Virus record (IMG/VR): IMGVR_UViG_3300021600_000632 | Coordinates: 1-57,567 of that record | Direction: 5' to 3' (one strand) | DNA length: 57,567 bases | DNA from: a virus | Taxonomy: Duplodnaviria > Caudoviricetes | Shown: positions 1 to 57,567 of the stretch, piece after piece | How the letters are laid out: every line of letters begins with the position of its first letter | How positions within the stretch are numbered: position 1 is the first letter of the stretch | Notes under the pieces: model-generated | What the model was told of the DNA's origin: nothing | The model's database searches: none | The model's input: only the letters and a program-made list of their open reading frames with translations | Position numbers and translations under genes: made by a program

Positions 1-720
1 TTAACCCCTAACAACACATAATTTGGCATATTTTTGCCCAACAGTGGCCATAGCCGTCATCTCGGCGTGAGTAAACCTTGGCTTATTTTCCAATCCCCTA
101 CTCACTAAATCAGTATCAGATTTGAAAAATTGCAAATACCATTTATCAGCGCCAATAATCAACTGCCCCATCTGTTCAACGGCCTCAAGGTCATGCAAGC
201 CAGGCACGAGGGTCGTTCTAAACTCATATGGTAGGCCTGATTTTTTTATGATTGCAATGCTTTCCTCAATATTTTTCAAATCAACGGTCACGGCGGTGAC
301 CTGCTCATATTTAGCAAATGGTGCCTTGATATCCATTGCCACGTAATCAAGTAAATTTTGACTGAGTAAATCCTTGAGCATAACGGAATTCGTCCCATTT
401 GTATCGAGCTTGATCGCAAAACCCAAGTCTTTGATTTTTTTTATAAAAACTGGCAAGTCACGATGCAATGTCGGCTCACCGCCACTAATAACCACCCCAT
501 CTAGCTTGCCACGACGACTTTCTAAAAAAACAAAGAGATCAGACTCTATTATTTGCGAGTGATCTCTTTGATATTTCAACCTGCCGTCCTCAATGGGCCA
601 GACAAGCATGGGGTTATAACAATACTGACAACGAAAATTGCAACCTTGGGTAAAAATAATAGCAGCTAATTTGCCTGGATAATCTAAAAGCGTGAGTTTT
701 TCAATGCCACCTATTATCAT
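1..720 (-). CDS. nrdG: Anaerobic ribonucleotide reductase activating enzyme (radical SAM)
   Basis: GCNFRCQYCYNP CxxxCxxC motif, SGGEPT, KLDTNG; downstream of nrdD. Confidence 0.93.
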   Translation of the reverse strand: MIIGGIEKLTLLDYPGKLAAIIFTQGCNFRCQYCYNPMLVWPIEDGRLKYQRDHSQIIESDLFVFLESRRGKLDGVVISGGEPTLHRDLPVFIKKIKDLGFAIKLDTNGTNSVMLKDLLSQNLLDYVAMDIKAPFAKYEQVTAVTVDLKNIEESIAIIKKSGLPYEFRTTLVPGLHDLEAVEQMGQLIIGADKWYLQFFKSDTDLVSRGLENKPRFTHAEMTAMATVGQKYAKLCVVRG

Positions 721-755
721 ACGAATTTTCCCGTCTCAGTTCTGAACTGTATTTT

Positions 756-902
756 TTAACACTTACCTAATTGTTTGTCGTAAGTCTGACGATCACCGAA
801 CTCGCTCTTTTTGCCCAAATTCCAATTGCTAGTCGGAGTGATCCAACCGACAACGCGACTATAAACGGTGCATTCTTGTCTTTGTACTTCCTGTGGAGCC
901 AT
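756..902 (-). CDS. Stand-alone NrdD glycyl-radical C-terminal peptide (48 aa)
   Basis: Not in ORF track; hand translation MAPQEVQRQECTVYSRVVGWITPTSNWNLGKKSEFGDRQTYDKQLGKC; GAGGGA upstream; matches the NrdD YSRVVGY...WNxGKxxEFxDR tail. Confidence 0.85.
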   Translation of the reverse strand: MAPQEVQRQECTVYSRVVGWITPTSNWNLGKKSEFGDRQTYDKQLGKC

Positions 903-1001
903 ACATTTTGTTTGTCCCTCTTTGTATTGAACGGGATTAGATTAATTTTTTAATATTTTAATTAACTAACTGTTTAATTATACCACACCTTGCTACACTT
1001 T

Positions 1002-3083
1002 TTAACATTCCTCGCAAGCCTCACCCAAATTGACTGCCCTAACAACATCCACCTCACCATGAAAACCTAGCTCCTCATCACACTTTGGACAATAGCGATG
1101 CTCACCACTCAAATAGCCATGTTTAGGACAAATTGAGAAGGTCGGAGTAATCGTAAAGTATGGCAATTTATAGTTCTCAGCAATTTTCTTGACTAGCATC
1201 TTACAAGTCTCTGGGTCGTTAATTTTCTCACCCAAAAAGCCGTGAAGAACCGTACCGCCAGTGTATTTGGTTTGTAACTCATCTTGCATATCTAGCGCCT
1301 CAAAAATGTCATTGGTATAACCAACTGGTAAGTGCGTCGAATTAGTATAATAAGGCGCCACACCCTGCTCCTTCCAAGCCTTTTCATTGGCCACGATTAG
1401 ATCAGGATGCAATTCCTTGTCTTTCTTGGCAAAGCGGAAAGCAGCACCTTCGGCTGGTGAAGCCTCTAAGTTGTAAAGATTGTTGGTCGTATTTTGATAA
1501 TCCATCAAGCGTTCACGCATAAAGTCCATAGCTTCCAAAGCAAATTTCTTGCCCTCAGGGGTGGTCATGTTTTCACCGGTAAGATTGAGCAAGGCCTCGT
1601 TCATGCCATTGATACCAATAGTATTGAAGTGATTTTGCCAATAAGTACCGAAACGGGCATAAATATCGCCTAAATAAAATTTTGAATAAGGATAAAGACC
1701 AGTATCAGTAAAGCGCTCAATAATTTTGCGTTTTATTTCTAAACTTTCCTTAGCTAAATCCATAAGGCGTCCTAATCGATCATAAAACTCTTCTTTGGTC
1801 TTTGCCAAATAACCAATGCGTGCCAAATTAATCGTTACCACACCGAGTGAACCAGTCAAAGGATTAGCACCAAATAAGCCGCCACCACGCTTGCGTAATT
1901 CACGATTATCAAGACGCAAGCGACAACACATTGAACGCGCATCATCACGATCCATATCTGAATTTATAAAATTTGAAAAATATGGAATACCGTATTTAGC
2001 AGTCATTTCCCAGATCGGTTTCAGGACTGGATTTTCCCAATTAAAATTCTTGTCGATACTGTACGTTGGAATCGGAAAGGCAAAAACCCTTGAAGTAGCA
2101 TCACCTTCGATCATCACTTCGGCAAAGGCTTGATTGAACATGTCCATTTCTTTCTGGAAATCGCGGTATTTCTCTTCCATATACTTTCCGCCGATAATAA
2201 CATGTTCATCCCCAGTCATTTTTGAAGGGGTGACATCAAGTGTCACGTTTATAAAAGGTGTCTGAAAACCAACCCGAGTTGGCACATTCACATTAAACAT
2301 AAACTCTTGTAAGCACTGCTTAACATCTTTATATGACAAATTATCGTAACGAATAAATGGCGCCAAATAAGTATCAAAACTCGCAAAAGCCTGAGCGCCA
2401 GCTGCCTCACCTTGCAAGGTATACAAGAAATTCACCACCTGACCAAGCGTCGAACGAAAATGTTTTGGTGGCTTGGATTGCACTTTTTCTGAAACACCAG
2501 CAAAGCCTTTGAGCAAAACATCCTTCAAATCCCAACCGCAGCAATAAGGCGCGAGCAAGCCAAGGTCATGAATATGAAAATCAGCATTAACGTGAGCATC
2601 ACGAATAGCCTCTGGATAAAGCTTATTTAACCAGTAACGAGCGGAAACCGAAGATGAGATGTAATTGTTTAAGCCTTGAACCGAAAAACTCATATTTGAA
2701 TTTTCTTTCAAGCGCCAATCAGCTTGACCCAAGTAATCTTGCATTAATTTTTCCTCATCGATACGAGAATTTAACTCCCTAAGTTGTCGATGCTGATCGC
2801 GATAAATAATATAAGCTTTTGCCAGTTCTGTATCCTTACTCTCTATTAAAACCTCTTCGACTACATCTTGAATTTCCTCAACTGCGGGAATCGAACGAAA
2901 ATGAAATTTCTTGGCGACGCGCTCAACTGACAAAGCCGTTAAACGATCAGCCAATTGTTTGTCTGGACGACCAATCGCCTCTGTTGCCTTATAAATAGCA
3001 CTGACTATCTTGGCTGGATCAAATTCGACAATGGCGCCAGAACGTTTGCGGAGCTGAGTTATTCTTGTATTTTCTTGTTGCAT
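1002..3083 (-). CDS. nrdD: Class III ribonucleoside-triphosphate reductase with N-terminal ATP cone, lacking the glycyl-radical tail
   Basis: ATP cone (KRSG..FDPAKI), HIHDL, PYCCGW, SMCCRL finger loop, YTGGTVLH, CPKHG..CPKC zinc site. Confidence 0.95.
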   Translation of the reverse strand: MQQENTRITQLRKRSGAIVEFDPAKIVSAIYKATEAIGRPDKQLADRLTALSVERVAKKFHFRSIPAVEEIQDVVEEVLIESKDTELAKAYIIYRDQHRQLRELNSRIDEEKLMQDYLGQADWRLKENSNMSFSVQGLNNYISSSVSARYWLNKLYPEAIRDAHVNADFHIHDLGLLAPYCCGWDLKDVLLKGFAGVSEKVQSKPPKHFRSTLGQVVNFLYTLQGEAAGAQAFASFDTYLAPFIRYDNLSYKDVKQCLQEFMFNVNVPTRVGFQTPFINVTLDVTPSKMTGDEHVIIGGKYMEEKYRDFQKEMDMFNQAFAEVMIEGDATSRVFAFPIPTYSIDKNFNWENPVLKPIWEMTAKYGIPYFSNFINSDMDRDDARSMCCRLRLDNRELRKRGGGLFGANPLTGSLGVVTINLARIGYLAKTKEEFYDRLGRLMDLAKESLEIKRKIIERFTDTGLYPYSKFYLGDIYARFGTYWQNHFNTIGINGMNEALLNLTGENMTTPEGKKFALEAMDFMRERLMDYQNTTNNLYNLEASPAEGAAFRFAKKDKELHPDLIVANEKAWKEQGVAPYYTNSTHLPVGYTNDIFEALDMQDELQTKYTGGTVLHGFLGEKINDPETCKMLVKKIAENYKLPYFTITPTFSICPKHGYLSGEHRYCPKCDEELGFHGEVDVVRAVNLGEACEEC

Positions 3084-3127
3084 GGGGTGTATTAAAATTT
3101 TGCTTTTAAACTTAACTTAACGATAAA

Positions 3128-3589
3128 TTACTTCTTATCTTTGCCAACCAATTTATTTAACTCTTTTTTGAATTCAGCCAGATCCTTGAACGACTGATAG
3201 ACACTGGCAAAACGGATATAAGCAACTTTATCGATTTTTTTCAGATTTTTCATAATAATGAAACCGATTTGATGACTAGTTACCTCGTTTTTACCGCTAA
3301 CCTGTAAATCGCGCTCAATGGCATGCACTAATTTTTTAAAAATCTCATCGGTAATTGGCCTCTTTTCAAGTGCTCGCTTCAGGCCCCTGGTTAATTTTTC
3401 TCGATTGTAATTTTCCCGCCTGCCATCACGTTTAACGACCACTAGCTCAAGAATTTCTAACTCCTCATAGGTCGAATACCTGAAACCGCATTTTAAGCAC
3501 TCTCGACGGCGACGAATCGAAAAGCCATCGGTCGCAACGCGAGAATCTATAACTTTGGTGTCTTGATGATAACAAACTGGGCACTTCAT
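3128..3589 (-). CDS. nrdR: Transcriptional repressor NrdR
   Basis: MKCPVC..KVIDSR..IRRRRECLKC zinc ribbon, ATP cone, VAYIRFASVY. Confidence 0.97.
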   Translation of the reverse strand: MKCPVCYHQDTKVIDSRVATDGFSIRRRRECLKCGFRYSTYEELEILELVVVKRDGRRENYNREKLTRGLKRALEKRPITDEIFKKLVHAIERDLQVSGKNEVTSHQIGFIIMKNLKKIDKVAYIRFASVYQSFKDLAEFKKELNKLVGKDKK

Positions 3590-3698
3590 ATTTTATTTCT
3601 ATTTTTGAGTACAAAAAAACACCATATTTGCTTCAAATAACCTAATATTTTGAGCCAATGTTCGGTGTTTGATATGAGTCTGCTAAATTATCATGAGA

Positions 3699-3745
3699 TA
3701 CCATATCTTGTGCTTCTTGATTTAAGTATACCACCATATGTGGTA
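3699..3745. promoter_or_regulatory. Tandem NrdR boxes overlapping the probable nrdR-nrdD promoter
   Basis: TACCATATCTTGTG (3699-3712) and CACCATATGTGGTA (3732-3745), 33 bp apart, resemble CACwATATaTwGTG; minus-strand TATACT at 3725-3730 lies between them. Confidence 0.75.
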
Positions 3746-3886
3746 ATAACAAGCCCCTGTAAGTACGCTAAAATTCGTGGTTTTCCAGAGTTATTAACAG
3801 GTGATATTTATAATTTTATTATTTTATAAATATTCACTAGATTTATAATAAAAAATCAATTTTTTTATAGAAATAAAATTACCACT

Positions 3887-3923
3887 TATTCAATAAAACC
3901 GCTTAGCGCGGTTTTATTGAATA
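3887..3923. terminator. Perfect 16-bp hairpin, probable terminator of the giant gene
   Basis: TATTCAATAAAACCGC-ttagc-GCGGTTTTATTGAATA. Confidence 0.75.
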
Positions 3924-3991
3924 TTTACGTCTTAAATTAAACACTTATCGCCCATCTGGCGCTAAAATGACAATTCATACCTATATAGCTT

Positions 3992-6900
3992 TTATTTTAG
4001 CGCCATCGCAATGCTGCGCACGAGATTCCAGTCATTCTGATTTCTAGGACCATCCTTGTAAACTGTCTGATATTTTGCCAAGGCTTCTTTTTGTAATATT
4101 TGATCATTATCAGCAGAATTGGACAAGCCATAAGCGATTATATTCAATTGTTCACGACTTTTTTGATCATTTTTTGGCCTCATTTTATATACTTGTTCAT
4201 AGCGTTTTTCCGCCCAAATATTTCTACCCTTAATTAAGTGATCTGGAGTCAAACCATTAGCTATTCTCAAGACGTCAAACCAATCTTGTGTAGAATCTGG
4301 CAATCTTCCATAAATTGCCTCATAAGATTTAAGGAGATAATAGCGCTTATTCCAACTTATTTTTTGACTACTTTTTGTACCATAAATAATAAACGTGTTT
4401 AACGTGTTAATTTGAGTTTTTTCTGTCATTTTTAGTCCGAAATTTCTGATATATTTTTTCAGGCCATATCGCTCACTCATAAGGCTACGCTTAACTCCCA
4501 AAGTATTTAAATATATTTTTTTATTTTCCTGACTATTAATCAACGCTTGTGCCTCAAGAGTTAGGCCAACCTCTTGATTAATTATTTTTACACCCTGTAT
4601 TTTTTTTGGCACCACGGAGTCGTTCATTGATTGAATTTTTACCGTTGTTACAGGACTACTAACGCCAAATCTAGTATAAAATTTTGCATACAGAGTTTTA
4701 ATCCCTTGGCCACTACTTAAAAGCCAGTCGATGGTTTCGTGATATGCCTCAAGACTAGCATTCTTAAAATTACTAAATTCTGAGATTGCAACTTTTGACA
4801 CATCTGGGCCACCGATTAATTTTAATCTAATTATCTGGTCGTAAGTCTTTGAGATTTTTTCACCCGCCCTATTTATAACCTGGATAGCAAATTTCTCAAC
4901 CTGCCCTTCAGTACCAACTGGTGGACGAGGCGGTTTATACATATCAATATTAATATTAATACTAAAATCAGAATCATAATTAATTAATAATGTACCAGAT
5001 TCTGCTAACTTAAAATATTGATAAACTTCTTCGCCAAAATTATTAACAACCAAGACTCGATCATATAGGACACCATAAAACTGACTGCCACCCTTGGTAA
5101 TCTTAATTTTATAACTACCATTTTGATCATAATCCAACCCGACCTCACTAAAGGTGGAAGTAGCCACATCTTTAAGAAACAACTTATAAAATGAGCTGGT
5201 GGAATTAAGTGGAAGTAGGGTTATGCTAAAAAGATTAGTCTCGAGTTTTTTGGCCGTAATGGTTAGTTGTGGCTGGTTATCAGTTGCCAAGGGCATATAA
5301 AATGCTCCTGCCGTTTTTTGATCAACCTGATTTTCCCCAGGAGTACTAGTTAAGTCAAATTGCGCCGCAGCATGATCAACAATCTCAATCTCATTCGCAG
5401 CCGCCTGAGAAACATTAATAAACTTCAAGCCTACATTATCATTGTTCTTATTATAATTAACAATCAAGTCTAGTAGCTGAACATCACCCGGGGCTAAATC
5501 ATCTGACAAGGAAAATCTAACTTCGGTGGTAGTAGCGTGATTAATAAGCTCTTCAGCACCGGTCGTTGCAATCATTATCGCATTGGGCAAGAATATAGAG
5601 GCCTTGGGCTGATAAGCAATGGCTGAACCAACATTTTCTAATCTCACCTTCAAGCGAACGAAATTTTCTTCATGCGGTGATAATTTTTGTGTCGATAGTT
5701 TTTCACCAGTCGATTTACCGATAATTTCAGCAGAATAATTAGTTTCTAGATTTGCTCCAGCGGCCCGGACAATCCTGTATTGCGGATCGCTCATGCGTGC
5801 TGATTTTGTGAAAGAAAATGAATCAGTATAATCACTCTTTAGATTCTGATTAACCTTATTGTCTCCGTAGGGCAGATAAACGGAATGAGATCTTACGAGA
5901 AGATACAAGACGGCAGTATCAGGACCGCTGATTTGAGGAATTGGAAATTCACTAATTCCATTATCAGCCAAGCTTAAATTTATCTTTTGATTACCATTTT
6001 CAAGACTGGTTGTTGAAAAACTATAAGCTTCACCAAAATCATTACGACTATAGAGATTTTTTAAATTGGATTGTCGCAAAACCGGATTATTAGCAGCCGC
6101 GCGAAAGTTCTGTAATTCAGACCAAGAAATTCGCTTCACCGTCAGCGGATCAACGCCGTTCGGCATCTCATCGATTACAGCAATATTATGCGAATAACCA
6201 CTAGTCCGAAAAACTTTACCCGCTCGACTGCCCTGATCTGTCGCATAAGGCACGCCAAAACGGATACTGGGTAGATTTAATTGATAATCGTGACTAACCG
6301 GATCATGTGGATGGCCAGGATATTTATCAAAAAACTTTGGCACTAACGAAACATTTATATCATAGGTCTTACCGCGCAGACTAGCAGGTAAATCACTGGA
6401 AACCTTTAAATCAATTGCGTATGTTCCCTTATAACCGTCGCGGATAGTTGTAACATTAATATTATCAAAATCAAACAAGATGCCGGGCGTACCAACATTG
6501 TGCGTCGAGGGCATAATCTGCACATAATCACTAATCTCAAGTGGAATAGCGAAGTTTAGAAAATTAAAGCTTGTTGGCTGCTTTATCGCGTGCTTAGTTT
6601 TAGACAATAAATCATTGGCACTAATCGCTTCAGCAGGTAGATCAATTGACTCGATCGCCATCTGCCCATCAGTGCTTTTAATCAGATTCCAATCATAACC
6701 AGAATTGTTAAATAATTCTAACTTGACTGTCGTCGTATCGCCAGGCTCAAGAATACTACCATTAGCTTTAAGATTATTGGCCACACCAACTTGAATGGAC
6801 GTGACCGCATCACCAAAACCATAATTCTTTAGATATGGCGATTCAGTAAATTCTCGATCGGTCTCAACTTGATCGGCAATGGTAATTAAATGATAAATAT

Positions 6901-9900
6901 CAGAATTAAAGGTCGGTACCTCAACCGGAATGATTTCTTTGTTCATGGTTATATTACTTTGCATAGCCTCAATAACATTCACAACATTATCAAGCACCAG
7001 AAAGGAATTTGGTCCATTGGCCGGATTCCAATAGGTAAAGCGGCCACCGTCATTAATTTTGGCAAAGCCCTCAAAATTTACCCCAGAAATCGGATTAAGC
7101 TCAGAAACAATATTTATGGTCTCTTTGGCGCCACCACGCAAACCCACACCAAAATATAGCCAATCTTTAGCATCGGTCTTGACCACATTGTTAAACTCAT
7201 GAATTGTAGCTGGGTCATAAAGCAAATTACCACAATTATACTCAGTCAAACGAGCATCATTTTTCTCTAAATCTGGCGCAATCGGCACCACATTATTAAC
7301 ATAGACATTATTTGGATAGACAATTTTAGAATTAACTGGATCGACTTTCGCTCGACTACGATTAAACAAACAAGCATAAATATTGTTCATGGCTGCAGCC
7401 GCTTGCGGATAAGTTTGATCCATTTGATCAATGCGCACCATTTGTGTACCGAGCAACGATGACTTATCAATTGAAATACTATTTATGGACGCCTGCCCGA
7501 CCAAAAGGGTATCATCCTTATTTTGCAAATTATCGCTCATCCAACCAGTAATCAACTGCCCATCAACATTATATAGTTGTGATTGGTAATTAGGATTATA
7601 GGACAAGCTATAACCAAGCCCCTTGTAAATCGGCTGTGCGACAATATTATGAGGCCGTAGTAAACCGTTGCGAACATTATCCATATTTGGTAACAGGTTG
7701 TCCATATGATACGAATAGCCCTTGGAAAAGGCGCTATCGTCATAATCATAATGAGTCAGGCTCCACATGGGCTCAGTAATATATCCCGTCGGATAATAAT
7801 CAGCCACGGCTTGAGAATAATTCCAATTTCCTACCTCGCCCGAAGGACGTCGTGAAATTGTCGGCGTAGTACTTGATATTACAGGGCAATTATTTTCATG
7901 CTCACAGGTCGAAGCAGTTTTAATTTCATCACGCTGAATAGGAGTCAAAAGCTGGTTGCTAACTAAATCCCCTTGGCTCTGGTAACAAACGCCGTAAGTT
8001 GCAATATTTGATCGATGCAAATAGGCGTTTGCGACAGTTGTTGAGGCAAAAAAATTTGAAACGGGCAATACAAAATACTTACTAGATAAACCGTTGGCTA
8101 AATTAGCGTTTAGCAATACTTCGTTCGCCTTGCAAACTGTCGGCTCAAAATATTTTGGATAATTATTAAGAACTTTAACTTTGTATAGTACCTCTGCCTT
8201 TCGGTCACTCGCCCACTCAAGCTGTCGAGCACCAGAGGCTTTGTCACGTACTTCAAAGGTTGTGTTCATCATAAAGTTACGCAAAGGTGGTGGGATTGGC
8301 GGCACATCAGGCATGACCGTCCGAATCGGGGTTGACCACTGTCGCTTCCAAATATCCTGATAATCAACCCGAGCTGTTTCCTGGCTTGAGGGAATCACTT
8401 GCTTAATCCCAGTTTGTAAATATTCACGAAATGGAATCGAAGAGGCACCAATATTAGAAAAGGTCGAAAAACCACCATTACTCAAAACTAATCCTGGATC
8501 TGAAACTGGATGATTTTCCGCATAACCATAAACAGTTCGATGAGCTGCTAACTCTTGAATGTAAACACCGTAACGAACAAAAGGCTCAAAGTATTCATAT
8601 TTTTGGAAATAACTTTGATCACTTTGTGCACCGCGTTTTAAGCGAAATTTCATAACCAAGCTCGGCAAACTCAAGAAAGGCTTTTTAGTTAATTCCAAAT
8701 TATCAACAAAGACTGCTGACGTATAAACTGTCATATCTCCAGGACGACCGATGTCATAGTCAAGCTTTTCCAGCCCTGCTGTAATTGTAATTGGCTTATC
8801 AGTGTTAAGCCCTTCAAGATTTAAACGCAAGACATCTGGCTTGCCATTAGTCTGGTCCGGCATCTTACCACGAATAAAATCAACCCTAATCTTACTAGTG
8901 CTTGCTTCAAAATTAATCTTACGGACAGCGACGTGATCAGCGGATAAAGTAATTAAACCGCTAGCAATTGGATCAGCAGAAAAATTTACCCCATTAGGCA
9001 AAATAAAGGTAAAGCGCCCACCCTTCGGATTTGAACTCTGATCAAGTAGAAAATCAACTGAATGGGCTTTTATAAATTTAACCTCTGGGTAATTTTTATA
9101 TTCTCCAGTTGTCGTGCTAAAATATGCCAGATCGCTAGCCTCTCCAATCTGGTCCTCACTGGCCACCGGAAATAAGTAATGAGAAACTTTAATTTTACCA
9201 CCCGAGTAATTTTCTATTTGTGAATAATCTATTTTGGTCTTGTTATTCTTACACTGAAGGGCATTGTCATATTCATTGGCCTTAATCCCGCCAGCCTTCG
9301 TATCATTGAAATATCCAGCAGTCAAAATACCTTTAGCATTACCGCAAGTTGAACTGGCGAAACGATCAATCGTCAAATACGCATTTTTATCAGTAATGCC
9401 TTCAGGCAAGGGATAATTTTTGTTCGGATAAAAATAAACATCATTGCGAGCAAAAATCAAATTTTTCTTGGCCACTAAACCTTTTTGTAAATCAACGGGA
9501 ATATTGCCACCATAATAACTAGCAGCTCCATTGGGCTTGGTCGTGTCAATGTAAACAAGTTGTCGTTGCGTTGCCTGCTCATAATAATTACTAGCATCAG
9601 CAAAATATAATTGTTTAGCCGCCAAGCTTTCACTATTTACTGTATAGGCATAATCTTTGCCAATAATTTGCTCAATACTTTGTCCCTGGCAGCCAGTCGC
9701 TGCCGGTAAACCAGCTGCACTTCGATTCATTAATATTGTTTTGACGGGCGTATCCCAGTCAGCTGACAAAGTGACGTCACTACATTTTAATGACTGATAA
9801 TCTATATAATCATGATCTCGTTGACCCTCAAGCGAATTTATAAAGGGAAAGACAAAAGAATTTGCCGTTTTTCTGGCTTGATAATAGTTATCAGCAAACT

Positions 9901-11788
9901 CCAACGTATAGGCAAGAGAGCCCTGATTATTACCGTCGACCACGGGTGAAATTAGTGGCACAACCGCCACATGCTCCACCTCATTAGCATTAGTATCCTC
10001 TTTGTTTTCGGCCGTTAAAACATTATCTATATAAACCCCCTCACCCTTCAGAGGATAGAAACTCGAGGGATCAGGATTGTACTCTGACCTTATCTCGGCA
10101 CCACGATAAGCCGTCAAATAACTACCGCCCGTCTGTAATTCCTCGGCTTCACCACTGGAGCGCAAATAAGTTATTTTTGCCGCCGCCGCCAGAATACCCC
10201 ATTTTTTCTGTGTAATCGCAGCGTCGACTATCTTAAATTTAAAATCATAAGTCGTTGAAGCAAAACCAGCCAACGCAGACTGCGTACAGTCAATTTTTGA
10301 ACTATAAAACTGGTTGTTCAGATTAGTCAGTATGCAACCGCTTGGTAAACTTTCCTGATCGTCAACTGAAATGCCTTTGGCTACATTAACAGAAGCCAAG
10401 ACATTATGAATCGGCTGATTGAAATAATTAACAAGCTTCAACTCTCCGTTGAGAATTACATTGGACTCAAGCGCAGGTATCACCGTCTCATCCAAGGCCG
10501 GATTAGTCTTTTGAACGACTTTCAAATTTGCAATAATGTCCTTAGACATAGCACCAAAGACAGCATCTAAGACATAAGGATAATATTTTTCCGCACCCGA
10601 GGCTGGCTGTCCAGCCAAAATATAGGCCCCGCCCTGCCCAAACTTTTTATAACCAAGAGCCAAGGCTTGACCAACTGGTGTTGAAGTGGCACGCAACGAT
10701 GTTCGGTCCTGAAAATAATAATTACTATCACCGAGTAAATCCAAATTAGCAATATCTATCAAGTCCGGATCAACTTCTGGTCGCACGAAAAACGAAGACA
10801 GGAAGTAAGTATTAAAATAACCATTTTCCGGAACTTGACCTAATTGCAACAAGTGGCTTTCAAAATCAACACCATTTGTAAACAGTAGCCGACCCTTATT
10901 TTGTTTATGCTTTATAAGAATTTGTTGCTCAACAGAGTTTATAGCCAAGATGCCTGCCTGCTCGAGCAGGAGGCTTGATTTACCAGAGGAAATTACCACT
11001 CCGCCCTTGTTTACAAAATCACTGATCGCCGCTAAACCACTCGAGCCGAGCTCGGCAATCGTTACGCCCTCTAGGCCCGAGGTAATGTCAGGTAAAATCA
11101 AGATCTTAAAAAAGGGGTTATTAGCATTTAATAACTTACCACCCTGAATATCAGCCGCATTCAACATAACCAAACTTGAAACTTCCTTATTGGGAACGTT
11201 GCTATCATTTTGGTAAGCTTGAAAATCTGCGAAACCGTGAAAACATTGTTCATGTTTAGCCAGATAAGTGTGCAAAATGTGGCAATAGGCCTCAGATTCA
11301 TAAGTCAAATGACGATTTTGCCCATTAGTTATTTTGGAAATATCAAGTATGGCCATCGAACCATCATACAAGGCCCGAGCACGGCCAATATCAATTGTCG
11401 TTGATGATTTCAGAAAAGCAAAGGCACTGGCCCCTAATTCAGACAGCTTTTCCGGCTTTAAATCAAAAACAGCACCACCAAAAAATTGGGTGCTGCTGCC
11501 ATGTTGATATGAAAAATTCTCAGGATAAAGTAAAAACTTAGAGCTATTAGGTAGAATTTTTTTAGCGATAAACTGGTAAGCGTGCTGCAACTTGCTGTAA
11601 TCACCTGATTCTACCTGATCAGCACCAAGACCGATAATTGTCGGCTCATTAAGCGCGGAACCCTGCCCCGAATTAACACCTGTAATAAACTTTTCAGCTA
11701 AAACAATCGGAATATTATTTACTGTCAGACTTAAAAGCAAGAAACAATTAATTGCAAATTTAAATTTTTTAGAAGTATTTTTCTTCAT
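3992..11788 (-). CDS. Giant secreted/surface protein (~2598 aa), function unknown
   Basis: Start moved to MKKNTSKK (signal-peptide-like: basic N-region, hydrophobic core, ending VLA) because the upstream ORF extension overlaps a riboswitch; beta-rich body; C-terminal FIIYGT..YGRLP..DW..IANG region of the kind seen in Parcubacteria surface proteins. Confidence 0.75.
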   Translation of the reverse strand: MKKNTSKKFKFAINCFLLLSLTVNNIPIVLAEKFITGVNSGQGSALNEPTIIGLGADQVESGDYSKLQHAYQFIAKKILPNSSKFLLYPENFSYQHGSSTQFFGGAVFDLKPEKLSELGASAFAFLKSSTTIDIGRARALYDGSMAILDISKITNGQNRHLTYESEAYCHILHTYLAKHEQCFHGFADFQAYQNDSNVPNKEVSSLVMLNAADIQGGKLLNANNPFFKILILPDITSGLEGVTIAELGSSGLAAISDFVNKGGVVISSGKSSLLLEQAGILAINSVEQQILIKHKQNKGRLLFTNGVDFESHLLQLGQVPENGYFNTYFLSSFFVRPEVDPDLIDIANLDLLGDSNYYFQDRTSLRATSTPVGQALALGYKKFGQGGAYILAGQPASGAEKYYPYVLDAVFGAMSKDIIANLKVVQKTNPALDETVIPALESNVILNGELKLVNYFNQPIHNVLASVNVAKGISVDDQESLPSGCILTNLNNQFYSSKIDCTQSALAGFASTTYDFKFKIVDAAITQKKWGILAAAAKITYLRSSGEAEELQTGGSYLTAYRGAEIRSEYNPDPSSFYPLKGEGVYIDNVLTAENKEDTNANEVEHVAVVPLISPVVDGNNQGSLAYTLEFADNYYQARKTANSFVFPFINSLEGQRDHDYIDYQSLKCSDVTLSADWDTPVKTILMNRSAAGLPAATGCQGQSIEQIIGKDYAYTVNSESLAAKQLYFADASNYYEQATQRQLVYIDTTKPNGAASYYGGNIPVDLQKGLVAKKNLIFARNDVYFYPNKNYPLPEGITDKNAYLTIDRFASSTCGNAKGILTAGYFNDTKAGGIKANEYDNALQCKNNKTKIDYSQIENYSGGKIKVSHYLFPVASEDQIGEASDLAYFSTTTGEYKNYPEVKFIKAHSVDFLLDQSSNPKGGRFTFILPNGVNFSADPIASGLITLSADHVAVRKINFEASTSKIRVDFIRGKMPDQTNGKPDVLRLNLEGLNTDKPITITAGLEKLDYDIGRPGDMTVYTSAVFVDNLELTKKPFLSLPSLVMKFRLKRGAQSDQSYFQKYEYFEPFVRYGVYIQELAAHRTVYGYAENHPVSDPGLVLSNGGFSTFSNIGASSIPFREYLQTGIKQVIPSSQETARVDYQDIWKRQWSTPIRTVMPDVPPIPPPLRNFMMNTTFEVRDKASGARQLEWASDRKAEVLYKVKVLNNYPKYFEPTVCKANEVLLNANLANGLSSKYFVLPVSNFFASTTVANAYLHRSNIATYGVCYQSQGDLVSNQLLTPIQRDEIKTASTCEHENNCPVISSTTPTISRRPSGEVGNWNYSQAVADYYPTGYITEPMWSLTHYDYDDSAFSKGYSYHMDNLLPNMDNVRNGLLRPHNIVAQPIYKGLGYSLSYNPNYQSQLYNVDGQLITGWMSDNLQNKDDTLLVGQASINSISIDKSSLLGTQMVRIDQMDQTYPQAAAAMNNIYACLFNRSRAKVDPVNSKIVYPNNVYVNNVVPIAPDLEKNDARLTEYNCGNLLYDPATIHEFNNVVKTDAKDWLYFGVGLRGGAKETINIVSELNPISGVNFEGFAKINDGGRFTYWNPANGPNSFLVLDNVVNVIEAMQSNITMNKEIIPVEVPTFNSDIYHLITIADQVETDREFTESPYLKNYGFGDAVTSIQVGVANNLKANGSILEPGDTTTVKLELFNNSGYDWNLIKSTDGQMAIESIDLPAEAISANDLLSKTKHAIKQPTSFNFLNFAIPLEISDYVQIMPSTHNVGTPGILFDFDNINVTTIRDGYKGTYAIDLKVSSDLPASLRGKTYDINVSLVPKFFDKYPGHPHDPVSHDYQLNLPSIRFGVPYATDQGSRAGKVFRTSGYSHNIAVIDEMPNGVDPLTVKRISWSELQNFRAAANNPVLRQSNLKNLYSRNDFGEAYSFSTTSLENGNQKINLSLADNGISEFPIPQISGPDTAVLYLLVRSHSVYLPYGDNKVNQNLKSDYTDSFSFTKSARMSDPQYRIVRAAGANLETNYSAEIIGKSTGEKLSTQKLSPHEENFVRLKVRLENVGSAIAYQPKASIFLPNAIMIATTGAEELINHATTTEVRFSLSDDLAPGDVQLLDLIVNYNKNNDNVGLKFINVSQAAANEIEIVDHAAAQFDLTSTPGENQVDQKTAGAFYMPLATDNQPQLTITAKKLETNLFSITLLPLNSTSSFYKLFLKDVATSTFSEVGLDYDQNGSYKIKITKGGSQFYGVLYDRVLVVNNFGEEVYQYFKLAESGTLLINYDSDFSININIDMYKPPRPPVGTEGQVEKFAIQVINRAGEKISKTYDQIIRLKLIGGPDVSKVAISEFSNFKNASLEAYHETIDWLLSSGQGIKTLYAKFYTRFGVSSPVTTVKIQSMNDSVVPKKIQGVKIINQEVGLTLEAQALINSQENKKIYLNTLGVKRSLMSERYGLKKYIRNFGLKMTEKTQINTLNTFIIYGTKSSQKISWNKRYYLLKSYEAIYGRLPDSTQDWFDVLRIANGLTPDHLIKGRNIWAEKRYEQVYKMRPKNDQKSREQLNIIAYGLSNSADNDQILQKEALAKYQTVYKDGPRNQNDWNLVRSIAMALK

Positions 11789-11814
11789 ATTGATTAAGTT
11801 AATAAATGCTGAGT

Positions 11815-11843
11815 CCAAAATAAAGAGCCCCCAATGAAGGCTC
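11815..11843 (-). terminator. Intrinsic terminator in the riboswitch expression platform
   Basis: Minus strand GAGCCTTC-att-GGGGGCTC followed by TTTATTTTT, just upstream of the ATG. Confidence 0.65.
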
Positions 11844-11895
11844 ATGACTGCTTTGAACACAATTGCTCGCATTTGCAAACAAAAAAAATAGTTCA

Positions 11896-11969
11896 AAGTG
11901 ACCGGTTGCGCCACTGGCTCCATATAATCCCAGGCGCCCAATATGGATTATAATTCATTGCCTTCACTT
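11896..11969 (-). promoter_or_regulatory. c-di-GMP-II-type riboswitch aptamer
   Basis: Minus strand AAGTGAAGGCAATGAATTATAATCCATATTGGGCGCCTGGGATTATATGGAGCCAGTGGCGCAACCGGTCACTT; closing stem AAGTGA/TCACTT, TATAATCC/GGATTATA stem, pseudoknot GCGCC/GGCGC, conserved GCAACCGG end. Confidence 0.85.
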
Positions 11970-11977
11970 CTCTTATT

Positions 11978-12006
11978 AGCCTATTCCTGAATAATTAAAA
12001 TGTCAA
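11978..12006 (-). promoter_or_regulatory. Sigma70-like promoter upstream of the riboswitch
   Basis: TTGACA-17 bp-TAGGCT; predicted start site near 11970, at the aptamer 5' end. Confidence 0.6.
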
Positions 12007-12108
12007 GAACATTTATGTCTCAACATCAAGTAATGTTAATTACTCAATAAACTTATAAATTAATTATTCAATAACTCAACTTGGATAACTACAATTACTT
12101 AAATAAAC

Positions 12109-12134
12109 AAAAAATAGGGTGTGCCCTATTTTTT
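12109..12134. terminator. Bidirectional terminator-like hairpin
   Basis: AAAAAATAGGG..CCCTATTTTTT. Confidence 0.6.
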
Positions 12135-12152
12135 TATAACTATATTTACTTA

Positions 12153-12268
12153 AAAAACCAAGTGCCTGACTGCGGCGATAAATTACATCATTTTTTTCCG
12201 AATAAATGCTGGATAGCACTTTCTTTCTGATGAATTGCGAAAATCCACTATAATCTCACTTGGATTTT
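12153..12268 (-). ncRNA. Candidate rod-shaped small RNA, family unassigned
   Basis: Nested stems CCAAGTG/CACTTGG, AATTCATCA/TGATGTAATT, AAGTGCT/AGCATTT; upstream TTGCCA-16 bp-TATAAT with extended -10 TG; downstream hairpin; no useful ORF. Confidence 0.4.
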
Positions 12269-12295
12269 CAATTTACACCTCAATTATAGCATACG

Positions 12296-12329
12296 GGTGG
12301 GGGTTGGCAAGTCCAACCCCCACCTTTTT
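12296..12329. terminator. GC-rich 12-bp hairpin directly after the recombinase stop
   Basis: GGTGGGGGTTGG-caagt-CCAACCCCCACC then TTTTT on the + strand. Confidence 0.65.
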
Positions 12330-12331
12330 GG

Positions 12332-13240
12332 CTAAAAATTCATCAATCTTTTATGAATCTGCTTCAACTCCGGATTAACATAATGAGTGTATACTTGAGT
12401 ACTCCGCAGATCACTATGCCCCAAAAACATCTGCACCGCCCGCAAGTCTGCTCCATTCTTCAACATATGAGTGGCAAATGAATGCCGAAAACTATGCGTA
12501 GAAATGTCGCTTCTTAACCCTGCCAACTTAACATACTTCTTGACCACCTCCTGAGCTGACCTCTTGCCAATCCTGCCTTTATTAAGCTCGGTCCATTCAT
12601 TTCGCCTTCTGGTGAAGGTAAACAGTGCTGGGTAATTATCCTCTCTAGTTTTTAGATACTCACCAATCCAGTAAATCGCTCTATCATTAAGATAGACTGT
12701 TCTAATCTTATCAAACTTGCCCTGCACTATTATCTCCCCATAATTTATATCAATGTCCTTATTAAGCTTAATCATTTCCTCAAGTCTCATGCCAGTCGCA
12801 AACAAAACCTCTAAAATCGCTCGATTTCTCTTGCCCTCATTATTAAAGGTATTAACTGTACGAACCATTCGCTCAAATTCATCCTGATTGAAAAAAATAA
12901 TCCGATCATCTGCCCGCACGCCCTTTGGCACTCGTGATGGGGCTAAAGCCTTAATTCCCTTTTTCTCCATGTATATCAAAAACATCCTAATCATCTTCAA
13001 TTTCTCACTCACAGTGGATAACTTAATTTTACGATTCTTTTGATAAGCGTGATCCGTGTCCAATAAATGCTTCTTGTATTTCAAAACCAAATCCTCGCTT
13101 ATTTTCCGAACCTCGAGATCACCTGTCCATTCATAAAAATGTCGAAAATGATGCTCGTAGTTTGCAACTGTCTTTTTTGAATGATTTTGCTCCACCTCAC
13201 ACCATTCAAAGAATTTTAGCCCTGCTTCCGATATCATCAT
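12332..13240 (-). CDS. XerC/D-like tyrosine recombinase (integrase)
   Basis: ATGMR, GK, HSFRHSFATH, LGH, TQVYTH catalytic motifs; N-terminal SAM-like domain. Confidence 0.92.
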   Translation of the reverse strand: MMISEAGLKFFEWCEVEQNHSKKTVANYEHHFRHFYEWTGDLEVRKISEDLVLKYKKHLLDTDHAYQKNRKIKLSTVSEKLKMIRMFLIYMEKKGIKALAPSRVPKGVRADDRIIFFNQDEFERMVRTVNTFNNEGKRNRAILEVLFATGMRLEEMIKLNKDIDINYGEIIVQGKFDKIRTVYLNDRAIYWIGEYLKTREDNYPALFTFTRRRNEWTELNKGRIGKRSAQEVVKKYVKLAGLRSDISTHSFRHSFATHMLKNGADLRAVQMFLGHSDLRSTQVYTHYVNPELKQIHKRLMNF

Positions 13241-13521
13241 ACAATTATCACATCAACTAGATTAAGGCTCTCGATTGCAAAGTCGGCCAAATTGATGATC
13301 AATAATGAAAACATCAAAGCACCGAATGCCCTTTGAAATAACTCCACCCGACCTTTAAACCTTTGCAGGCCTGTCTTTGGCCTGAGGTAACTGTTACTAA
13401 TCACCTCCTGCACTTGATCGACTGTTAAATAATGCTCTTTGCCACAGTCATGACACTCACCGAGAAAAATTTTCCCGCCATAGGCATAACGGCCCAAGGC
13501 TTTGTGGTTTGCTTTGTTCAT
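13237..13521 (-). CDS. Hypothetical protein with CxxC and C-terminal hydrophobic helix
   Basis: ECHDCGKEH; 4-nt overlap with the recombinase start. Confidence 0.55.
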   Translation of the reverse strand: MNKANHKALGRYAYGGKIFLGECHDCGKEHYLTVDQVQEVISNSYLRPKTGLQRFKGRVELFQRAFGALMFSLLIINLADFAIESLNLVDVIIV

Positions 13522-13863
13522 AACACCTTTTAGCCAAGCAACAAAATAACACTAATATATTATTAATGTTGCCCGTGCTATAATTAAATCAACCTAAATG
13601 AAGAGTGCATTCTCTTTTTTAGGCGAGAAAAGGCGGACTTTTAGCCGTCTTTTCGGTTAATAAAAACTTATCCGGGGTAGATAGTAACGCTTCCCACGGA
13701 TAAGTCAAATTAATGCCCTTAATTTGACATTAACTTGCCAATATAGCACATTATGGGCATAATTCCAGCAAAACCCTTGACAAATAGGCACTTTTGTGAT
13801 AGCGTAAAATATTCAGAATCACTGAATTGAACCTTAAAAACAACTACTCGGGAGGATACAAAA

Positions 13864-14337
13864 ATGAATATTTTAATTGTCGGCAATGATTATCATGAAC
13901 TGGTCAAAATTGCTCGAGAAGCCGAAACGACTAGCAACAAATTCTTTTTTGCCCACACCTACAATGATGCAGTAAGTATTCTTGGGTGGATCAAATCTGA
14001 ACATATCAATCCTGAAAAAATTGATGGCATTATCACCTACCTAAACTTTCGCAGATTCAATGAGTCGGATTTTGCTAGCGGTAATTTACCATTTGGACTT
14101 GTTATGATGTTTGAAGCCAGGACAAATAATATACCTTGCGTATTGTGTGTCGATATTGATCCCAACAACAACGATGGCTGGGAATACAGACTAACAAAAA
14201 GCATGCTAAGCTCCAACATTATCAAAGAAGATAATCTCGCCTGCGATGGTGAGTCAACAACGGCAATTGATAAAATGGCGAAGTTGCTAATAATCAATCA
14301 ATTGCGCGCGGATCTAAATGAACCGATACAAGGCTAA
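13864..14337 (+). CDS. Degenerate receiver-domain-like protein
   Basis: MNILIVGND..DGIITYLNF pattern; GGAGG RBS; TTGACA at 13777. Confidence 0.5.
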   Translation: MNILIVGNDYHELVKIAREAETTSNKFFFAHTYNDAVSILGWIKSEHINPEKIDGIITYLNFRRFNESDFASGNLPFGLVMMFEARTNNIPCVLCVDIDPNNNDGWEYRLTKSMLSSNIIKEDNLACDGESTTAIDKMAKLLIINQLRADLNEPIQG

Positions 14338-14343
14338 CTACGA

Positions 14344-14670
14344 AAAAACCTCGAACTAAAAAAGGAGTAACTGTTATGAACGTAGATACAAAAGAAACTC
14401 CGTTCTTTGTTTGTCCGACTGGTTGTGAAAAAACTACTTTCTATCAGGATGGCACACTTGAGGTTACAAGACATTTTTCAAGTGAAGGTGAAAAACTGGA
14501 AAGCAGTGATAATGAATATGGCTTCACTCCTAAAACTGAAATGAAATGCCGCAGATGTGATGCCGTGGCTGTCAAAAAGATTAAAAGAGTGACTATCACA
14601 ACAGTCATCGAATAGACAAATAACACCCCGCCAATCAAGGTCGTCTAAACTAAAAACCTCGAACTAAAAA
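14344..14670 (+). repeat. 19-bp direct repeat flanking the zinc-ribbon gene
   Basis: AAAAACCTCGAACTAAAAA at 14344-14362 and 14652-14670. Confidence 0.85.
14376..14615 (+). CDS. Small zinc-ribbon protein
   Basis: CPTGC and CRRC; AAGGAG RBS. Confidence 0.7.
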   Translation: MNVDTKETPFFVCPTGCEKTTFYQDGTLEVTRHFSSEGEKLESSDNEYGFTPKTEMKCRRCDAVAVKKIKRVTITTVIE

Positions 14671-14681
14671 TTCGAGGTTTT
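14653..14681. terminator. Bidirectional terminator between convergent genes
   Basis: AAAACCTCGAA-ctaaaaa-TTCGAGGTTTT. Confidence 0.7.
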
Positions 14682-14701
14682 ATTATATCTAACTATTTTA
14701 T

Positions 14702-14980
14702 TTACTTCTGAAACTTCTTCTGACAATCAATGGCAATTTTTATGCACTCCTCCGGATCATAACCCAAGTCATCGCACCAACGAATTGTGGAAAATATTAT
14801 ATTGCCTAGCTCCTTTTTTAATTCCTCATCTGTATGCGTATTTGTATCCTTGATCGCATCTCGCTCCCAGCGACAAAGGTCACCAAAGACCTTGCCCATA
14901 CGAACAATAATTTGGCTTAAACTTAATTTTTGGCCCGACCAGATTTCTTGACTTTGTTGTAATAGATTTTTTATTTCCAT
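14702..14980 (-). CDS. MazG-like all-alpha nucleotide pyrophosphohydrolase family protein
   Basis: ELKKELGNIIFSTIRWCDDLGYDPEEC resembles the MazG EELGD helix. Confidence 0.5.
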   Translation of the reverse strand: MEIKNLLQQSQEIWSGQKLSLSQIIVRMGKVFGDLCRWERDAIKDTNTHTDEELKKELGNIIFSTIRWCDDLGYDPEECIKIAIDCQKKFQK

Positions 14981-15171
14981 AGAATTATTTTAAACTTTTA
15001 TATCACCAATTTTTTTACTAATTTAATTCCTGTCAAAATATAGTGATCAAAAATCTTCCTTTTAATAAATACATTTTTTAAGCCTTTTTGTAAATCAAAA
15101 TTTTTAGCCAAATCTTGTATTTTTTCTAATCTTTTTTAAATTGTAGGCAATTTTTATTTGACATAAAAATT

Positions 15172-16131
15172 TTACTTTGAAAAATCAACAATAAATCTAA
15201 ACGCACGATCATTAGTGGCATCAAATGAGTCATCAGACTTGAATTGACACGGACTTATGTCACCCAAATGATTAAAGTTTGCAATTGACCGTCCTCCTCT
15301 CAGCCGATATCCATCCAGCGTTTCATCGGAAAATAATTCCTCACTATCACTAAGTCCCCAATGACTGTAATGCATGTTGCCTAAAACATTAAATTCAATA
15401 GCTCGCAGTAATCTAACCTGTTCAGCTCTTACCTTTAACTTTTCAGCAACAGCTGAGACAAAATCACTATTATTAAATACTGCTCCTTCGATATTAAATC
15501 TACTGCCAGCATCTTGCTCCTTGCCACTAATTGCTCCGTTAGCTCGATAATACTTAATAATATCAGACAAATAGTCATTCTTGAATTCTCCTGCGTGATT
15601 ATTGTAAGTATCACAACCTGGACGCTCACGCTTATCAACCAGCAACCATGAACCTTTTAAAGTAGCTGAATCATGCTGAATGTGCGGCCCCTTAGTTTTA
15701 AAAATTCCCAGTTTAGCATAATTCATCATTTGGTAGAACTCTTTATATGGTCGAAATTTCCAAGCAGCAAGCTTCGCCTTCTCCGTCATTTCAATTGACG
15801 GTAAATACCGTAACTCCATTTCCATTTTTTCCCAATGCTGGATATTCTCCAATGTAGCCTCAGCAGGTAATTCTGGCACATCAATATTTTTACCAAAAAA
15901 TTTACTAAGATCTTTACATTCTCTATTTTTTAGCAATTCAATTTTTAATTCTTTACGTTTTTCAATAACACTTACTCTCAATTTAGAAATATTAGCCATG
16001 TTTCTATCGAAATTTAAGGCATCATTACTTTGAGCGCTTGACGCAATGTTGACCTGTTTAGCAACAATGAAAAATTGCTCTTTTAGAGAGCCAATAAATA
16101 TTTTATGTTGCTTACAGCTTATATTTATCAT
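15172..16131 (-). CDS. Cys-leader protein (degenerate NISCKQHK) + CLec/FGE-like domain, family A
   Basis: FFG..VP.LP, ELRYLP, GSWLLVD, SRF, RAIEFNVLGN, terminal FRFIVDF. Confidence 0.8.
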   Translation of the reverse strand: MINISCKQHKIFIGSLKEQFFIVAKQVNIASSAQSNDALNFDRNMANISKLRVSVIEKRKELKIELLKNRECKDLSKFFGKNIDVPELPAEATLENIQHWEKMEMELRYLPSIEMTEKAKLAAWKFRPYKEFYQMMNYAKLGIFKTKGPHIQHDSATLKGSWLLVDKRERPGCDTYNNHAGEFKNDYLSDIIKYYRANGAISGKEQDAGSRFNIEGAVFNNSDFVSAVAEKLKVRAEQVRLLRAIEFNVLGNMHYSHWGLSDSEELFSDETLDGYRLRGGRSIANFNHLGDISPCQFKSDDSFDATNDRAFRFIVDFSK

Positions 16132-16139
16132 AACAATTA

Positions 16140-17069
16140 CTACTGATTAAGCCTAATCATAACCCTAAAACCAACGCCAGTCGATCTGTCACTAGCGGAG
16201 AATGAATCCACCTGATCAATATCCCGTGTTGCACCGAAAACAAATTTAAATGTTTTTCCGTCTTGACCACGATCAGAGCAATGTTCGCTTGAATTTGCCT
16301 GACCCAACTGAGGATAATACATATTTGCTAAAACATTAAATTCAATTGCCCTTGGATAATCAATGCATTCGGGGCTTACAGCAAATATTGACGCAAATTC
16401 TTTTTTAGTTCTTTCGTCTTCAAGCTCGTCTAAAGTTATGCTACACCTTGATTCTTTCTTAATTTTTCCGGTTTTTGATGACTCGGCTATCGCAGCCTCA
16501 TCTACAACACCCTTGGATTTAAGTCCAGAAATTATAGCAGCTAGTAGGTCATCTTCATATTCCTGAGTTTCACCCATACTAATACGCCATGGCTTCTTGA
16601 TATTTTCAATTAAAAACCAACCTGATTTTAACTGAGTAATATCTTTGGGAAATGTTCCTTTATTTATCATGTCCCACATTCCAAATGCCCCACTATGTGG
16701 CTTTTTCCTCCAACCCGGATACTTAGCGCTCTTGTTCATGTTTATCTCTGGTAAGTAATGAAGATCTAGACCGAGCTGCTTCCATTGTTCGAGTTTATCT
16801 TGTGTTATTTCTTTAGGTAAAAATGACACCTCAATTTTTTCACCAAAAAATTTTTCCAGGGCCATTGCCTCTCCTTTTCTAATTTCAAAACCAAATGGCA
16901 ATAACTCTCGAAGATCAGTAATTAGAAACTCAAGAAACATCATCTTACCGTTTATTTTATCGGCATGATCACACGTGCTGGCCGTCTGAATAGATTCATT
17001 AATATCATCAATTCTGAACTTTAATTCGTCAAGTTGTTTTTTTAATTGTGGGCAATTTAGATTTCGCAT
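16140..17069 (-). CDS. CPQLK-leader protein + CLec/FGE-like domain, family A
   Basis: MRNLNCPQLKKQL; LHYLP, PGW..KP, PRAIEFNVLAN, GFRVMIRL. Confidence 0.85.
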   Translation of the reverse strand: MRNLNCPQLKKQLDELKFRIDDINESIQTASTCDHADKINGKMMFLEFLITDLRELLPFGFEIRKGEAMALEKFFGEKIEVSFLPKEITQDKLEQWKQLGLDLHYLPEINMNKSAKYPGWRKKPHSGAFGMWDMINKGTFPKDITQLKSGWFLIENIKKPWRISMGETQEYEDDLLAAIISGLKSKGVVDEAAIAESSKTGKIKKESRCSITLDELEDERTKKEFASIFAVSPECIDYPRAIEFNVLANMYYPQLGQANSSEHCSDRGQDGKTFKFVFGATRDIDQVDSFSASDRSTGVGFRVMIRLNQ

Positions 17070-17078
17070 AATTTCAAT

Positions 17079-17753
17079 CTATTTCTCATTTTCTATATCT
17101 GGAATTACAAAGATATATTTCTGCTCCCAGTCTTGACTAGGTAGCACAGCTAACGTTTGTCGATAACCACCCAGGGAGGAATATCGACGATTTGTTAAAC
17201 AAAACACATACTTTTGACTACCATAAGCTATTGGCTCCATCGCTACAGCGAACCTTTCACCTTCTGCTAAATGTAAATCCTCTCGCCCTAAATACAATGC
17301 TGTTTCGGTCTGACAAAGATCAAATCCGATATCCATAGCTTTTTTATTAACCTCATTGAGATTACTCAAGTAATCTACACCAAGCGTTTTATAGTCAATA
17401 AATGCTATTCTTATTTTTTTTGGAGTATCTGACAGAATGCAATTTATACTCCTAACTACTCCAATCCTAGTGCTTTCAGCGGGTCCTATAATTTCAGATT
17501 CAAGCTTGTTTTTATCAAGAGTGCCACCAATTAACAACTCCTTGGTCTGTATTTGCTCTTTAATTAAAAATTTTTCAAGACTAACATGTCGCTTAAATTC
17601 AAGAACAATATCAAGCAGCTCCTGTGATAAATCTTCAATCTCAGCGAAGTTTTTTCCAGTATCAATATTTGCAATATGCTCACCCATAATTAATACTTGC
17701 TCTTTAAGGTATTCTAATTTGTATTTTAGCTGTGGGCAATTATTATTGTTCAT
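17079..17753 (-). CDS. CPQLK-leader protein, family C domain
   Basis: MNNNNCPQLK; LG..A..IGFDLC..AMEPI..VF pattern shared with 17756..18463. Confidence 0.8.
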   Translation of the reverse strand: MNNNNCPQLKYKLEYLKEQVLIMGEHIANIDTGKNFAEIEDLSQELLDIVLEFKRHVSLEKFLIKEQIQTKELLIGGTLDKNKLESEIIGPAESTRIGVVRSINCILSDTPKKIRIAFIDYKTLGVDYLSNLNEVNKKAMDIGFDLCQTETALYLGREDLHLAEGERFAVAMEPIAYGSQKYVFCLTNRRYSSLGGYRQTLAVLPSQDWEQKYIFVIPDIENEK

Positions 17754-17755
17754 CT

Positions 17756-18463
17756 TTAAACTTTAAATATATATTCGCCAAAATTTGCCTGAGACTTGTA
17801 AGATTTTGCACTAATCAATGGATTAACCTCCTCAACTCTAATAAATATCATATTATTGTCCCTGACATCAGTGATTGGATCCACAGGAAAATTATACATA
17901 CCCTGCTTTGCATTTTTTTGACTAGCGAACTGTTCAATAAAAGATACAATGGACTGTGCCGGACAAAGTTCGAAGCCCATACTCTGAGCCCTTTTTACCA
18001 GCTCTACTGACGTTGCACCGTCTTCCAGACCGATTTCATGTGCATCAACACAAACTAACCTTAATTTATTTGGACATGTCTCGCTCAAATCAAATCCTAT
18101 CTGTTCGCGCGTTTTATGAAAGAGCGCAATATTCAATAGTGTGTCTGCGGCCGTTTTATCCATTTCAAGACCGAAGTTTTTCAATTTAGCAATAGTGCCC
18201 TTGTTGGCCAGACAAGAAGGATCTACATTAACCTCCACTAGACCAAACTTTTTAAATAGCTCGTCCTTGCGTAGTTGCACAAGATTTATTTTTAACTCAC
18301 CTACCAAATCCTCTAATTTAGCCAACTTATCAAGCATAAAACCAATTTCGTTAGGTTTACAACTACCATCTTTAAGTATTTTAACCTCTGTATTCAGCAA
18401 ATTTTTCTTTGCGATAATATTTACTAGCTGTTTTTTTAGTTGTGGGCAATTCAAATTAGACAT
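17756..18463 (-). CDS. CPQLK-leader protein, family C domain
   Basis: MSNLNCPQLKKQL; IGLEDGAT..RAQSMGFELCPA. Confidence 0.8.
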   Translation of the reverse strand: MSNLNCPQLKKQLVNIIAKKNLLNTEVKILKDGSCKPNEIGFMLDKLAKLEDLVGELKINLVQLRKDELFKKFGLVEVNVDPSCLANKGTIAKLKNFGLEMDKTAADTLLNIALFHKTREQIGFDLSETCPNKLRLVCVDAHEIGLEDGATSVELVKRAQSMGFELCPAQSIVSFIEQFASQKNAKQGMYNFPVDPITDVRDNNMIFIRVEEVNPLISAKSYKSQANFGEYIFKV

Positions 18464-18466
18464 AAA

Positions 18467-19381
18467 TTATTTATCAATACGAACAACCAGACGAAAACCA
18501 ATATTCTGACTTCTGTACTCGCTGTTAAAATGTCCAATACCGGAGAAGCCATTTTTTGTAGAGCTGCCAGAGCAGATCGTTGAGCCCAGACTAGCAAAAT
18601 CATTGTTTAACCATTCCATAGTGCTGGTCTTGCTCCACTCAGGATGATGTATATTACCTAAAAAGTAATACTCTGGTAATCTTGGCAAGCCAACTTGAGT
18701 CCACTCTACATTTAACAAGTCAGCAAATGCTTGTTTAACACCAATTTTACTCTCTAGTTCTATTGGCGTTTGTCCATACCTTGATGACTGACTGATCTGC
18801 ATTTTTTTGTCAGATGCTTGTTGCTTTGAGGCCTTAACTTTTGGCTCGGCCTCAAGTAACCCCATAGCCTTTAACTTAACAATTACTGGAGCCAAGCTAT
18901 CATTATTATACTCAGTAACCGGCTCACTTATTTCCGGCTTTGGGCAAGTATCAACTAATATCCAACAGCCATTTAGCTCGAATTTTGAAAAAAATCCAAG
19001 TGATGCACCAAATTGATATAAACTATTTTTTAAATTATTATCAAAATCTTCAAAGCTCGTCTTAGGCAAGCAATGAAGTTTAAAACCCAGTCTTTCCCAG
19101 TTTCTTATTTTTTCATGAGTAACTGACTTCGGAAATTCTGGCAACTCAACTTCACGTTTGAAAAAACGGCCTATCTTTTGTCTCTCTCTTTTTTGCAACA
19201 TCAAACCAACCGGCAGCAGTTCTTCAAGCTTAATCATTAAAGATGAGAGCATGTTTATCATCTTATCTAAATCAGATAAACCTTGTTTATCAACATCAAC
19301 AATCATCAACTCTATATCGGCCTGAATTTTATCAATTTCTTGAAGCTGTTTTTTTAGTTGTGGGCAGTTTATATTTTGCAT
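18467..19381 (-). CDS. CPQLK-leader protein + CLec/FGE-like domain, family A
   Basis: MQNINCPQLKKQL; GCWILVD..KP, LPR..E..LGNIHHPEW, EW, GFRLVVR. Confidence 0.85.
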   Translation of the reverse strand: MQNINCPQLKKQLQEIDKIQADIELMIVDVDKQGLSDLDKMINMLSSLMIKLEELLPVGLMLQKRERQKIGRFFKREVELPEFPKSVTHEKIRNWERLGFKLHCLPKTSFEDFDNNLKNSLYQFGASLGFFSKFELNGCWILVDTCPKPEISEPVTEYNNDSLAPVIVKLKAMGLLEAEPKVKASKQQASDKKMQISQSSRYGQTPIELESKIGVKQAFADLLNVEWTQVGLPRLPEYYFLGNIHHPEWSKTSTMEWLNNDFASLGSTICSGSSTKNGFSGIGHFNSEYRSQNIGFRLVVRIDK

Positions 19382-19383
19382 AA

Positions 19384-20259
19384 CTATTTATTTTCATTCA
19401 ATCTGGCCATTAATCTAAAGCCGGTATTATCTGAGCTTCGTTCGAAACCAGTTAGGCCAACAGACGATAGATTGTTATCACCAACCCAGCCCGCCACAAG
19501 ATTTTTCACAATTAATTGGCTATCAGCCAGCCATTCATTACATTCCGTATCGCCCCATTCTGGATGATGCATATTTCCCAAAACACTATATTCTATCGCT
19601 CTAGGCAACCCCAAGCTTTCAACTGGCACGTTAATTACATACGCCAGTTCATTTAAAATACTCTGGCTCTTTAGTTCCCGAGCTGTAATATTAAATCTTG
19701 AACCACCCTTATCAATACTTTTGATTGCAAAAATGCTTCGCAAATATGCCAAGACGTCACCAAGTAAGTCATCAACGTAACCATCTCTAGATTTTTTAAT
19801 TCCTTCAATAAGTATCCACCCAGCCTTAAGTCTTGTTGAGTTTGCTGGTAAAGTGCCGTCGGCAACTAAATCATAAAAACTTTTATCAAGCTTATTTTGC
19901 CAGCCAGGACAACCAACATCTTTTGACATATCCACATCTGGTAAGTAATGAAGCTCCATGCCAAGTTCTTGCCATTCCATATACTGCTCGGGCGTAACAG
20001 TTGCTGGCACATGCAGCACCTTAATTTTATTACCAAAGAATTTTTCCAAGGCAACTGCCTCTTGCCTAATTATCTTTCGGTCAAACAATAACGCATCAAA
20101 GGTAAGTATCGCATTGGTCAACTCCTCTAATTTATCATTTATATATTCAATTTTTACGTCCTTGTGGCTAGGAACCTGCAATAACTCAACAACACCGTTT
20201 TCAAGCGCTTTTAGTGTGGCTAAATTATTTTTCAGACTCGGACAGTTAATATTTGACAT
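19384..20259 (-). CDS. CPSLK-leader protein + CLec/FGE-like domain, family A
   Basis: MSNINCPSLK; ELHYLP, LPRAIEYSVLGN, EW, GFRLMAR. Confidence 0.85.
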   Translation of the reverse strand: MSNINCPSLKNNLATLKALENGVVELLQVPSHKDVKIEYINDKLEELTNAILTFDALLFDRKIIRQEAVALEKFFGNKIKVLHVPATVTPEQYMEWQELGMELHYLPDVDMSKDVGCPGWQNKLDKSFYDLVADGTLPANSTRLKAGWILIEGIKKSRDGYVDDLLGDVLAYLRSIFAIKSIDKGGSRFNITARELKSQSILNELAYVINVPVESLGLPRAIEYSVLGNMHHPEWGDTECNEWLADSQLIVKNLVAGWVGDNNLSSVGLTGFERSSDNTGFRLMARLNENK

Positions 20260-20268
20260 TCAATATAT

Positions 20269-20907
20269 TTATTTAGGCCAGGTTTTTACCCAACTCTTGC
20301 CTTGTTCATTAAATCCAAAGATCATCTGGTTCTCCATGTTACCATCCACAAGGACACCACGATTTATCTCCGTATCTCTTTGCATGCTTGCCTCACCTCT
20401 AACATCAATACTCCCAGATTTAAGCATAAATGCATATGACAGACCGTCGGTGACCTCACCGGTATTTTCGTATTCACTAAAATCTTTTATATCGCCCTCA
20501 CTAGCCATTAACATTAATAAATTCCCTTGCTGATCAATAATTTCAGACACCAATTTCAACTTGGCAAAATCATCACCCAATTCTGCAGTAAACTTCTTAA
20601 ATAAATCAACAATTTCCTGTCGACTAAAAATAACCTTGCCGAGCATTTGCGAAGTTACGAACTGACTAACAAAATGCTCACTTTTTGGCATCAAGTCATC
20701 CAAGCCACGCTCTTTTTTAATATTTCGCACAATATCCTTCACACAATAAAGCTGAGCGATCGCAAATCGCTCTTTTTGTATTCCCTGATCCAAATCATGA
20801 ATATCAACTGCCTGATCAACATCCTTAATACTCTCGCCAAAATCAACTAAAGCTTGGGCTAGTTTTTGAAATTCATTTTTTAGTTGTGGGCAGTTTGGAT
20901 TATTCAT
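20269..20907 (-). CDS. CPQLK-leader protein with an unassigned C-terminal domain
   Basis: MNNPNCPQLK; remainder unlike its neighbours. Confidence 0.8.
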   Translation of the reverse strand: MNNPNCPQLKNEFQKLAQALVDFGESIKDVDQAVDIHDLDQGIQKERFAIAQLYCVKDIVRNIKKERGLDDLMPKSEHFVSQFVTSQMLGKVIFSRQEIVDLFKKFTAELGDDFAKLKLVSEIIDQQGNLLMLMASEGDIKDFSEYENTGEVTDGLSYAFMLKSGSIDVRGEASMQRDTEINRGVLVDGNMENQMIFGFNEQGKSWVKTWPK

Positions 20908-22066
20908 AATTTATATCAAAAACCTTTTCACCTTTTTTATTTATATAGTAAGACGCGCCACCTTTACTAACAAACGCAATATCACCAACGAAGGGATTCG
21001 TTTTACTGAAAGAATCTTTTATTGCTAATTCGCCACTCTTATTGATATACCCCCACCTACCGTTTATCATTATCGAAGCAAGGCCTTCATAAAAATCAGA
21101 TACTACATTAAATGAATTTCCATAAAAATTTTGACCACTTTTAAAAATAATATTTTCACCCCTATCTATTGCAATTATCTCTTCGTTAACAACTGCCCAA
21201 GCAATACCATCACTAAACTGTCGTAAAAATTGGTATTTTTTATTTGATACTTTTTCTCCATCAAGACCTACAAAATAGCAAGAATCTTTTTCTTTAATGA
21301 CCGCCAACCCATCTTTAAAATCTGAAACAGCTTCACCATACATTTCATATAGCTCGTCTCCTGTATTGTCAATTAAGATCGTATCATCGCCAAATTTAAC
21401 AAACGCTCTTTCATTATGAAACTCACCAGCTTCATCATATTCACCAAAAACCTTTTCACCCTTACTATTTATATAAAAACAATCATTGTCCTGTTTGACC
21501 GAGCAAAACCCCTCACTAAATCGCCCAACATCGTCATAGCATTCATCGTTCAAACTACCTCCATCTTTAGTCACAAAATTATATCCAGTTCCAAGATTCC
21601 AATGTGCAACACCTTCATAAAAATCACTAACATCTTGATAGCCAGATCCAATTTCCTCACCATTTTCATCTATCCAAGTCCAATCGCCATACATGCTTAC
21701 CCTGGCCATGCCTTCGTGAAAATCACAAACCTCATCATAGTCAACTCCAATTTTTTGCCCTGACTTATCGATAAAAAATTGTCTATCACCCTGAATTACT
21801 TTTGCACGATCATCAATAAATCTACCAACAAAATTATAATTAAATTTCTCGGCTAGTTTAAGCCTATACTTTAAACCAAAAAACGCCTCATTTGTTTTGA
21901 TCAGTTCTATTTGATTTTGAAGATCATCAATAACTGCTGAAAAATTTTCCAATTCACCAATATTTGTAGCTTCGTGAATATGACTAACAAAATTATGTGC
22001 CTTATCTTCCAAGGCTTTTATTGCACTTAAACTCATTCTAAGTTGTGGACAGTATAAATTGTTCAT
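20900..22066 (-). CDS. CPQLR-leader protein + WG (KWG-type) repeat domain
   Basis: MNNLYCPQLR; repeated F.EG.A.V..(W)..I.K.G units. Confidence 0.87.
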   Translation of the reverse strand: MNNLYCPQLRMSLSAIKALEDKAHNFVSHIHEATNIGELENFSAVIDDLQNQIELIKTNEAFFGLKYRLKLAEKFNYNFVGRFIDDRAKVIQGDRQFFIDKSGQKIGVDYDEVCDFHEGMARVSMYGDWTWIDENGEEIGSGYQDVSDFYEGVAHWNLGTGYNFVTKDGGSLNDECYDDVGRFSEGFCSVKQDNDCFYINSKGEKVFGEYDEAGEFHNERAFVKFGDDTILIDNTGDELYEMYGEAVSDFKDGLAVIKEKDSCYFVGLDGEKVSNKKYQFLRQFSDGIAWAVVNEEIIAIDRGENIIFKSGQNFYGNSFNVVSDFYEGLASIMINGRWGYINKSGELAIKDSFSKTNPFVGDIAFVSKGGASYYINKKGEKVFDINYE

Positions 22067-22082
22067 AATTTTATATAAATTT

Positions 22083-23093
22083 TCAACTGCGAGAAAAGAC
22101 TACTCCAACATTGCGACGTGAATCGCTAAGCCCTCTGCCATAAACACTCGCACCGCCAAGATCAACATTACCAACATCGACTATATTACCAACCGAATCA
22201 CAGCGCATCGTCCATGCCTTAGTATTTTCCAATAATTTTTCATCATTATTCTGTCTATAACTAAAAATATCATATAAAACCTCGGCGGGAGTTTGCCTGG
22301 ATAACTGATTGATTTTCAATGCCGAGAGCTCACGTGCGTACTTTTTAGAGGTCGGACCACTAATTAAATCTTGAATCTCACCATCAGTTTTGCCTTTAAA
22401 ATTCTTCACAAAGTAATCAACATACTCATCCATGGCTTCGATAAATTTTCTTGGTATAGCAGTGCCGCCACACTCTGTGTTGAATAAATCATCTACATAA
22501 TCATAAAGAACTCTCGTTTGCTCGAAATAATTCTTATCCGTTGAGGCTGGAATAATTTCTTTGGAAGTTAGCGACCATCTGAATTTAATTGGATCGTTTT
22601 GCCAAAAATCTTCTAGACTAAACAACTCTTTCAAATCAGCTAATTCCTTGTAGGTAATTTTTCCTTTTTGACTTTCGTCATAACCACCGTCCAATAAGCT
22701 AGCTCGTACTCGCTCCATAGTCAATGGTTGACCTTCACGGTCTATATCAGAACGCAATACCAAGAACTGACCAAGCTCTTTGGCTTTAATTAATTCCTCT
22801 TTTGAGAATTGAATAGCCGGAATATTTTCTTTTGAAATCTCAATGCCAAAAGCTTTTTTGACCTCATCTGGCCCCAACACCTCCCTGGTACCCATGATTT
22901 CTTTGGCACGCTCAATTGATACTGGTGTTTGTTTTTTTAACTCTTTTAATAATACTTCGGCCTGATTCAAGTTTGCTTGAACATCAAAGATATTTTTTTT
23001 GTTAACAACACCAATCTCCATCTTAATTACTGATTGAAGCTTCTTGAGTTCTTTGAGTTGTGATTTTAGTTGTGGGCAATTCAAATTACTCAT
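22083..23093 (-). CDS. CPQLK-leader protein + CLec-like domain, family B
   Basis: MSNLNCPQLK; RQTPAEVLYD, LLEN..WT, G..V.VG, terminal GVVFSRS resembling CPR DGR-target ends. Confidence 0.8.
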   Translation of the reverse strand: MSNLNCPQLKSQLKELKKLQSVIKMEIGVVNKKNIFDVQANLNQAEVLLKELKKQTPVSIERAKEIMGTREVLGPDEVKKAFGIEISKENIPAIQFSKEELIKAKELGQFLVLRSDIDREGQPLTMERVRASLLDGGYDESQKGKITYKELADLKELFSLEDFWQNDPIKFRWSLTSKEIIPASTDKNYFEQTRVLYDYVDDLFNTECGGTAIPRKFIEAMDEYVDYFVKNFKGKTDGEIQDLISGPTSKKYARELSALKINQLSRQTPAEVLYDIFSYRQNNDEKLLENTKAWTMRCDSVGNIVDVGNVDLGGASVYGRGLSDSRRNVGVVFSRS

Positions 23094-26000
23094 ATTGTTT
23101 TAAGTTTTCCGTCATCACGTCTTCGATTTTTTCCTTAACCATTTTGACAAGTAGCGTACTGAACTGATCAACTATTTCTTGAGGCGTATTGGCTGAGATT
23201 ACATTCCCAACACCCAAACGATCCTCAAGTGATTTTTTAGCTCCATCGCTACCAATGGCCATTCCGCCAACTCCTACATTCATTCTTCTTAACTTTTCGG
23301 CTATTTCAGCGGCTTCATAACCATCAATCTCACCATCAGAAATCTGAAATATCATCTCGGTCATTTTCTGATCTTTTAGCAAGCGCTGAATTATCTCATC
23401 TTGATGTTGTGCTTCGAGTATCTGCCAACAATCATCGTCCTGAGTACCACCCATAGCCTTTATTTTCTTAAATGAACGTATTGTTGAGATAGTTTCGTAG
23501 TCAGCATCTTGCGTTGGTGCTGTACCTTCTGCTTTTTCAAGAAACGACAAATCTTCTATATCAAAACGTTTCACTTGATGAGTACTACTCTCAAAACCAA
23601 GAATCTGCAGATCGGTTAAAACATCTTCCTTGGCAGCTGCTGGTCCAATAATACGCTCAAGCTCGTTCTTGAATAATACCCGAAAGCTACGGAGCGAGGA
23701 ATTAATCAACATTACAGCCATTCTTACGGCATCAATATTACCACTCATACTACCAGACAAATCAACTAAAAGATTCACTCTAAGTAATTTTGGACGCAAC
23801 TCTGCGACAATCTTTTCGATAAACTGTTCGTAGACACGTTTTTGGTCAAAGCCATAACCTAATTCAATTTCGGGCCAATGTCTTTGCAAGCGTTTAGCAT
23901 CTAGTTTACCCTCGCGGTAATATTTGTCTTTAAGGATCTCAAATTTCTGACTAATATTGCGTACAACATCTGACCATGTCTCTGCCATCTTATTGGCATA
24001 TGGTGCTAACTCGTTTTCAAGTTTCTTGAATTGATCATACAACTCGGCATCAACCTCAAGTGGATCTTCTTTATAGCCTCCGCTACCAGCCCCTGAACCG
24101 GACATTTTTTTTAAAATACGATCCTTGTCTCTCTCGGCAGCCTGTTTAGCTTGAAATTCTGGACTCTTGAGCTGAGCCTCAACGTCTTTGAGTGTTTTTT
24201 CTCGCTTATCTTGCGCCATCATATCACGCAATGATTTTTCCATATCACTCATTGCCTCACCCAAATCAACATCCTCCCCGTTTTCACCCGAAGACTCTCC
24301 ACTACCATCACTCCTTTCCTTCTTTTCTTTTTCCTTCGACTGCAGATCTTTATCTTGTTGATCTTTATCCTTACTCTTTTCTTTTGAATCTTTATTCTTC
24401 TTGTCTTTTTTCTCCTTCGGCTCGCGTTTACGCTTATCATCTTTACTAACACTCTGACCACCATCATCAGCTTCATCGTAAAGCAAGATCAGTTCCTGGT
24501 CTGGACGAAAGAATACTTCTGTCTTAGTCGAAACGCCTACGCCTGAAGCCATAGCCTGCTCTTCATCAAAATACCTAACCTCAACAGATCTGACCCCATG
24601 AGTAGCCTCATCTGGAATTACATTTACAATCACTCCTTTCTGACCAGTTTTAGCATTCTTAACTTCGTCACCAGCTTTCCAGCTTGGCGACTCTTGATTT
24701 TCTGGTGAACTATCACCATCCTCGCCTTCACCTTCTTCACCTGGCTCTTTTTCTGGTGGCAATTTTACTTCGAAGTTATCATCTATAATGCACAATAAGG
24801 TATAAATAGGTTCAAGCACTTGACGCATAACTCGTGTACGTTCGGTTAGACCAAATTTAAGTGGACGAGTAGCCGAGTAGCCGCTAGCCGCCTTCGTTTC
24901 CTTAAACCGGTCAAATAATTCAATAAAGGTTAGACTATCAAAACTCTTGATACCCATACTTTGTTGAACGCGCCTAATCTTGGCTCCAAACTGAGCATTG
25001 GCCCACGCTGCATTAATGCATGGCTCAATTTGACCAGACTTTTGCTCCTTGTCAGTCATTAACACGCCATTATCATAAAGCTCACTCCCCACCTTTTCTG
25101 ATTCACCGTTTTTAAGCGCAAAATTATTTACCAAATGTACTTGTTTTAGGAAACGCGAATAGCGTTCAAGCTTTTCCGGTTCGGCCTGATTCTTATTATT
25201 AACTATACCGAGCAATGACTCGTATGCTTCGGCGAGTGGCTTTCGCAATACGATACTCGCCGCCTCACTCAGATGATGTTTACCATTTGGATTTTCTTTT
25301 TCATCATAAACATCTTGTGGTTTCATGCCAATCATCTGGTTCTTGATAAAAAAAGTCAGAAACTCACCAGCATTTTTAAGTTCAGGCCTTGCTTTGGTAA
25401 AATCGATACCTTTTTCATAATCGACTTCATCAAGTAAACGCAAATCTCCAGTACCTGTCTCAACTTTATGAATCTCACCCTTTTCATTTTGCGCAAAGTC
25501 ACCGCTAACTACGTCTTCATACAAAGAAAACATTTTGGTGGTATACATAGACTCGATACTTTCGGTACGCTTTTTACCCTCGGCTGTAAAGTTTGAGGCA
25601 AAGTATGCCGACTTCAGCACTAAGTGGTTGACCATGGCATCCTCAAGAATATTGTAATATTGACGATAGGTTGATGACAAAGATACGAACTTGCCAGGAT
25701 TATCTATGCTCGGGATTTTTTTACTGCGTTCATAGTTGAACTGCTCCAGTTGGTTATACTTACCAGCTGGATCAAGCTCCATCATGGTCTTGAGATGGGC
25801 AAATTCATGACAACCAACAAAAACAAATTGTTCCTCGGTCATCTTGCCGCCTTCGCGCATGGCCTTAAACTCTGGTGTCGACAAAGAGATCTTGTCCGCA
25901 CCTGGCTCATGATAAAAACCCATACCGCCAACGAGTTTGAATTTGGCATTGCGATTATCAAGAAAGGTTGTAAAAATATCCGACTTGGTGCGTGCCCATT

Positions 26001-26112
26001 CTTGTAGTTCATCTCTTTGGGTCCACAGTTCACGTGGTACACCATTTTCATCAAAGGGCTTTTCTTGTTTTACAGCATCAATTGATTCTATTTTTGGTTG
26101 AAATTGTTTCAT
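23086..26112 (-). CDS. Metallopeptidase-like (HExxH) + VWA domain protein, MoxR partner
   Basis: HEFAH and NILED in the N-terminal part; acidic/Lys-rich linkers; MIDAS LVDLSGSM..GGT..ISDG. Confidence 0.85.
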   Translation of the reverse strand: MKQFQPKIESIDAVKQEKPFDENGVPRELWTQRDELQEWARTKSDIFTTFLDNRNAKFKLVGGMGFYHEPGADKISLSTPEFKAMREGGKMTEEQFVFVGCHEFAHLKTMMELDPAGKYNQLEQFNYERSKKIPSIDNPGKFVSLSSTYRQYYNILEDAMVNHLVLKSAYFASNFTAEGKKRTESIESMYTTKMFSLYEDVVSGDFAQNEKGEIHKVETGTGDLRLLDEVDYEKGIDFTKARPELKNAGEFLTFFIKNQMIGMKPQDVYDEKENPNGKHHLSEAASIVLRKPLAEAYESLLGIVNNKNQAEPEKLERYSRFLKQVHLVNNFALKNGESEKVGSELYDNGVLMTDKEQKSGQIEPCINAAWANAQFGAKIRRVQQSMGIKSFDSLTFIELFDRFKETKAASGYSATRPLKFGLTERTRVMRQVLEPIYTLLCIIDDNFEVKLPPEKEPGEEGEGEDGDSSPENQESPSWKAGDEVKNAKTGQKGVIVNVIPDEATHGVRSVEVRYFDEEQAMASGVGVSTKTEVFFRPDQELILLYDEADDGGQSVSKDDKRKREPKEKKDKKNKDSKEKSKDKDQQDKDLQSKEKEKKERSDGSGESSGENGEDVDLGEAMSDMEKSLRDMMAQDKREKTLKDVEAQLKSPEFQAKQAAERDKDRILKKMSGSGAGSGGYKEDPLEVDAELYDQFKKLENELAPYANKMAETWSDVVRNISQKFEILKDKYYREGKLDAKRLQRHWPEIELGYGFDQKRVYEQFIEKIVAELRPKLLRVNLLVDLSGSMSGNIDAVRMAVMLINSSLRSFRVLFKNELERIIGPAAAKEDVLTDLQILGFESSTHQVKRFDIEDLSFLEKAEGTAPTQDADYETISTIRSFKKIKAMGGTQDDDCWQILEAQHQDEIIQRLLKDQKMTEMIFQISDGEIDGYEAAEIAEKLRRMNVGVGGMAIGSDGAKKSLEDRLGVGNVISANTPQEIVDQFSTLLVKMVKEKIEDVMTENLKQYE

Positions 26113-26124
26113 GTAAATTATAAA

Positions 26125-27582
26125 TTAATCATCATCCCAATCTTCCTCATATTCTGGCTCTAGCTTTTTTGGTGTAAATATTGTTTCACCTTTTTTGTTT
26201 ATGTAAAAACTTTCATCACTTTCATCTTTGCGCACTTGCCATAAACCATCTTTATAGCCATAAAATTGAGCAATATCTCTAATAATTTCTTTACCTTCCA
26301 TAGTATAACCATCATAGACCACGTCATTTCCCATTATTCTGCTGGATGTAAAAGTTATGCCATTACAGACATCACTTGGATCATATTCTGATTCGAAATT
26401 CGTAAAATATTTATTTAGCTGTCCTTGCTTGTCAATAAAACTCCAAGTCAAGAATTCTTCATTGCCAGGATATTCATTTTTCACCTTTGCATACCCTTCT
26501 TTAAACGAATGTACCTCAAATTGCCACACTTCAAGCAAAATAACCCCATTAGTATCTATGAAATTATATCTTAAATATTCCTCAGATTCGTCTGGTAAGT
26601 TATTCCCATGCTCATCTTCATATTCTTGAGTGAATCTTGTGCTCACTACTGCATAACCTTCAGAAAAAGATTTTACAGACTCATAGCCCTCAAAGCATAC
26701 TTCGCCTTTGAGATCCAAAAAATACTCATTACCCTCAAGGTCCTTAACTCTTGTGTAACCATTACTATATCCGTCAACCTCTTGATACTCACCTTCATGA
26801 AAAACTTTTCTTGTCGCCACGTCATAAAATACAAACTCATCACCTTGCTTTCCGGTAATAACACCTTCAGAATACTGTGAATAGTTAAGACTTGGCAAAT
26901 CACAAATCTGAGTGTAACTCTGATCTAATATCAAATCACCGCTAACGCCACCATGAATAATAACCACCCCGTCATTACTTTTGTCAACACCAAAACCACT
27001 ACGAACCTCGCGGAATATCTTCGACTCCTCTTCTAGCTTGTTTCCCTTTTTATCAATAAAATAATAAGGTGATGAATCGATACTTTTTTTTACGATTGCC
27101 CGACCATTAGCAAACTGACTAGCATATACAAATTCTCCATCACTAAAACCTCCGTAACCACAAATATAGCCATCTTTATTAAGGTATACATGTTTATTTT
27201 TTATCTTCACCACCGCCATGCCATCAGAAAAGTGTGAAACCAAACAAGCACCTTTTGAAAATCTATTCTTTACTCCACCCTCTTGATCAACAATAAACAG
27301 TTCCTCATCCTTCTCACCAAAAGCGCGACCTTCGGAAAATTTACTTAAAAAATTAAAACCATGGATTTTGGCGATCCTGTCACGAAATTTGATTTGATTT
27401 GGATCACTTTTTTCCGATAGTGCGCAGAATAATTCAGACACTGAGGCAAAACTTGCTTCAATGTCTTTAAAGTCAGTTGACTTGCCAGCCTGCAAAAAGC
27501 CTTGAAACTCAAGCTCAAAATCCTCAAGGTTTTTCTTAAGTTTTTGAAGATCTAATTTTATCACTGAACAATCGGTCTGCAT
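26125..27582 (-). CDS. Cys-leader protein (degenerate TDCSVIK) + WG repeat domain
   Basis: Start moved to MQTDCSVIK, 1 nt after the upstream stop; repeated FSEG.A.V..F.D..G units; acidic C-terminus. Confidence 0.82.
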   Translation of the reverse strand: MQTDCSVIKLDLQKLKKNLEDFELEFQGFLQAGKSTDFKDIEASFASVSELFCALSEKSDPNQIKFRDRIAKIHGFNFLSKFSEGRAFGEKDEELFIVDQEGGVKNRFSKGACLVSHFSDGMAVVKIKNKHVYLNKDGYICGYGGFSDGEFVYASQFANGRAIVKKSIDSSPYYFIDKKGNKLEEESKIFREVRSGFGVDKSNDGVVIIHGGVSGDLILDQSYTQICDLPSLNYSQYSEGVITGKQGDEFVFYDVATRKVFHEGEYQEVDGYSNGYTRVKDLEGNEYFLDLKGEVCFEGYESVKSFSEGYAVVSTRFTQEYEDEHGNNLPDESEEYLRYNFIDTNGVILLEVWQFEVHSFKEGYAKVKNEYPGNEEFLTWSFIDKQGQLNKYFTNFESEYDPSDVCNGITFTSSRIMGNDVVYDGYTMEGKEIIRDIAQFYGYKDGLWQVRKDESDESFYINKKGETIFTPKKLEPEYEEDWDDD

Positions 27583-27583
27583 A

Positions 27584-27784
27584 CTAAGCAGCAACCTCGG
27601 CCGTATCTGGGCAAAGCTCGGCAATTTCCTCCTCAAGTGACTTAATCTCCTCCTGCAAGCCCTTAAACTTTTCTACTAACTCCTTCTTTTGCATTTCAAA
27701 CTTTTTTTGTTCTAGTGCCTCAGTGCTTTGTGTAAATGTTTCTTTTGCAGCAGATTCAAATCCGCCCATGCCTGGATTTTTCAT
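27584..27784 (-). CDS. Small coiled-coil protein with C-terminal CP motif
   Basis: 66 aa, heptad-rich, ends ELCPDTAEVAA; fills the gap between ATPase and WG protein (4 and 1 nt spacers). Confidence 0.75.
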   Translation of the reverse strand: MKNPGMGGFESAAKETFTQSTEALEQKKFEMQKKELVEKFKGLQEEIKSLEEEIAELCPDTAEVAA

Positions 27785-27788
27785 AGAT

Positions 27789-30700
27789 TTATTTATTAGA
27801 TAATTTATTAATTAAATTTTGTGCTCTTTGTTCTGGTGTCATATTCGCAGCTTCTGCTAATTCTTCGTCACTAAGCATACTTCTTTTGTGCAAATACCCT
27901 TCAAGGAAGGCGAAGAACTCTTCATAGGTTTCAAGCTTCGCACCCTTCTCTGCTTCATCAAATTTGACCTCATACTCCTTAATCTTATCTATGACCATAT
28001 CGAGCTCCTTAATACTGTCATATTCCAACCCAACCATAAGCTCCATTATCTTCTTGACCTGCTTAACCATCTCAAGTCCGCGAATTTCTGCCTCCGTGTC
28101 ATCTTCACCTTCACGCATCTTGCCAGCTATCTTCTCATATTCCTCTTTTTTGCGCATCGGTAAATAGCCAAAGACTAACTGGGTCATTTCGAGCGAAGAA
28201 AAATATGACAACTCATATTGCCCCTGTGTATTGAGCATACTGACATAGTCGCCATTCTGGGCAATACGTTTATATTTCCCATCGACTTCACCAGCAACAC
28301 CTTCATATTTGCCCAAATCTCGCAATGGATCAAAATTCATCATTTGCTTAAAATCAGTAACCGCCTGACTCTGATTTGAATCAACTCTCATATAATCAGG
28401 CCAACCACCGTCGGCACTAAAAAATCCTGCTTTATTTAAAGTCGCATAAATCACAGCCTGAGCCTGGGGGTGCTGGTCATATTTCTTCACATAATTCCAC
28501 AGATAATATTCGATATCCATAGATCCACCCTGGTCAACATAAGCCCCCAAAATCTGATCCATCAATTCACGCATGGTTAGATTAGCACTACTCAAAGAAC
28601 TAGCGATAAGGGCTGGTGTCACGTCTGCACCAAGAATTGGCTTCAAGTTATCAAGTCTCAAGCCACTATTTCCAGCCTTGCCCTCAAAAACATCCATTAT
28701 CAAACGAGCACCAACACTTAGGCGATACATGTCCTTGAAAAATGAATAACGATCATCTTTTTTGACCAAGACCCTGGCACCCAAGCGCTGATTCATCATC
28801 TTCATGAGTAACACCTCAAATATCTGATCATTTTTAGCCAGCGACTTTGAATCATCAATAATTTTCTGTAGCTCCTCATCATCTTTAAACTCGTCAGTAA
28901 TATGACCCAAGTTCAAACGCTCAATATCAGTTTTAGCCTCATTAAGTTGATTGCTTTGTGGCAAATAATTAACTTGCACCGGAATAATACGACTGTAAGT
29001 AGCTGGATCAGTGTCATTATGGCGCGCTTTGGTATAGCGGTCACCAGTGTTACCAGTCCAAATTACACAATAGCCGGGCTTAATTTGGAATTCACCAATC
29101 GAAGCCTGAGTTTTTTGTGTCTCGCCAATCTTCTTGGTTAAGAGATCGTTAAAAGCAATTAAAACTTCTGGGGGGATGGCGTTTGCCTCGTCAATAATAA
29201 GCGGTACGCCCTGGCGCATGGCTTCATACATTGCACCTAATACAAATCTACCTTGTACTGGATTACCATAGACACTAGCGAGTTGGCCATTAACCAACTC
29301 TTCTGTCTCACCTCTTAATTTTTTCTCATTTTTCTTAAAATACGCTTCAAAACCACTCTCAGTATCATCTTGATCTTCGGACAATGAATTATGATATTCC
29401 TGACGAGCCACCTGCATAAATACCGCCTCACGCTGCTCTTTTTCTGATCCTACCATGGCAGCAATTGTCTTGGTCAAAGACTCATTACTGCTTAAGTCCA
29501 CGTCTTCGCCAAATTTCTTGGCAATAATTTTGAAATGCTCTTCTGGTGTCAAATTCTCAATCTTGAAAGTTTCAGTAAAGCGGTCCGGCTCTAAATATTT
29601 ACTACCAGAAACAATAATCGGATCTTTTGATTTGCCGTTTTCATCTTTACCTGTCAGATAATTTCGAGCAATGTGAGTCGCCAAGGCAGTCTTGCCCGTA
29701 CCATGGTCACCATGTAAATAAACGATAGTTGGTGACTTGCCCTCTTGCACTTTAAGCACTGGCAAAATCTTTTCGATAATACTTTTGATGTATGGCGTCT
29801 CAACAATTTTACCATTGTGTAGCATCTGCCAAAGATTACCCAATTCACGCTTGTAGTTTACGTAGGCCGGCAAAAACTCCTTTGCCACAATATTTCCAGA
29901 CTTTTCATATTCAGTCTCCATGCCAACATTCAAATTCAAACCTAAATTCTTTTTGGCTAATCGAGAAAAGCGCTCATTTAGTTTACCAATTCTTTCCTGC
30001 TTCAACCTAGGTCGCATTGCACCAAGCTCCTCAGAGCTTCTAAGCATATCGACATTTCGACTAGACTTGCTTGCCGCCAAGGTAGATTTATTTTGCCTAA
30101 GTTTTCGTATCGTATCTCGAACATCTGGATACTGGGCTTGAGCATATTTTTCAATCGATTTCATTTCGTCATCAGAATATGCACCAAGCTCTTGATCTAA
30201 TTCAAAATATTCTTCCAGGTTTAAAAAAGCTCGATGAGATTTACCAGCAGCTCGATTTTCTGCTTCGCGATAAGCATTACTACTAGTATTCTCTTGATCA
30301 TGTTCAGATAAACTTGCCAACTCTTTGTTCTCAATTGACTGCATTATAAAGTCATAAAAATCATCACCATCTTCTGTTTCGGCTATTTTTAACAAGTCCT
30401 TAAAGACTTCAACATTTACATTATTCGTTTTATTCTCATCACTTTTTTCGACCAAGGCAATTTTAGCTGCTGTTAATGTTTTATGAATAATTTCTGGCGA
30501 CATTTCTCTCGACTCAAGTTCTTTAGCCAAACCATCAATTTTTTTGAAATCTTTTGCATGAGCTAATATCTCTTCCACATCTTCACGATGCACACCATCG
30601 AACAATGATTGCAAGGTTTCACTCGATAAATCTTTTACGGTAATATTCTCAACCATTTCATCCATCAAGGCACGTGATTCTTCGAGTTTAGCCATGTAGC

Positions 30701-30797
30701 CAAAGGCTAAATCCTCAGCTTCAAACGTATTCTCTAATTTAGTATCTTTTGCCGCCTCGGTCGAACGTGCGACTGGCGGTCGATTTTCCTTAAACAT
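27789..30797 (-). CDS. MoxR/AAA_5 (dynein-related) AAA+ ATPase, 1002 aa
   Basis: Walker A GDHGTGKT, Walker B LIIDEANA, sensor WTGN, DPATYSR arginine finger; long helical insert between Walker motifs. Confidence 0.88.
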   Translation of the reverse strand: MFKENRPPVARSTEAAKDTKLENTFEAEDLAFGYMAKLEESRALMDEMVENITVKDLSSETLQSLFDGVHREDVEEILAHAKDFKKIDGLAKELESREMSPEIIHKTLTAAKIALVEKSDENKTNNVNVEVFKDLLKIAETEDGDDFYDFIMQSIENKELASLSEHDQENTSSNAYREAENRAAGKSHRAFLNLEEYFELDQELGAYSDDEMKSIEKYAQAQYPDVRDTIRKLRQNKSTLAASKSSRNVDMLRSSEELGAMRPRLKQERIGKLNERFSRLAKKNLGLNLNVGMETEYEKSGNIVAKEFLPAYVNYKRELGNLWQMLHNGKIVETPYIKSIIEKILPVLKVQEGKSPTIVYLHGDHGTGKTALATHIARNYLTGKDENGKSKDPIIVSGSKYLEPDRFTETFKIENLTPEEHFKIIAKKFGEDVDLSSNESLTKTIAAMVGSEKEQREAVFMQVARQEYHNSLSEDQDDTESGFEAYFKKNEKKLRGETEELVNGQLASVYGNPVQGRFVLGAMYEAMRQGVPLIIDEANAIPPEVLIAFNDLLTKKIGETQKTQASIGEFQIKPGYCVIWTGNTGDRYTKARHNDTDPATYSRIIPVQVNYLPQSNQLNEAKTDIERLNLGHITDEFKDDEELQKIIDDSKSLAKNDQIFEVLLMKMMNQRLGARVLVKKDDRYSFFKDMYRLSVGARLIMDVFEGKAGNSGLRLDNLKPILGADVTPALIASSLSSANLTMRELMDQILGAYVDQGGSMDIEYYLWNYVKKYDQHPQAQAVIYATLNKAGFFSADGGWPDYMRVDSNQSQAVTDFKQMMNFDPLRDLGKYEGVAGEVDGKYKRIAQNGDYVSMLNTQGQYELSYFSSLEMTQLVFGYLPMRKKEEYEKIAGKMREGEDDTEAEIRGLEMVKQVKKIMELMVGLEYDSIKELDMVIDKIKEYEVKFDEAEKGAKLETYEEFFAFLEGYLHKRSMLSDEELAEAANMTPEQRAQNLINKLSNK

Positions 30798-30818
30798 AGG
30801 GTTAAAAATTATTGATCT

Positions 30819-31823
30819 TTAAAAACGTGTTTTATATGTTACTCCATACAAATTTTTATATTGACCTTCATCTATCTCCTCTGCTAACGTCTTGTCTATT
30901 ACCACGAGATTATCATGAAACAAGGCAAAATCTCTATGGATATCTAACATCTCAGCTAAGTTGTTATCAATAACGAGTTCTGGCTGCTTGAAGGCACGGA
31001 TCTCAAGGTAATAATCTTTATGCTTAATCAAGTCACAAAGCATTTCGCGGGTCATTGGATCGTTGGTTTCTATTACTAGTTTGCCCTTAAACTTTACTAA
31101 TTCCTTACATATCTCTGGCGTTATGTTGCAATTAAGCGAAATTGCCTCATTGTGCTGCATTAATAATTTAGCAGCCTCAACGTCTGCCACCCCGCCAAAC
31201 CGCAGATCTCCTTTAACATCTTCCAATGCCGATAAAGCTTCCTTGGAATAAGTTTTAAAATCGCCTAAGTATATTTTTCCGTCATGTCCATCAAGTTTCT
31301 GCAATGACTCAACGCTTATTTTGTCAAAAGTTTGCAAATTAAGTGTACCTACATGTTCGCTCAAGCCCTCGGCTGCCCCTGGCGTTAACTCTTCTAACGC
31401 CTCAAAAGTCAAATTACCTTCATGCTTCCCAAGCTGTTCTGCCACTTCTGGCGTCAAGTGCGACAATCGTCGGAGATAGATTTCATTACTCTTTCTTTTG
31501 CCCTTCAATAAATTAATATTTCCCATCGGCCCTTGAGTTAACGGGGTACTCCTGGCCGCAACCTTTTCATGTCGTTCAACCAAAAATTCAGCAACCTCAG
31601 CATTCAACTCAGTTATTTCTTCGCACTTATCCAGCTTACCATTCACAATCTCTTGCCATAACTTCATATTACGAAGTTCTTCTATCTGGTCATGCAAATA
31701 GATAAACAAATCCTTAGCATCGGTGAATTCGTCCCTTGATTTAATATCACACAACAAATCACCCAAAACTTTTTCGGTATTTCTAAGTGCTGGTAATTTT
31801 AACTTAAGACTAGGGCAATACAT
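30819..31823 (-). CDS. CPSLK-leader protein + LRR-like solenoid
   Basis: MYCPSLK; ~22-aa repeats L..LTPE.AE.L..H.G.L.L. Confidence 0.78.
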   Translation of the reverse strand: MYCPSLKLKLPALRNTEKVLGDLLCDIKSRDEFTDAKDLFIYLHDQIEELRNMKLWQEIVNGKLDKCEEITELNAEVAEFLVERHEKVAARSTPLTQGPMGNINLLKGKRKSNEIYLRRLSHLTPEVAEQLGKHEGNLTFEALEELTPGAAEGLSEHVGTLNLQTFDKISVESLQKLDGHDGKIYLGDFKTYSKEALSALEDVKGDLRFGGVADVEAAKLLMQHNEAISLNCNITPEICKELVKFKGKLVIETNDPMTREMLCDLIKHKDYYLEIRAFKQPELVIDNNLAEMLDIHRDFALFHDNLVVIDKTLAEEIDEGQYKNLYGVTYKTRF

Positions 31824-31872
31824 GGGGTTTGATATTTACTTTATTTTACCAACTTTTCACAAATTTGACCAA

Positions 31873-31892
31873 CAAAAAAGAGGGCTTGCCCT
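31873..31892 (-). terminator. Internal terminator within the cluster
   Basis: Minus strand GAGGG-caag-CCCTC then TTTTTT in the only long (96 nt) spacer. Confidence 0.6.
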
Positions 31893-31919
31893 CCTGTGGA
31901 TATTATAGCAGGTTTTATA

Positions 31920-32795
31920 TTAAAAACGAACCATAGGGCGGAAACCCATCGTGTTATCACGACGACTTTCTGGATAATAGTTAACATGCGAAAGACCGCC
32001 GTCAACAGAAATACCACCATAAAGCCGGTAACCTCCATCATATATGTCACTAAACCATTCGTAATTTGTGGTCGTGCCCCATTCCTGGTGATGTATATTA
32101 CCCAGAACATTGAAATCAATCGCACGAGGTAACGTCATCTTATCTGCTTGAACTTTTAATACACTGGCTAATGTCTCTCGAACTTCTATTTTTTCTAATT
32201 CTTTAGCAATAATGCCGAATCTTGAATCCTTTTTCTCAAAATCATCTATTACTCCATCTTGACGTAAAAGCGCTAACGATTCAGCAAGAATATCATTCTC
32301 ATACTGCATTTTTTGGCTTGGTTTTTGTCGACCATCAATCAATACCCAACCAGACTTTAATTCGTCTGAAGTAATAGAAATCTTTCCATCAAGCATACAG
32401 TCATAAAACCATTTTTTTGGCCTTTCCCTCCATCCGGGGTAATCTTTATCTTGGCTCATTTCTATTTCAGGCAAATAATGCAATTCAAAGCCTTGCTCTT
32501 TCCATTTCTCCGCCTGTTTAACTGTAATTTCTTCTGGTAATTTAGGCACCTCAATCGGCATACCAAAAAAGGCTTCGAGTTTTTGCTTCTCTGATTTTAT
32601 CAATTCACGAAAGTGTAGTTTTTCGTTTATCTCATTGATTAGCTCCAAGGCGTCATTAAAAATAGCATAAACCTCGGAAACTTTAGACTCCTTGAAATTT
32701 GTTAAGTTCAATTCTTCTAGCTCAACAGCAATCGTATTTTCTTTGGCTTTGAGGAGAAAGAGTTGTTTTTTTAATTGTGGGCAGTTAAATGTCAT
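31920..32795 (-). CDS. CPQLK-leader protein + CLec/FGE-like domain, family A
   Basis: MTFNCPQLKKQL; LPRAIDFNVLGN, EWF, GG..GGLS.V, GFRPMVRF. Confidence 0.87.
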   Translation of the reverse strand: MTFNCPQLKKQLFLLKAKENTIAVELEELNLTNFKESKVSEVYAIFNDALELINEINEKLHFRELIKSEKQKLEAFFGMPIEVPKLPEEITVKQAEKWKEQGFELHYLPEIEMSQDKDYPGWRERPKKWFYDCMLDGKISITSDELKSGWVLIDGRQKPSQKMQYENDILAESLALLRQDGVIDDFEKKDSRFGIIAKELEKIEVRETLASVLKVQADKMTLPRAIDFNVLGNIHHQEWGTTTNYEWFSDIYDGGYRLYGGISVDGGLSHVNYYPESRRDNTMGFRPMVRF

Positions 32796-32806
32796 AATTC
32801 AATACA

Positions 32807-33697
32807 TTAAAATCTAACCATAAGGCGAAAACCTAGCATCTTATCTCGAAAATTTGAATCAACAACTCGAATATCAGAAAGACCACCTGCATCGCTATTT
32901 CCACCGCAAAGATGCCGATCATCATCAATCAAACTATCACTAAACCATTCGCGATTCTCTGTATTATCCCAATCTTGATAATGTAAGTTGCCTAAAATAT
33001 TAAAATCAATGGCCCTTGGCAATGAGACGTTATCAGGTGACACGGCCAAAACCTCCGCCAGTAATGTCATAACTTCAACTTGTTTTAATTCATCAAAACT
33101 AATATCATACCTACTTCCAGTGTTTTTTGTTTTAATTTGCCCTGACTTCTCCAACTTAGCCAACGCATCTTTAAAACAATCATTCTCATATGAATGGGCA
33201 TTAAAATTCTGCCCATACGGCTTTTGCCGACCATCAATTAATACCCACCCGGATTTTACTTCATCTGAATCAATTGAAAGGCTCCCAAAATTAACAGAAT
33301 CGTAAAACAAATTATTAGGCTTCTTGGTCCAACCGGGAAACTCCCTGTCATTTGACATTTTAACATTTGGCAAATAATGCAATTCGAATTGTTGCTTCTG
33401 CCAAGCTTCTACCATATCCTTGGTTATTTCAGCTGGTGGGTTTGGCACATCAATCGAAAAACCAAAAAATTCATCAAGTTTAGCTTTTTCAGTTTCAATT
33501 AAATCCCTAAATGGCATTAGCTCTTTAATTTTATTAATCAAATTACTAGTCTCTTGAAAAGTGTCATAAACCTTATCAACGTTCGATCGTTCGAAGTTAG
33601 TCAAACTCAACTCATCAAGTTCTACAGCAATCATATCTTGCTTAGCGAGTAACTGATGAAGTAATATTTTAATTTGTGGGCAATTCTTATTTCGCAT
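32807..33697 (-). CDS. CPQIK-leader protein + CLec/FGE-like domain, family A
   Basis: MRNKNCPQIK; GGNSDAGGLS, GFRLMVRF. Confidence 0.87.
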   Translation of the reverse strand: MRNKNCPQIKILLHQLLAKQDMIAVELDELSLTNFERSNVDKVYDTFQETSNLINKIKELMPFRDLIETEKAKLDEFFGFSIDVPNPPAEITKDMVEAWQKQQFELHYLPNVKMSNDREFPGWTKKPNNLFYDSVNFGSLSIDSDEVKSGWVLIDGRQKPYGQNFNAHSYENDCFKDALAKLEKSGQIKTKNTGSRYDISFDELKQVEVMTLLAEVLAVSPDNVSLPRAIDFNILGNLHYQDWDNTENREWFSDSLIDDDRHLCGGNSDAGGLSDIRVVDSNFRDKMLGFRLMVRF

Positions 33698-33710
33698 TTA
33701 CTTATTTAAA

Positions 33711-34601
33711 CTAAAAGTGAATAAAAAGACGAAAGCCCAAATTGTCACGTTCCTCATTGCAGGCCATATTTTTAATATCAGAAAACTTACAATTTCCATA
33801 GTTATCACCACTAACCAAATAGTCATTATTCCCAAGTTTATCATTAAACCATTCAAAATTGTAGGATTTCTCCCACTCCTTATGGTGCATTTGCCCTATT
33901 ACATTATACTCGATTGCCCTTGGTAGTTCTATTTGACGTAAAGATACCCCTAAAACCTCACTAAAACCCTGCTTGGCTTCTCCGGTATTCAAGCGCAGTG
34001 GATTTGTTCTAAATCTAGTAGTGGCTGTTTGCGAATTATTCCTAATTATACCTTCTTGTCTCATTTCTGCAATTTTTTCGCCTAAGGCATCATTTATGTA
34101 TACATCACCTCTGCTATCTGGCTTCTGTGTTGCGTCAACAAGAATCCAACCAGCTTTCAACTGATCTGCGCTAGCATCAATTTTACCGTTTTTAATATAT
34201 TTATAGAATGAATCATTGGGCTTTTTCTTCCAGCCAGGAAATACATCTTTTTCGCCCATTTTGATATCTGGCAAATAATGAAGCTCAAAATTTTGCTCTT
34301 GCCACATGGCCATTTTCTCATAGGTCACCTCTGACGGCAAACTAGGCACCTCAATTGTCATGCCAAAAAACGCCTCGAGCTTTTGCTTTTCTGATTTAAT
34401 CAATTCATTGAAAGGCAACTTTTCCTTCAATTTTAATACTAAATCACTAGTCTGCTCTAGCATCTTATAAACTTCGTCAGCTTTTGCTTGTTTATAGCCA
34501 CCAGCCAACTGCAGTTCTTCAATTTCTACCTTTAAGGTATTCTGCTTGGCCAAAATAATATGCAACCTTGATTTTAATTGTAAGCAGAGTTTACTTGCCA
34601 T
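33711..34601 (-). CDS. Cys-leader protein (degenerate KLCLQLK) + CLec/FGE-like domain, family A
   Basis: Start MASKLC chosen to match paralogue spacing (alternative 34613); ELIKSEKQKLEAFFGM identical to 31920..32795; GFRLFIHF. Confidence 0.82.
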   Translation of the reverse strand: MASKLCLQLKSRLHIILAKQNTLKVEIEELQLAGGYKQAKADEVYKMLEQTSDLVLKLKEKLPFNELIKSEKQKLEAFFGMTIEVPSLPSEVTYEKMAMWQEQNFELHYLPDIKMGEKDVFPGWKKKPNDSFYKYIKNGKIDASADQLKAGWILVDATQKPDSRGDVYINDALGEKIAEMRQEGIIRNNSQTATTRFRTNPLRLNTGEAKQGFSEVLGVSLRQIELPRAIEYNVIGQMHHKEWEKSYNFEWFNDKLGNNDYLVSGDNYGNCKFSDIKNMACNEERDNLGFRLFIHF

Positions 34602-34673
34602 AAATAATAACATGAATGAATTTTATAAGTTTGGCAGGTAACCAAAAATTTTGCCAACTTTTTTGCCAAACCA

Positions 34674-36077
34674 CTAAATCATCATCAAGATTAAATAATA
34701 AGGAATGTAGTATAATGTCTGTCCATTAACTTCTTTCTTACCCAACTCACTCCTTGTAATTACAACTCCGAATTCAGTTTTTTTCTTTCTCATATAATCA
34801 GTAGTTGGCGTCAAGTCTCTCGGGCTAACACTGTTCGTAAATTTTACCTCAATTGGTAACTGCTTATCATCCTGACTCACTAGGAAATCTATCTCCTTTT
34901 CACCCTGCCTCCAAAAACTCAAAACCTCACTCATGCCGTTTCCTTTGTATTTTTGAGCCAAAACATTGTAGACAACATTCTCAATAATCTTGCCAAAAGC
35001 CTGAGGAACCTCATCAATATGACTTTCTTTATAATGATTTAGGGCGCAAGTAAAATTCACACATGGCGTGTAAATCTTTTTTAGTATTCTACCCTGCTTA
35101 ATCGGACTTTTATGGTATTTATAGAGTATTTCAAAAATATAACTCTCCTTGAGATACTCGAGGTACTTATCCAAGGTCGCACGTGACAACGCAATCTCTC
35201 TGCCAATATTTGTCTGCTCAAAAACTGAACTAACATTATTCAGCAAATGTCTTGCAATCAATTTAAATTCATCAGGTTTGTCAATGCTAAATATTCTAAT
35301 GCAATCTTCCAAGACCTTGCCAATAACCGATTCTGCAATGTATTCATGCCTCGACTCAACAGTTGGCAAATGACTTGTTTCGGGAAATTGGCCAGTAACA
35401 ATATATTCGCGACTCAATTTAGCAACTTCAGCACCATGATAAGCATCATACGAACTTAACTCACCAAAAAATTCTGGCAACTTCAACAAGTCAAACTGCT
35501 CGGTCATTTTAACATTGCCGTAATTAATTCTTGCAAACTCCCTGAACGATAACGGTGGAAGATAATAATCAAAAACTCTACCAGCCAAACTTTCTCTAAA
35601 CTTACCTTTTAGTAAAATGCTTTGGGAACCAGTTACGATAAACTTAATTTTTTTGCCCGACAAATCATAGTATCTTTTAAGTACTGACTGCCAATCCTCA
35701 ATGTACTGCACTTCATCAAGTAAAACATAAACTTTTTCTTGCAATGACAGGCTTGGCTTATTAAGCACATCTTTAAAATACACCGATAACACCTCATCCA
35801 AGAACTCTGGCTTTTGTATTTGCGTAGAATAATCAAACAGGAAATAAAAAATATTGTCACGCTTAACATCTCGATCAAGCAATTGACCGATTATTTGTTT
35901 TAAAATCGTACTTTTGCCAACCCGTCTAAGGCCAACAATATTAAGCATCAGGGGATGATCAAGATTGTCCTCAATTAAAGAAAATAAATCACGCCGTGGC
36001 AATTTAACCTCTTCGATCTGATATTGATCATTTACCCACCATTCATTTTTTAAACTTAACTCCTGCCTTGTTATCAT
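34674..36077 (-). CDS. AAA_14-type ATPase with C-terminal DUF4143/PD-(D/E)XK-like domain
   Basis: GLRRVGKST, LDEVQY, TGS, ESLAGR, EIDF..PIEVK. Confidence 0.88.
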   Translation of the reverse strand: MITRQELSLKNEWWVNDQYQIEEVKLPRRDLFSLIEDNLDHPLMLNIVGLRRVGKSTILKQIIGQLLDRDVKRDNIFYFLFDYSTQIQKPEFLDEVLSVYFKDVLNKPSLSLQEKVYVLLDEVQYIEDWQSVLKRYYDLSGKKIKFIVTGSQSILLKGKFRESLAGRVFDYYLPPLSFREFARINYGNVKMTEQFDLLKLPEFFGELSSYDAYHGAEVAKLSREYIVTGQFPETSHLPTVESRHEYIAESVIGKVLEDCIRIFSIDKPDEFKLIARHLLNNVSSVFEQTNIGREIALSRATLDKYLEYLKESYIFEILYKYHKSPIKQGRILKKIYTPCVNFTCALNHYKESHIDEVPQAFGKIIENVVYNVLAQKYKGNGMSEVLSFWRQGEKEIDFLVSQDDKQLPIEVKFTNSVSPRDLTPTTDYMRKKKTEFGVVITRSELGKKEVNGQTLYYIPYYLILMMI

Positions 36078-36117
36078 ATGGATATGTAATTTATACTAGA
36101 CATAAATATCTAATTTA

Positions 36118-36146
36118 AGTATACCGTGCCTACAATATCCCGTCAA
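36118..36146 (-). promoter_or_regulatory. Near-consensus sigma70 promoter at the head of the accessory region
   Basis: TTGACG-17 bp-TATACT, ~40 nt upstream of the ATPase start. Confidence 0.7.
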
Positions 36147-36289
36147 GTCATTAAAATATGCTAATATTACAATCATTTTTATCAATATTTTTCACAAAAA
36201 TACAGCCAAAACAGCTCAAAATGACGGTAAAAATCAAAAAAGACCTTCATTTTAAGAAGATCTCGTATAAAACTAACCATTAAATCTAG

Positions 36290-36616
36290 CTATTCAACCT
36301 TAAGCAAGAACGACAGAGCATCTTTGACTCGTGGATTTTTACCACCCAAACTCCACTGTTTAATTTGCTCAATTGGATGTCGACTCTTAAAATCATAGAT
36401 TGTGAAAATCAAATCCGGATCACCGTTAATCATAAACGCCCACTCTGCCCTGATCTTCTTATCACTTGAATACCACTCGCCTTCATGAGAACAGTCGTGT
36501 GGCTCACCCAAAACGTTAATCAGTTCTTGAAAGCTGGCATGTACCGTACCGATGCGACCTGATCTGTATGTGTCTTGCTTCATGGCTGGTTTCAATGGCA
36601 ATTGTGCGTAAAACAT
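36290..36616 (-). CDS. Phage hypothetical protein
   Basis: 108-aa ORF closely packed with neighbours. Confidence 0.65.
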   Translation of the reverse strand: MFYAQLPLKPAMKQDTYRSGRIGTVHASFQELINVLGEPHDCSHEGEWYSSDKKIRAEWAFMINGDPDLIFTIYDFKSRHPIEQIKQWSLGGKNPRVKDALSFLLKVE

Positions 36617-36620
36617 AATT

Positions 36621-36800
36621 TTATAATTGACTATTTAAATCCTCAATAACAATTTTTATTATCTCCTTTTTTGTTCGACTCTTGCCCCTATAATATAAAT
36701 TCTCATAGATCGCTACGTGAGCATCAATATTCTCACTGATTATCTCGAGCAAGCTCGTGCCATTACGAATATCATCTCTAAGCGTTTTCTTTTTTATCAT
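36621..36800 (-). CDS. Small hypothetical protein
   Basis: Probable start MIKKKTLRDD inside the tracked ORF. Confidence 0.45.
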   Translation of the reverse strand: MIKKKTLRDDIRNGTSLLEIISENIDAHVAIYENLYYRGKSRTKKEIIKIVIEDLNSQL

Positions 36801-36969
36801 TGCTTTGATATTTAAACTTAAGCACCGAATAATTAGTAATAATTTTCTTGACCGTCTCCTGATCAATCTTACCGAGTTTGGCCACCATCTGAAAATCAAA
36901 CATATTGGTCTTGCCCGATAGCCTGACTTTTTCAAACGCCTCAAATTGTTGCTTTGAAATATTAATCAT
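36778..36969 (-). CDS. DUF5049-like small phage protein
   Basis: VRLSGKTNMFD motif; start MINISK chosen downstream of the terminator. Confidence 0.6.
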   Translation of the reverse strand: MINISKQQFEAFEKVRLSGKTNMFDFQMVAKLGKIDQETVKKIITNYSVLKFKYQSNDKKENA

Positions 36970-36992
36970 ATTGCGTTGGATGTTACCGTAGT

Positions 36993-37031
36993 AAAAAAAC
37001 CTTGGCAAGAGCCGAAACCATTGCCAAGGTT
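36993..37031 (-). terminator. Terminator ending the phage late operon
   Basis: AACCTTGGCAA..TTGCCAAGGTT followed by a T run, just after the amidase. Confidence 0.7.
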
Positions 37032-37045
37032 GCACGTATATTTGC

Positions 37046-37501
37046 CTATTTTTTGAACACATTCGAACTTACCAGACTGCGGACAAACATAATATCCATA
37101 TTCTTGCCTGGGCACGTCTTTTGAGCATAAGCCGAATGAAACACGATATTGTCCTTATTAATCCCATAACTTTTGACTAATTGCTTAAGCAAATCCCGCA
37201 ATGCGTAAATCTGCTCCGGTGTAGGTTTTTCAATATCGAAATTGCCATCCAAACATACATGAACACATTGCCCGCTGTTCATATTCGCCTGATAACAAGC
37301 TGCTGTTTGCTCACCGTCTTGTCTTGCTTGTCTCTTTAAGCCTGACTTGGCAATCTCATAATTATAACCAAGGTAAAAGCCCATTGAACTCTTAAAATTC
37401 CATTGAGCCTTGTGATAATTATTGTTCGCTTCAAACTGATCAGCGTTTAGCGTATACGAAACCGCCGAATGATGGATCATGATAAATTTAGGTTTTTGCA
37501 T
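37046..37501 (-). CDS. Endolysin, N-acetylmuramoyl-L-alanine amidase (Amidase_2-like)
   Basis: IMIHHSA, GYNY, H..KTCPG zinc ligands. Confidence 0.85.
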   Translation of the reverse strand: MQKPKFIMIHHSAVSYTLNADQFEANNNYHKAQWNFKSSMGFYLGYNYEIAKSGLKRQARQDGEQTAACYQANMNSGQCVHVCLDGNFDIEKPTPEQIYALRDLLKQLVKSYGINKDNIVFHSAYAQKTCPGKNMDIMFVRSLVSSNVFKK

Positions 37502-37502
37502 A

Positions 37503-37736
37503 TTAGTGTCTTAAAAATTCGTAAATTAGATTGGCAATATTACCAAGCCCCAAAAGACCTAAAAGCCACTTGAGATTTTTAATTGTTGTGGAAACTTCAA
37601 TCCTAAAGGCGGTGTTTTTCATAACATTGCCATTAGTAAAATCAAGTCTTTTTTTAATCTCATCATGCTCGCTTGAGTTACCATCTTTAAAATCGTTTAT
37701 TTTGTCGAGAATTAAATCGAGTTTGCTGGTTGCCAT
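37503..37736 (-). CDS. Coiled-coil + single TM protein of the lysis module
   Basis: Start MATSKLD; C-terminal WLLGLLGLG helix. Confidence 0.6.
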   Translation of the reverse strand: MATSKLDLILDKINDFKDGNSSEHDEIKKRLDFTNGNVMKNTAFRIEVSTTIKNLKWLLGLLGLGNIANLIYEFLRH

Positions 37737-37737
37737 A

Positions 37738-37902
37738 CTATTGATTGCCAAAATATTTTTTATAGAAACCTCGGGCAAAAAACACCCCAACACCGACCAG
37801 CATTAAAACCGACCCAGCGATAAGATCAGTCTTGATCAGACTGACACCTGTGCTAACGAAGATAACGGCAACCGTAAGTAAAAACTCTTTTGTGTAATCC
37901 AT
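37738..37902 (-). CDS. Holin-like 2-TM protein (54 aa)
   Basis: Not in ORF track; MDYTKEFLLTVAVIFVSTGVSLIKTDLIAGSVLMLVGVGVFFARGFYKKYFGNQ; basic C-tail. Confidence 0.65.
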   Translation of the reverse strand: MDYTKEFLLTVAVIFVSTGVSLIKTDLIAGSVLMLVGVGVFFARGFYKKYFGNQ

Positions 37903-37914
37903 ATGTTTTATTAA

Positions 37915-40161
37915 TTAAATTATCCTAACAATATTCAATGTTGCCTGTGCGTTACCATTTGCCCATGCATCGGCATACGCTCCAGCCGTATTGGATATAA
38001 AAATCTGATCACCTGCTGATAACTGAATAACAAATGAATAGGTCAAATCAGTAATGATCGTGCCACCAATTTCATTCGTCCCCTGACTCTGATACAAAAC
38101 ATTATTCTTATATAAACCAATTCTTGCACCCATATCACCACTGCTATAATTTATGAATAAATAAGTAATACCGGTAACCAAATACACTCCGCTATTCTTG
38201 GCTGTGAATTTTCCAGTAGTCGGATCATACTCATTCATGTTGTCTGCAATTTTATTCTCAAACTTGATCGGACTGCCAAATCCGAAACTAACCTGTGAAT
38301 TGCGGTAATAGGCGCAAAAACTGCCCGAGGGTAAAACTGCTGACGGAATCTCCCCTTTATCATTCAACTTGGCAATCTTGTTATAATCAGAATAACCTGC
38401 CACCTCAATTGCGTTGCTCGCACAATCAAGATATGAAGTTGCTCCATTACCGGTGATGTCCGTACCGGCACTAGGTGCTAATAACTTCAATATCGATCCG
38501 TTAGCCGCTTTTGTGGATGTAATCTCGAATCTGTTGGCCGTAGCATTAAACACACAAGTCTCGGTTGATCCAGTTACCAACCTCAACCTTGATTGCAAAA
38601 TAAATGCCACATCTGCAAGTGTTGCAATGCTTAGCCAAGGATATCCTGACATTGAAAATTGTACATTCGCATTCTGCCACGCTCCATTGTATGCCTGACC
38701 GTTAGTATAACTGTAATAACCTGAACGATACTCAAATCTCGCACCTACATTTGCCGAGAACGTAAAGCAATAAGTTTGTCCCCTCACAACCTGAACGGGA
38801 GTGGCAAATGTCCATGTGCAAGGCAAAGTCCCTGATCCAGGTGAACCTTGATAGGCTGTGGCAATAATTGTGCCATTCATGTCCTTGCCGTTTCTAACAT
38901 ACATATAACCATCACCATTGCCCCAATAATCTGCTGTAACAGTAATTGAAGTGATGCAGCCGGTATCATTGGCCAAGAACGATTGACCAGCATAACCGCC
39001 ACCATTAAACGAACCGCCACCGTTGCCGATCATGCCAGCAATTGTCGTCTGAACATTGTTCAACAAATCAATAGCCACATTATCGTAAACATTGCCATCG
39101 ACTGAAATCTTGATCTTGCCATTATTAGCACCATTGGCTAAAGCCTGCCAAACTGCAATAGCACTTAGAGTTTTACCACCAAGCAACTTGCCCAAAATAT
39201 TGATCGTATGACCAACTCCAGCAACTTCTGTCGCATGACTAGCACAATCCAAATACAAAGTCCCGCCATTGCCACTAATATCAACTCCACTGCTCGGGGC
39301 CATTAATTTTAAGACCTGACTTGCTTGCCCAGTGATGCCAGAAGTGATGACATATCTACCATTTGCAAATTTAACTGTTTCCAGTCCGCAAGTGATTGCC
39401 CTGATACCAGCCTGAACGGCAGAAGATATAGTTGTCGTGGTGTGATTGCCAAAAGTCTTGCCCATGACCTCAAACGTAATATCTTCACCTGAATAAGAAG
39501 TGCCATTATACCAACACTGCCCGCCAGCGTATGGATTGGTTTGTGCTCTAGCGATGGTCGCATTGTTCGTGCAAGTTCCTAGTTTTAAAACGTAGGTCTG
39601 TCCAGCGGTCACATTTAATGGCGTAGTGAGCGTAAAGGTGAACCAACCAGCCGCATTGACTGGCGAGGTAATAGTTACCGACTGCGTGTAAACAACTGAA
39701 CCACCACCCGGCACCGAACCTGATCTAATTTCAAAAGTTGTAACCGGTGCCGTGCCACCGACATTAGCAAAATAAACCTTGAATGCTGTTAATTGCAACA
39801 TGCCTGCCGGTATGGTTATCATTTGCTCGACTGCCCCACTATTTAAAATAAACGACACACCGCCATTCACGAGTTGTGAAATTAAATTGCTTTCTGCCGA
39901 ATACTGAAAAAGATTGACTGCCACATTGTCATAGATTGCATTATCAACACTGATCTTAAATTTTCCACTATTTGCACCCTGACCTAAAGCATCAAAAACC
40001 GTTGTTGCACTAGGACTGGTGCCACCATTCAGATAGCCGGCACTTGTATTAATAATGCCGTCAATTATTTCTCGCCTAACAGACAACTCATTGTTCAAAT
40101 CAGATGCGTATAATTTCTCACCAGCTACCCATTTTTTAGTTATAAAACCTAATAAGCCCAT
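37915..40161 (-). CDS. Tail fibre/receptor-binding protein with two internal repeats and C-terminal C1q-like domain
   Basis: G/T/N-rich; duplicated module; YDPTTGKFTA..GVYLV..L.AGD C1q pattern. Confidence 0.78.
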   Translation of the reverse strand: MGLLGFITKKWVAGEKLYASDLNNELSVRREIIDGIINTSAGYLNGGTSPSATTVFDALGQGANSGKFKISVDNAIYDNVAVNLFQYSAESNLISQLVNGGVSFILNSGAVEQMITIPAGMLQLTAFKVYFANVGGTAPVTTFEIRSGSVPGGGSVVYTQSVTITSPVNAAGWFTFTLTTPLNVTAGQTYVLKLGTCTNNATIARAQTNPYAGGQCWYNGTSYSGEDITFEVMGKTFGNHTTTTISSAVQAGIRAITCGLETVKFANGRYVITSGITGQASQVLKLMAPSSGVDISGNGGTLYLDCASHATEVAGVGHTINILGKLLGGKTLSAIAVWQALANGANNGKIKISVDGNVYDNVAIDLLNNVQTTIAGMIGNGGGSFNGGGYAGQSFLANDTGCITSITVTADYWGNGDGYMYVRNGKDMNGTIIATAYQGSPGSGTLPCTWTFATPVQVVRGQTYCFTFSANVGARFEYRSGYYSYTNGQAYNGAWQNANVQFSMSGYPWLSIATLADVAFILQSRLRLVTGSTETCVFNATANRFEITSTKAANGSILKLLAPSAGTDITGNGATSYLDCASNAIEVAGYSDYNKIAKLNDKGEIPSAVLPSGSFCAYYRNSQVSFGFGSPIKFENKIADNMNEYDPTTGKFTAKNSGVYLVTGITYLFINYSSGDMGARIGLYKNNVLYQSQGTNEIGGTIITDLTYSFVIQLSAGDQIFISNTAGAYADAWANGNAQATLNIVRII

Positions 40162-40164
40162 ATA

Positions 40165-40374
40165 TTATTCTTTGAAATCATCGGTCTTGGCTCTGCCAAC
40201 CAATTCATTCGTTTTAGCATTCTTAAGAAAATGGCAAGGTTTAACCTGCTTGTCGAACTTCTCTATGTGACCATCCAAATCGGCACTGACAACCTGATGT
40301 TCAAAACCCAATTCCGAAACCACCTTATACGCCTCAAGTTCATCACTGACTTCGATTTTTATCTTTAAAATCAT
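40165..40374 (-). CDS. Hypothetical phage protein
   Basis: 69-aa ORF in the tail operon. Confidence 0.55.
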   Translation of the reverse strand: MILKIKIEVSDELEAYKVVSELGFEHQVVSADLDGHIEKFDKQVKPCHFLKNAKTNELVGRAKTDDFKE

Positions 40375-40375
40375 A

Positions 40376-40933
40376 TTAAGCGTTTAATAAAGTGTATTTG
40401 CATGAAACAACCAAAACCACTGTGTTTGTCTTAACCCAATTCAGCCCAGCAATATGTGACCATAATTGACCAGTATTTGCCCCAGCTAAACCATCGATGC
40501 AATTGCCAAATTCGGTATAAGTACCAACACACTCGGTCTCGGTAAAATAGCCGGTCAGATAAGACACCTTGCCTGATGCTGTTGCACTTGCTGTATTGTT
40601 GCGATAAGTTTCGGTAAACAACTGCGTATCGGTTTCAGCTGGTGTACCACTGCCAGTGCCTAAAATCATTTTATTGATAATGCCGGTATAGGTTGTATCT
40701 CCCGCCAAACGACGTGCTACTGCATTAAAACCATTAGCACAAATAACATTTTTAATCTCTTCAGCTCTTACTAATTGCCCCAGCTGATATAATTTCATGA
40801 TTGACGGCTGGTATTTGCGACATTTCAATAAAACCTTATTCAAAGCCACCTGCCATTCTGCTAAATTGCTCTGATCGTAAAACTCGGCTTTGATTTCTCC
40901 TGTCGCTCCAATATTTTGATCTAACTTGTTCAT
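40376..40933 (-). CDS. Minor tail/baseplate protein
   Basis: LGTG..DTQL.TETYR..TEFG pattern of tail-fibre anchoring domains; position. Confidence 0.6.
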   Translation of the reverse strand: MNKLDQNIGATGEIKAEFYDQSNLAEWQVALNKVLLKCRKYQPSIMKLYQLGQLVRAEEIKNVICANGFNAVARRLAGDTTYTGIINKMILGTGSGTPAETDTQLFTETYRNNTASATASGKVSYLTGYFTETECVGTYTEFGNCIDGLAGANTGQLWSHIAGLNWVKTNTVVLVVSCKYTLLNA

Positions 40934-40939
40934 ATATTT

Positions 40940-42442
40940 CTAGTTTAAAGTTGTTCTGTCCAAACATAGTTCACGCTTAGGATCGGTCTGACTGGTCGGC
41001 ACATACGGTGCTAACACGAAATCTGGTCTAACCCCTGCTCCAAACGGATCCTTTATAATATCCTCAGAAATGCCAGCTGACTGCACATCAGCCATTTTAA
41101 TTTTTAACGAAATATCCTCACTAACACCCACTTCTTCATTCAAAACATAATACTTCTTCAATACTGCATTCTCATTTAAAACCAACCTCTTGTTTTGATC
41201 AGTCAAAAGTTTCTGCAAGAAACTGATAATGCCCAAAGTTCTCATGGTGGCAAGTTCTGCCGTCCATTCCCCCTGACTGGCGGTCAACATCTTAAGCGAC
41301 ACCCGCATGATCAAAAAGTTTTCTGATATATTTCTGTTAGCCAAATCAATCTGAATAGTCTGCCCTGATGACAAACCACTCCTGTATGTCCTGAAACTGC
41401 CCTCCCTGATCGTATTAGCGTATGCTCCCAGCTGTGCCTCGCCATACATCTTCGCCTCTTCTGCACTTTTGATATTGGTGTCCACCTTGCTGAACTCAAA
41501 CCGCCCATATTGAGCAATGCTGATCTCATCCTCAACTTGCACCATAATCGGAATCAAATACTTTCCACTAAACTCAATAACTGCATTGTTTGCTGGTGCA
41601 TTTACAAAACGAATATATTTCTCATTGAAACTCCATAAACAATCGAAGTCTGCATCGTTATCCAAAAAATCCACGCCAACCCTAACTGCAACATTGCTCA
41701 CCTTAACCGTAGGCTTGTTTGAAAATTTAAAATCAGTCGGAAAGCTCTTCTTTGAACCATTGCCCACATAAGTCGTGGTTCTCGGGTTATCTGAAGTAAT
41801 CTCACCACCCTCAATGACCACGACATTCCGTAACTGGCTCAAATCGCTATCAATCACCAAACTGTCGCGAATATAGACTGTACTATCGGCATCGGTTAAA
41901 TCAAACGGTGCTGGTTTGTCATTCTTGGCAAACAAATGAATGTCTTTGTCATAATCAATATACCAACTGTAATTCAACAATTCGCATATTTCCGAGATGC
42001 ACTTGCTCACGCTCAACTGATCAAAAACAATTGTGGTGATTGAAATATTGCAATTTAAATTGTGACCAGTAATGCCTGAACCTACTAAATAATTGGTAAT
42101 AATAAAACTAACAACCTGATTGCCGGTCTTATTATCAAACCGCTCTGTCACTAAAATCCTGTCCAAGTCCAAGGTGTAGTCCTTAGCCTCAATTTCATAA
42201 AAATTAACATCGCCTGAACTAGAACTAGCCACCCTGATAATCCTCCCGCCAAATATCTTCAATACCCCATCATAAACCTCGACCGTATCACTTATAGACG
42301 GCTTGAAACTCTGCCCTTCATAAACTCTGATCGTGAAATTGCACAAATTCGGTTGTTCATTAATATTGTCCTCAATGCCAAAACTCTCCCAATCGATCAG
42401 GTTCGTTTTATCTGAATTGTTGATTTTTACAATCACATTCAT
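40940..42442 (-). CDS. Tail hub/baseplate protein
   Basis: Follows tape measure; WYIDYDK, SIAQYG..E motifs. Confidence 0.7.
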   Translation of the reverse strand: MNVIVKINNSDKTNLIDWESFGIEDNINEQPNLCNFTIRVYEGQSFKPSISDTVEVYDGVLKIFGGRIIRVASSSSGDVNFYEIEAKDYTLDLDRILVTERFDNKTGNQVVSFIITNYLVGSGITGHNLNCNISITTIVFDQLSVSKCISEICELLNYSWYIDYDKDIHLFAKNDKPAPFDLTDADSTVYIRDSLVIDSDLSQLRNVVVIEGGEITSDNPRTTTYVGNGSKKSFPTDFKFSNKPTVKVSNVAVRVGVDFLDNDADFDCLWSFNEKYIRFVNAPANNAVIEFSGKYLIPIMVQVEDEISIAQYGRFEFSKVDTNIKSAEEAKMYGEAQLGAYANTIREGSFRTYRSGLSSGQTIQIDLANRNISENFLIMRVSLKMLTASQGEWTAELATMRTLGIISFLQKLLTDQNKRLVLNENAVLKKYYVLNEEVGVSEDISLKIKMADVQSAGISEDIIKDPFGAGVRPDFVLAPYVPTSQTDPKRELCLDRTTLN

Positions 42443-42443
42443 A

Positions 42444-44078
42444 CTAGCCGAGCAAATTGCTTGCTTTAAGTTTCTTAATCATCATGTCACCGATTTTCTC
42501 TGCACTCTGCCTATCCAAAAAAGTATTGCCTGACATATTGATCACAATGCTCCCACTACCGCCTAAACGATTATTCGGCACGATATTGCCACCACCGCTC
42601 GGCACAAACAACTCGGGTCCCTGTTCACCCACCAAATAAGCCTGCCCGCCAAAAACACTGCCACCGCCCGCCCTTGCACCGCCGAACCCCAGCATTCCAC
42701 TGACTGCATTCTTGGCATTGGACACGATGTTCAAACTGTTCAACTTATTAATCAGATTATCGATATATCCAATAACTGATGAAATAACGCCTGTTACACT
42801 TTCCCAGCCTGCCTTGAAAAAATTGATCCATTGCACCACCTTCTCGATAACAACCGTTAAACCCTGAATCAGAACAATCAAGTTGACCTCAATGATTTTG
42901 GTAACGGCAATTAATGCCCCAAGTAAGATAATGCCAATAACCTTGGCCAAGGTTTCCAAAAATGGCTGAAGTGGCAATAATGCTTGCCATAACTTCTGCA
43001 ATTCCGGTGATAAATTCTGCCTAAATACCAAGGCGATATTATTCCAAGAGTTCTGAAAGATATCGAGCAAACCCTTATAGTCATTAATTATCTTCATGCC
43101 ATCCTTGAACAAATCCGACAATTTTTTGTAAACATCAATCACCTCGATCACAATCGCCCGCATAACCTGAAATGACTGCAATATGACCTGCCCAATAAGC
43201 CTTGCTGTTTCCTTTAATTTCGGATTGACTTCATTGTCGCTGGTATACGCCCAATTTCTGAACGACTTGATTGCCTCGTAAACATAGGTAACCAATGGCT
43301 TCATAGCATCATCGAGTAAATCACCCAAGATGAGCTTTAAACTGACAATGCCGTCCTGAACTGACATCGATAACTTATACCAACTGCCCATTGCCTCGTG
43401 ATATGACCCCTGCATGCGAGTAGCCTCCTGAACGACTGCGTTATACATTGCCTGCGTTTTTTGAGCATAAGTCATCTGACTTGTTTTGATGCCCAAGGCT
43501 TTGGAAAAATCACCGTAAACTTTGATCAGATTAACTTCAATACCATACTCACTCAACAATTCCGGTCGCAATTTAATAATTGACTCCATCATCGCCTTAA
43601 TAGCATCGTTTGAATTCTTGTTCGAAGCGGCTGCAACATCACGACCACGAGTCACCAGCTCCAAGGCTTGCTTTTCGTTCATGTGGGTCATGATTGCCGT
43701 TTTGGTCAAATCAATAGCCGTCAACATGTCCTTGTTTTCATCCCTGATACTTTTGACCAAGCCATCGATCTGCTGGCGTGTCCAATCATTATTCTTGCCC
43801 AAATTATAGATAACAGCTTTTGACTGCTCTAACTGACCAGACAAGCCAATACTCTCCTTCACCAAGTCCGTAAACCCGCTGGCGACCTTAGTGACAATGC
43901 TGGCAAAAGCGTTATATGCCAAATTACCAACAGCCACTGCTTTTGTCATCACGCCAAAAGAGTCTGACGATTGTTTAACATTGTCATTCATGTTATTCAT
44001 CGCCAAACCAACCTTTTTAATCTCGCCTGATGCTTCATCAACTGCCTTTAATATAATTTGTAGCTCTCTATTTTCCAT
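42444..44078 (-). CDS. Tape measure protein
   Basis: IILKAVDEAS start, helical body, RAGGG..YLVGEQGPELFVP. Confidence 0.9.
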   Translation of the reverse strand: MENRELQIILKAVDEASGEIKKVGLAMNNMNDNVKQSSDSFGVMTKAVAVGNLAYNAFASIVTKVASGFTDLVKESIGLSGQLEQSKAVIYNLGKNNDWTRQQIDGLVKSIRDENKDMLTAIDLTKTAIMTHMNEKQALELVTRGRDVAAASNKNSNDAIKAMMESIIKLRPELLSEYGIEVNLIKVYGDFSKALGIKTSQMTYAQKTQAMYNAVVQEATRMQGSYHEAMGSWYKLSMSVQDGIVSLKLILGDLLDDAMKPLVTYVYEAIKSFRNWAYTSDNEVNPKLKETARLIGQVILQSFQVMRAIVIEVIDVYKKLSDLFKDGMKIINDYKGLLDIFQNSWNNIALVFRQNLSPELQKLWQALLPLQPFLETLAKVIGIILLGALIAVTKIIEVNLIVLIQGLTVVIEKVVQWINFFKAGWESVTGVISSVIGYIDNLINKLNSLNIVSNAKNAVSGMLGFGGARAGGGSVFGGQAYLVGEQGPELFVPSGGGNIVPNNRLGGSGSIVINMSGNTFLDRQSAEKIGDMMIKKLKASNLLG

Positions 44079-44549
44079 TTTGTGCTTCTCTTATTTCCAT
44101 AATGAATGCGAACACACCCCTGATGAATTCGACTTTTTGCCCTAAAAACTCCTCTTCAGTCCAGCCCATCTCTTTGCATAAAAACAACTTAATTGTCTGC
44201 TGATTCCACTCACTATATCGGACTGCCCGCTTTATCTCATAAACTAATTCGGAGTTACCGCTAAAAAACTCTTTAAGAATGAAAGATTGTCCTGAATGAA
44301 CTTCAAATCAGTAAAACCCAATAAATTGACCGAATTGAAATCTACTGGCAACCTTGACCCATCTTCACCCTCTGCATCCCATTCGATAATCAAGCGAGTA
44401 ATCATGGCAATCATCTTCTTGAACTCTGATTGCTCCCCTTCCAATGCCTCAAGATCGCCTGCCAACAAACCGTCCTTGATCTTTACCGTAATGCCACTCT
44501 CGGGCAAAACTAAATCTTTTATAACTCTCGTGTCTCTTAATACCGGCAT
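44068..44549 (-). CDS. Tail assembly chaperone: G form 44244-44549; GT form via -1 frameshift to 44068
   Basis: T TTT TTA at 44262-44268; -1 frame open to TAG at 44068-44070 and encodes LCKEMGWTEEEFLGQ. Confidence 0.8.
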
Positions 44550-44553
44550 ACGT

Positions 44554-45531
44554 TTAGTAATTAGTTTCTAAATTAGTTAATACCGCCTCAATGCTTTTCG
44601 AGTCGGTGGATGAATACAAGCCCTTGAATCCAACCGTCACTTTGACAATGTCATTATTGTCACCACCCTCGACTGGATCCTTAAACTTGATCTTTGCCAA
44701 ATCAATCTTTAATCTCGGATTGCTTGAAGTGCCAATAGTCTTGGAGCTATTAACAATATCAATTCGCAAGGCTTTCTGCGTGCCATTTAAGGCATAATCC
44801 TTGAGCGTGGTATCCTTGAACAGAATCTCAAGCGTACCTTCGATTGATAACTCCTTATTCAAGAAGTCATTCGGTTCATTTGTCCCCAATCGCTTGTCCT
44901 CCTCCAAGTTTTTCGCAATCGTCAAGGTAATCTTGCGGGCATCAATAGACGTAGCCGAATCAAGCCCTGATAAGCTATCAGCTAGCTTAATGCTGACATC
45001 TTTGCCCATGAAGTAATTCTCGGTCACATAACCTGCACTATTAGCCGATACTGCACTTGTCTTGCCCTTTAACTTAGCCTCAAACTTCACATAATCATGG
45101 GCTTGGCTCTCAATCTTCAAACTTTCAATCACACAATTGCCATAAGCCTTCTGCTCCACATCACCCCTTTTAACCTCAATCGTTAAGGTCGGGTGTTTAG
45201 CCGACTGCAAGACTGAAAAGGTGTGATCATAAACCGTCACATCACCCACCTTGGCAACACTCGACACCTGACCCAATGCCCCTAAAATAAACAAACCGAA
45301 ACTCTTATCAAATGCCTCACCTTGAATCTGACCATCGGAATATTTATTCTTAATGATCATATCTTCCGAATCCTCAATGACTCCGCAAGCCCGCTCACTG
45401 ACCACCGTCTCAATCTTGTCATTGTATTCAGCCGTCAATGGTTTTAACCAATACTTCGGCACGACTTTCGTACCTCGAACAGTTTCCCGCCCGATACCAA
45501 TATTATATTTTCTCTTGATTGACTCGCTCAT
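44554..45531 (-). CDS. Major tail tube protein
   Basis: IGIGRETVRGT start, YDHTF, TLTIE; position. Confidence 0.85.
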   Translation of the reverse strand: MSESIKRKYNIGIGRETVRGTKVVPKYWLKPLTAEYNDKIETVVSERACGVIEDSEDMIIKNKYSDGQIQGEAFDKSFGLFILGALGQVSSVAKVGDVTVYDHTFSVLQSAKHPTLTIEVKRGDVEQKAYGNCVIESLKIESQAHDYVKFEAKLKGKTSAVSANSAGYVTENYFMGKDVSIKLADSLSGLDSATSIDARKITLTIAKNLEEDKRLGTNEPNDFLNKELSIEGTLEILFKDTTLKDYALNGTQKALRIDIVNSSKTIGTSSNPRLKIDLAKIKFKDPVEGGDNNDIVKVTVGFKGLYSSTDSKSIEAVLTNLETNY

Positions 45532-45692
45532 ATATTTTCTTGATTAATTATTTGATTTAACTGCTCATCGGCATCCTCTTTATTCAATGCCTTGATCGTG
45601 ATGTTAAACTCCGGATAATTAAACTCGATTAATTCCTCACGTTTCTCCGGTCTGATTGATTTGTCTTCAATCTCGCTTTTTTTAATAGACAT
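45528..45692 (-). CDS. Small hypothetical protein (54 aa)
   Basis: Not in track; MSIKKSEIEDKS..FNYPEFNITIKA..; ATGA overlap with tail tube gene. Confidence 0.6.
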   Translation of the reverse strand: MSIKKSEIEDKSIRPEKREELIEFNYPEFNITIKALNKEDADEQLNQIINQENI

Positions 45693-45696
45693 AGTT

Positions 45697-46107
45697 TTAA
45701 TTTAATTGTTTAAGTTTTGTGCAAACGACTTCTAACTGTAAAACCCGCATGAGCAACTCCCGATCATCCCAAGCATATGAACTAATAACCGACACATCAT
45801 CACAAATTCCTCCCAAGGTGTCATCTTCATCAAACATATCGTCAATCCGATCACCAATCGCAATAATCACATCCTCACCTGACTCCTGACCCCTAGCCTC
45901 CTGATTAATCTCCTGAAATATCTGCACTTTGAATTTATAGGTTTTCTTAACCGTCTTAATACTCTCCCGCTGTTTAGTGTTATCACTGCCCAAAATGACT
46001 GCTGTCGGAAATTTCGTGAAATGCCCCTTGTTATACTTGAATACCGCCTCAATGCCCTCCATGTTATATAACTTCGTGTATAAGGCGTTTAATATTTCTG
46101 ATCTCAT
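45697..46107 (-). CDS. Tail terminator/completion protein
   Basis: Position; D.TLGG motif. Confidence 0.65.
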   Translation of the reverse strand: MRSEILNALYTKLYNMEGIEAVFKYNKGHFTKFPTAVILGSDNTKQRESIKTVKKTYKFKVQIFQEINQEARGQESGEDVIIAIGDRIDDMFDEDDTLGGICDDVSVISSYAWDDRELLMRVLQLEVVCTKLKQLN

Positions 46108-46565
46108 ATGCGTTTGATTATATTTTCTAAAACTTGGCTGAATATTTGTCTGACTTCCCCCTCCGCACTTGCTACCGTTCGTTCAACAAACGGATTCGGC
46201 TTTGTGCCTTTTTTGGCAATCGACCGCTGAACTGCGTATGGATTAATGCCTTTCTTAATCGCCCAAATCCTCAAAGGATCTCGTGGATTTTTAACCGACA
46301 CATAATGTGGTGGCGTACCTTCGTGAACATCAATGGCGTAATTCTTATCCGGTGCAATGGTCACATTATTCGGTACCAACCTCATCATGATACTTTGCCG
46401 TAATTGCCCACTGACACCAATTGGCACTTCTTCCTTCTCAATGCGAGTGATTAATTTACCCGCTCGCTCCAAGCCGTCCTGTATTTCCTGATCGGCTATG
46501 CTCGGAAACTGTCGAAATACCTCCCTAATTTCGTTTAAATTTTCAAGATGTATTTCAAATGGCAT
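46104..46565 (-). CDS. HK97 gp10-like tail component
   Basis: VP..SGQLRQSI, YA.DVHEGT, GTKPNPF; start MPFEI. Confidence 0.75.
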   Translation of the reverse strand: MPFEIHLENLNEIREVFRQFPSIADQEIQDGLERAGKLITRIEKEEVPIGVSGQLRQSIMMRLVPNNVTIAPDKNYAIDVHEGTPPHYVSVKNPRDPLRIWAIKKGINPYAVQRSIAKKGTKPNPFVERTVASAEGEVRQIFSQVLENIIKRI

Positions 46566-46566
46566 A

Positions 46567-46872
46567 TTAATTACTTGGCTTATATATAATCGCTTCAGTC
46601 CATCTAAGAGCCTTATCTCCAACCCTTACAATATTTTTAATTATATATTCTACCCCTTCGCAGATTAATTTATCAGTTTCGTTAATATCGATTTTCTGAT
46701 CAGCATACAATTTGGCCATCTTGGCCGGATTACCTTCACTTATAAGCAAATCTTCAGCTTTTATCTGCCTGATAGATACCTTGCATTCTCCGTAATATTC
46801 GTACGCCTCCTTGGTCTTGCCTTGATCACTGACTAATCGGTAAATCATTGCTTTTTGTTTGAAGTCATTCAT
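46567..46872 (-). CDS. Head closure/head-tail adaptor
   Basis: Size and position; D.L..G.EY.I. Confidence 0.6.
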   Translation of the reverse strand: MNDFKQKAMIYRLVSDQGKTKEAYEYYGECKVSIRQIKAEDLLISEGNPAKMAKLYADQKIDINETDKLICEGVEYIIKNIVRVGDKALRWTEAIIYKPSN

Positions 46873-47402
46873 ATGCCGTATAAACGATATTTCAAAATCA
46901 CCTTAAAAGCTGGATCAGACAAATCCTCTTCCCAAATAATTTGAGCATCGGCAAATTTTTCATTCTGAATGCCATCACTTTTTCTTTTATTCCAGATCTT
47001 TCCCATTATCTTTAAAATCGCTAACTTCAAATCAAGGGGCAGATTTTCAGCCTCAAAACCAGCAGTATAAGTAACACGATAATTGCGATAACCATCAACG
47101 CGAGCCTGAAGCATGACCATACCACCTTCAATAAAGGCGACATATTCCCATTCCTCCAACTCAACCCAACCACCATTCCGATATTGATCAACCTTTATAT
47201 TTTTAATATTGGTGGTATTCTCTAAAAACAAATCATCACTGTTGCCATCAAATATTTCTACAAATTCTTTAGCCTTAATCGAATTACTACAAAATGCTTC
47301 AGACCAAGCAATTACTCCTGGCAAGATTAATTCGATCGCTTCATCATCATCATCTGTGTCGATGCCTGCATAAGTTTTAAAATCGTCTACTGTGATAATC
47401 AT
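46869..47402 (-). CDS. Head-tail connector (gp6/gp15-like)
   Basis: Start MIITVDDFKTY; VTYTAGF..P.DLKLA; upstream extension contains a hairpin (47422-47445). Confidence 0.75.
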   Translation of the reverse strand: MIITVDDFKTYAGIDTDDDDEAIELILPGVIAWSEAFCSNSIKAKEFVEIFDGNSDDLFLENTTNIKNIKVDQYRNGGWVELEEWEYVAFIEGGMVMLQARVDGYRNYRVTYTAGFEAENLPLDLKLAILKIMGKIWNKRKSDGIQNEKFADAQIIWEEDLSDPAFKVILKYRLYGI

Positions 47403-47455
47403 AAAGTTAAAAATCTTATTCCAATCCCGAATTGCTTCGGGATTGAGTAAACCTT

Positions 47456-47683
47456 TTAAGCCTTGGAACAAATCTTCTCTTCAATCAACTTGTTGGCCAT
47501 TACAGGCTCAAAGCCTGCAACTTCTCCCTTTAAATAAGGTGTGTGACTTTTATTAAACACTACCTTCACCAACTTTGACTTGGCAGGCTTTTCTTTAACT
47601 TCTGCTCTTTCACTGCCTTTTTCGCCATTTGATTCACCTTCATTCGGATTTTTATCCGCTTGCTTTTCTTTGTCATTTGCCAT
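47456..47683 (-). CDS. Small head-associated hypothetical protein
   Basis: Directly after the capsid gene; V.F..Y.KGE..A.KLI pattern. Confidence 0.6.
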   Translation of the reverse strand: MANDKEKQADKNPNEGESNGEKGSERAEVKEKPAKSKLVKVVFNKSHTPYLKGEVAGFEPVMANKLIEEKICSKA

Positions 47684-47706
47684 AGATTTAATTCTTTATT
47701 ATCTAA

Positions 47707-47753
47707 ATCGTTCCCGCCTCAACCACCCCATGCTACGGCGAGGCGGGAACGAT
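47707..47753. terminator. 14-bp stem-loop after the major capsid gene
   Basis: ATCGTTCCCGCCTC..GAGGCGGGAACGAT. Confidence 0.6.
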
Positions 47754-47758
47754 ATTAG

Positions 47759-48811
47759 TTATTTAACGCCGGTCAATCTCTTGCCAGCATCGGGCATGGT
47801 AAATACACCATCAATTGCTTCGGCAACAACCACCTCGGTCTGCAATTTGCTGATAACCTTGTCAGTATCAATGAACATCTCCTCACCATCCTTAATCCAG
47901 TAGTACCAAGGATCGAAGAACAAGATCTCGGTTTCATCCATTCCATCACCTAAGTTAGCCGGAATATCAACGCACTCCAATACCGGGCGATTGAATATCG
48001 TCTGATCTCGAACATCAAATATCGGCATATTATTCTCATCAGTCAAAGACCTGATTAATTTCATGCCAGCTCCAGAGGTCATGAATACCGCATTTTGTCG
48101 ATACTGCTCTGGCAACTCATAATAGAGATTTACCAAATCTTTATACTTGAAAGCTGTATCAAATTGAGCAATCTCCGCAAGTCCTGCGGCTCTTACACCG
48201 GTAGGCTTACCCACACCATCACCTGCCACAAATGCCGACTCCTCTGAATCTCTTAATTTCCTTGAACTCAACTCACCAATAAAATTGACAATGTTATATG
48301 CCGAGGTATTCAACAACTTGCGAGGAATTAAAACCCTGGCCGCCAAGTAGAAATCAGACAGACTTCGCTTTTCAATTGTTGGGTCGCTGTCCGTGATGGT
48401 CTCATTGTCGTCTACCCAATATGCAGTGACTCCAGTCCCCTCAACTGGCAACTGAAAATTGCCGCTTAGCTTAAAGACATAGGCCAACTGGCGAAGTCTA
48501 GAAATTTTATCTTTTTTAGTAAGAATAAAATTAGCTAATTCGGTTGGAACAGTGTATCCGAATGATGCGTTGTTAACACTTACCACCTTCTCCTCAATTT
48601 TGCCCATGCATACGTCTTTAACGAACTGGGCTGCTTTTTCAATCTTCTCATCTTCAGTCACGACCTTAAAATCCTTCAATCCCTCTTGAGATTCCTTTAA
48701 TATCTCCTGCTTTAGCTCGACTGCAACCTCCTTAACTCCGTCAGCGATTAGGCCTTTTAATTCTTCCATAGTCACTTCCATGACTTGGGCTTGCTTTTCT
48801 TTTGGATCCAT
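47759..48811 (-). CDS. HK97-fold major capsid protein
   Basis: GYTVP, AYWV, F.AGDG.GKPTG. Confidence 0.9.
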   Translation of the reverse strand: MDPKEKQAQVMEVTMEELKGLIADGVKEVAVELKQEILKESQEGLKDFKVVTEDEKIEKAAQFVKDVCMGKIEEKVVSVNNASFGYTVPTELANFILTKKDKISRLRQLAYVFKLSGNFQLPVEGTGVTAYWVDDNETITDSDPTIEKRSLSDFYLAARVLIPRKLLNTSAYNIVNFIGELSSRKLRDSEESAFVAGDGVGKPTGVRAAGLAEIAQFDTAFKYKDLVNLYYELPEQYRQNAVFMTSGAGMKLIRSLTDENNMPIFDVRDQTIFNRPVLECVDIPANLGDGMDETEILFFDPWYYWIKDGEEMFIDTDKVISKLQTEVVVAEAIDGVFTMPDAGKRLTGVK

Positions 48812-48818
48812 ATTTTTA

Positions 48819-49580
48819 TCACTTAGTTATGCGGAGCAAATACTCCGCCTGTTTATCAATTTGTTTAACCACCTGCCTAATACGGAGAACTTTTTGTGTG
48901 TCCGCAAGAGTATCGACCTTTTGCCCCTCTTCATCAAGGGATTTTAAATAAGCGATATATTTATTGCTCATCTTTATGCTTTGCTTTTCACCACCCTTAT
49001 AAAACAACTTCACTTCTTTGCTTTTATTATCCACTTCAACAAAATCAACTATTTGCTCTGCCTTATTATCATCTTTCACGCTCACTAACTCAGTATCAGG
49101 ATTGGCACCAGCCAAGACCGGTGACCATTCGTACAACTTAACCTTTTTAATGATCCGATTATCTTTCTCATCCCATTCGTAATCAAGAATCTTAAAACCA
49201 ATACTAAATTCATCGATGATGCCAAACTTGATATCCGAGTATGCTTCTTTACCCCGCTGAGTTTCCAAATTAAACTGTCCCTGAATAAACAAACCCTTGT
49301 TGTCCTCATACGCCTTCAAGGTCTTGGCAATCGGTTCATCCCAATTGTGCATCCAAACACCCTTGGGTAGTTTATTATTCAAACTCTCAGAAAATGCCCC
49401 TCGGCGGATGATGTCGCCCACCAGATCAATGTTGTCAAAGATTGAAACATAGGCCTCAACAATGCCTTCTGACTGTGCATCCTTTTCCTCAACAATCTTA
49501 ATATTAGCCTTAGCCTTAATCCTGATCATCGTATTTATATCAAAATTATTTTGGCCTTGTTTTTTAATTGTTTCGCTCAT
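48819..49580 (-). CDS. HK97-family prohead protease
   Basis: D..GDII..GAF, W.H, FSIGF, LYEWS.V..GANP. Confidence 0.92.
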   Translation of the reverse strand: MSETIKKQGQNNFDINTMIRIKAKANIKIVEEKDAQSEGIVEAYVSIFDNIDLVGDIIRRGAFSESLNNKLPKGVWMHNWDEPIAKTLKAYEDNKGLFIQGQFNLETQRGKEAYSDIKFGIIDEFSIGFKILDYEWDEKDNRIIKKVKLYEWSPVLAGANPDTELVSVKDDNKAEQIVDFVEVDNKSKEVKLFYKGGEKQSIKMSNKYIAYLKSLDEEGQKVDTLADTQKVLRIRQVVKQIDKQAEYLLRITK

Positions 49581-49597
49581 ATTGTTTTGTTAATTAT

Positions 49598-51643
49598 TTA
49601 TAATGGCGTAAAATCACACTTGCAGTTCGGATGAACTGGAATCTGTCCTGCTATATCCTTAACTGTCCACCCCTGTGTTGCCCTGTCTTGGCAAGTTGAG
49701 CATGCATCGGGCGATAATAGCCACTCAACATCCGTAAAACCGTAATGCTCATATGTTTGCCGATGTGCCTCTGCCACACCTCGTGATGTTTCGGTACGAG
49801 CAATCAATTCGGCACGATAATCAACCGCAAAATCAAATACTTTTTCAACCCTAGTCTTTAACTCCGACAAACTCTCACCCGCCGAAATACCCTCGTTCAT
49901 GGTTTTTTCAAAATCGGCAATCGTAGTCTCGGTAATGCTTGTGCCAATTTCTTCACTGACCTGATCGAGCCAGGACTTGATGAAATCCATGTCCATGATC
50001 ACATCTTGGTCAATCAAGGCACTTGCCCCTGCCACGCCAGTCATCACTGTCTCATACATTAATGGGCTGATAACTTGAATCGTGGCTGTCACCTCATCCG
50101 TCTTACTAAGACTTTTAAAATCAACGCCGACTTGATCGCTTTTCTCAATTGAATTAATAAACCGCTGCTCTTGCTCCACGAACAAACTTGTCATTTTGCT
50201 TTTCCACAAACCTTCTAGCTTTGATTCACTCAACATTCTCTCTTGATAAAACTTGTGTTTTTGCTCGTCAGTTAGTCGCTGATTCTTATTTACTATCTTT
50301 AAAATTATTCTCTTGTTTTTAAACAAACTGGACATTGCCTTCTTAGTTGCCTTTTCTGCCAATCTTTTCATTTTCAAGTTGCGATTTAGTACTCGTTTTT
50401 TGACATACTCCTGCTTCTTCAAATTAACTCGACTGGAACTGAACGCCTTGATTTTGATAATCTCCTTCTTCTCACCGCCAATTAAAGGCATATTGGATAA
50501 CGGCATGTAAATATAATCACCACCTGCGACTGGTTGCAGTCCCTCATCAACCCTAATCTCATTCGTGGTCAACCATTTATTCCAGCCCTCGACTTTACGT
50601 TTTAAATCCATTTCCTCATCTGCTCTGGCGAGGGGAGAAAAATCAAGCCACAAGTCACTACCAAACATTGGCACTAAAAATTCATTCAACTGCTCAATTA
50701 ACTCGGTGGCCAAGGGTTCTAACGTCCATTTATTGAAAGCATATTCTGCCGCAACAGCACTGGCACGATTAACATCCTCAAACACGCCAAGAATTGGCTT
50801 CGGCACACCAAAGATCGACAAGATCTCATCCCTATTCATCTTGCGACTTTCAATGAAATCCAAATCCTTTGGCGGAATTGTTGCCGGCTTGAATTTCATA
50901 CCTGCCTCCAACACCTGAACATGATACGAATTCTCATAACCCTGAAACTTTTCTTTGAATTCTTTCTTTAGGCGACTGATCATCCCTTTGCTCGCATTGC
51001 CCTCAAGTTCTAAAAATCCCGATGGTCTTGCATTGTTTTTAAGTAAGTTGCTATTTGATTGAACGATGTAATCATCGTTCTCGGCTGTCTGCCTTACTGC
51101 TTCAATTACGCCAATGCCTTTGTCAGGATTACGTGGATTATAATTCTTGAGCCAGATAACCTCCTCCTTGTTAAAAGTACGTTTATATGTCCCGATTTCA
51201 TAAACATAATTCACCACCTGTCCGTTATCATCACGATTGACTCTGAAATACTCTGGCCGAGCCAAATATATATTTGAGGGATATTTATCGCTTTCATTAG
51301 CCTTAGTTAAAATCCAAGGACTAGCACCCAATAAATCACGATAAATAAAACTTAATTGCAAAAAATTGTATTTAGTCATCTCAGGATTAATACGATAAAG
51401 TAAATCCAGCAACTCATGTTCAATAACCTCCTCCACCTCACCATTCTTCTTATTTCGATACAATTTAAAATCAATCTGTGCCAATCCCATGGAACGACGT
51501 GCTACGCAAGCATAAATCCATGACTTGTAAAAATCTAAAGCATCGGCACGAGTAATTACGTTAGACATCATGCCGCTGTTCATAAAAAACGAGAATGGCA
51601 CGCCTTGCGTTGCGGTTTTAAATAATTTATTCCAAAAACTCAT
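49598..51643 (-). CDS. HK97-type portal fused to Mu gpF/SPP1 gp7-like minor head domain
   Basis: Portal motifs (N.ARPSG, IFGVP, LT.NEIR) followed by RAELIARTE..HPNCKC. Confidence 0.88.
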   Translation of the reverse strand: MSFWNKLFKTATQGVPFSFFMNSGMMSNVITRADALDFYKSWIYACVARRSMGLAQIDFKLYRNKKNGEVEEVIEHELLDLLYRINPEMTKYNFLQLSFIYRDLLGASPWILTKANESDKYPSNIYLARPEYFRVNRDDNGQVVNYVYEIGTYKRTFNKEEVIWLKNYNPRNPDKGIGVIEAVRQTAENDDYIVQSNSNLLKNNARPSGFLELEGNASKGMISRLKKEFKEKFQGYENSYHVQVLEAGMKFKPATIPPKDLDFIESRKMNRDEILSIFGVPKPILGVFEDVNRASAVAAEYAFNKWTLEPLATELIEQLNEFLVPMFGSDLWLDFSPLARADEEMDLKRKVEGWNKWLTTNEIRVDEGLQPVAGGDYIYMPLSNMPLIGGEKKEIIKIKAFSSSRVNLKKQEYVKKRVLNRNLKMKRLAEKATKKAMSSLFKNKRIILKIVNKNQRLTDEQKHKFYQERMLSESKLEGLWKSKMTSLFVEQEQRFINSIEKSDQVGVDFKSLSKTDEVTATIQVISPLMYETVMTGVAGASALIDQDVIMDMDFIKSWLDQVSEEIGTSITETTIADFEKTMNEGISAGESLSELKTRVEKVFDFAVDYRAELIARTETSRGVAEAHRQTYEHYGFTDVEWLLSPDACSTCQDRATQGWTVKDIAGQIPVHPNCKCDFTPL

Positions 51644-51644
51644 A

Positions 51645-51971
51645 CTATTTTGGCAAATCGCTTTTAACTTTTATTAATATGTCATCAAAGGTCACGGTTT
51701 GACCATCCTCAAAAACCACTCGAATCTCACCGTAATACTTACCCACCTCATCAAAGTCACCAGCCTTCACTGTGTACTTAATCTGACCTTGTGGTCCATC
51801 AACAACCACCATTTCTCCCTCGAACTTAATCTCATTTGCCCTCTTTTTCTGGACTCGCAACTTGATACTAGATGCAGCATTGAGATTAATAGCATTGCCA
51901 TTGAAGTCACGCAAAGTGAAATCAAGGTCGAAGCCCACATCATTCTTAATTGTCTCAATATCCGTTCTCAT
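51645..51971 (-). CDS. BppU-N-like structural protein
   Basis: G.I.YT..GDFD..G.Y.GE..V.F.DG. Confidence 0.6.
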   Translation of the reverse strand: MRTDIETIKNDVGFDLDFTLRDFNGNAINLNAASSIKLRVQKKRANEIKFEGEMVVVDGPQGQIKYTVKAGDFDEVGKYYGEIRVVFEDGQTVTFDDILIKVKSDLPK

Positions 51972-52672
51972 GCTTTTGACTTTAAAATAAATTGGCGTGT
52001 CTTATCTGTCATCTCATAAATCTTTTTACGGGCACTGGAAAATAGCTTGGCAAATGTCGATAACTTAACTATTGAAAATACAGAACAACTCAATACCAAC
52101 TGCCAAAACATGATCGGCACTAACGCCACTACTCCAGTGGCCACCTGACTCAGAACTTTGAATCTGATCGAAACCTGCTTCAAACTAATAGCACCAGTAC
52201 CAAGTAAACTGATCGACTGTTTTATTACCGGCTCGGTATAATATACTTTGAAAGCAAAATCATGACTCGGATGTGGCGTAGTATCAATGTACGACATGCC
52301 ATCGGGATACGGATTACCAAAAACGTTCTTGCCCCAACTCATGTAACTGCCACCTGGCCTCTGCAAATTAATGTAATACATCTTGCCTGGCGTAACTGTG
52401 AAAACTGTGTCAAACCAAAACTCATTCCAACCCATCTGCGTAAAATGCACTGTCTGATAATACAATGCCGGTCCAGTCAGGCTGTCTTTAATGGCAATAG
52501 CCATATAGGCATCGTAAGGTGAGCCATCGGCATACAAATCCATCTTGCAAATATTCTTCATGCCGGTAGGAATAAGAATCCCCTGATGCCACGAATTATT
52601 AATAATGGTCGATGAATTGTTAATTGAAGTCTGGCTAATGCCTAATATCGCCTCCATATCACTGAATTTCAA
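51968..52672 (-). CDS. Beta-sandwich protein similar to the tail-fibre repeat
   Basis: GWNEF.F..VTPG..Y..NPYPDG..DFAFKV matches GWFTF..VTAGQTY..NPYAGG..DITFEV in 37915..40161. Confidence 0.55.
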   Translation of the reverse strand: MKFSDMEAILGISQTSINNSSTIINNSWHQGILIPTGMKNICKMDLYADGSPYDAYMAIAIKDSLTGPALYYQTVHFTQMGWNEFWFDTVFTVTPGKMYYINLQRPGGSYMSWGKNVFGNPYPDGMSYIDTTPHPSHDFAFKVYYTEPVIKQSISLLGTGAISLKQVSIRFKVLSQVATGVVALVPIMFWQLVLSCSVFSIVKLSTFAKLFSSARKKIYEMTDKTRQFILKSKA

Positions 52673-53072
52673 GAATTATGGTAAATTCCACCTTATCCCC
52701 GCTATTTACCCCAATGCCCACAAAATCGCCATGTATGAGCAAATTTCCGGCCGTAATGGCCGTAAATAACCCCGCCTCGGTGATCGTTTTAGTCGCATTG
52801 GCCGTATGCATGGAAACCCACTGTATCTGATCGGATCTCGGTTGTGTTCTAGTGGCCGATATGCGAGCCTCACTGGACTCGTTAAACAAAGTGGTGTTAT
52901 TCTTGGCAATCGTCCCGGCACCGGTTCCCCAACCCACGTACTCGCCCGCATTTAAGGTCTGGCCGTCAATCTTGTCGATAATCCAGTCCTCGCATGCATT
53001 GGTCAACACGACTGCAAAATACAGAAAACGATTGATCAATTTTTGTAGTTTATTCTCGATGACTAAAATCAT
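52659..53072 (-). CDS. Structural protein resembling 40376..40933
   Basis: GWGTG..TTLF.E..R..ITEAGLF. Confidence 0.55.
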   Translation of the reverse strand: MILVIENKLQKLINRFLYFAVVLTNACEDWIIDKIDGQTLNAGEYVGWGTGAGTIAKNNTTLFNESSEARISATRTQPRSDQIQWVSMHTANATKTITEAGLFTAITAGNLLIHGDFVGIGVNSGDKVEFTIILEIQ

Positions 53073-53268
53073 ATTGTTTATTTATAAAATGTTTTCTAAA
53101 TTTAAGTCCTTGCTTTAACAATCTCGATTCACTCCACTTGCCTTCACCCGCTCGCATGACACGTGCGCAGATACTGGTTCGCTTGACTACTGCCACTCGC
53201 AGATGACCGCCCAGTCGATTGACGAATCTCAATAAGGTTTTAAATAATTGTCGTTTAATCCATGTCAT
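53050..53268 (-). CDS. Hypothetical basic protein
   Basis: 4-nt overlap with the terminase stop. Confidence 0.45.
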   Translation of the reverse strand: MTWIKRQLFKTLLRFVNRLGGHLRVAVVKRTSICARVMRAGEGKWSESRLLKQGLKFRKHFINKQYDFSHRE

Positions 53269-54704
53269 AAAGTTATTATTCTAGGCACTGATTGATTTCG
53301 TTTATAATAGGTGAAGCATAGGCCGTCCCAAAAGTCTGGACTTGGTACGCCTCGGGCAATCAACTCATCCTTGGACTCCATTTGAATCTTGCCGTCCCCA
53401 CCACTCGCTATTTTCCACTTGATCTCATCTACTTCGGCAAACTCCTTGCCATAGATTTTACCACCCTGCTCGGTGAGCATCTTCTTGGCTTGAAAATTTG
53501 CCTCAGCTTTTACGTTAACGTACACATCCTTGCCTGCATCACTGGCTTGATCGTTAGCCCGACAAGAATTAACAAAAATACCATCCTCTTCTAGCCGATC
53601 AACCACACCAGCCCCTACACCGACCACATCCACAAAGACATCCAAATAATCAATATGCTCTTCTCGACAAATCAACTTAATCTCTTTGGCCACATCCATG
53701 ATGTTCTTCGTCTTAATCTTCCGCTTTACGTATGCCCTAGGTAGACTTGAACCTTCCTCTAAACCTCGGATAATAAATGCCGTCCAATTACCACCCCTTG
53801 CCACATCAACACCTAACCGTTTACCCTCCCGCTTCAATTTAGGTCGTTCCTCGCAATACATCACTTTCTGCTCTGTTGAAGTCATCAACTTTCGATAACC
53901 CTTAGCATCAACCTCATTCTCATCCGGGAACTTGCAACGATACAGGATATCAGCCAAGGGTAACTTCAGGGCTTTGCTTAAGAACTCCGGCGTATACCTG
54001 CCCTCCTTCAAGGCCTGATCAGAATTTATAAAGATTTTGAAATAATCCTTATCCTTCCATGACCGCTTAAAATGATTATTGTGAAAGGGGTTGCCGATCT
54101 TGATATAGCACGACTGCTTGCGTTCTTTACCCACCTTCTGCTTACCGGCAATCATGCGAAAAATCGTGGCTTCAATTTCGTCTGGGATCAAGGCACTCTC
54201 ATCCTGAATAACAATACGACCACCCTCACCCATAACTGCTTTAACTCCATTAGCCGCACTTCTAGCCTCAACACTTAAAGCGAATAGACCACCACCATTG
54301 CGTAAAACGATTCTATCCTTACTGGCCTCTTGTCTTAACATGTCGATTCGATCTTTCTTTTCGAGCAAGGAACTAAACAACGGGCTATCATCGATATGCT
54401 CGATGTAGTAACGCATAATCTTCTTGGCCTGTTCTTTTTTCGGGGCAACCACCGGTATCAACTCGCCCTGAATACAACTGACCACAATACACGCCAAGGC
54501 AACAATTAAGGACTTACCATACTGGGTACATGCAATGATTTGAATGTACCCATAGTGCCTGAACACGATCGCCCAGAAAATCACCAGCTGACCTTCCGAT
54601 ATCACCTCATTCGCCGGTTCACCTTCTAACTTGAATTGTTTTAAAAGAGCGATGCATGTCTCCCTTTCGCTAGTCGGTATGATTGGCAATTGGGGGTTTT
54701 GCAT
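53265..54704 (-). CDS. terL: Terminase large subunit
   Basis: TQYGKS Walker A, IQDES Walker B, IGNP, GVDVAR, SPDFWD nuclease motifs. Confidence 0.9.
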   Translation of the reverse strand: MQNPQLPIIPTSERETCIALLKQFKLEGEPANEVISEGQLVIFWAIVFRHYGYIQIIACTQYGKSLIVALACIVVSCIQGELIPVVAPKKEQAKKIMRYYIEHIDDSPLFSSLLEKKDRIDMLRQEASKDRIVLRNGGGLFALSVEARSAANGVKAVMGEGGRIVIQDESALIPDEIEATIFRMIAGKQKVGKERKQSCYIKIGNPFHNNHFKRSWKDKDYFKIFINSDQALKEGRYTPEFLSKALKLPLADILYRCKFPDENEVDAKGYRKLMTSTEQKVMYCEERPKLKREGKRLGVDVARGGNWTAFIIRGLEEGSSLPRAYVKRKIKTKNIMDVAKEIKLICREEHIDYLDVFVDVVGVGAGVVDRLEEDGIFVNSCRANDQASDAGKDVYVNVKAEANFQAKKMLTEQGGKIYGKEFAEVDEIKWKIASGGDGKIQMESKDELIARGVPSPDFWDGLCFTYYKRNQSVPRIITL

Positions 54705-55116
54705 TATTATCTTGCTTTAACTGGTTTATTAAATCACTGAAATCTTTCCTCATTTGCTCCATGTCCGCTGAATTGCCGGTATCGATTTCTGACTTTACTT
54801 TGTAATTTGGATGTCGACATTTCAGATAGAAAATAATCGAAGCAGTATCATCATTAGCGATTTTTCCCAGTAACTTACCCTCGACATAGTACCGCTGTGC
54901 CCACTCAACCACATCAACCTTCTTGGCAAACTCCTCATCTTCTTGTAACCACAAATAATAGGTTTTAGGCGAAATGCCAACTTTTTTGCATGCATTCCTG
55001 ACAATGCCCATGTTCTTCTCCAGCTCGTCCAGAATCTTCTCTTTGTTCTTGATAATCCTCAGTTCGATTTTCCCCTTTTTTATAGTGTTACATTTGTTAC
55101 ATTTCTCTTGTTCCAT
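54670..55116 (-). CDS. Terminase small subunit-like HTH protein
   Basis: AC..VGIS..TYY.W..D.EF, IIFYLK; directly upstream of terL. Confidence 0.7.
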   Translation of the reverse strand: MEQEKCNKCNTIKKGKIELRIIKNKEKILDELEKNMGIVRNACKKVGISPKTYYLWLQEDEEFAKKVDVVEWAQRYYVEGKLLGKIANDDTASIIFYLKCRHPNYKVKSEIDTGNSADMEQMRKDFSDLINQLKQDNNAKPPIANHTD

Positions 55117-55286
55117 ACAACTTCAGACTCACACTGTTTAAGAACTTTGCCTTGACGGAAAAAATGGAGTTTAGCCGACATTTCGGTCTTGAAAAGGCGA
55201 TAATTACCCCTACACTCCCCCATACACAATCCGAAGGCTTTCTTAGTATCTATGACCTCTCCAGTTTTTATACAATAAAAATTCAT
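55080..55286 (-). CDS. Small Cys-rich hypothetical protein
   Basis: 68-aa ORF coupled to the methylase stop. Confidence 0.45.
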   Translation of the reverse strand: MNFYCIKTGEVIDTKKAFGLCMGECRGNYRLFKTEMSAKLHFFRQGKVLKQCESEVVWNKRNVTNVTL

Positions 55287-56521
55287 AACTTTTTGACTTT
55301 CTTATTGGTAAATTCCTCCCAGCGCTTAATTATTACATCAACATATTTCGGATCCATTTCCATCGAATAGCACACTCGATCCATTTGTTCACAACTCATC
55401 AGTGTTGAACCTGAACCACCAAACAGATCGACCACAATATCCCCACGCTCACTGTTCTTTTTGATGCCCCTTTCTGCAAGTCTCAATGGTTTCTGTGTCG
55501 GGTGAACATATTTCTGCGTAATATCCCGTTTTTCGTACCAAACATCCATCATCTCGCTGTAATCATCAAAATCAAGATTGAATACGTCCTTGAAATTTGT
55601 GATCTTCCGATTTTTGTAATGCACCTTTTTGTTCTTCCAGCCAACCATGCAAGGCTCATACTGACGGTGATAATCTTGACCTCGCGAGAAGACCATCGAA
55701 TTCTTAAGCCAAATAATGATCTGACTCATATGCCAACCTGAATTGTCAAAGGCATGCCGATTAATACTGTTATTCTTGTTGGCAAACCACCAGTAAATCG
55801 TCACATCATCAGTACTAAAGTCGAATAGATTCTTCAAGACATCGATGTAAAACTCTAAGCAATCCTCGTCCGATTTGTTATCATTGAAAATCTTGCCACC
55901 TGTACCACCGAACTTGGTCGAACTATAATCTAGACCTCCGGGTGATTTATAGTCCACGTTGTAAGGCGGATCAGTAAAGACTAGCCTTGCCTTCTTTTCC
56001 TTCATCAAAACCTCCACGTCTGACCGCTTAGCCGAATCACCGCACATCAAGCGATGTCTACCTAACTCGTAAACATCTCCGGTCTTGGCTTTTGGCTCCT
56101 TGATCTTGTCATACTCCTCCTGAGCATCAAATCCGTCCTCCCTAACTTCAGTAATGATGTCCTCATCGAAACCAGTAAGCTTAAGCATCTCATCGTCCAA
56201 CTCCTTCAACTCCTTAATCACCAGCTCCATATCCCAAGGACTCTCGTTGAGCTTATTATCAGCTAAACGATAAGCAATAGCCTTCTTGGCCGGTAAGTCA
56301 ACAATGATGCACGGCACTTCTTTGAGCTTTAAAAGTTTAGCTGCTTCGAATCTGCCATGACCGACAATAATGACATTCTTCTTGTCCAAGACCATTGGCT
56401 GATTAAAACCAAACTCTCGAATACTATCAGCTATCAGTTTGACCTGCTTGTTCGCATGCTTTTTGGCATTCCTCTCGTATGGCTTGATCGCCTCGAGTGG
56501 TATCATTTGTTCTGTTCGCAT
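55283..56521 (-). CDS. ParB-N domain + N6/N4 DNA methyltransferase
   Basis: PY.RNA..IIVGHGR..RLADN; TDPPYN, HPTQKP, DLFGGSGST. Confidence 0.92.
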   Translation of the reverse strand: MRTEQMIPLEAIKPYERNAKKHANKQVKLIADSIREFGFNQPMVLDKKNVIIVGHGRFEAAKLLKLKEVPCIIVDLPAKKAIAYRLADNKLNESPWDMELVIKELKELDDEMLKLTGFDEDIITEVREDGFDAQEEYDKIKEPKAKTGDVYELGRHRLMCGDSAKRSDVEVLMKEKKARLVFTDPPYNVDYKSPGGLDYSSTKFGGTGGKIFNDNKSDEDCLEFYIDVLKNLFDFSTDDVTIYWWFANKNNSINRHAFDNSGWHMSQIIIWLKNSMVFSRGQDYHRQYEPCMVGWKNKKVHYKNRKITNFKDVFNLDFDDYSEMMDVWYEKRDITQKYVHPTQKPLRLAERGIKKNSERGDIVVDLFGGSGSTLMSCEQMDRVCYSMEMDPKYVDVIIKRWEEFTNKKVKKL

Positions 56522-56888
56522 ATTTTACTATTAAAATTTTTGATATTTCTCGATTATTAAATTTGCCATCCCTGACTGTTTTTAAAATTGCACCCTCTAA
56601 TCCCCTCACTATTTCCTTAACCTTCTGATTGTAATTTTTAATCTTCATTCGATCGGTTGCCTTAACTCCCTGTAAAAGTCGTAGGAACGGATCCTTGGCG
56701 ACTGACAAAGCGTAATTGATTAATGCCCGCTCGTTGGTCCCATCTTGATAAAAAACGGCCACCTGAACGACTCCGATTAAAAAATACTTGGTACCAATAA
56801 TGTCCCCATGCTCAGTTTGCTCGACCGAATTATTGAAATCGACACGCAAAATGAGATTTTTCTCAATTAGTCTTTTTAAATCTTCCAT
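56427..56888 (-). CDS. Hypothetical phage protein
   Basis: Probable start MEDLKR 4 nt after the upstream stop; 3' end overlaps the methylase by 95 nt. Confidence 0.5.
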   Translation of the reverse strand: MEDLKRLIEKNLILRVDFNNSVEQTEHGDIIGTKYFLIGVVQVAVFYQDGTNERALINYALSVAKDPFLRLLQGVKATDRMKIKNYNQKVKEIVRGLEGAILKTVRDGKFNNREISKILIVKYANRTNDTTRGDQAIREECQKACEQAGQTDS

Positions 56889-56892
56889 ATCG

Positions 56893-57567
56893 CTATTTAT
56901 TTGGTCTAAATATTTTAAATCCTGCCTTCTTTGCCAAACCCATTGCACATGCTCCCTTGTTCTTGGCATCCACACTCTCTGACACATCCAGTAGAATATT
57001 TTGCACTTTTTGAAATCCGATCTGCCGAACAACTCCAACCCATGCTTTGTGATTTTTTTGATCGCCTATCCTGCCCAACAGATAATGCAATTTGCCACTT
57101 TCCTCGTCCGATAGTTTATCCACAGTTTTCTCTGTAACGTTAACGTTGTTTTTATAACTATTAGTATTATTATCGTGTTCGTTTTCGCGAATAGGTAACC
57201 GTTCGCCAAACTGGACAGTTTCGGGATCTTTTGTGTTGTGACTATTCGTATTCGTGAACAGTTCATCGACCTTGGGTAAAAGCCGTACATACAGTCTTTG
57301 ATGAATTATCCGGCAAGCAACATAACCCTCCTTTTCAATTTTTTTAATTCTTGGTGTAATCGCACTTTTGCTTTTAATACGCAATAAAGGCATCTCTTTC
57401 ATAAGATGCTTATAATTCACCCATGTATAACCGTCTTGACGCTCCTTCTCTATTTTTTCATTGAGAGAGGTGCAGATGAAACACAAATATTCAATAATAG
57501 CACTCTCGATAAGATCGAGTTTTGTGTAGGCTAAAACTAATTGATTTATTGTTATCGTGTATTGCAT
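56893..57567 (-). CDS. Phage replication initiator/replisome organiser-like HTH protein
   Basis: N-terminal wHTH (YTWVNY..MPLL.I.S..I..I..EGY), N/T-rich linker, small C-terminal helical domain. Confidence 0.65.
   Translation of the reverse strand: MQYTITINQLVLAYTKLDLIESAIIEYLCFICTSLNEKIEKERQDGYTWVNYKHLMKEMPLLRIKSKSAITPRIKKIEKEGYVACRIIHQRLYVRLLPKVDELFTNTNSHNTKDPETVQFGERLPIRENEHDNNTNSYKNNVNVTEKTVDKLSDEESGKLHYLLGRIGDQKNHKAWVGVVRQIGFQKVQNILLDVSESVDAKNKGACAMGLAKKAGFKIFRPNK

Follow-up and report, generated by a model that had tools for sequence, protein, structure and literature searches.

MoxR-vWA conflict systems that combine variable sensors with short adaptor domains were predicted by Kaur, Burroughs, Iyer, and Aravind (2020; PMC7159879). 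In the available part of that paper, these “ternary” systems join an AAA+ MoxR-class ATPase and a vWA partner with highly variable extra components, which carry FGS (FGE/C-type-lectin), propeller, TPR, or coiled-coil domains. Their distribution is patchy and mobile, with many paralogs per genome. The same part describes EADs: short, non-enzymatic, mostly helical terminal domains common to many proteins, with neighboring-gene copies that are more alike than distant ones and further copies scattered in the genome. Experimental support for a MoxR-vWA sensing pathway comes from a 2026 preprint (PMC13622651), the available part of which reports experimental evidence for threat sensing by the Esr pathway of Actinomycetales, where sensors with propeller domains, divergent in sequence, are linked to MoxR and vWA proteins.

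Here, we describe a gene cluster that resembles the ternary systems in its ATPase/vWA pair, its variable components, and its patchy, mobile, paralog-rich distribution. It lies in a window comprising the whole 57,567 nucleotides of virus record IMGVR_UViG_3300021600_000632. The cluster differs from the ternary systems, as that part of PMC7159879 presents them, in that it lacks VMAP, iSTAND, and FtsH components and its vWA protein bears no fused propeller. Furthermore, its vWA protein has an N-terminal HExxH domain, its third core gene encodes a Cys protein of 59 to 112 aa, its putative sensors are separate genes in arrays that reach at least 21, and its hosts are tiny-genome Patescibacteria rather than multicellular bacteria. 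The text of two supplementary files of PMC7159879, which may be truncated, was searched for five Patescibacteria-type names and contains none. The tag at the N-terminus of the putative sensors shares the above properties of EADs. However, EADs as described there are found on enzymatic effectors and are defined by homotypic pairing, in which a core component carries a fused copy of the domain, whereas this tag sits on binding domains and has an invariant N-terminal Cys. We found no copy of it in the core proteins (hhalign probability under 1%), and the homotypic logic of known adaptor domains thus does not apply.

The preliminary description of this DNA knew of no named system with this leader. 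PADLOC models matched 0 of the 17 cluster proteins, and no named system or publication matching the cluster emerged from PADLOC, Pfam, or literature searches. The concept is not wholly new, since the general class of MoxR-vWA conflict systems with variable sensors is already described in the available part of PMC7159879.

A tightly packed gene cluster in prophage cargo

The 17 co-oriented, tightly packed ORFs first described are each found where they were originally placed (Table 1), and the cluster spans positions 15172 to 34613 of the window. All are on the minus strand, and the 16 intergenic gaps lie between -53 and +96 nt; starting g07 at the internal ATG at 27582 would remove the -53 overlap. 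The genes encode 14 tagged proteins, an AAA_5 (MoxR-class) ATPase, a 66-aa helical protein, and an HExxH/vWA protein. No transmembrane or signal-like segment was found in any of the 17 proteins (maximum Kyte-Doolittle 19-residue mean, 1.39), in agreement with the earlier statement that signal peptides are lacking. In an observation additional to the preliminary description, the cluster belongs to a prophage of siphovirus-like type, and the surrounding 1.2-Mb genome is Patescibacteria-like. Within the prophage, it lies in the cargo region between a lysis gene and the integrase, adjoining the PADLOC candidate PDC-S01.

Table 1. Genes of the cluster, with coordinates in the window.
Gene	Feature	Position	Strand	Basis
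g01	Tagged (CLQLK), family A (FGE/C-type-lectin-like) C-terminal domain; likely start 34601	33711..34613	-	ORF, BLAST, leader alignment
g02	Tagged (CPQIK), family A	32807..33697	-	ORF, BLAST, leader alignment
g03	Tagged (CPQLK), family A, FGE/TvpA-like fold	31920..32795	-	Structure model
g04	Tagged (CPSLK), repeat-like C-terminus without family assignment	30819..31823	-	ORF, Pfam, leader alignment
g05	1002-aa AAA_5 (MoxR-class) ATPase	27789..30797	-	Pfam
g06	66-aa helical protein, single Cys near C-terminus (ELCPD)	27584..27784	-	Conserved third core gene
g07	Tagged (CSVIK), WG repeats; start taken at 27582	26125..27582	-	Pfam, leader alignment
g08	1008-aa HExxH + vWA/MIDAS protein	23086..26112	-	Motif conservation, fold comparison
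g09	Tagged (CPQLK), family B domain	22083..23093	-	BLAST, relatives
g10	Tagged (CPQLR), WG repeats	20900..22066	-	Pfam, leader alignment
g11	Tagged (CPQLK), C-terminal domain without family	20269..20907	-	Pfam, leader alignment
g12	Tagged (CPSLK), family A	19384..20259	-	BLAST, leader alignment
g13	Tagged (CPQLK), family A	18467..19381	-	BLAST, leader alignment
g14	Tagged (CPQLK), family C with g15	17756..18463	-	BLAST, leader alignment
g15	Tagged (CPQLK), family C	17079..17753	-	BLAST, leader alignment
g16	Tagged (CPQLK), family A	16140..17069	-	BLAST, leader alignment
g17	Tagged (CKQHK), family A; most diverged tag of the 14	15172..16131	-	BLAST, leader alignment

A constant N-terminal tag precedes variable domains

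The counts of leaders given previously were borne out: CP[QS][LI][KR] lies inside the first 10 residues of 11 of the 14 tagged proteins, and the other three have CLQLK, CSVIK, and CKQHK. When the 14 leaders are aligned, the Cys is present in all and a Lys four residues on in 13. A profile of these leaders, searched against the whole 1.2-Mb genome at E ≤ 1, matched exactly the same 14 places and nothing more, which indicates that the motif is not due to chance. Codons vary beneath the kept motif (Cys is TGC in 10 genes and TGT in 4; Leu is encoded by four codons). These synonymous changes point to conservation at the protein level.

The tag comprises about 16 conserved residues, including the invariant Cys, followed by a helical hairpin. 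In the modeled g03, the hairpin is formed by residues 6–31 and 36–77, and structure comparison finds it similar to many generic helical hairpins (Z about 8–9). Within family A, the tag head (residues 1–16) is conserved on par with the domain core (0.46), and the remaining hairpin scores 0.19–0.23. Across five loci, every one of 51 tags has the Cys. A profile search of 1.84 billion proteins gave 27 matches: all 23 that match at the N-terminus have the Cys, and the other four are repetitive proteins matched away from the N-terminus. Over the 13 residues after the Cys, tag identity is 0.28–0.45 within loci (the four with at least three tags; the single pair of locus L009 reaches 0.85) versus 0.16 between loci. 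Judged by sequence, the tags are best regarded as locus-specific “dialects.” The dialect borne by families B and WG varies with the genome.

The tag is followed by C-terminal domains of at least six kinds. Most of the earlier typing stands, including the seven genes of family A (BLAST E 1e-16 to 1e-100), the WG repeats of g07 and g10 (Pfam PF14903), and the pairing of g14 with g15, which are weakly related (BLAST E 1.7e-7). The “LRR-like” label for g04 does not, as this protein has no Pfam match. Inside the window, g04, g09, and g11 have no C-terminal relative; the family B domain of g09 is widespread in Patescibacteria. Family A had been called C-type-lectin-like. Residues 95–291 of the modeled g03 take an FGE/TvpA-like fold, similar to TvpA, PvdO, and EgtB (Z 9.3–8.4, about 160 residues), giving this C-type-lectin/FGE assignment moderate support at the level of the model.

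The core comprises an ATPase, a small Cys protein, and an HExxH/vWA protein

The assignment of g05 to the MoxR/AAA_5 ATPases was upheld by a Pfam match to AAA_5 that scores 32.7 bits where the cut-off is 22. The protein has Walker A (GDHGTGKT) and Walker B (LIIDEANA) motifs, with long extensions at both termini. The g06 gene follows directly after the ATPase gene and is conserved across loci (59–112 aa in Cys-type loci); the conservation of its Cys is a further addition to the preliminary description.

The g08 protein consists of an HExxH domain, a charged linker, and a C-terminal vWA/MIDAS domain (residues 685–1008; DxSxS at 784–788). Its N-terminal domain carries the invariant HExxH (H102, E103, H106) together with E157/D158, and HExxH, NxxEDxxVN, and DxSxS are present in all 13 vWA-protein relatives read. 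The HExxH-plus-vWA architecture proposed earlier thus holds. Structure comparison confirms the vWA fold: the MIDAS domain of MDN1/Rea1 (Z 20.5, 208 residues) and NorD (Z 15.6) are its nearest matches, and Foldseek gave 208 matches at E ≤ 0.001. By its motifs, the HExxH domain is probably zincin-like and a candidate peptidase.

Two likenesses of g08 were also new. The WD40 proteins Rsa4 and Ytm1 carry an N-terminal UBL domain that is bound by the midasin/Rea1 MIDAS, that is, a constant handle ahead of a C-terminal repeat domain. The cluster likewise combines an AAA_5-type motor with a MIDAS domain, its tagged proteins have a similar handle-and-domain build, and in structure g08 comes nearest to the MIDAS domains of MDN1 and Rea1 complexed with UBL (Z 20.5 and 19.6). 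Unlike in midasin, however, the motor and MIDAS domain are separate proteins, the handle is a Cys-headed helical hairpin rather than a UBL, and a conserved acidic MIDAS ligand was not identified. Midasin thus serves as a working analogy, not as a claim of membership.

The other likeness is to phage “CobT/VWFA” proteins of 650–790 aa, which g08 resembles most along its length. Among BFVD models, g08 has 79 matches at E ≤ 0.001; most of the protein can be aligned with the viral “CobT/VWFA” models, a charged linker precedes its vWA domain, and its Atlas neighbors include viral VWA/CobT_C clusters. This suggests that the core could serve a phage function instead of defense. Two-gene AAA+/vWA pairs (cobST) are widespread on tailed-virus genomes, according to the available part of PMC8651126. 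In contrast to CobS/CobT, no CobN was found in the genome and the ATPase has three times the normal length; the tagged arrays and the small Cys protein also set the cluster apart from viral cobST as that part describes it.

The system recurs in distant genomes

The same three-gene core with Cys-tagged arrays is found in distant genomes, with at least 21 tagged genes in G242, 11 in L012, 4 in G498, 3 in L011, 2 in L009, and 1 in G095. The G242 array lies on a conjugative element (T4SS/serine-recombinase) and adjoins ABC-3C genes. In G498, G095, and G495, the system sits amid housekeeping genes, and none of the neighboring genes seen belongs to a mobile element. The core of G401 occupies one contig, and at least seven tagged genes are dispersed elsewhere among ribosomal and cell-wall genes. 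The system is rare and patchy, occurring in 4 of 400 genomes of a phylum sample and 9 of 400 of a class sample.

The preliminary description proposed a constant tag and variable domains serving one ATPase/vWA core, and suggested co-occurrence as a check. The architecture is conserved: of the 10 Cys-type loci examined, 7 have Cys-tagged genes next to the core, and the other three are contigs of 5.3 kb or less. Tag type also tracks core subtype. There are three tag types, each with its own core subtype, and sibling cores have arrays with two other, Cys-less tags (arrays in G086, G495, and G727; one candidate tag gene, assigned by reading, in G764). The small Cys protein is present in 8 of 8 Cys-type loci that have DNA downstream of the ATPase versus 0 of 4 Cys-less cores, a contrast drawn from few, non-independent clades. 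The co-occurrence is not complete. Genomes G402 and G403 (completeness not given) have Cys-tagged genes, and no ATPase or vWA protein was detected in them, which bears on a refuting observation named in the preliminary description, a leader that occurs independently of the ATPase/VWA pair. Cys-tagged family B genes stand singly amid housekeeping genes, and neither core protein was found within 10 kb at any of 34 family-B loci. In the 400-genome sample, the strongest tag matches are only in two genomes with the full-length ATPase, the same two from which the profile was built.

A possible conflict system with plug-in sensors

The cluster looks like a many-sensor conflict system, for which we predict a defense role. 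Our preferred reading, held at a little short of even confidence, is that of a mobile-element-borne conflict (defense-type) system of the MoxR-vWA ternary kind with a new build, whose plug-in sensors would dock via the tag. It draws on the gene architecture and its conservation, the vWA fold, AAA_5 membership, the invariance of the tag, and the correlation of tag type with core type. The location in prophage cargo next to an integrase, together with the PDC-S01 and ABC-3C neighbors, is typical of defense islands. We propose a core made of the AAA_5 ATPase, the small helical protein with its C-terminal Cys, and the zincin-like HExxH/midasin-like MIDAS-vWA protein. Many cytoplasmic proteins, encoded near the core or elsewhere in the genome, would be alternative ligand sensors with FGE/C-type-lectin-like, WG-repeat, propeller-like, or TPR domains, and the shared tag would be the handle that plugs each of them into the single core. 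The small Cys protein most likely takes part in docking, possibly through a metal or disulfide bridge. The ATPase, via the MIDAS domain, may then remodel the ligand-bound sensor or its cargo, with the HExxH domain as the sole candidate effector activity. The F-box-like delivery of targets to a peptidase envisaged in the preliminary description is a hypothetical step.

The phage-like relatives of g08 and its viral VWA/CobT_C Atlas neighbors favor a different role, as do the spread of cobST in tailed viruses (available part of PMC8651126) and the placement of the window copy in a prophage and the G242 copy on a conjugative element. A CobS/CobT-like phage or MGE motor could act with tagged clients or adaptors that bind host or rival-element proteins for remodeling or cutting, in counter-defense or host manipulation instead of defense. 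We consider this offensive role unlikely, although it is the foremost alternative: the G498, G095, and G495 copies lie away from any mobile-element gene seen, the G401 tagged genes are scattered among ribosomal and cell-wall genes, and the surroundings resemble defense islands. Next in rank, and also unlikely, is a tag that is a self-sufficient oligomerizing or metal-binding hairpin, with the ATPase/vWA pair as a mere neighbor or general assembly chaperone. The single Cys-tagged genes at the family-B loci, with no core found within 10 kb, the absence of a detected core in G402 and G403, and the generic look of the hairpin would fit. That each tag type adjoins its own core subtype, that the small Cys protein goes along with the Cys type of tag, and that the strongest matches of the profile fall in the two ATPase-bearing genomes on which it was built argue against such independence.

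Conservation focused on the extreme N-terminal 16 residues, and an operon in which a conserved HExxH motif accompanies an AAA+ ATPase, could also mean that the tag is a degron or pro-peptide recognized by a putative split FtsH-like ATP-dependent protease. Tagged proteins would be degraded or processed, and their level or activity would report cell state; the single conserved Cys recalls a cysteine switch, in which such a residue lies next to a zinc site. However, MoxR-class ATPases such as those of NorQD and CbbQO are remodelers working with vWA partners, not unfoldases that feed a protease, and the small Cys protein is left without explanation. We rate this reading as improbable, just after the preceding one. 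Receptor-binding proteins and T4 internal proteins usually have a constant N-terminus and a variable C-terminus, and the prophage location would suit a tag that targets the capsid or tail, the 14 proteins being packaged cargo or alternative receptor-binding proteins. It is very unlikely that they are virion-associated, given that the cluster lies beyond the lysis gene and outside the structural module, that a conjugative element and chromosomes free of phage genes carry this system too, and that no structural-protein match for the 17 proteins is present in Pfam and PADLOC. A role in boosting cobalamin synthesis, as a cobaltochelatase CobS/CobT motor, is scarcely credible: it is suggested by the resemblance in fold between g08 and proteins that bear the name CobT, but a CobN-type subunit (PF02514) was not found in the 94.8%-complete genome, and the invariant HExxH and tagged arrays are foreign to chelatase function.

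The cluster also differs from Esr. The sensors of Esr, in the available part of PMC13622651, are surface filaments whose signal reaches Esx secretion by way of a kinase, a phosphatase, and an FHA protein, whereas all 17 proteins here appear cytoplasmic and the cluster lacks kinase and FHA genes. For genomes this small, the arrays are big: 19.4 kb of 1.2 Mb in the genome of the window and, in G242, about 36.6 kb out of about 0.9 Mb.

A tagged gene cluster beside a prophage integrase

We find a cluster of 17 genes in which 14 encode proteins with a shared N-terminal tag, and the other three encode a candidate core: an ATPase (g05), a 66-aa Cys protein (g06), and an HExxH/vWA protein (g08). The tight, co-oriented packing and the 14 leaders noticed in the preliminary description both hold. 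Intergenic gaps range from -53 to +96 nt, and the single overlap vanishes when translation of g07 is taken to begin at an internal ATG (27582). Each tagged protein begins with 2-9 residues followed by C-[PLSK]-[QSV]-[LIH]-[KR]. Across the 14 aligned leaders of the window, the Cys is present in 14/14, and a Lys lies four residues on in 13/14. A profile built from the leaders matches the same 14 places only (E ≤ 1) in a search of the full genome (1.2 Mb, 94.8% complete).

The codons of the tag motif vary synonymously (Cys is TGC in 10 and TGT in 4 cases; Leu is encoded by four codons). This variation indicates selection on the protein and not a DNA repeat, and it rules out a DNA-level recombination cassette. 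As had been claimed from the sequence, the cluster proteins lack signal peptides: no hydrophobic stretch fitting a signal peptide or a membrane helix occurs in any of the 17. A lipoprotein or secretion signal was therefore rejected, the gaps of 2-16 nt also being too short for a longer N-terminus. TGA serves as the stop codon in 8/40 genes, so the standard bacterial code applies and an alternative genetic code was discarded. Promoter-like sites number 64 (shuffle expectation 63.1) and terminator-like sites 19 (12.2 +/- 3.6 expected), and a tRNA scan found none. Among sequencing runs, one DNA run, perhaps from the source sample, contains the sequence, and no RNA run is listed for it.

The window holds a siphovirus-like prophage whose modules run in the order terminase, portal, protease, capsid, connectors, tail tube, tape measure, C1q-domain fibre, and amidase. 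The amidase is followed by a DUF4143 ATPase, the cluster, small open reading frames (ORFs), the integrase, and then host genes encoding a 2649-aa protein, NrdR, NrdD, and a radical-SAM activase. This gene order places the cluster in a cargo position adjoining the integrase. The right end of the prophage falls beyond the window. The PDC-S01-matching ATPase is likely a second cargo gene of the prophage. The portal is a fusion with a Mu-F-like domain, the protease is of the S78 type, and the fibre (748 aa) has C1q as its C-terminal domain. The 2649-aa ORF has no match in Pfam, PHROGs, or NCBIfam, and three of the small ORFs by the integrase have no match in PADLOC.

Coordinates of features in the window and of the sibling loci with Cys-less tags
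Feature	Position	Strand	Remarks
2649-aa ORF	3992-11941		adjoins integrase; would be 0.7% of genome
Small ORFs	13237-14980		between integrase and cluster
79-aa protein, two Cys pairs	14376-14615	plus	among small ORFs by integrase
17-gene cluster	15172-34613	minus	all genes co-oriented
Terminator-like site	31895-31878	minus	in 96-nt gap after g03
AAA_14/DUF4143 ATPase	34674-36077		directly upstream of cluster; PADLOC candidate PDC-S01, E 1.2e-58
Structural and lysis module, siphovirus-type	37046-57567	minus	complete-looking; includes small and large terminase
ParB N-terminal domain fused to N6/N4 DNA methylase	55283-56521		PHROG 498, E 8.5e-130; upstream of terminase genes
Sibling locus L017 (G086:C2)	51-15073		sibling arrays hold 3-11 paralogs
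Sibling locus L091 (G495:C4)	9231-19347		sibling arrays hold 3-11 paralogs
Sibling locus L095/L096 (G727:C15)			sibling arrays hold 3-11 paralogs

The three core proteins

The vWA protein g08 carries, in order, an HExxH motif (H102, E103, H106) with E157/D158 downstream as a candidate acidic third ligand, a charged linker, and a DxSxS motif at 784-788. The residues H102, E103, H106, and E157/D158 are invariant in 6/6 relatives, as are D784, S786, S788, T890, and D926 of the metal site. More broadly, HExxH, NxxEDxxVN, and DxSxS are kept in 13/13 vWA-protein relatives read. The structural model of g08 has a pLDDT of 65.7 overall and of ~75-86 in the last domain. Foldseek returned 208 matches at E ≤ 0.001; among the matches listed, 50/50 are vWA domains. 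Residues 685-1008 superpose on the MDN1 MIDAS domain (8ql1_A; Z 20.5, rmsd 2.5, 208 aligned), and the other best structural matches are the Rea1 MIDAS (Z 19.6) and NorD (9qh8_G; Z 15.6). As modelled, this region has a vWA fold. Fold searches with the whole protein returned vWA matches, none of which informs on the N-terminal HExxH domain. This domain has no Pfam match, and the vWA-protein relatives match nothing in Pfam at E ≤ 10. A word-based homologue search with g08 recovered three relatives only, low-complexity words having swamped the candidates.

The ATPase g05 is a MoxR-class member of AAA_5 (PF07728; 32.7 bits, cut-off 22; E 8.8e-8), with long extensions at both its N- and C-terminus. 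A GvpN match is weak (26.7 bits against a family cut-off of 266.8), NACHT and AAA_16 matches fall below their cut-offs, and the PADLOC match to TRIP13 (E 5.6e-4) covers the P-loop only. Its Walker residues (G363, G366, G368, K369, T370, and D536, E537) are invariant in 18/18 aligned relatives. First scans of genome contigs and viral contigs found no relatives of the ATPase; among 5.8 billion clusters there are 53 close ones at E ≤ 1.6e-93, partly from sources with names such as ‘Candidatus Gracilibacteria bacterium’. Sequence searches of solved structures with the ATPase and the vWA protein, alone or as profiles, gave nothing meaningful. The vWA gene is clustered with the ATPase gene in the window, at locus L012, and in nine further genomes (G242, G498, G401, G086, G095, G495, G727, G764, and G439).

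In 8/8 Cys-type loci that extend beyond the ATPase (the window, G242, L012, L008, L009, L010, G401, and G498), the ATPase gene is followed by one for a small helical protein of 59-112 aa that has a Cys close to the C-terminal end. The small proteins of G401 and G498 match the family profile at 94.6% and E 3e-9, respectively. Judged by this conservation, g06 is a conserved gene and not a stray ORF. The 834-aa ATPase of G095 (L019 12194-14698, G095:C4) has a helical tail with a Cys that aligns weakly to the small protein, with an hhalign probability of 2.9%; this tail may be a fused small Cys protein.

C-terminal domains of the tagged proteins

Behind the tag, the proteins of the window carry at least six kinds of C-terminal domain. 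In the AlphaFold2 model of g03 (mean pLDDT 87.2), the tag forms a helical hairpin from residues 6-31 and 36-77 (pLDDT 53-72), and a confident domain follows it. The best structural match of this domain (~95-291) is TvpA, the variable protein of a DGR (2y3c_A; Z 9.3, rmsd 3.5, 160 aligned), and further matches are PvdO (Z 8.9), EgtB (Z 8.4), and CarF. Foldseek results with the same domain are weaker (best E 4e-3), and the family A domain compares with FGE-sulfatase clusters of the Atlas at TM 0.43-0.47. On this modelled structure, we assign family A (seven genes) with moderate confidence to FGE/C-type-lectin-like modules. The family has no Pfam FGE-sulfatase match at E ≤ 0.01. Its domain has no invariant Cys or His across the seven paralogs, and thus no catalytic Cys pair; as read from the alignment, it is a binding module rather than an enzyme. 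A DGR target was also considered, and a DGR link is excluded for this genome: RVT_1 has no match in the 94.8%-complete genome, and control genomes did match.

Conservation within family A is concentrated at the very start of the protein. Pairwise identity over the first 16 residues is 0.46, equal to that of the best parts of the domain, and the rest of the tag hairpin (0.19-0.23) is among the least conserved parts.

Other tagged proteins carry WG repeats (PF14903; g10 102.8 bits, g07 50.6 bits, cut-off 25.6), and a weak relationship links g14 with g15. Neither g04 nor g11 has a Pfam match, and the leucine-rich-repeat-like label first given to g04 finds no support there. Family B (g09) has 78 relatives in Patescibacteria, none of which bears a functional name: a source name is absent for the majority, and the remainder are called ‘hypothetical protein’ except for a single evident mis-annotation. 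Among the family-B relatives read, 11/30 have a Cys tag and the others have different N-termini. On seven Patescibacteria contigs (L021, L022, L025, L028, L037, L047, and L049), family B also occurs in a three-gene motif with no ATPase or vWA gene nearby. It is made up of a family-B protein of 300-365 aa whose N-terminus is rich in Lys and Glu, a longer protein (700-950 aa) with family B at its end, and a short ORF that matches the C-terminal end of family B only. In G401, a 564-aa ORF (L026 9992-11686) encodes a Cys tag with family B followed by a second Cys tag with a family-C-like domain; it is either a gene fusion or the product of a lost stop codon.

Related arrays and locus-specific tags

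The ATPase family is rare and patchily distributed. Any match was found in 4/400 genomes of a phylum sample, with a full-length match in one, and in 9/400 genomes of a class sample. Loci with flanking DNA show the same design again. In G242, an array of ~36.6 kb in a ~0.9-Mb genome has at least 21 tagged genes (‘MNCQEITK...’) along with genes for the vWA protein, the ATPase, and a Cys protein of 109 aa. The tagged proteins end in WG repeats and TPR (Pfam), and in other domains that we read as propeller-like or beta-helix-like. The element that carries this array has genes for a type IV secretion system (T4SS), a serine recombinase, and ABC-3C. The ABC-3C genes (DUF2326, CTD10) lie beside the array at L007 18728-19921 and L016 707-1447 (G242:C3), and past them are the T4SS genes and the large serine recombinase, in a defence-island-like stretch on a conjugative element. 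Elsewhere, locus L012 has a core with 11 tagged genes around it, and loci L009 and L011 have two and three tagged genes. In G498, the ATPase, the vWA protein, and a Cys protein of 74 aa are encoded with four tagged genes amid cell-division and tRNA-synthetase genes; G095 has one tagged family-B gene with the vWA protein and the ATPase.

The Cys is kept in 51/51 tags from five loci, and the tags otherwise diverge. Over the 13 residues after the Cys, identity is 0.28-0.45 within a locus (four loci with at least three tags) versus 0.16 between loci; the single pair in L009 is at 0.85. A leader profile from the window only barely detects the tags of other loci (E 0.001-0.004). By these comparisons, the tags are locus-specific. 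Against 1.84 billion proteins, the leader profile gave 27 matches, with the Cys in 23/23 N-terminal ones and four repetitive false matches; most of the 27 are input proteins or close kin, and the 60-position profile is too weak for a census.

We also find sibling systems whose N-terminal helical tags have no Cys. Their cores are smaller (ATPases ~620-920 aa, vWA proteins ~715-840 aa, all with HExxH and DxSxS). In G086, 11 paralogs begin ‘...EELSTLKESLRQA...’ and end in family B or WD40-like domains. A different tag, ‘NF.E.QQ..F..L..ELE’, heads three paralogs in G495 and at least nine in G727. A single candidate tag gene, in G764, lies ~2 kb downstream of the ATPase; we read its tag as a variant of the latter, and it does not match the motif pattern. 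The small Cys protein is present in 0/4 of these loci. Tag type thus tracks core type, and the tag Cys tracks the small Cys protein. This tracking, seen in few and non-independent clades, is the strongest comparative sign of a joint function of tag and core.

Proposed function and alternatives

MoxR-class ATPases act as remodellers of targets that a vWA partner holds by its MIDAS site, as in NorQD, CbbQO, CobST, and RavA-ViaA. The MIDAS domain of midasin grips Rsa4 and Ytm1, two WD40 proteins, by a constant N-terminal domain, and the MIDAS fold matches of g08 are to those midasin complexes. By analogy, the tag would be a handle gripped by the core, and the C-terminal domains would serve as alternative sensors of ligands, with the small Cys protein belonging to the dock. 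The HExxH domain, a putative peptidase, is the sole candidate effector. Carriage on mobile elements, defence-type neighbours, rarity, paralog expansion, and the diversity of binding folds fit a role in conflict. We propose, tentatively, that this may well be a defence-type system in which many sensors plug via the tag into one core. A fuller picture is possible but doubtful: a germline-encoded receptor repertoire of Patescibacteria and mobile elements, with up to 20 or more interchangeable cytoplasmic sensors whose Cys-headed tag is bridged, by metal or disulphide, to the small Cys protein. All would serve one ‘mini-midasin’, an AAA+/MIDAS motor working as a unit with a zinc peptidase, and sister versions would use two other tag types.

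The preliminary description had expected leader and core to occur together. They do so in the arrays of G242, L012, G498, and G095. Family B is in far wider use: neither the ATPase nor the vWA protein lies within 10 kb of family-B genes at any of 34 loci in species-representative genomes, and Cys-tagged family-B genes stand singly amid housekeeping genes. Two further genomes of unstated completeness, G402 with three tagged genes and G403 with one, yielded neither core protein with three queries. In G401, the core is on contigs other than those of the tagged genes, which can thus be encoded away from it, in trans. Within the phylum sample, only G000 and G242 give the strongest tag matches, and these are the two genomes from which the profile was built. 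The core proteins of the window contain no recognizable copy of the tag (hhalign of the leader with the small protein, the ATPase, and the vWA protein, 0.1-0.2% probability). A four-chain complex prediction (g08 20-445, g08 685-1008, the small protein, and the tag) gave a median of 0.58, against 0.63 for a control with chain 1 swapped and 0.01 and 0.00 for partner-swapped controls, a pattern that speaks neither for nor against binding. The solitary tagged genes would suit a self-sufficient tag to which the core is a mere neighbour. Set against the tracking of tag and core types, we judge this quite unlikely.

The tag could also be a degron or pro-peptide, with the ATPase and the HExxH protein forming a split protease that acts on the tagged proteins; we regard this as rather improbable. 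The protein g08 resembles viral ‘CobT/VWFA’ proteins, also by its Atlas neighbours, and cobST pairs are common in tailed viruses according to published work, which also warns that viral CobT is often mis-called a peptidase (PMC8651126). The resemblance and the viral pairs favour an offensive module of phages or mobile elements, an unlikely reading, if less so than the rest. That the tagged proteins are virion cargo or receptor-binding proteins is very improbable; related arrays occur on a conjugative element as well as in the prophage. A cobaltochelatase is scarcely credible, given that the window's own genome has no match to CobN (PF02514), for which controls matched in 5/14. The conflict role remains the reading we prefer.

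Relation to known systems

The expectation that no named system would match is sustained. PADLOC-DB 2.0 has a meaningful match to 0/17 cluster proteins, the tagged proteins and the vWA protein fall in no Pfam or NCBIfam family, and no prior description of the tag or arrays was found in the literature outside subscription-only papers. Pfam, in which VMAP models are present, detects no VMAP, inactive STAND, FtsH, or propeller fused to vWA in the 17 proteins. Conflict systems of the MoxR-vWA kind, with FGS, propeller, and TPR parts and short adaptor domains, were predicted by Kaur et al. (2020; PMC7159879). Experimental support for a MoxR-vWA pathway that senses threats through divergent propeller sensors comes from a 2026 preprint (PMC13622651). 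Like the ternary systems outlined by Kaur et al., the present loci combine a conserved MoxR ATPase and vWA pair with variable partner domains, and they are carried patchily on prophages and conjugative elements. Unlike those systems, as so described, they have a small Cys protein (66 aa in the window) as the third core gene. The tag resembles effector-associated domains (EADs) in that it is a small terminal domain, not an enzyme, found on many proteins and most similar between neighbouring genes; it differs from them in that no homotypic copy was detected on any core component. With no described third component and no homotypic adaptor copy, the system would fall outside the described subtypes of MoxR-vWA systems. 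In the supplementary text of Kaur et al. (two files, possibly incomplete), none of the five Patescibacteria-type names searched for appears (PMC7159879).

Our results describe a defined, conserved system in organisms with an accessory biology that is hardly known. In NLR-like proteins, each sensor is fused to its own NTPase. If the proposed role is correct, bacteria with ~1-Mb genomes would have a modular route to broad recognition, in which many cheap sensor genes share one motor and effector via a short tag. A role would also emerge for some of the CobT-like HExxH-vWA proteins of phages and bacteria, a large family so far unexplained, and the tag and small protein would be a compact docking pair open to testing. 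The system is costly: it takes up 1.6% of this genome, ~4% of that of G242, and about a third of the prophage-bearing stretch of the window, a share that argues for strong selection.
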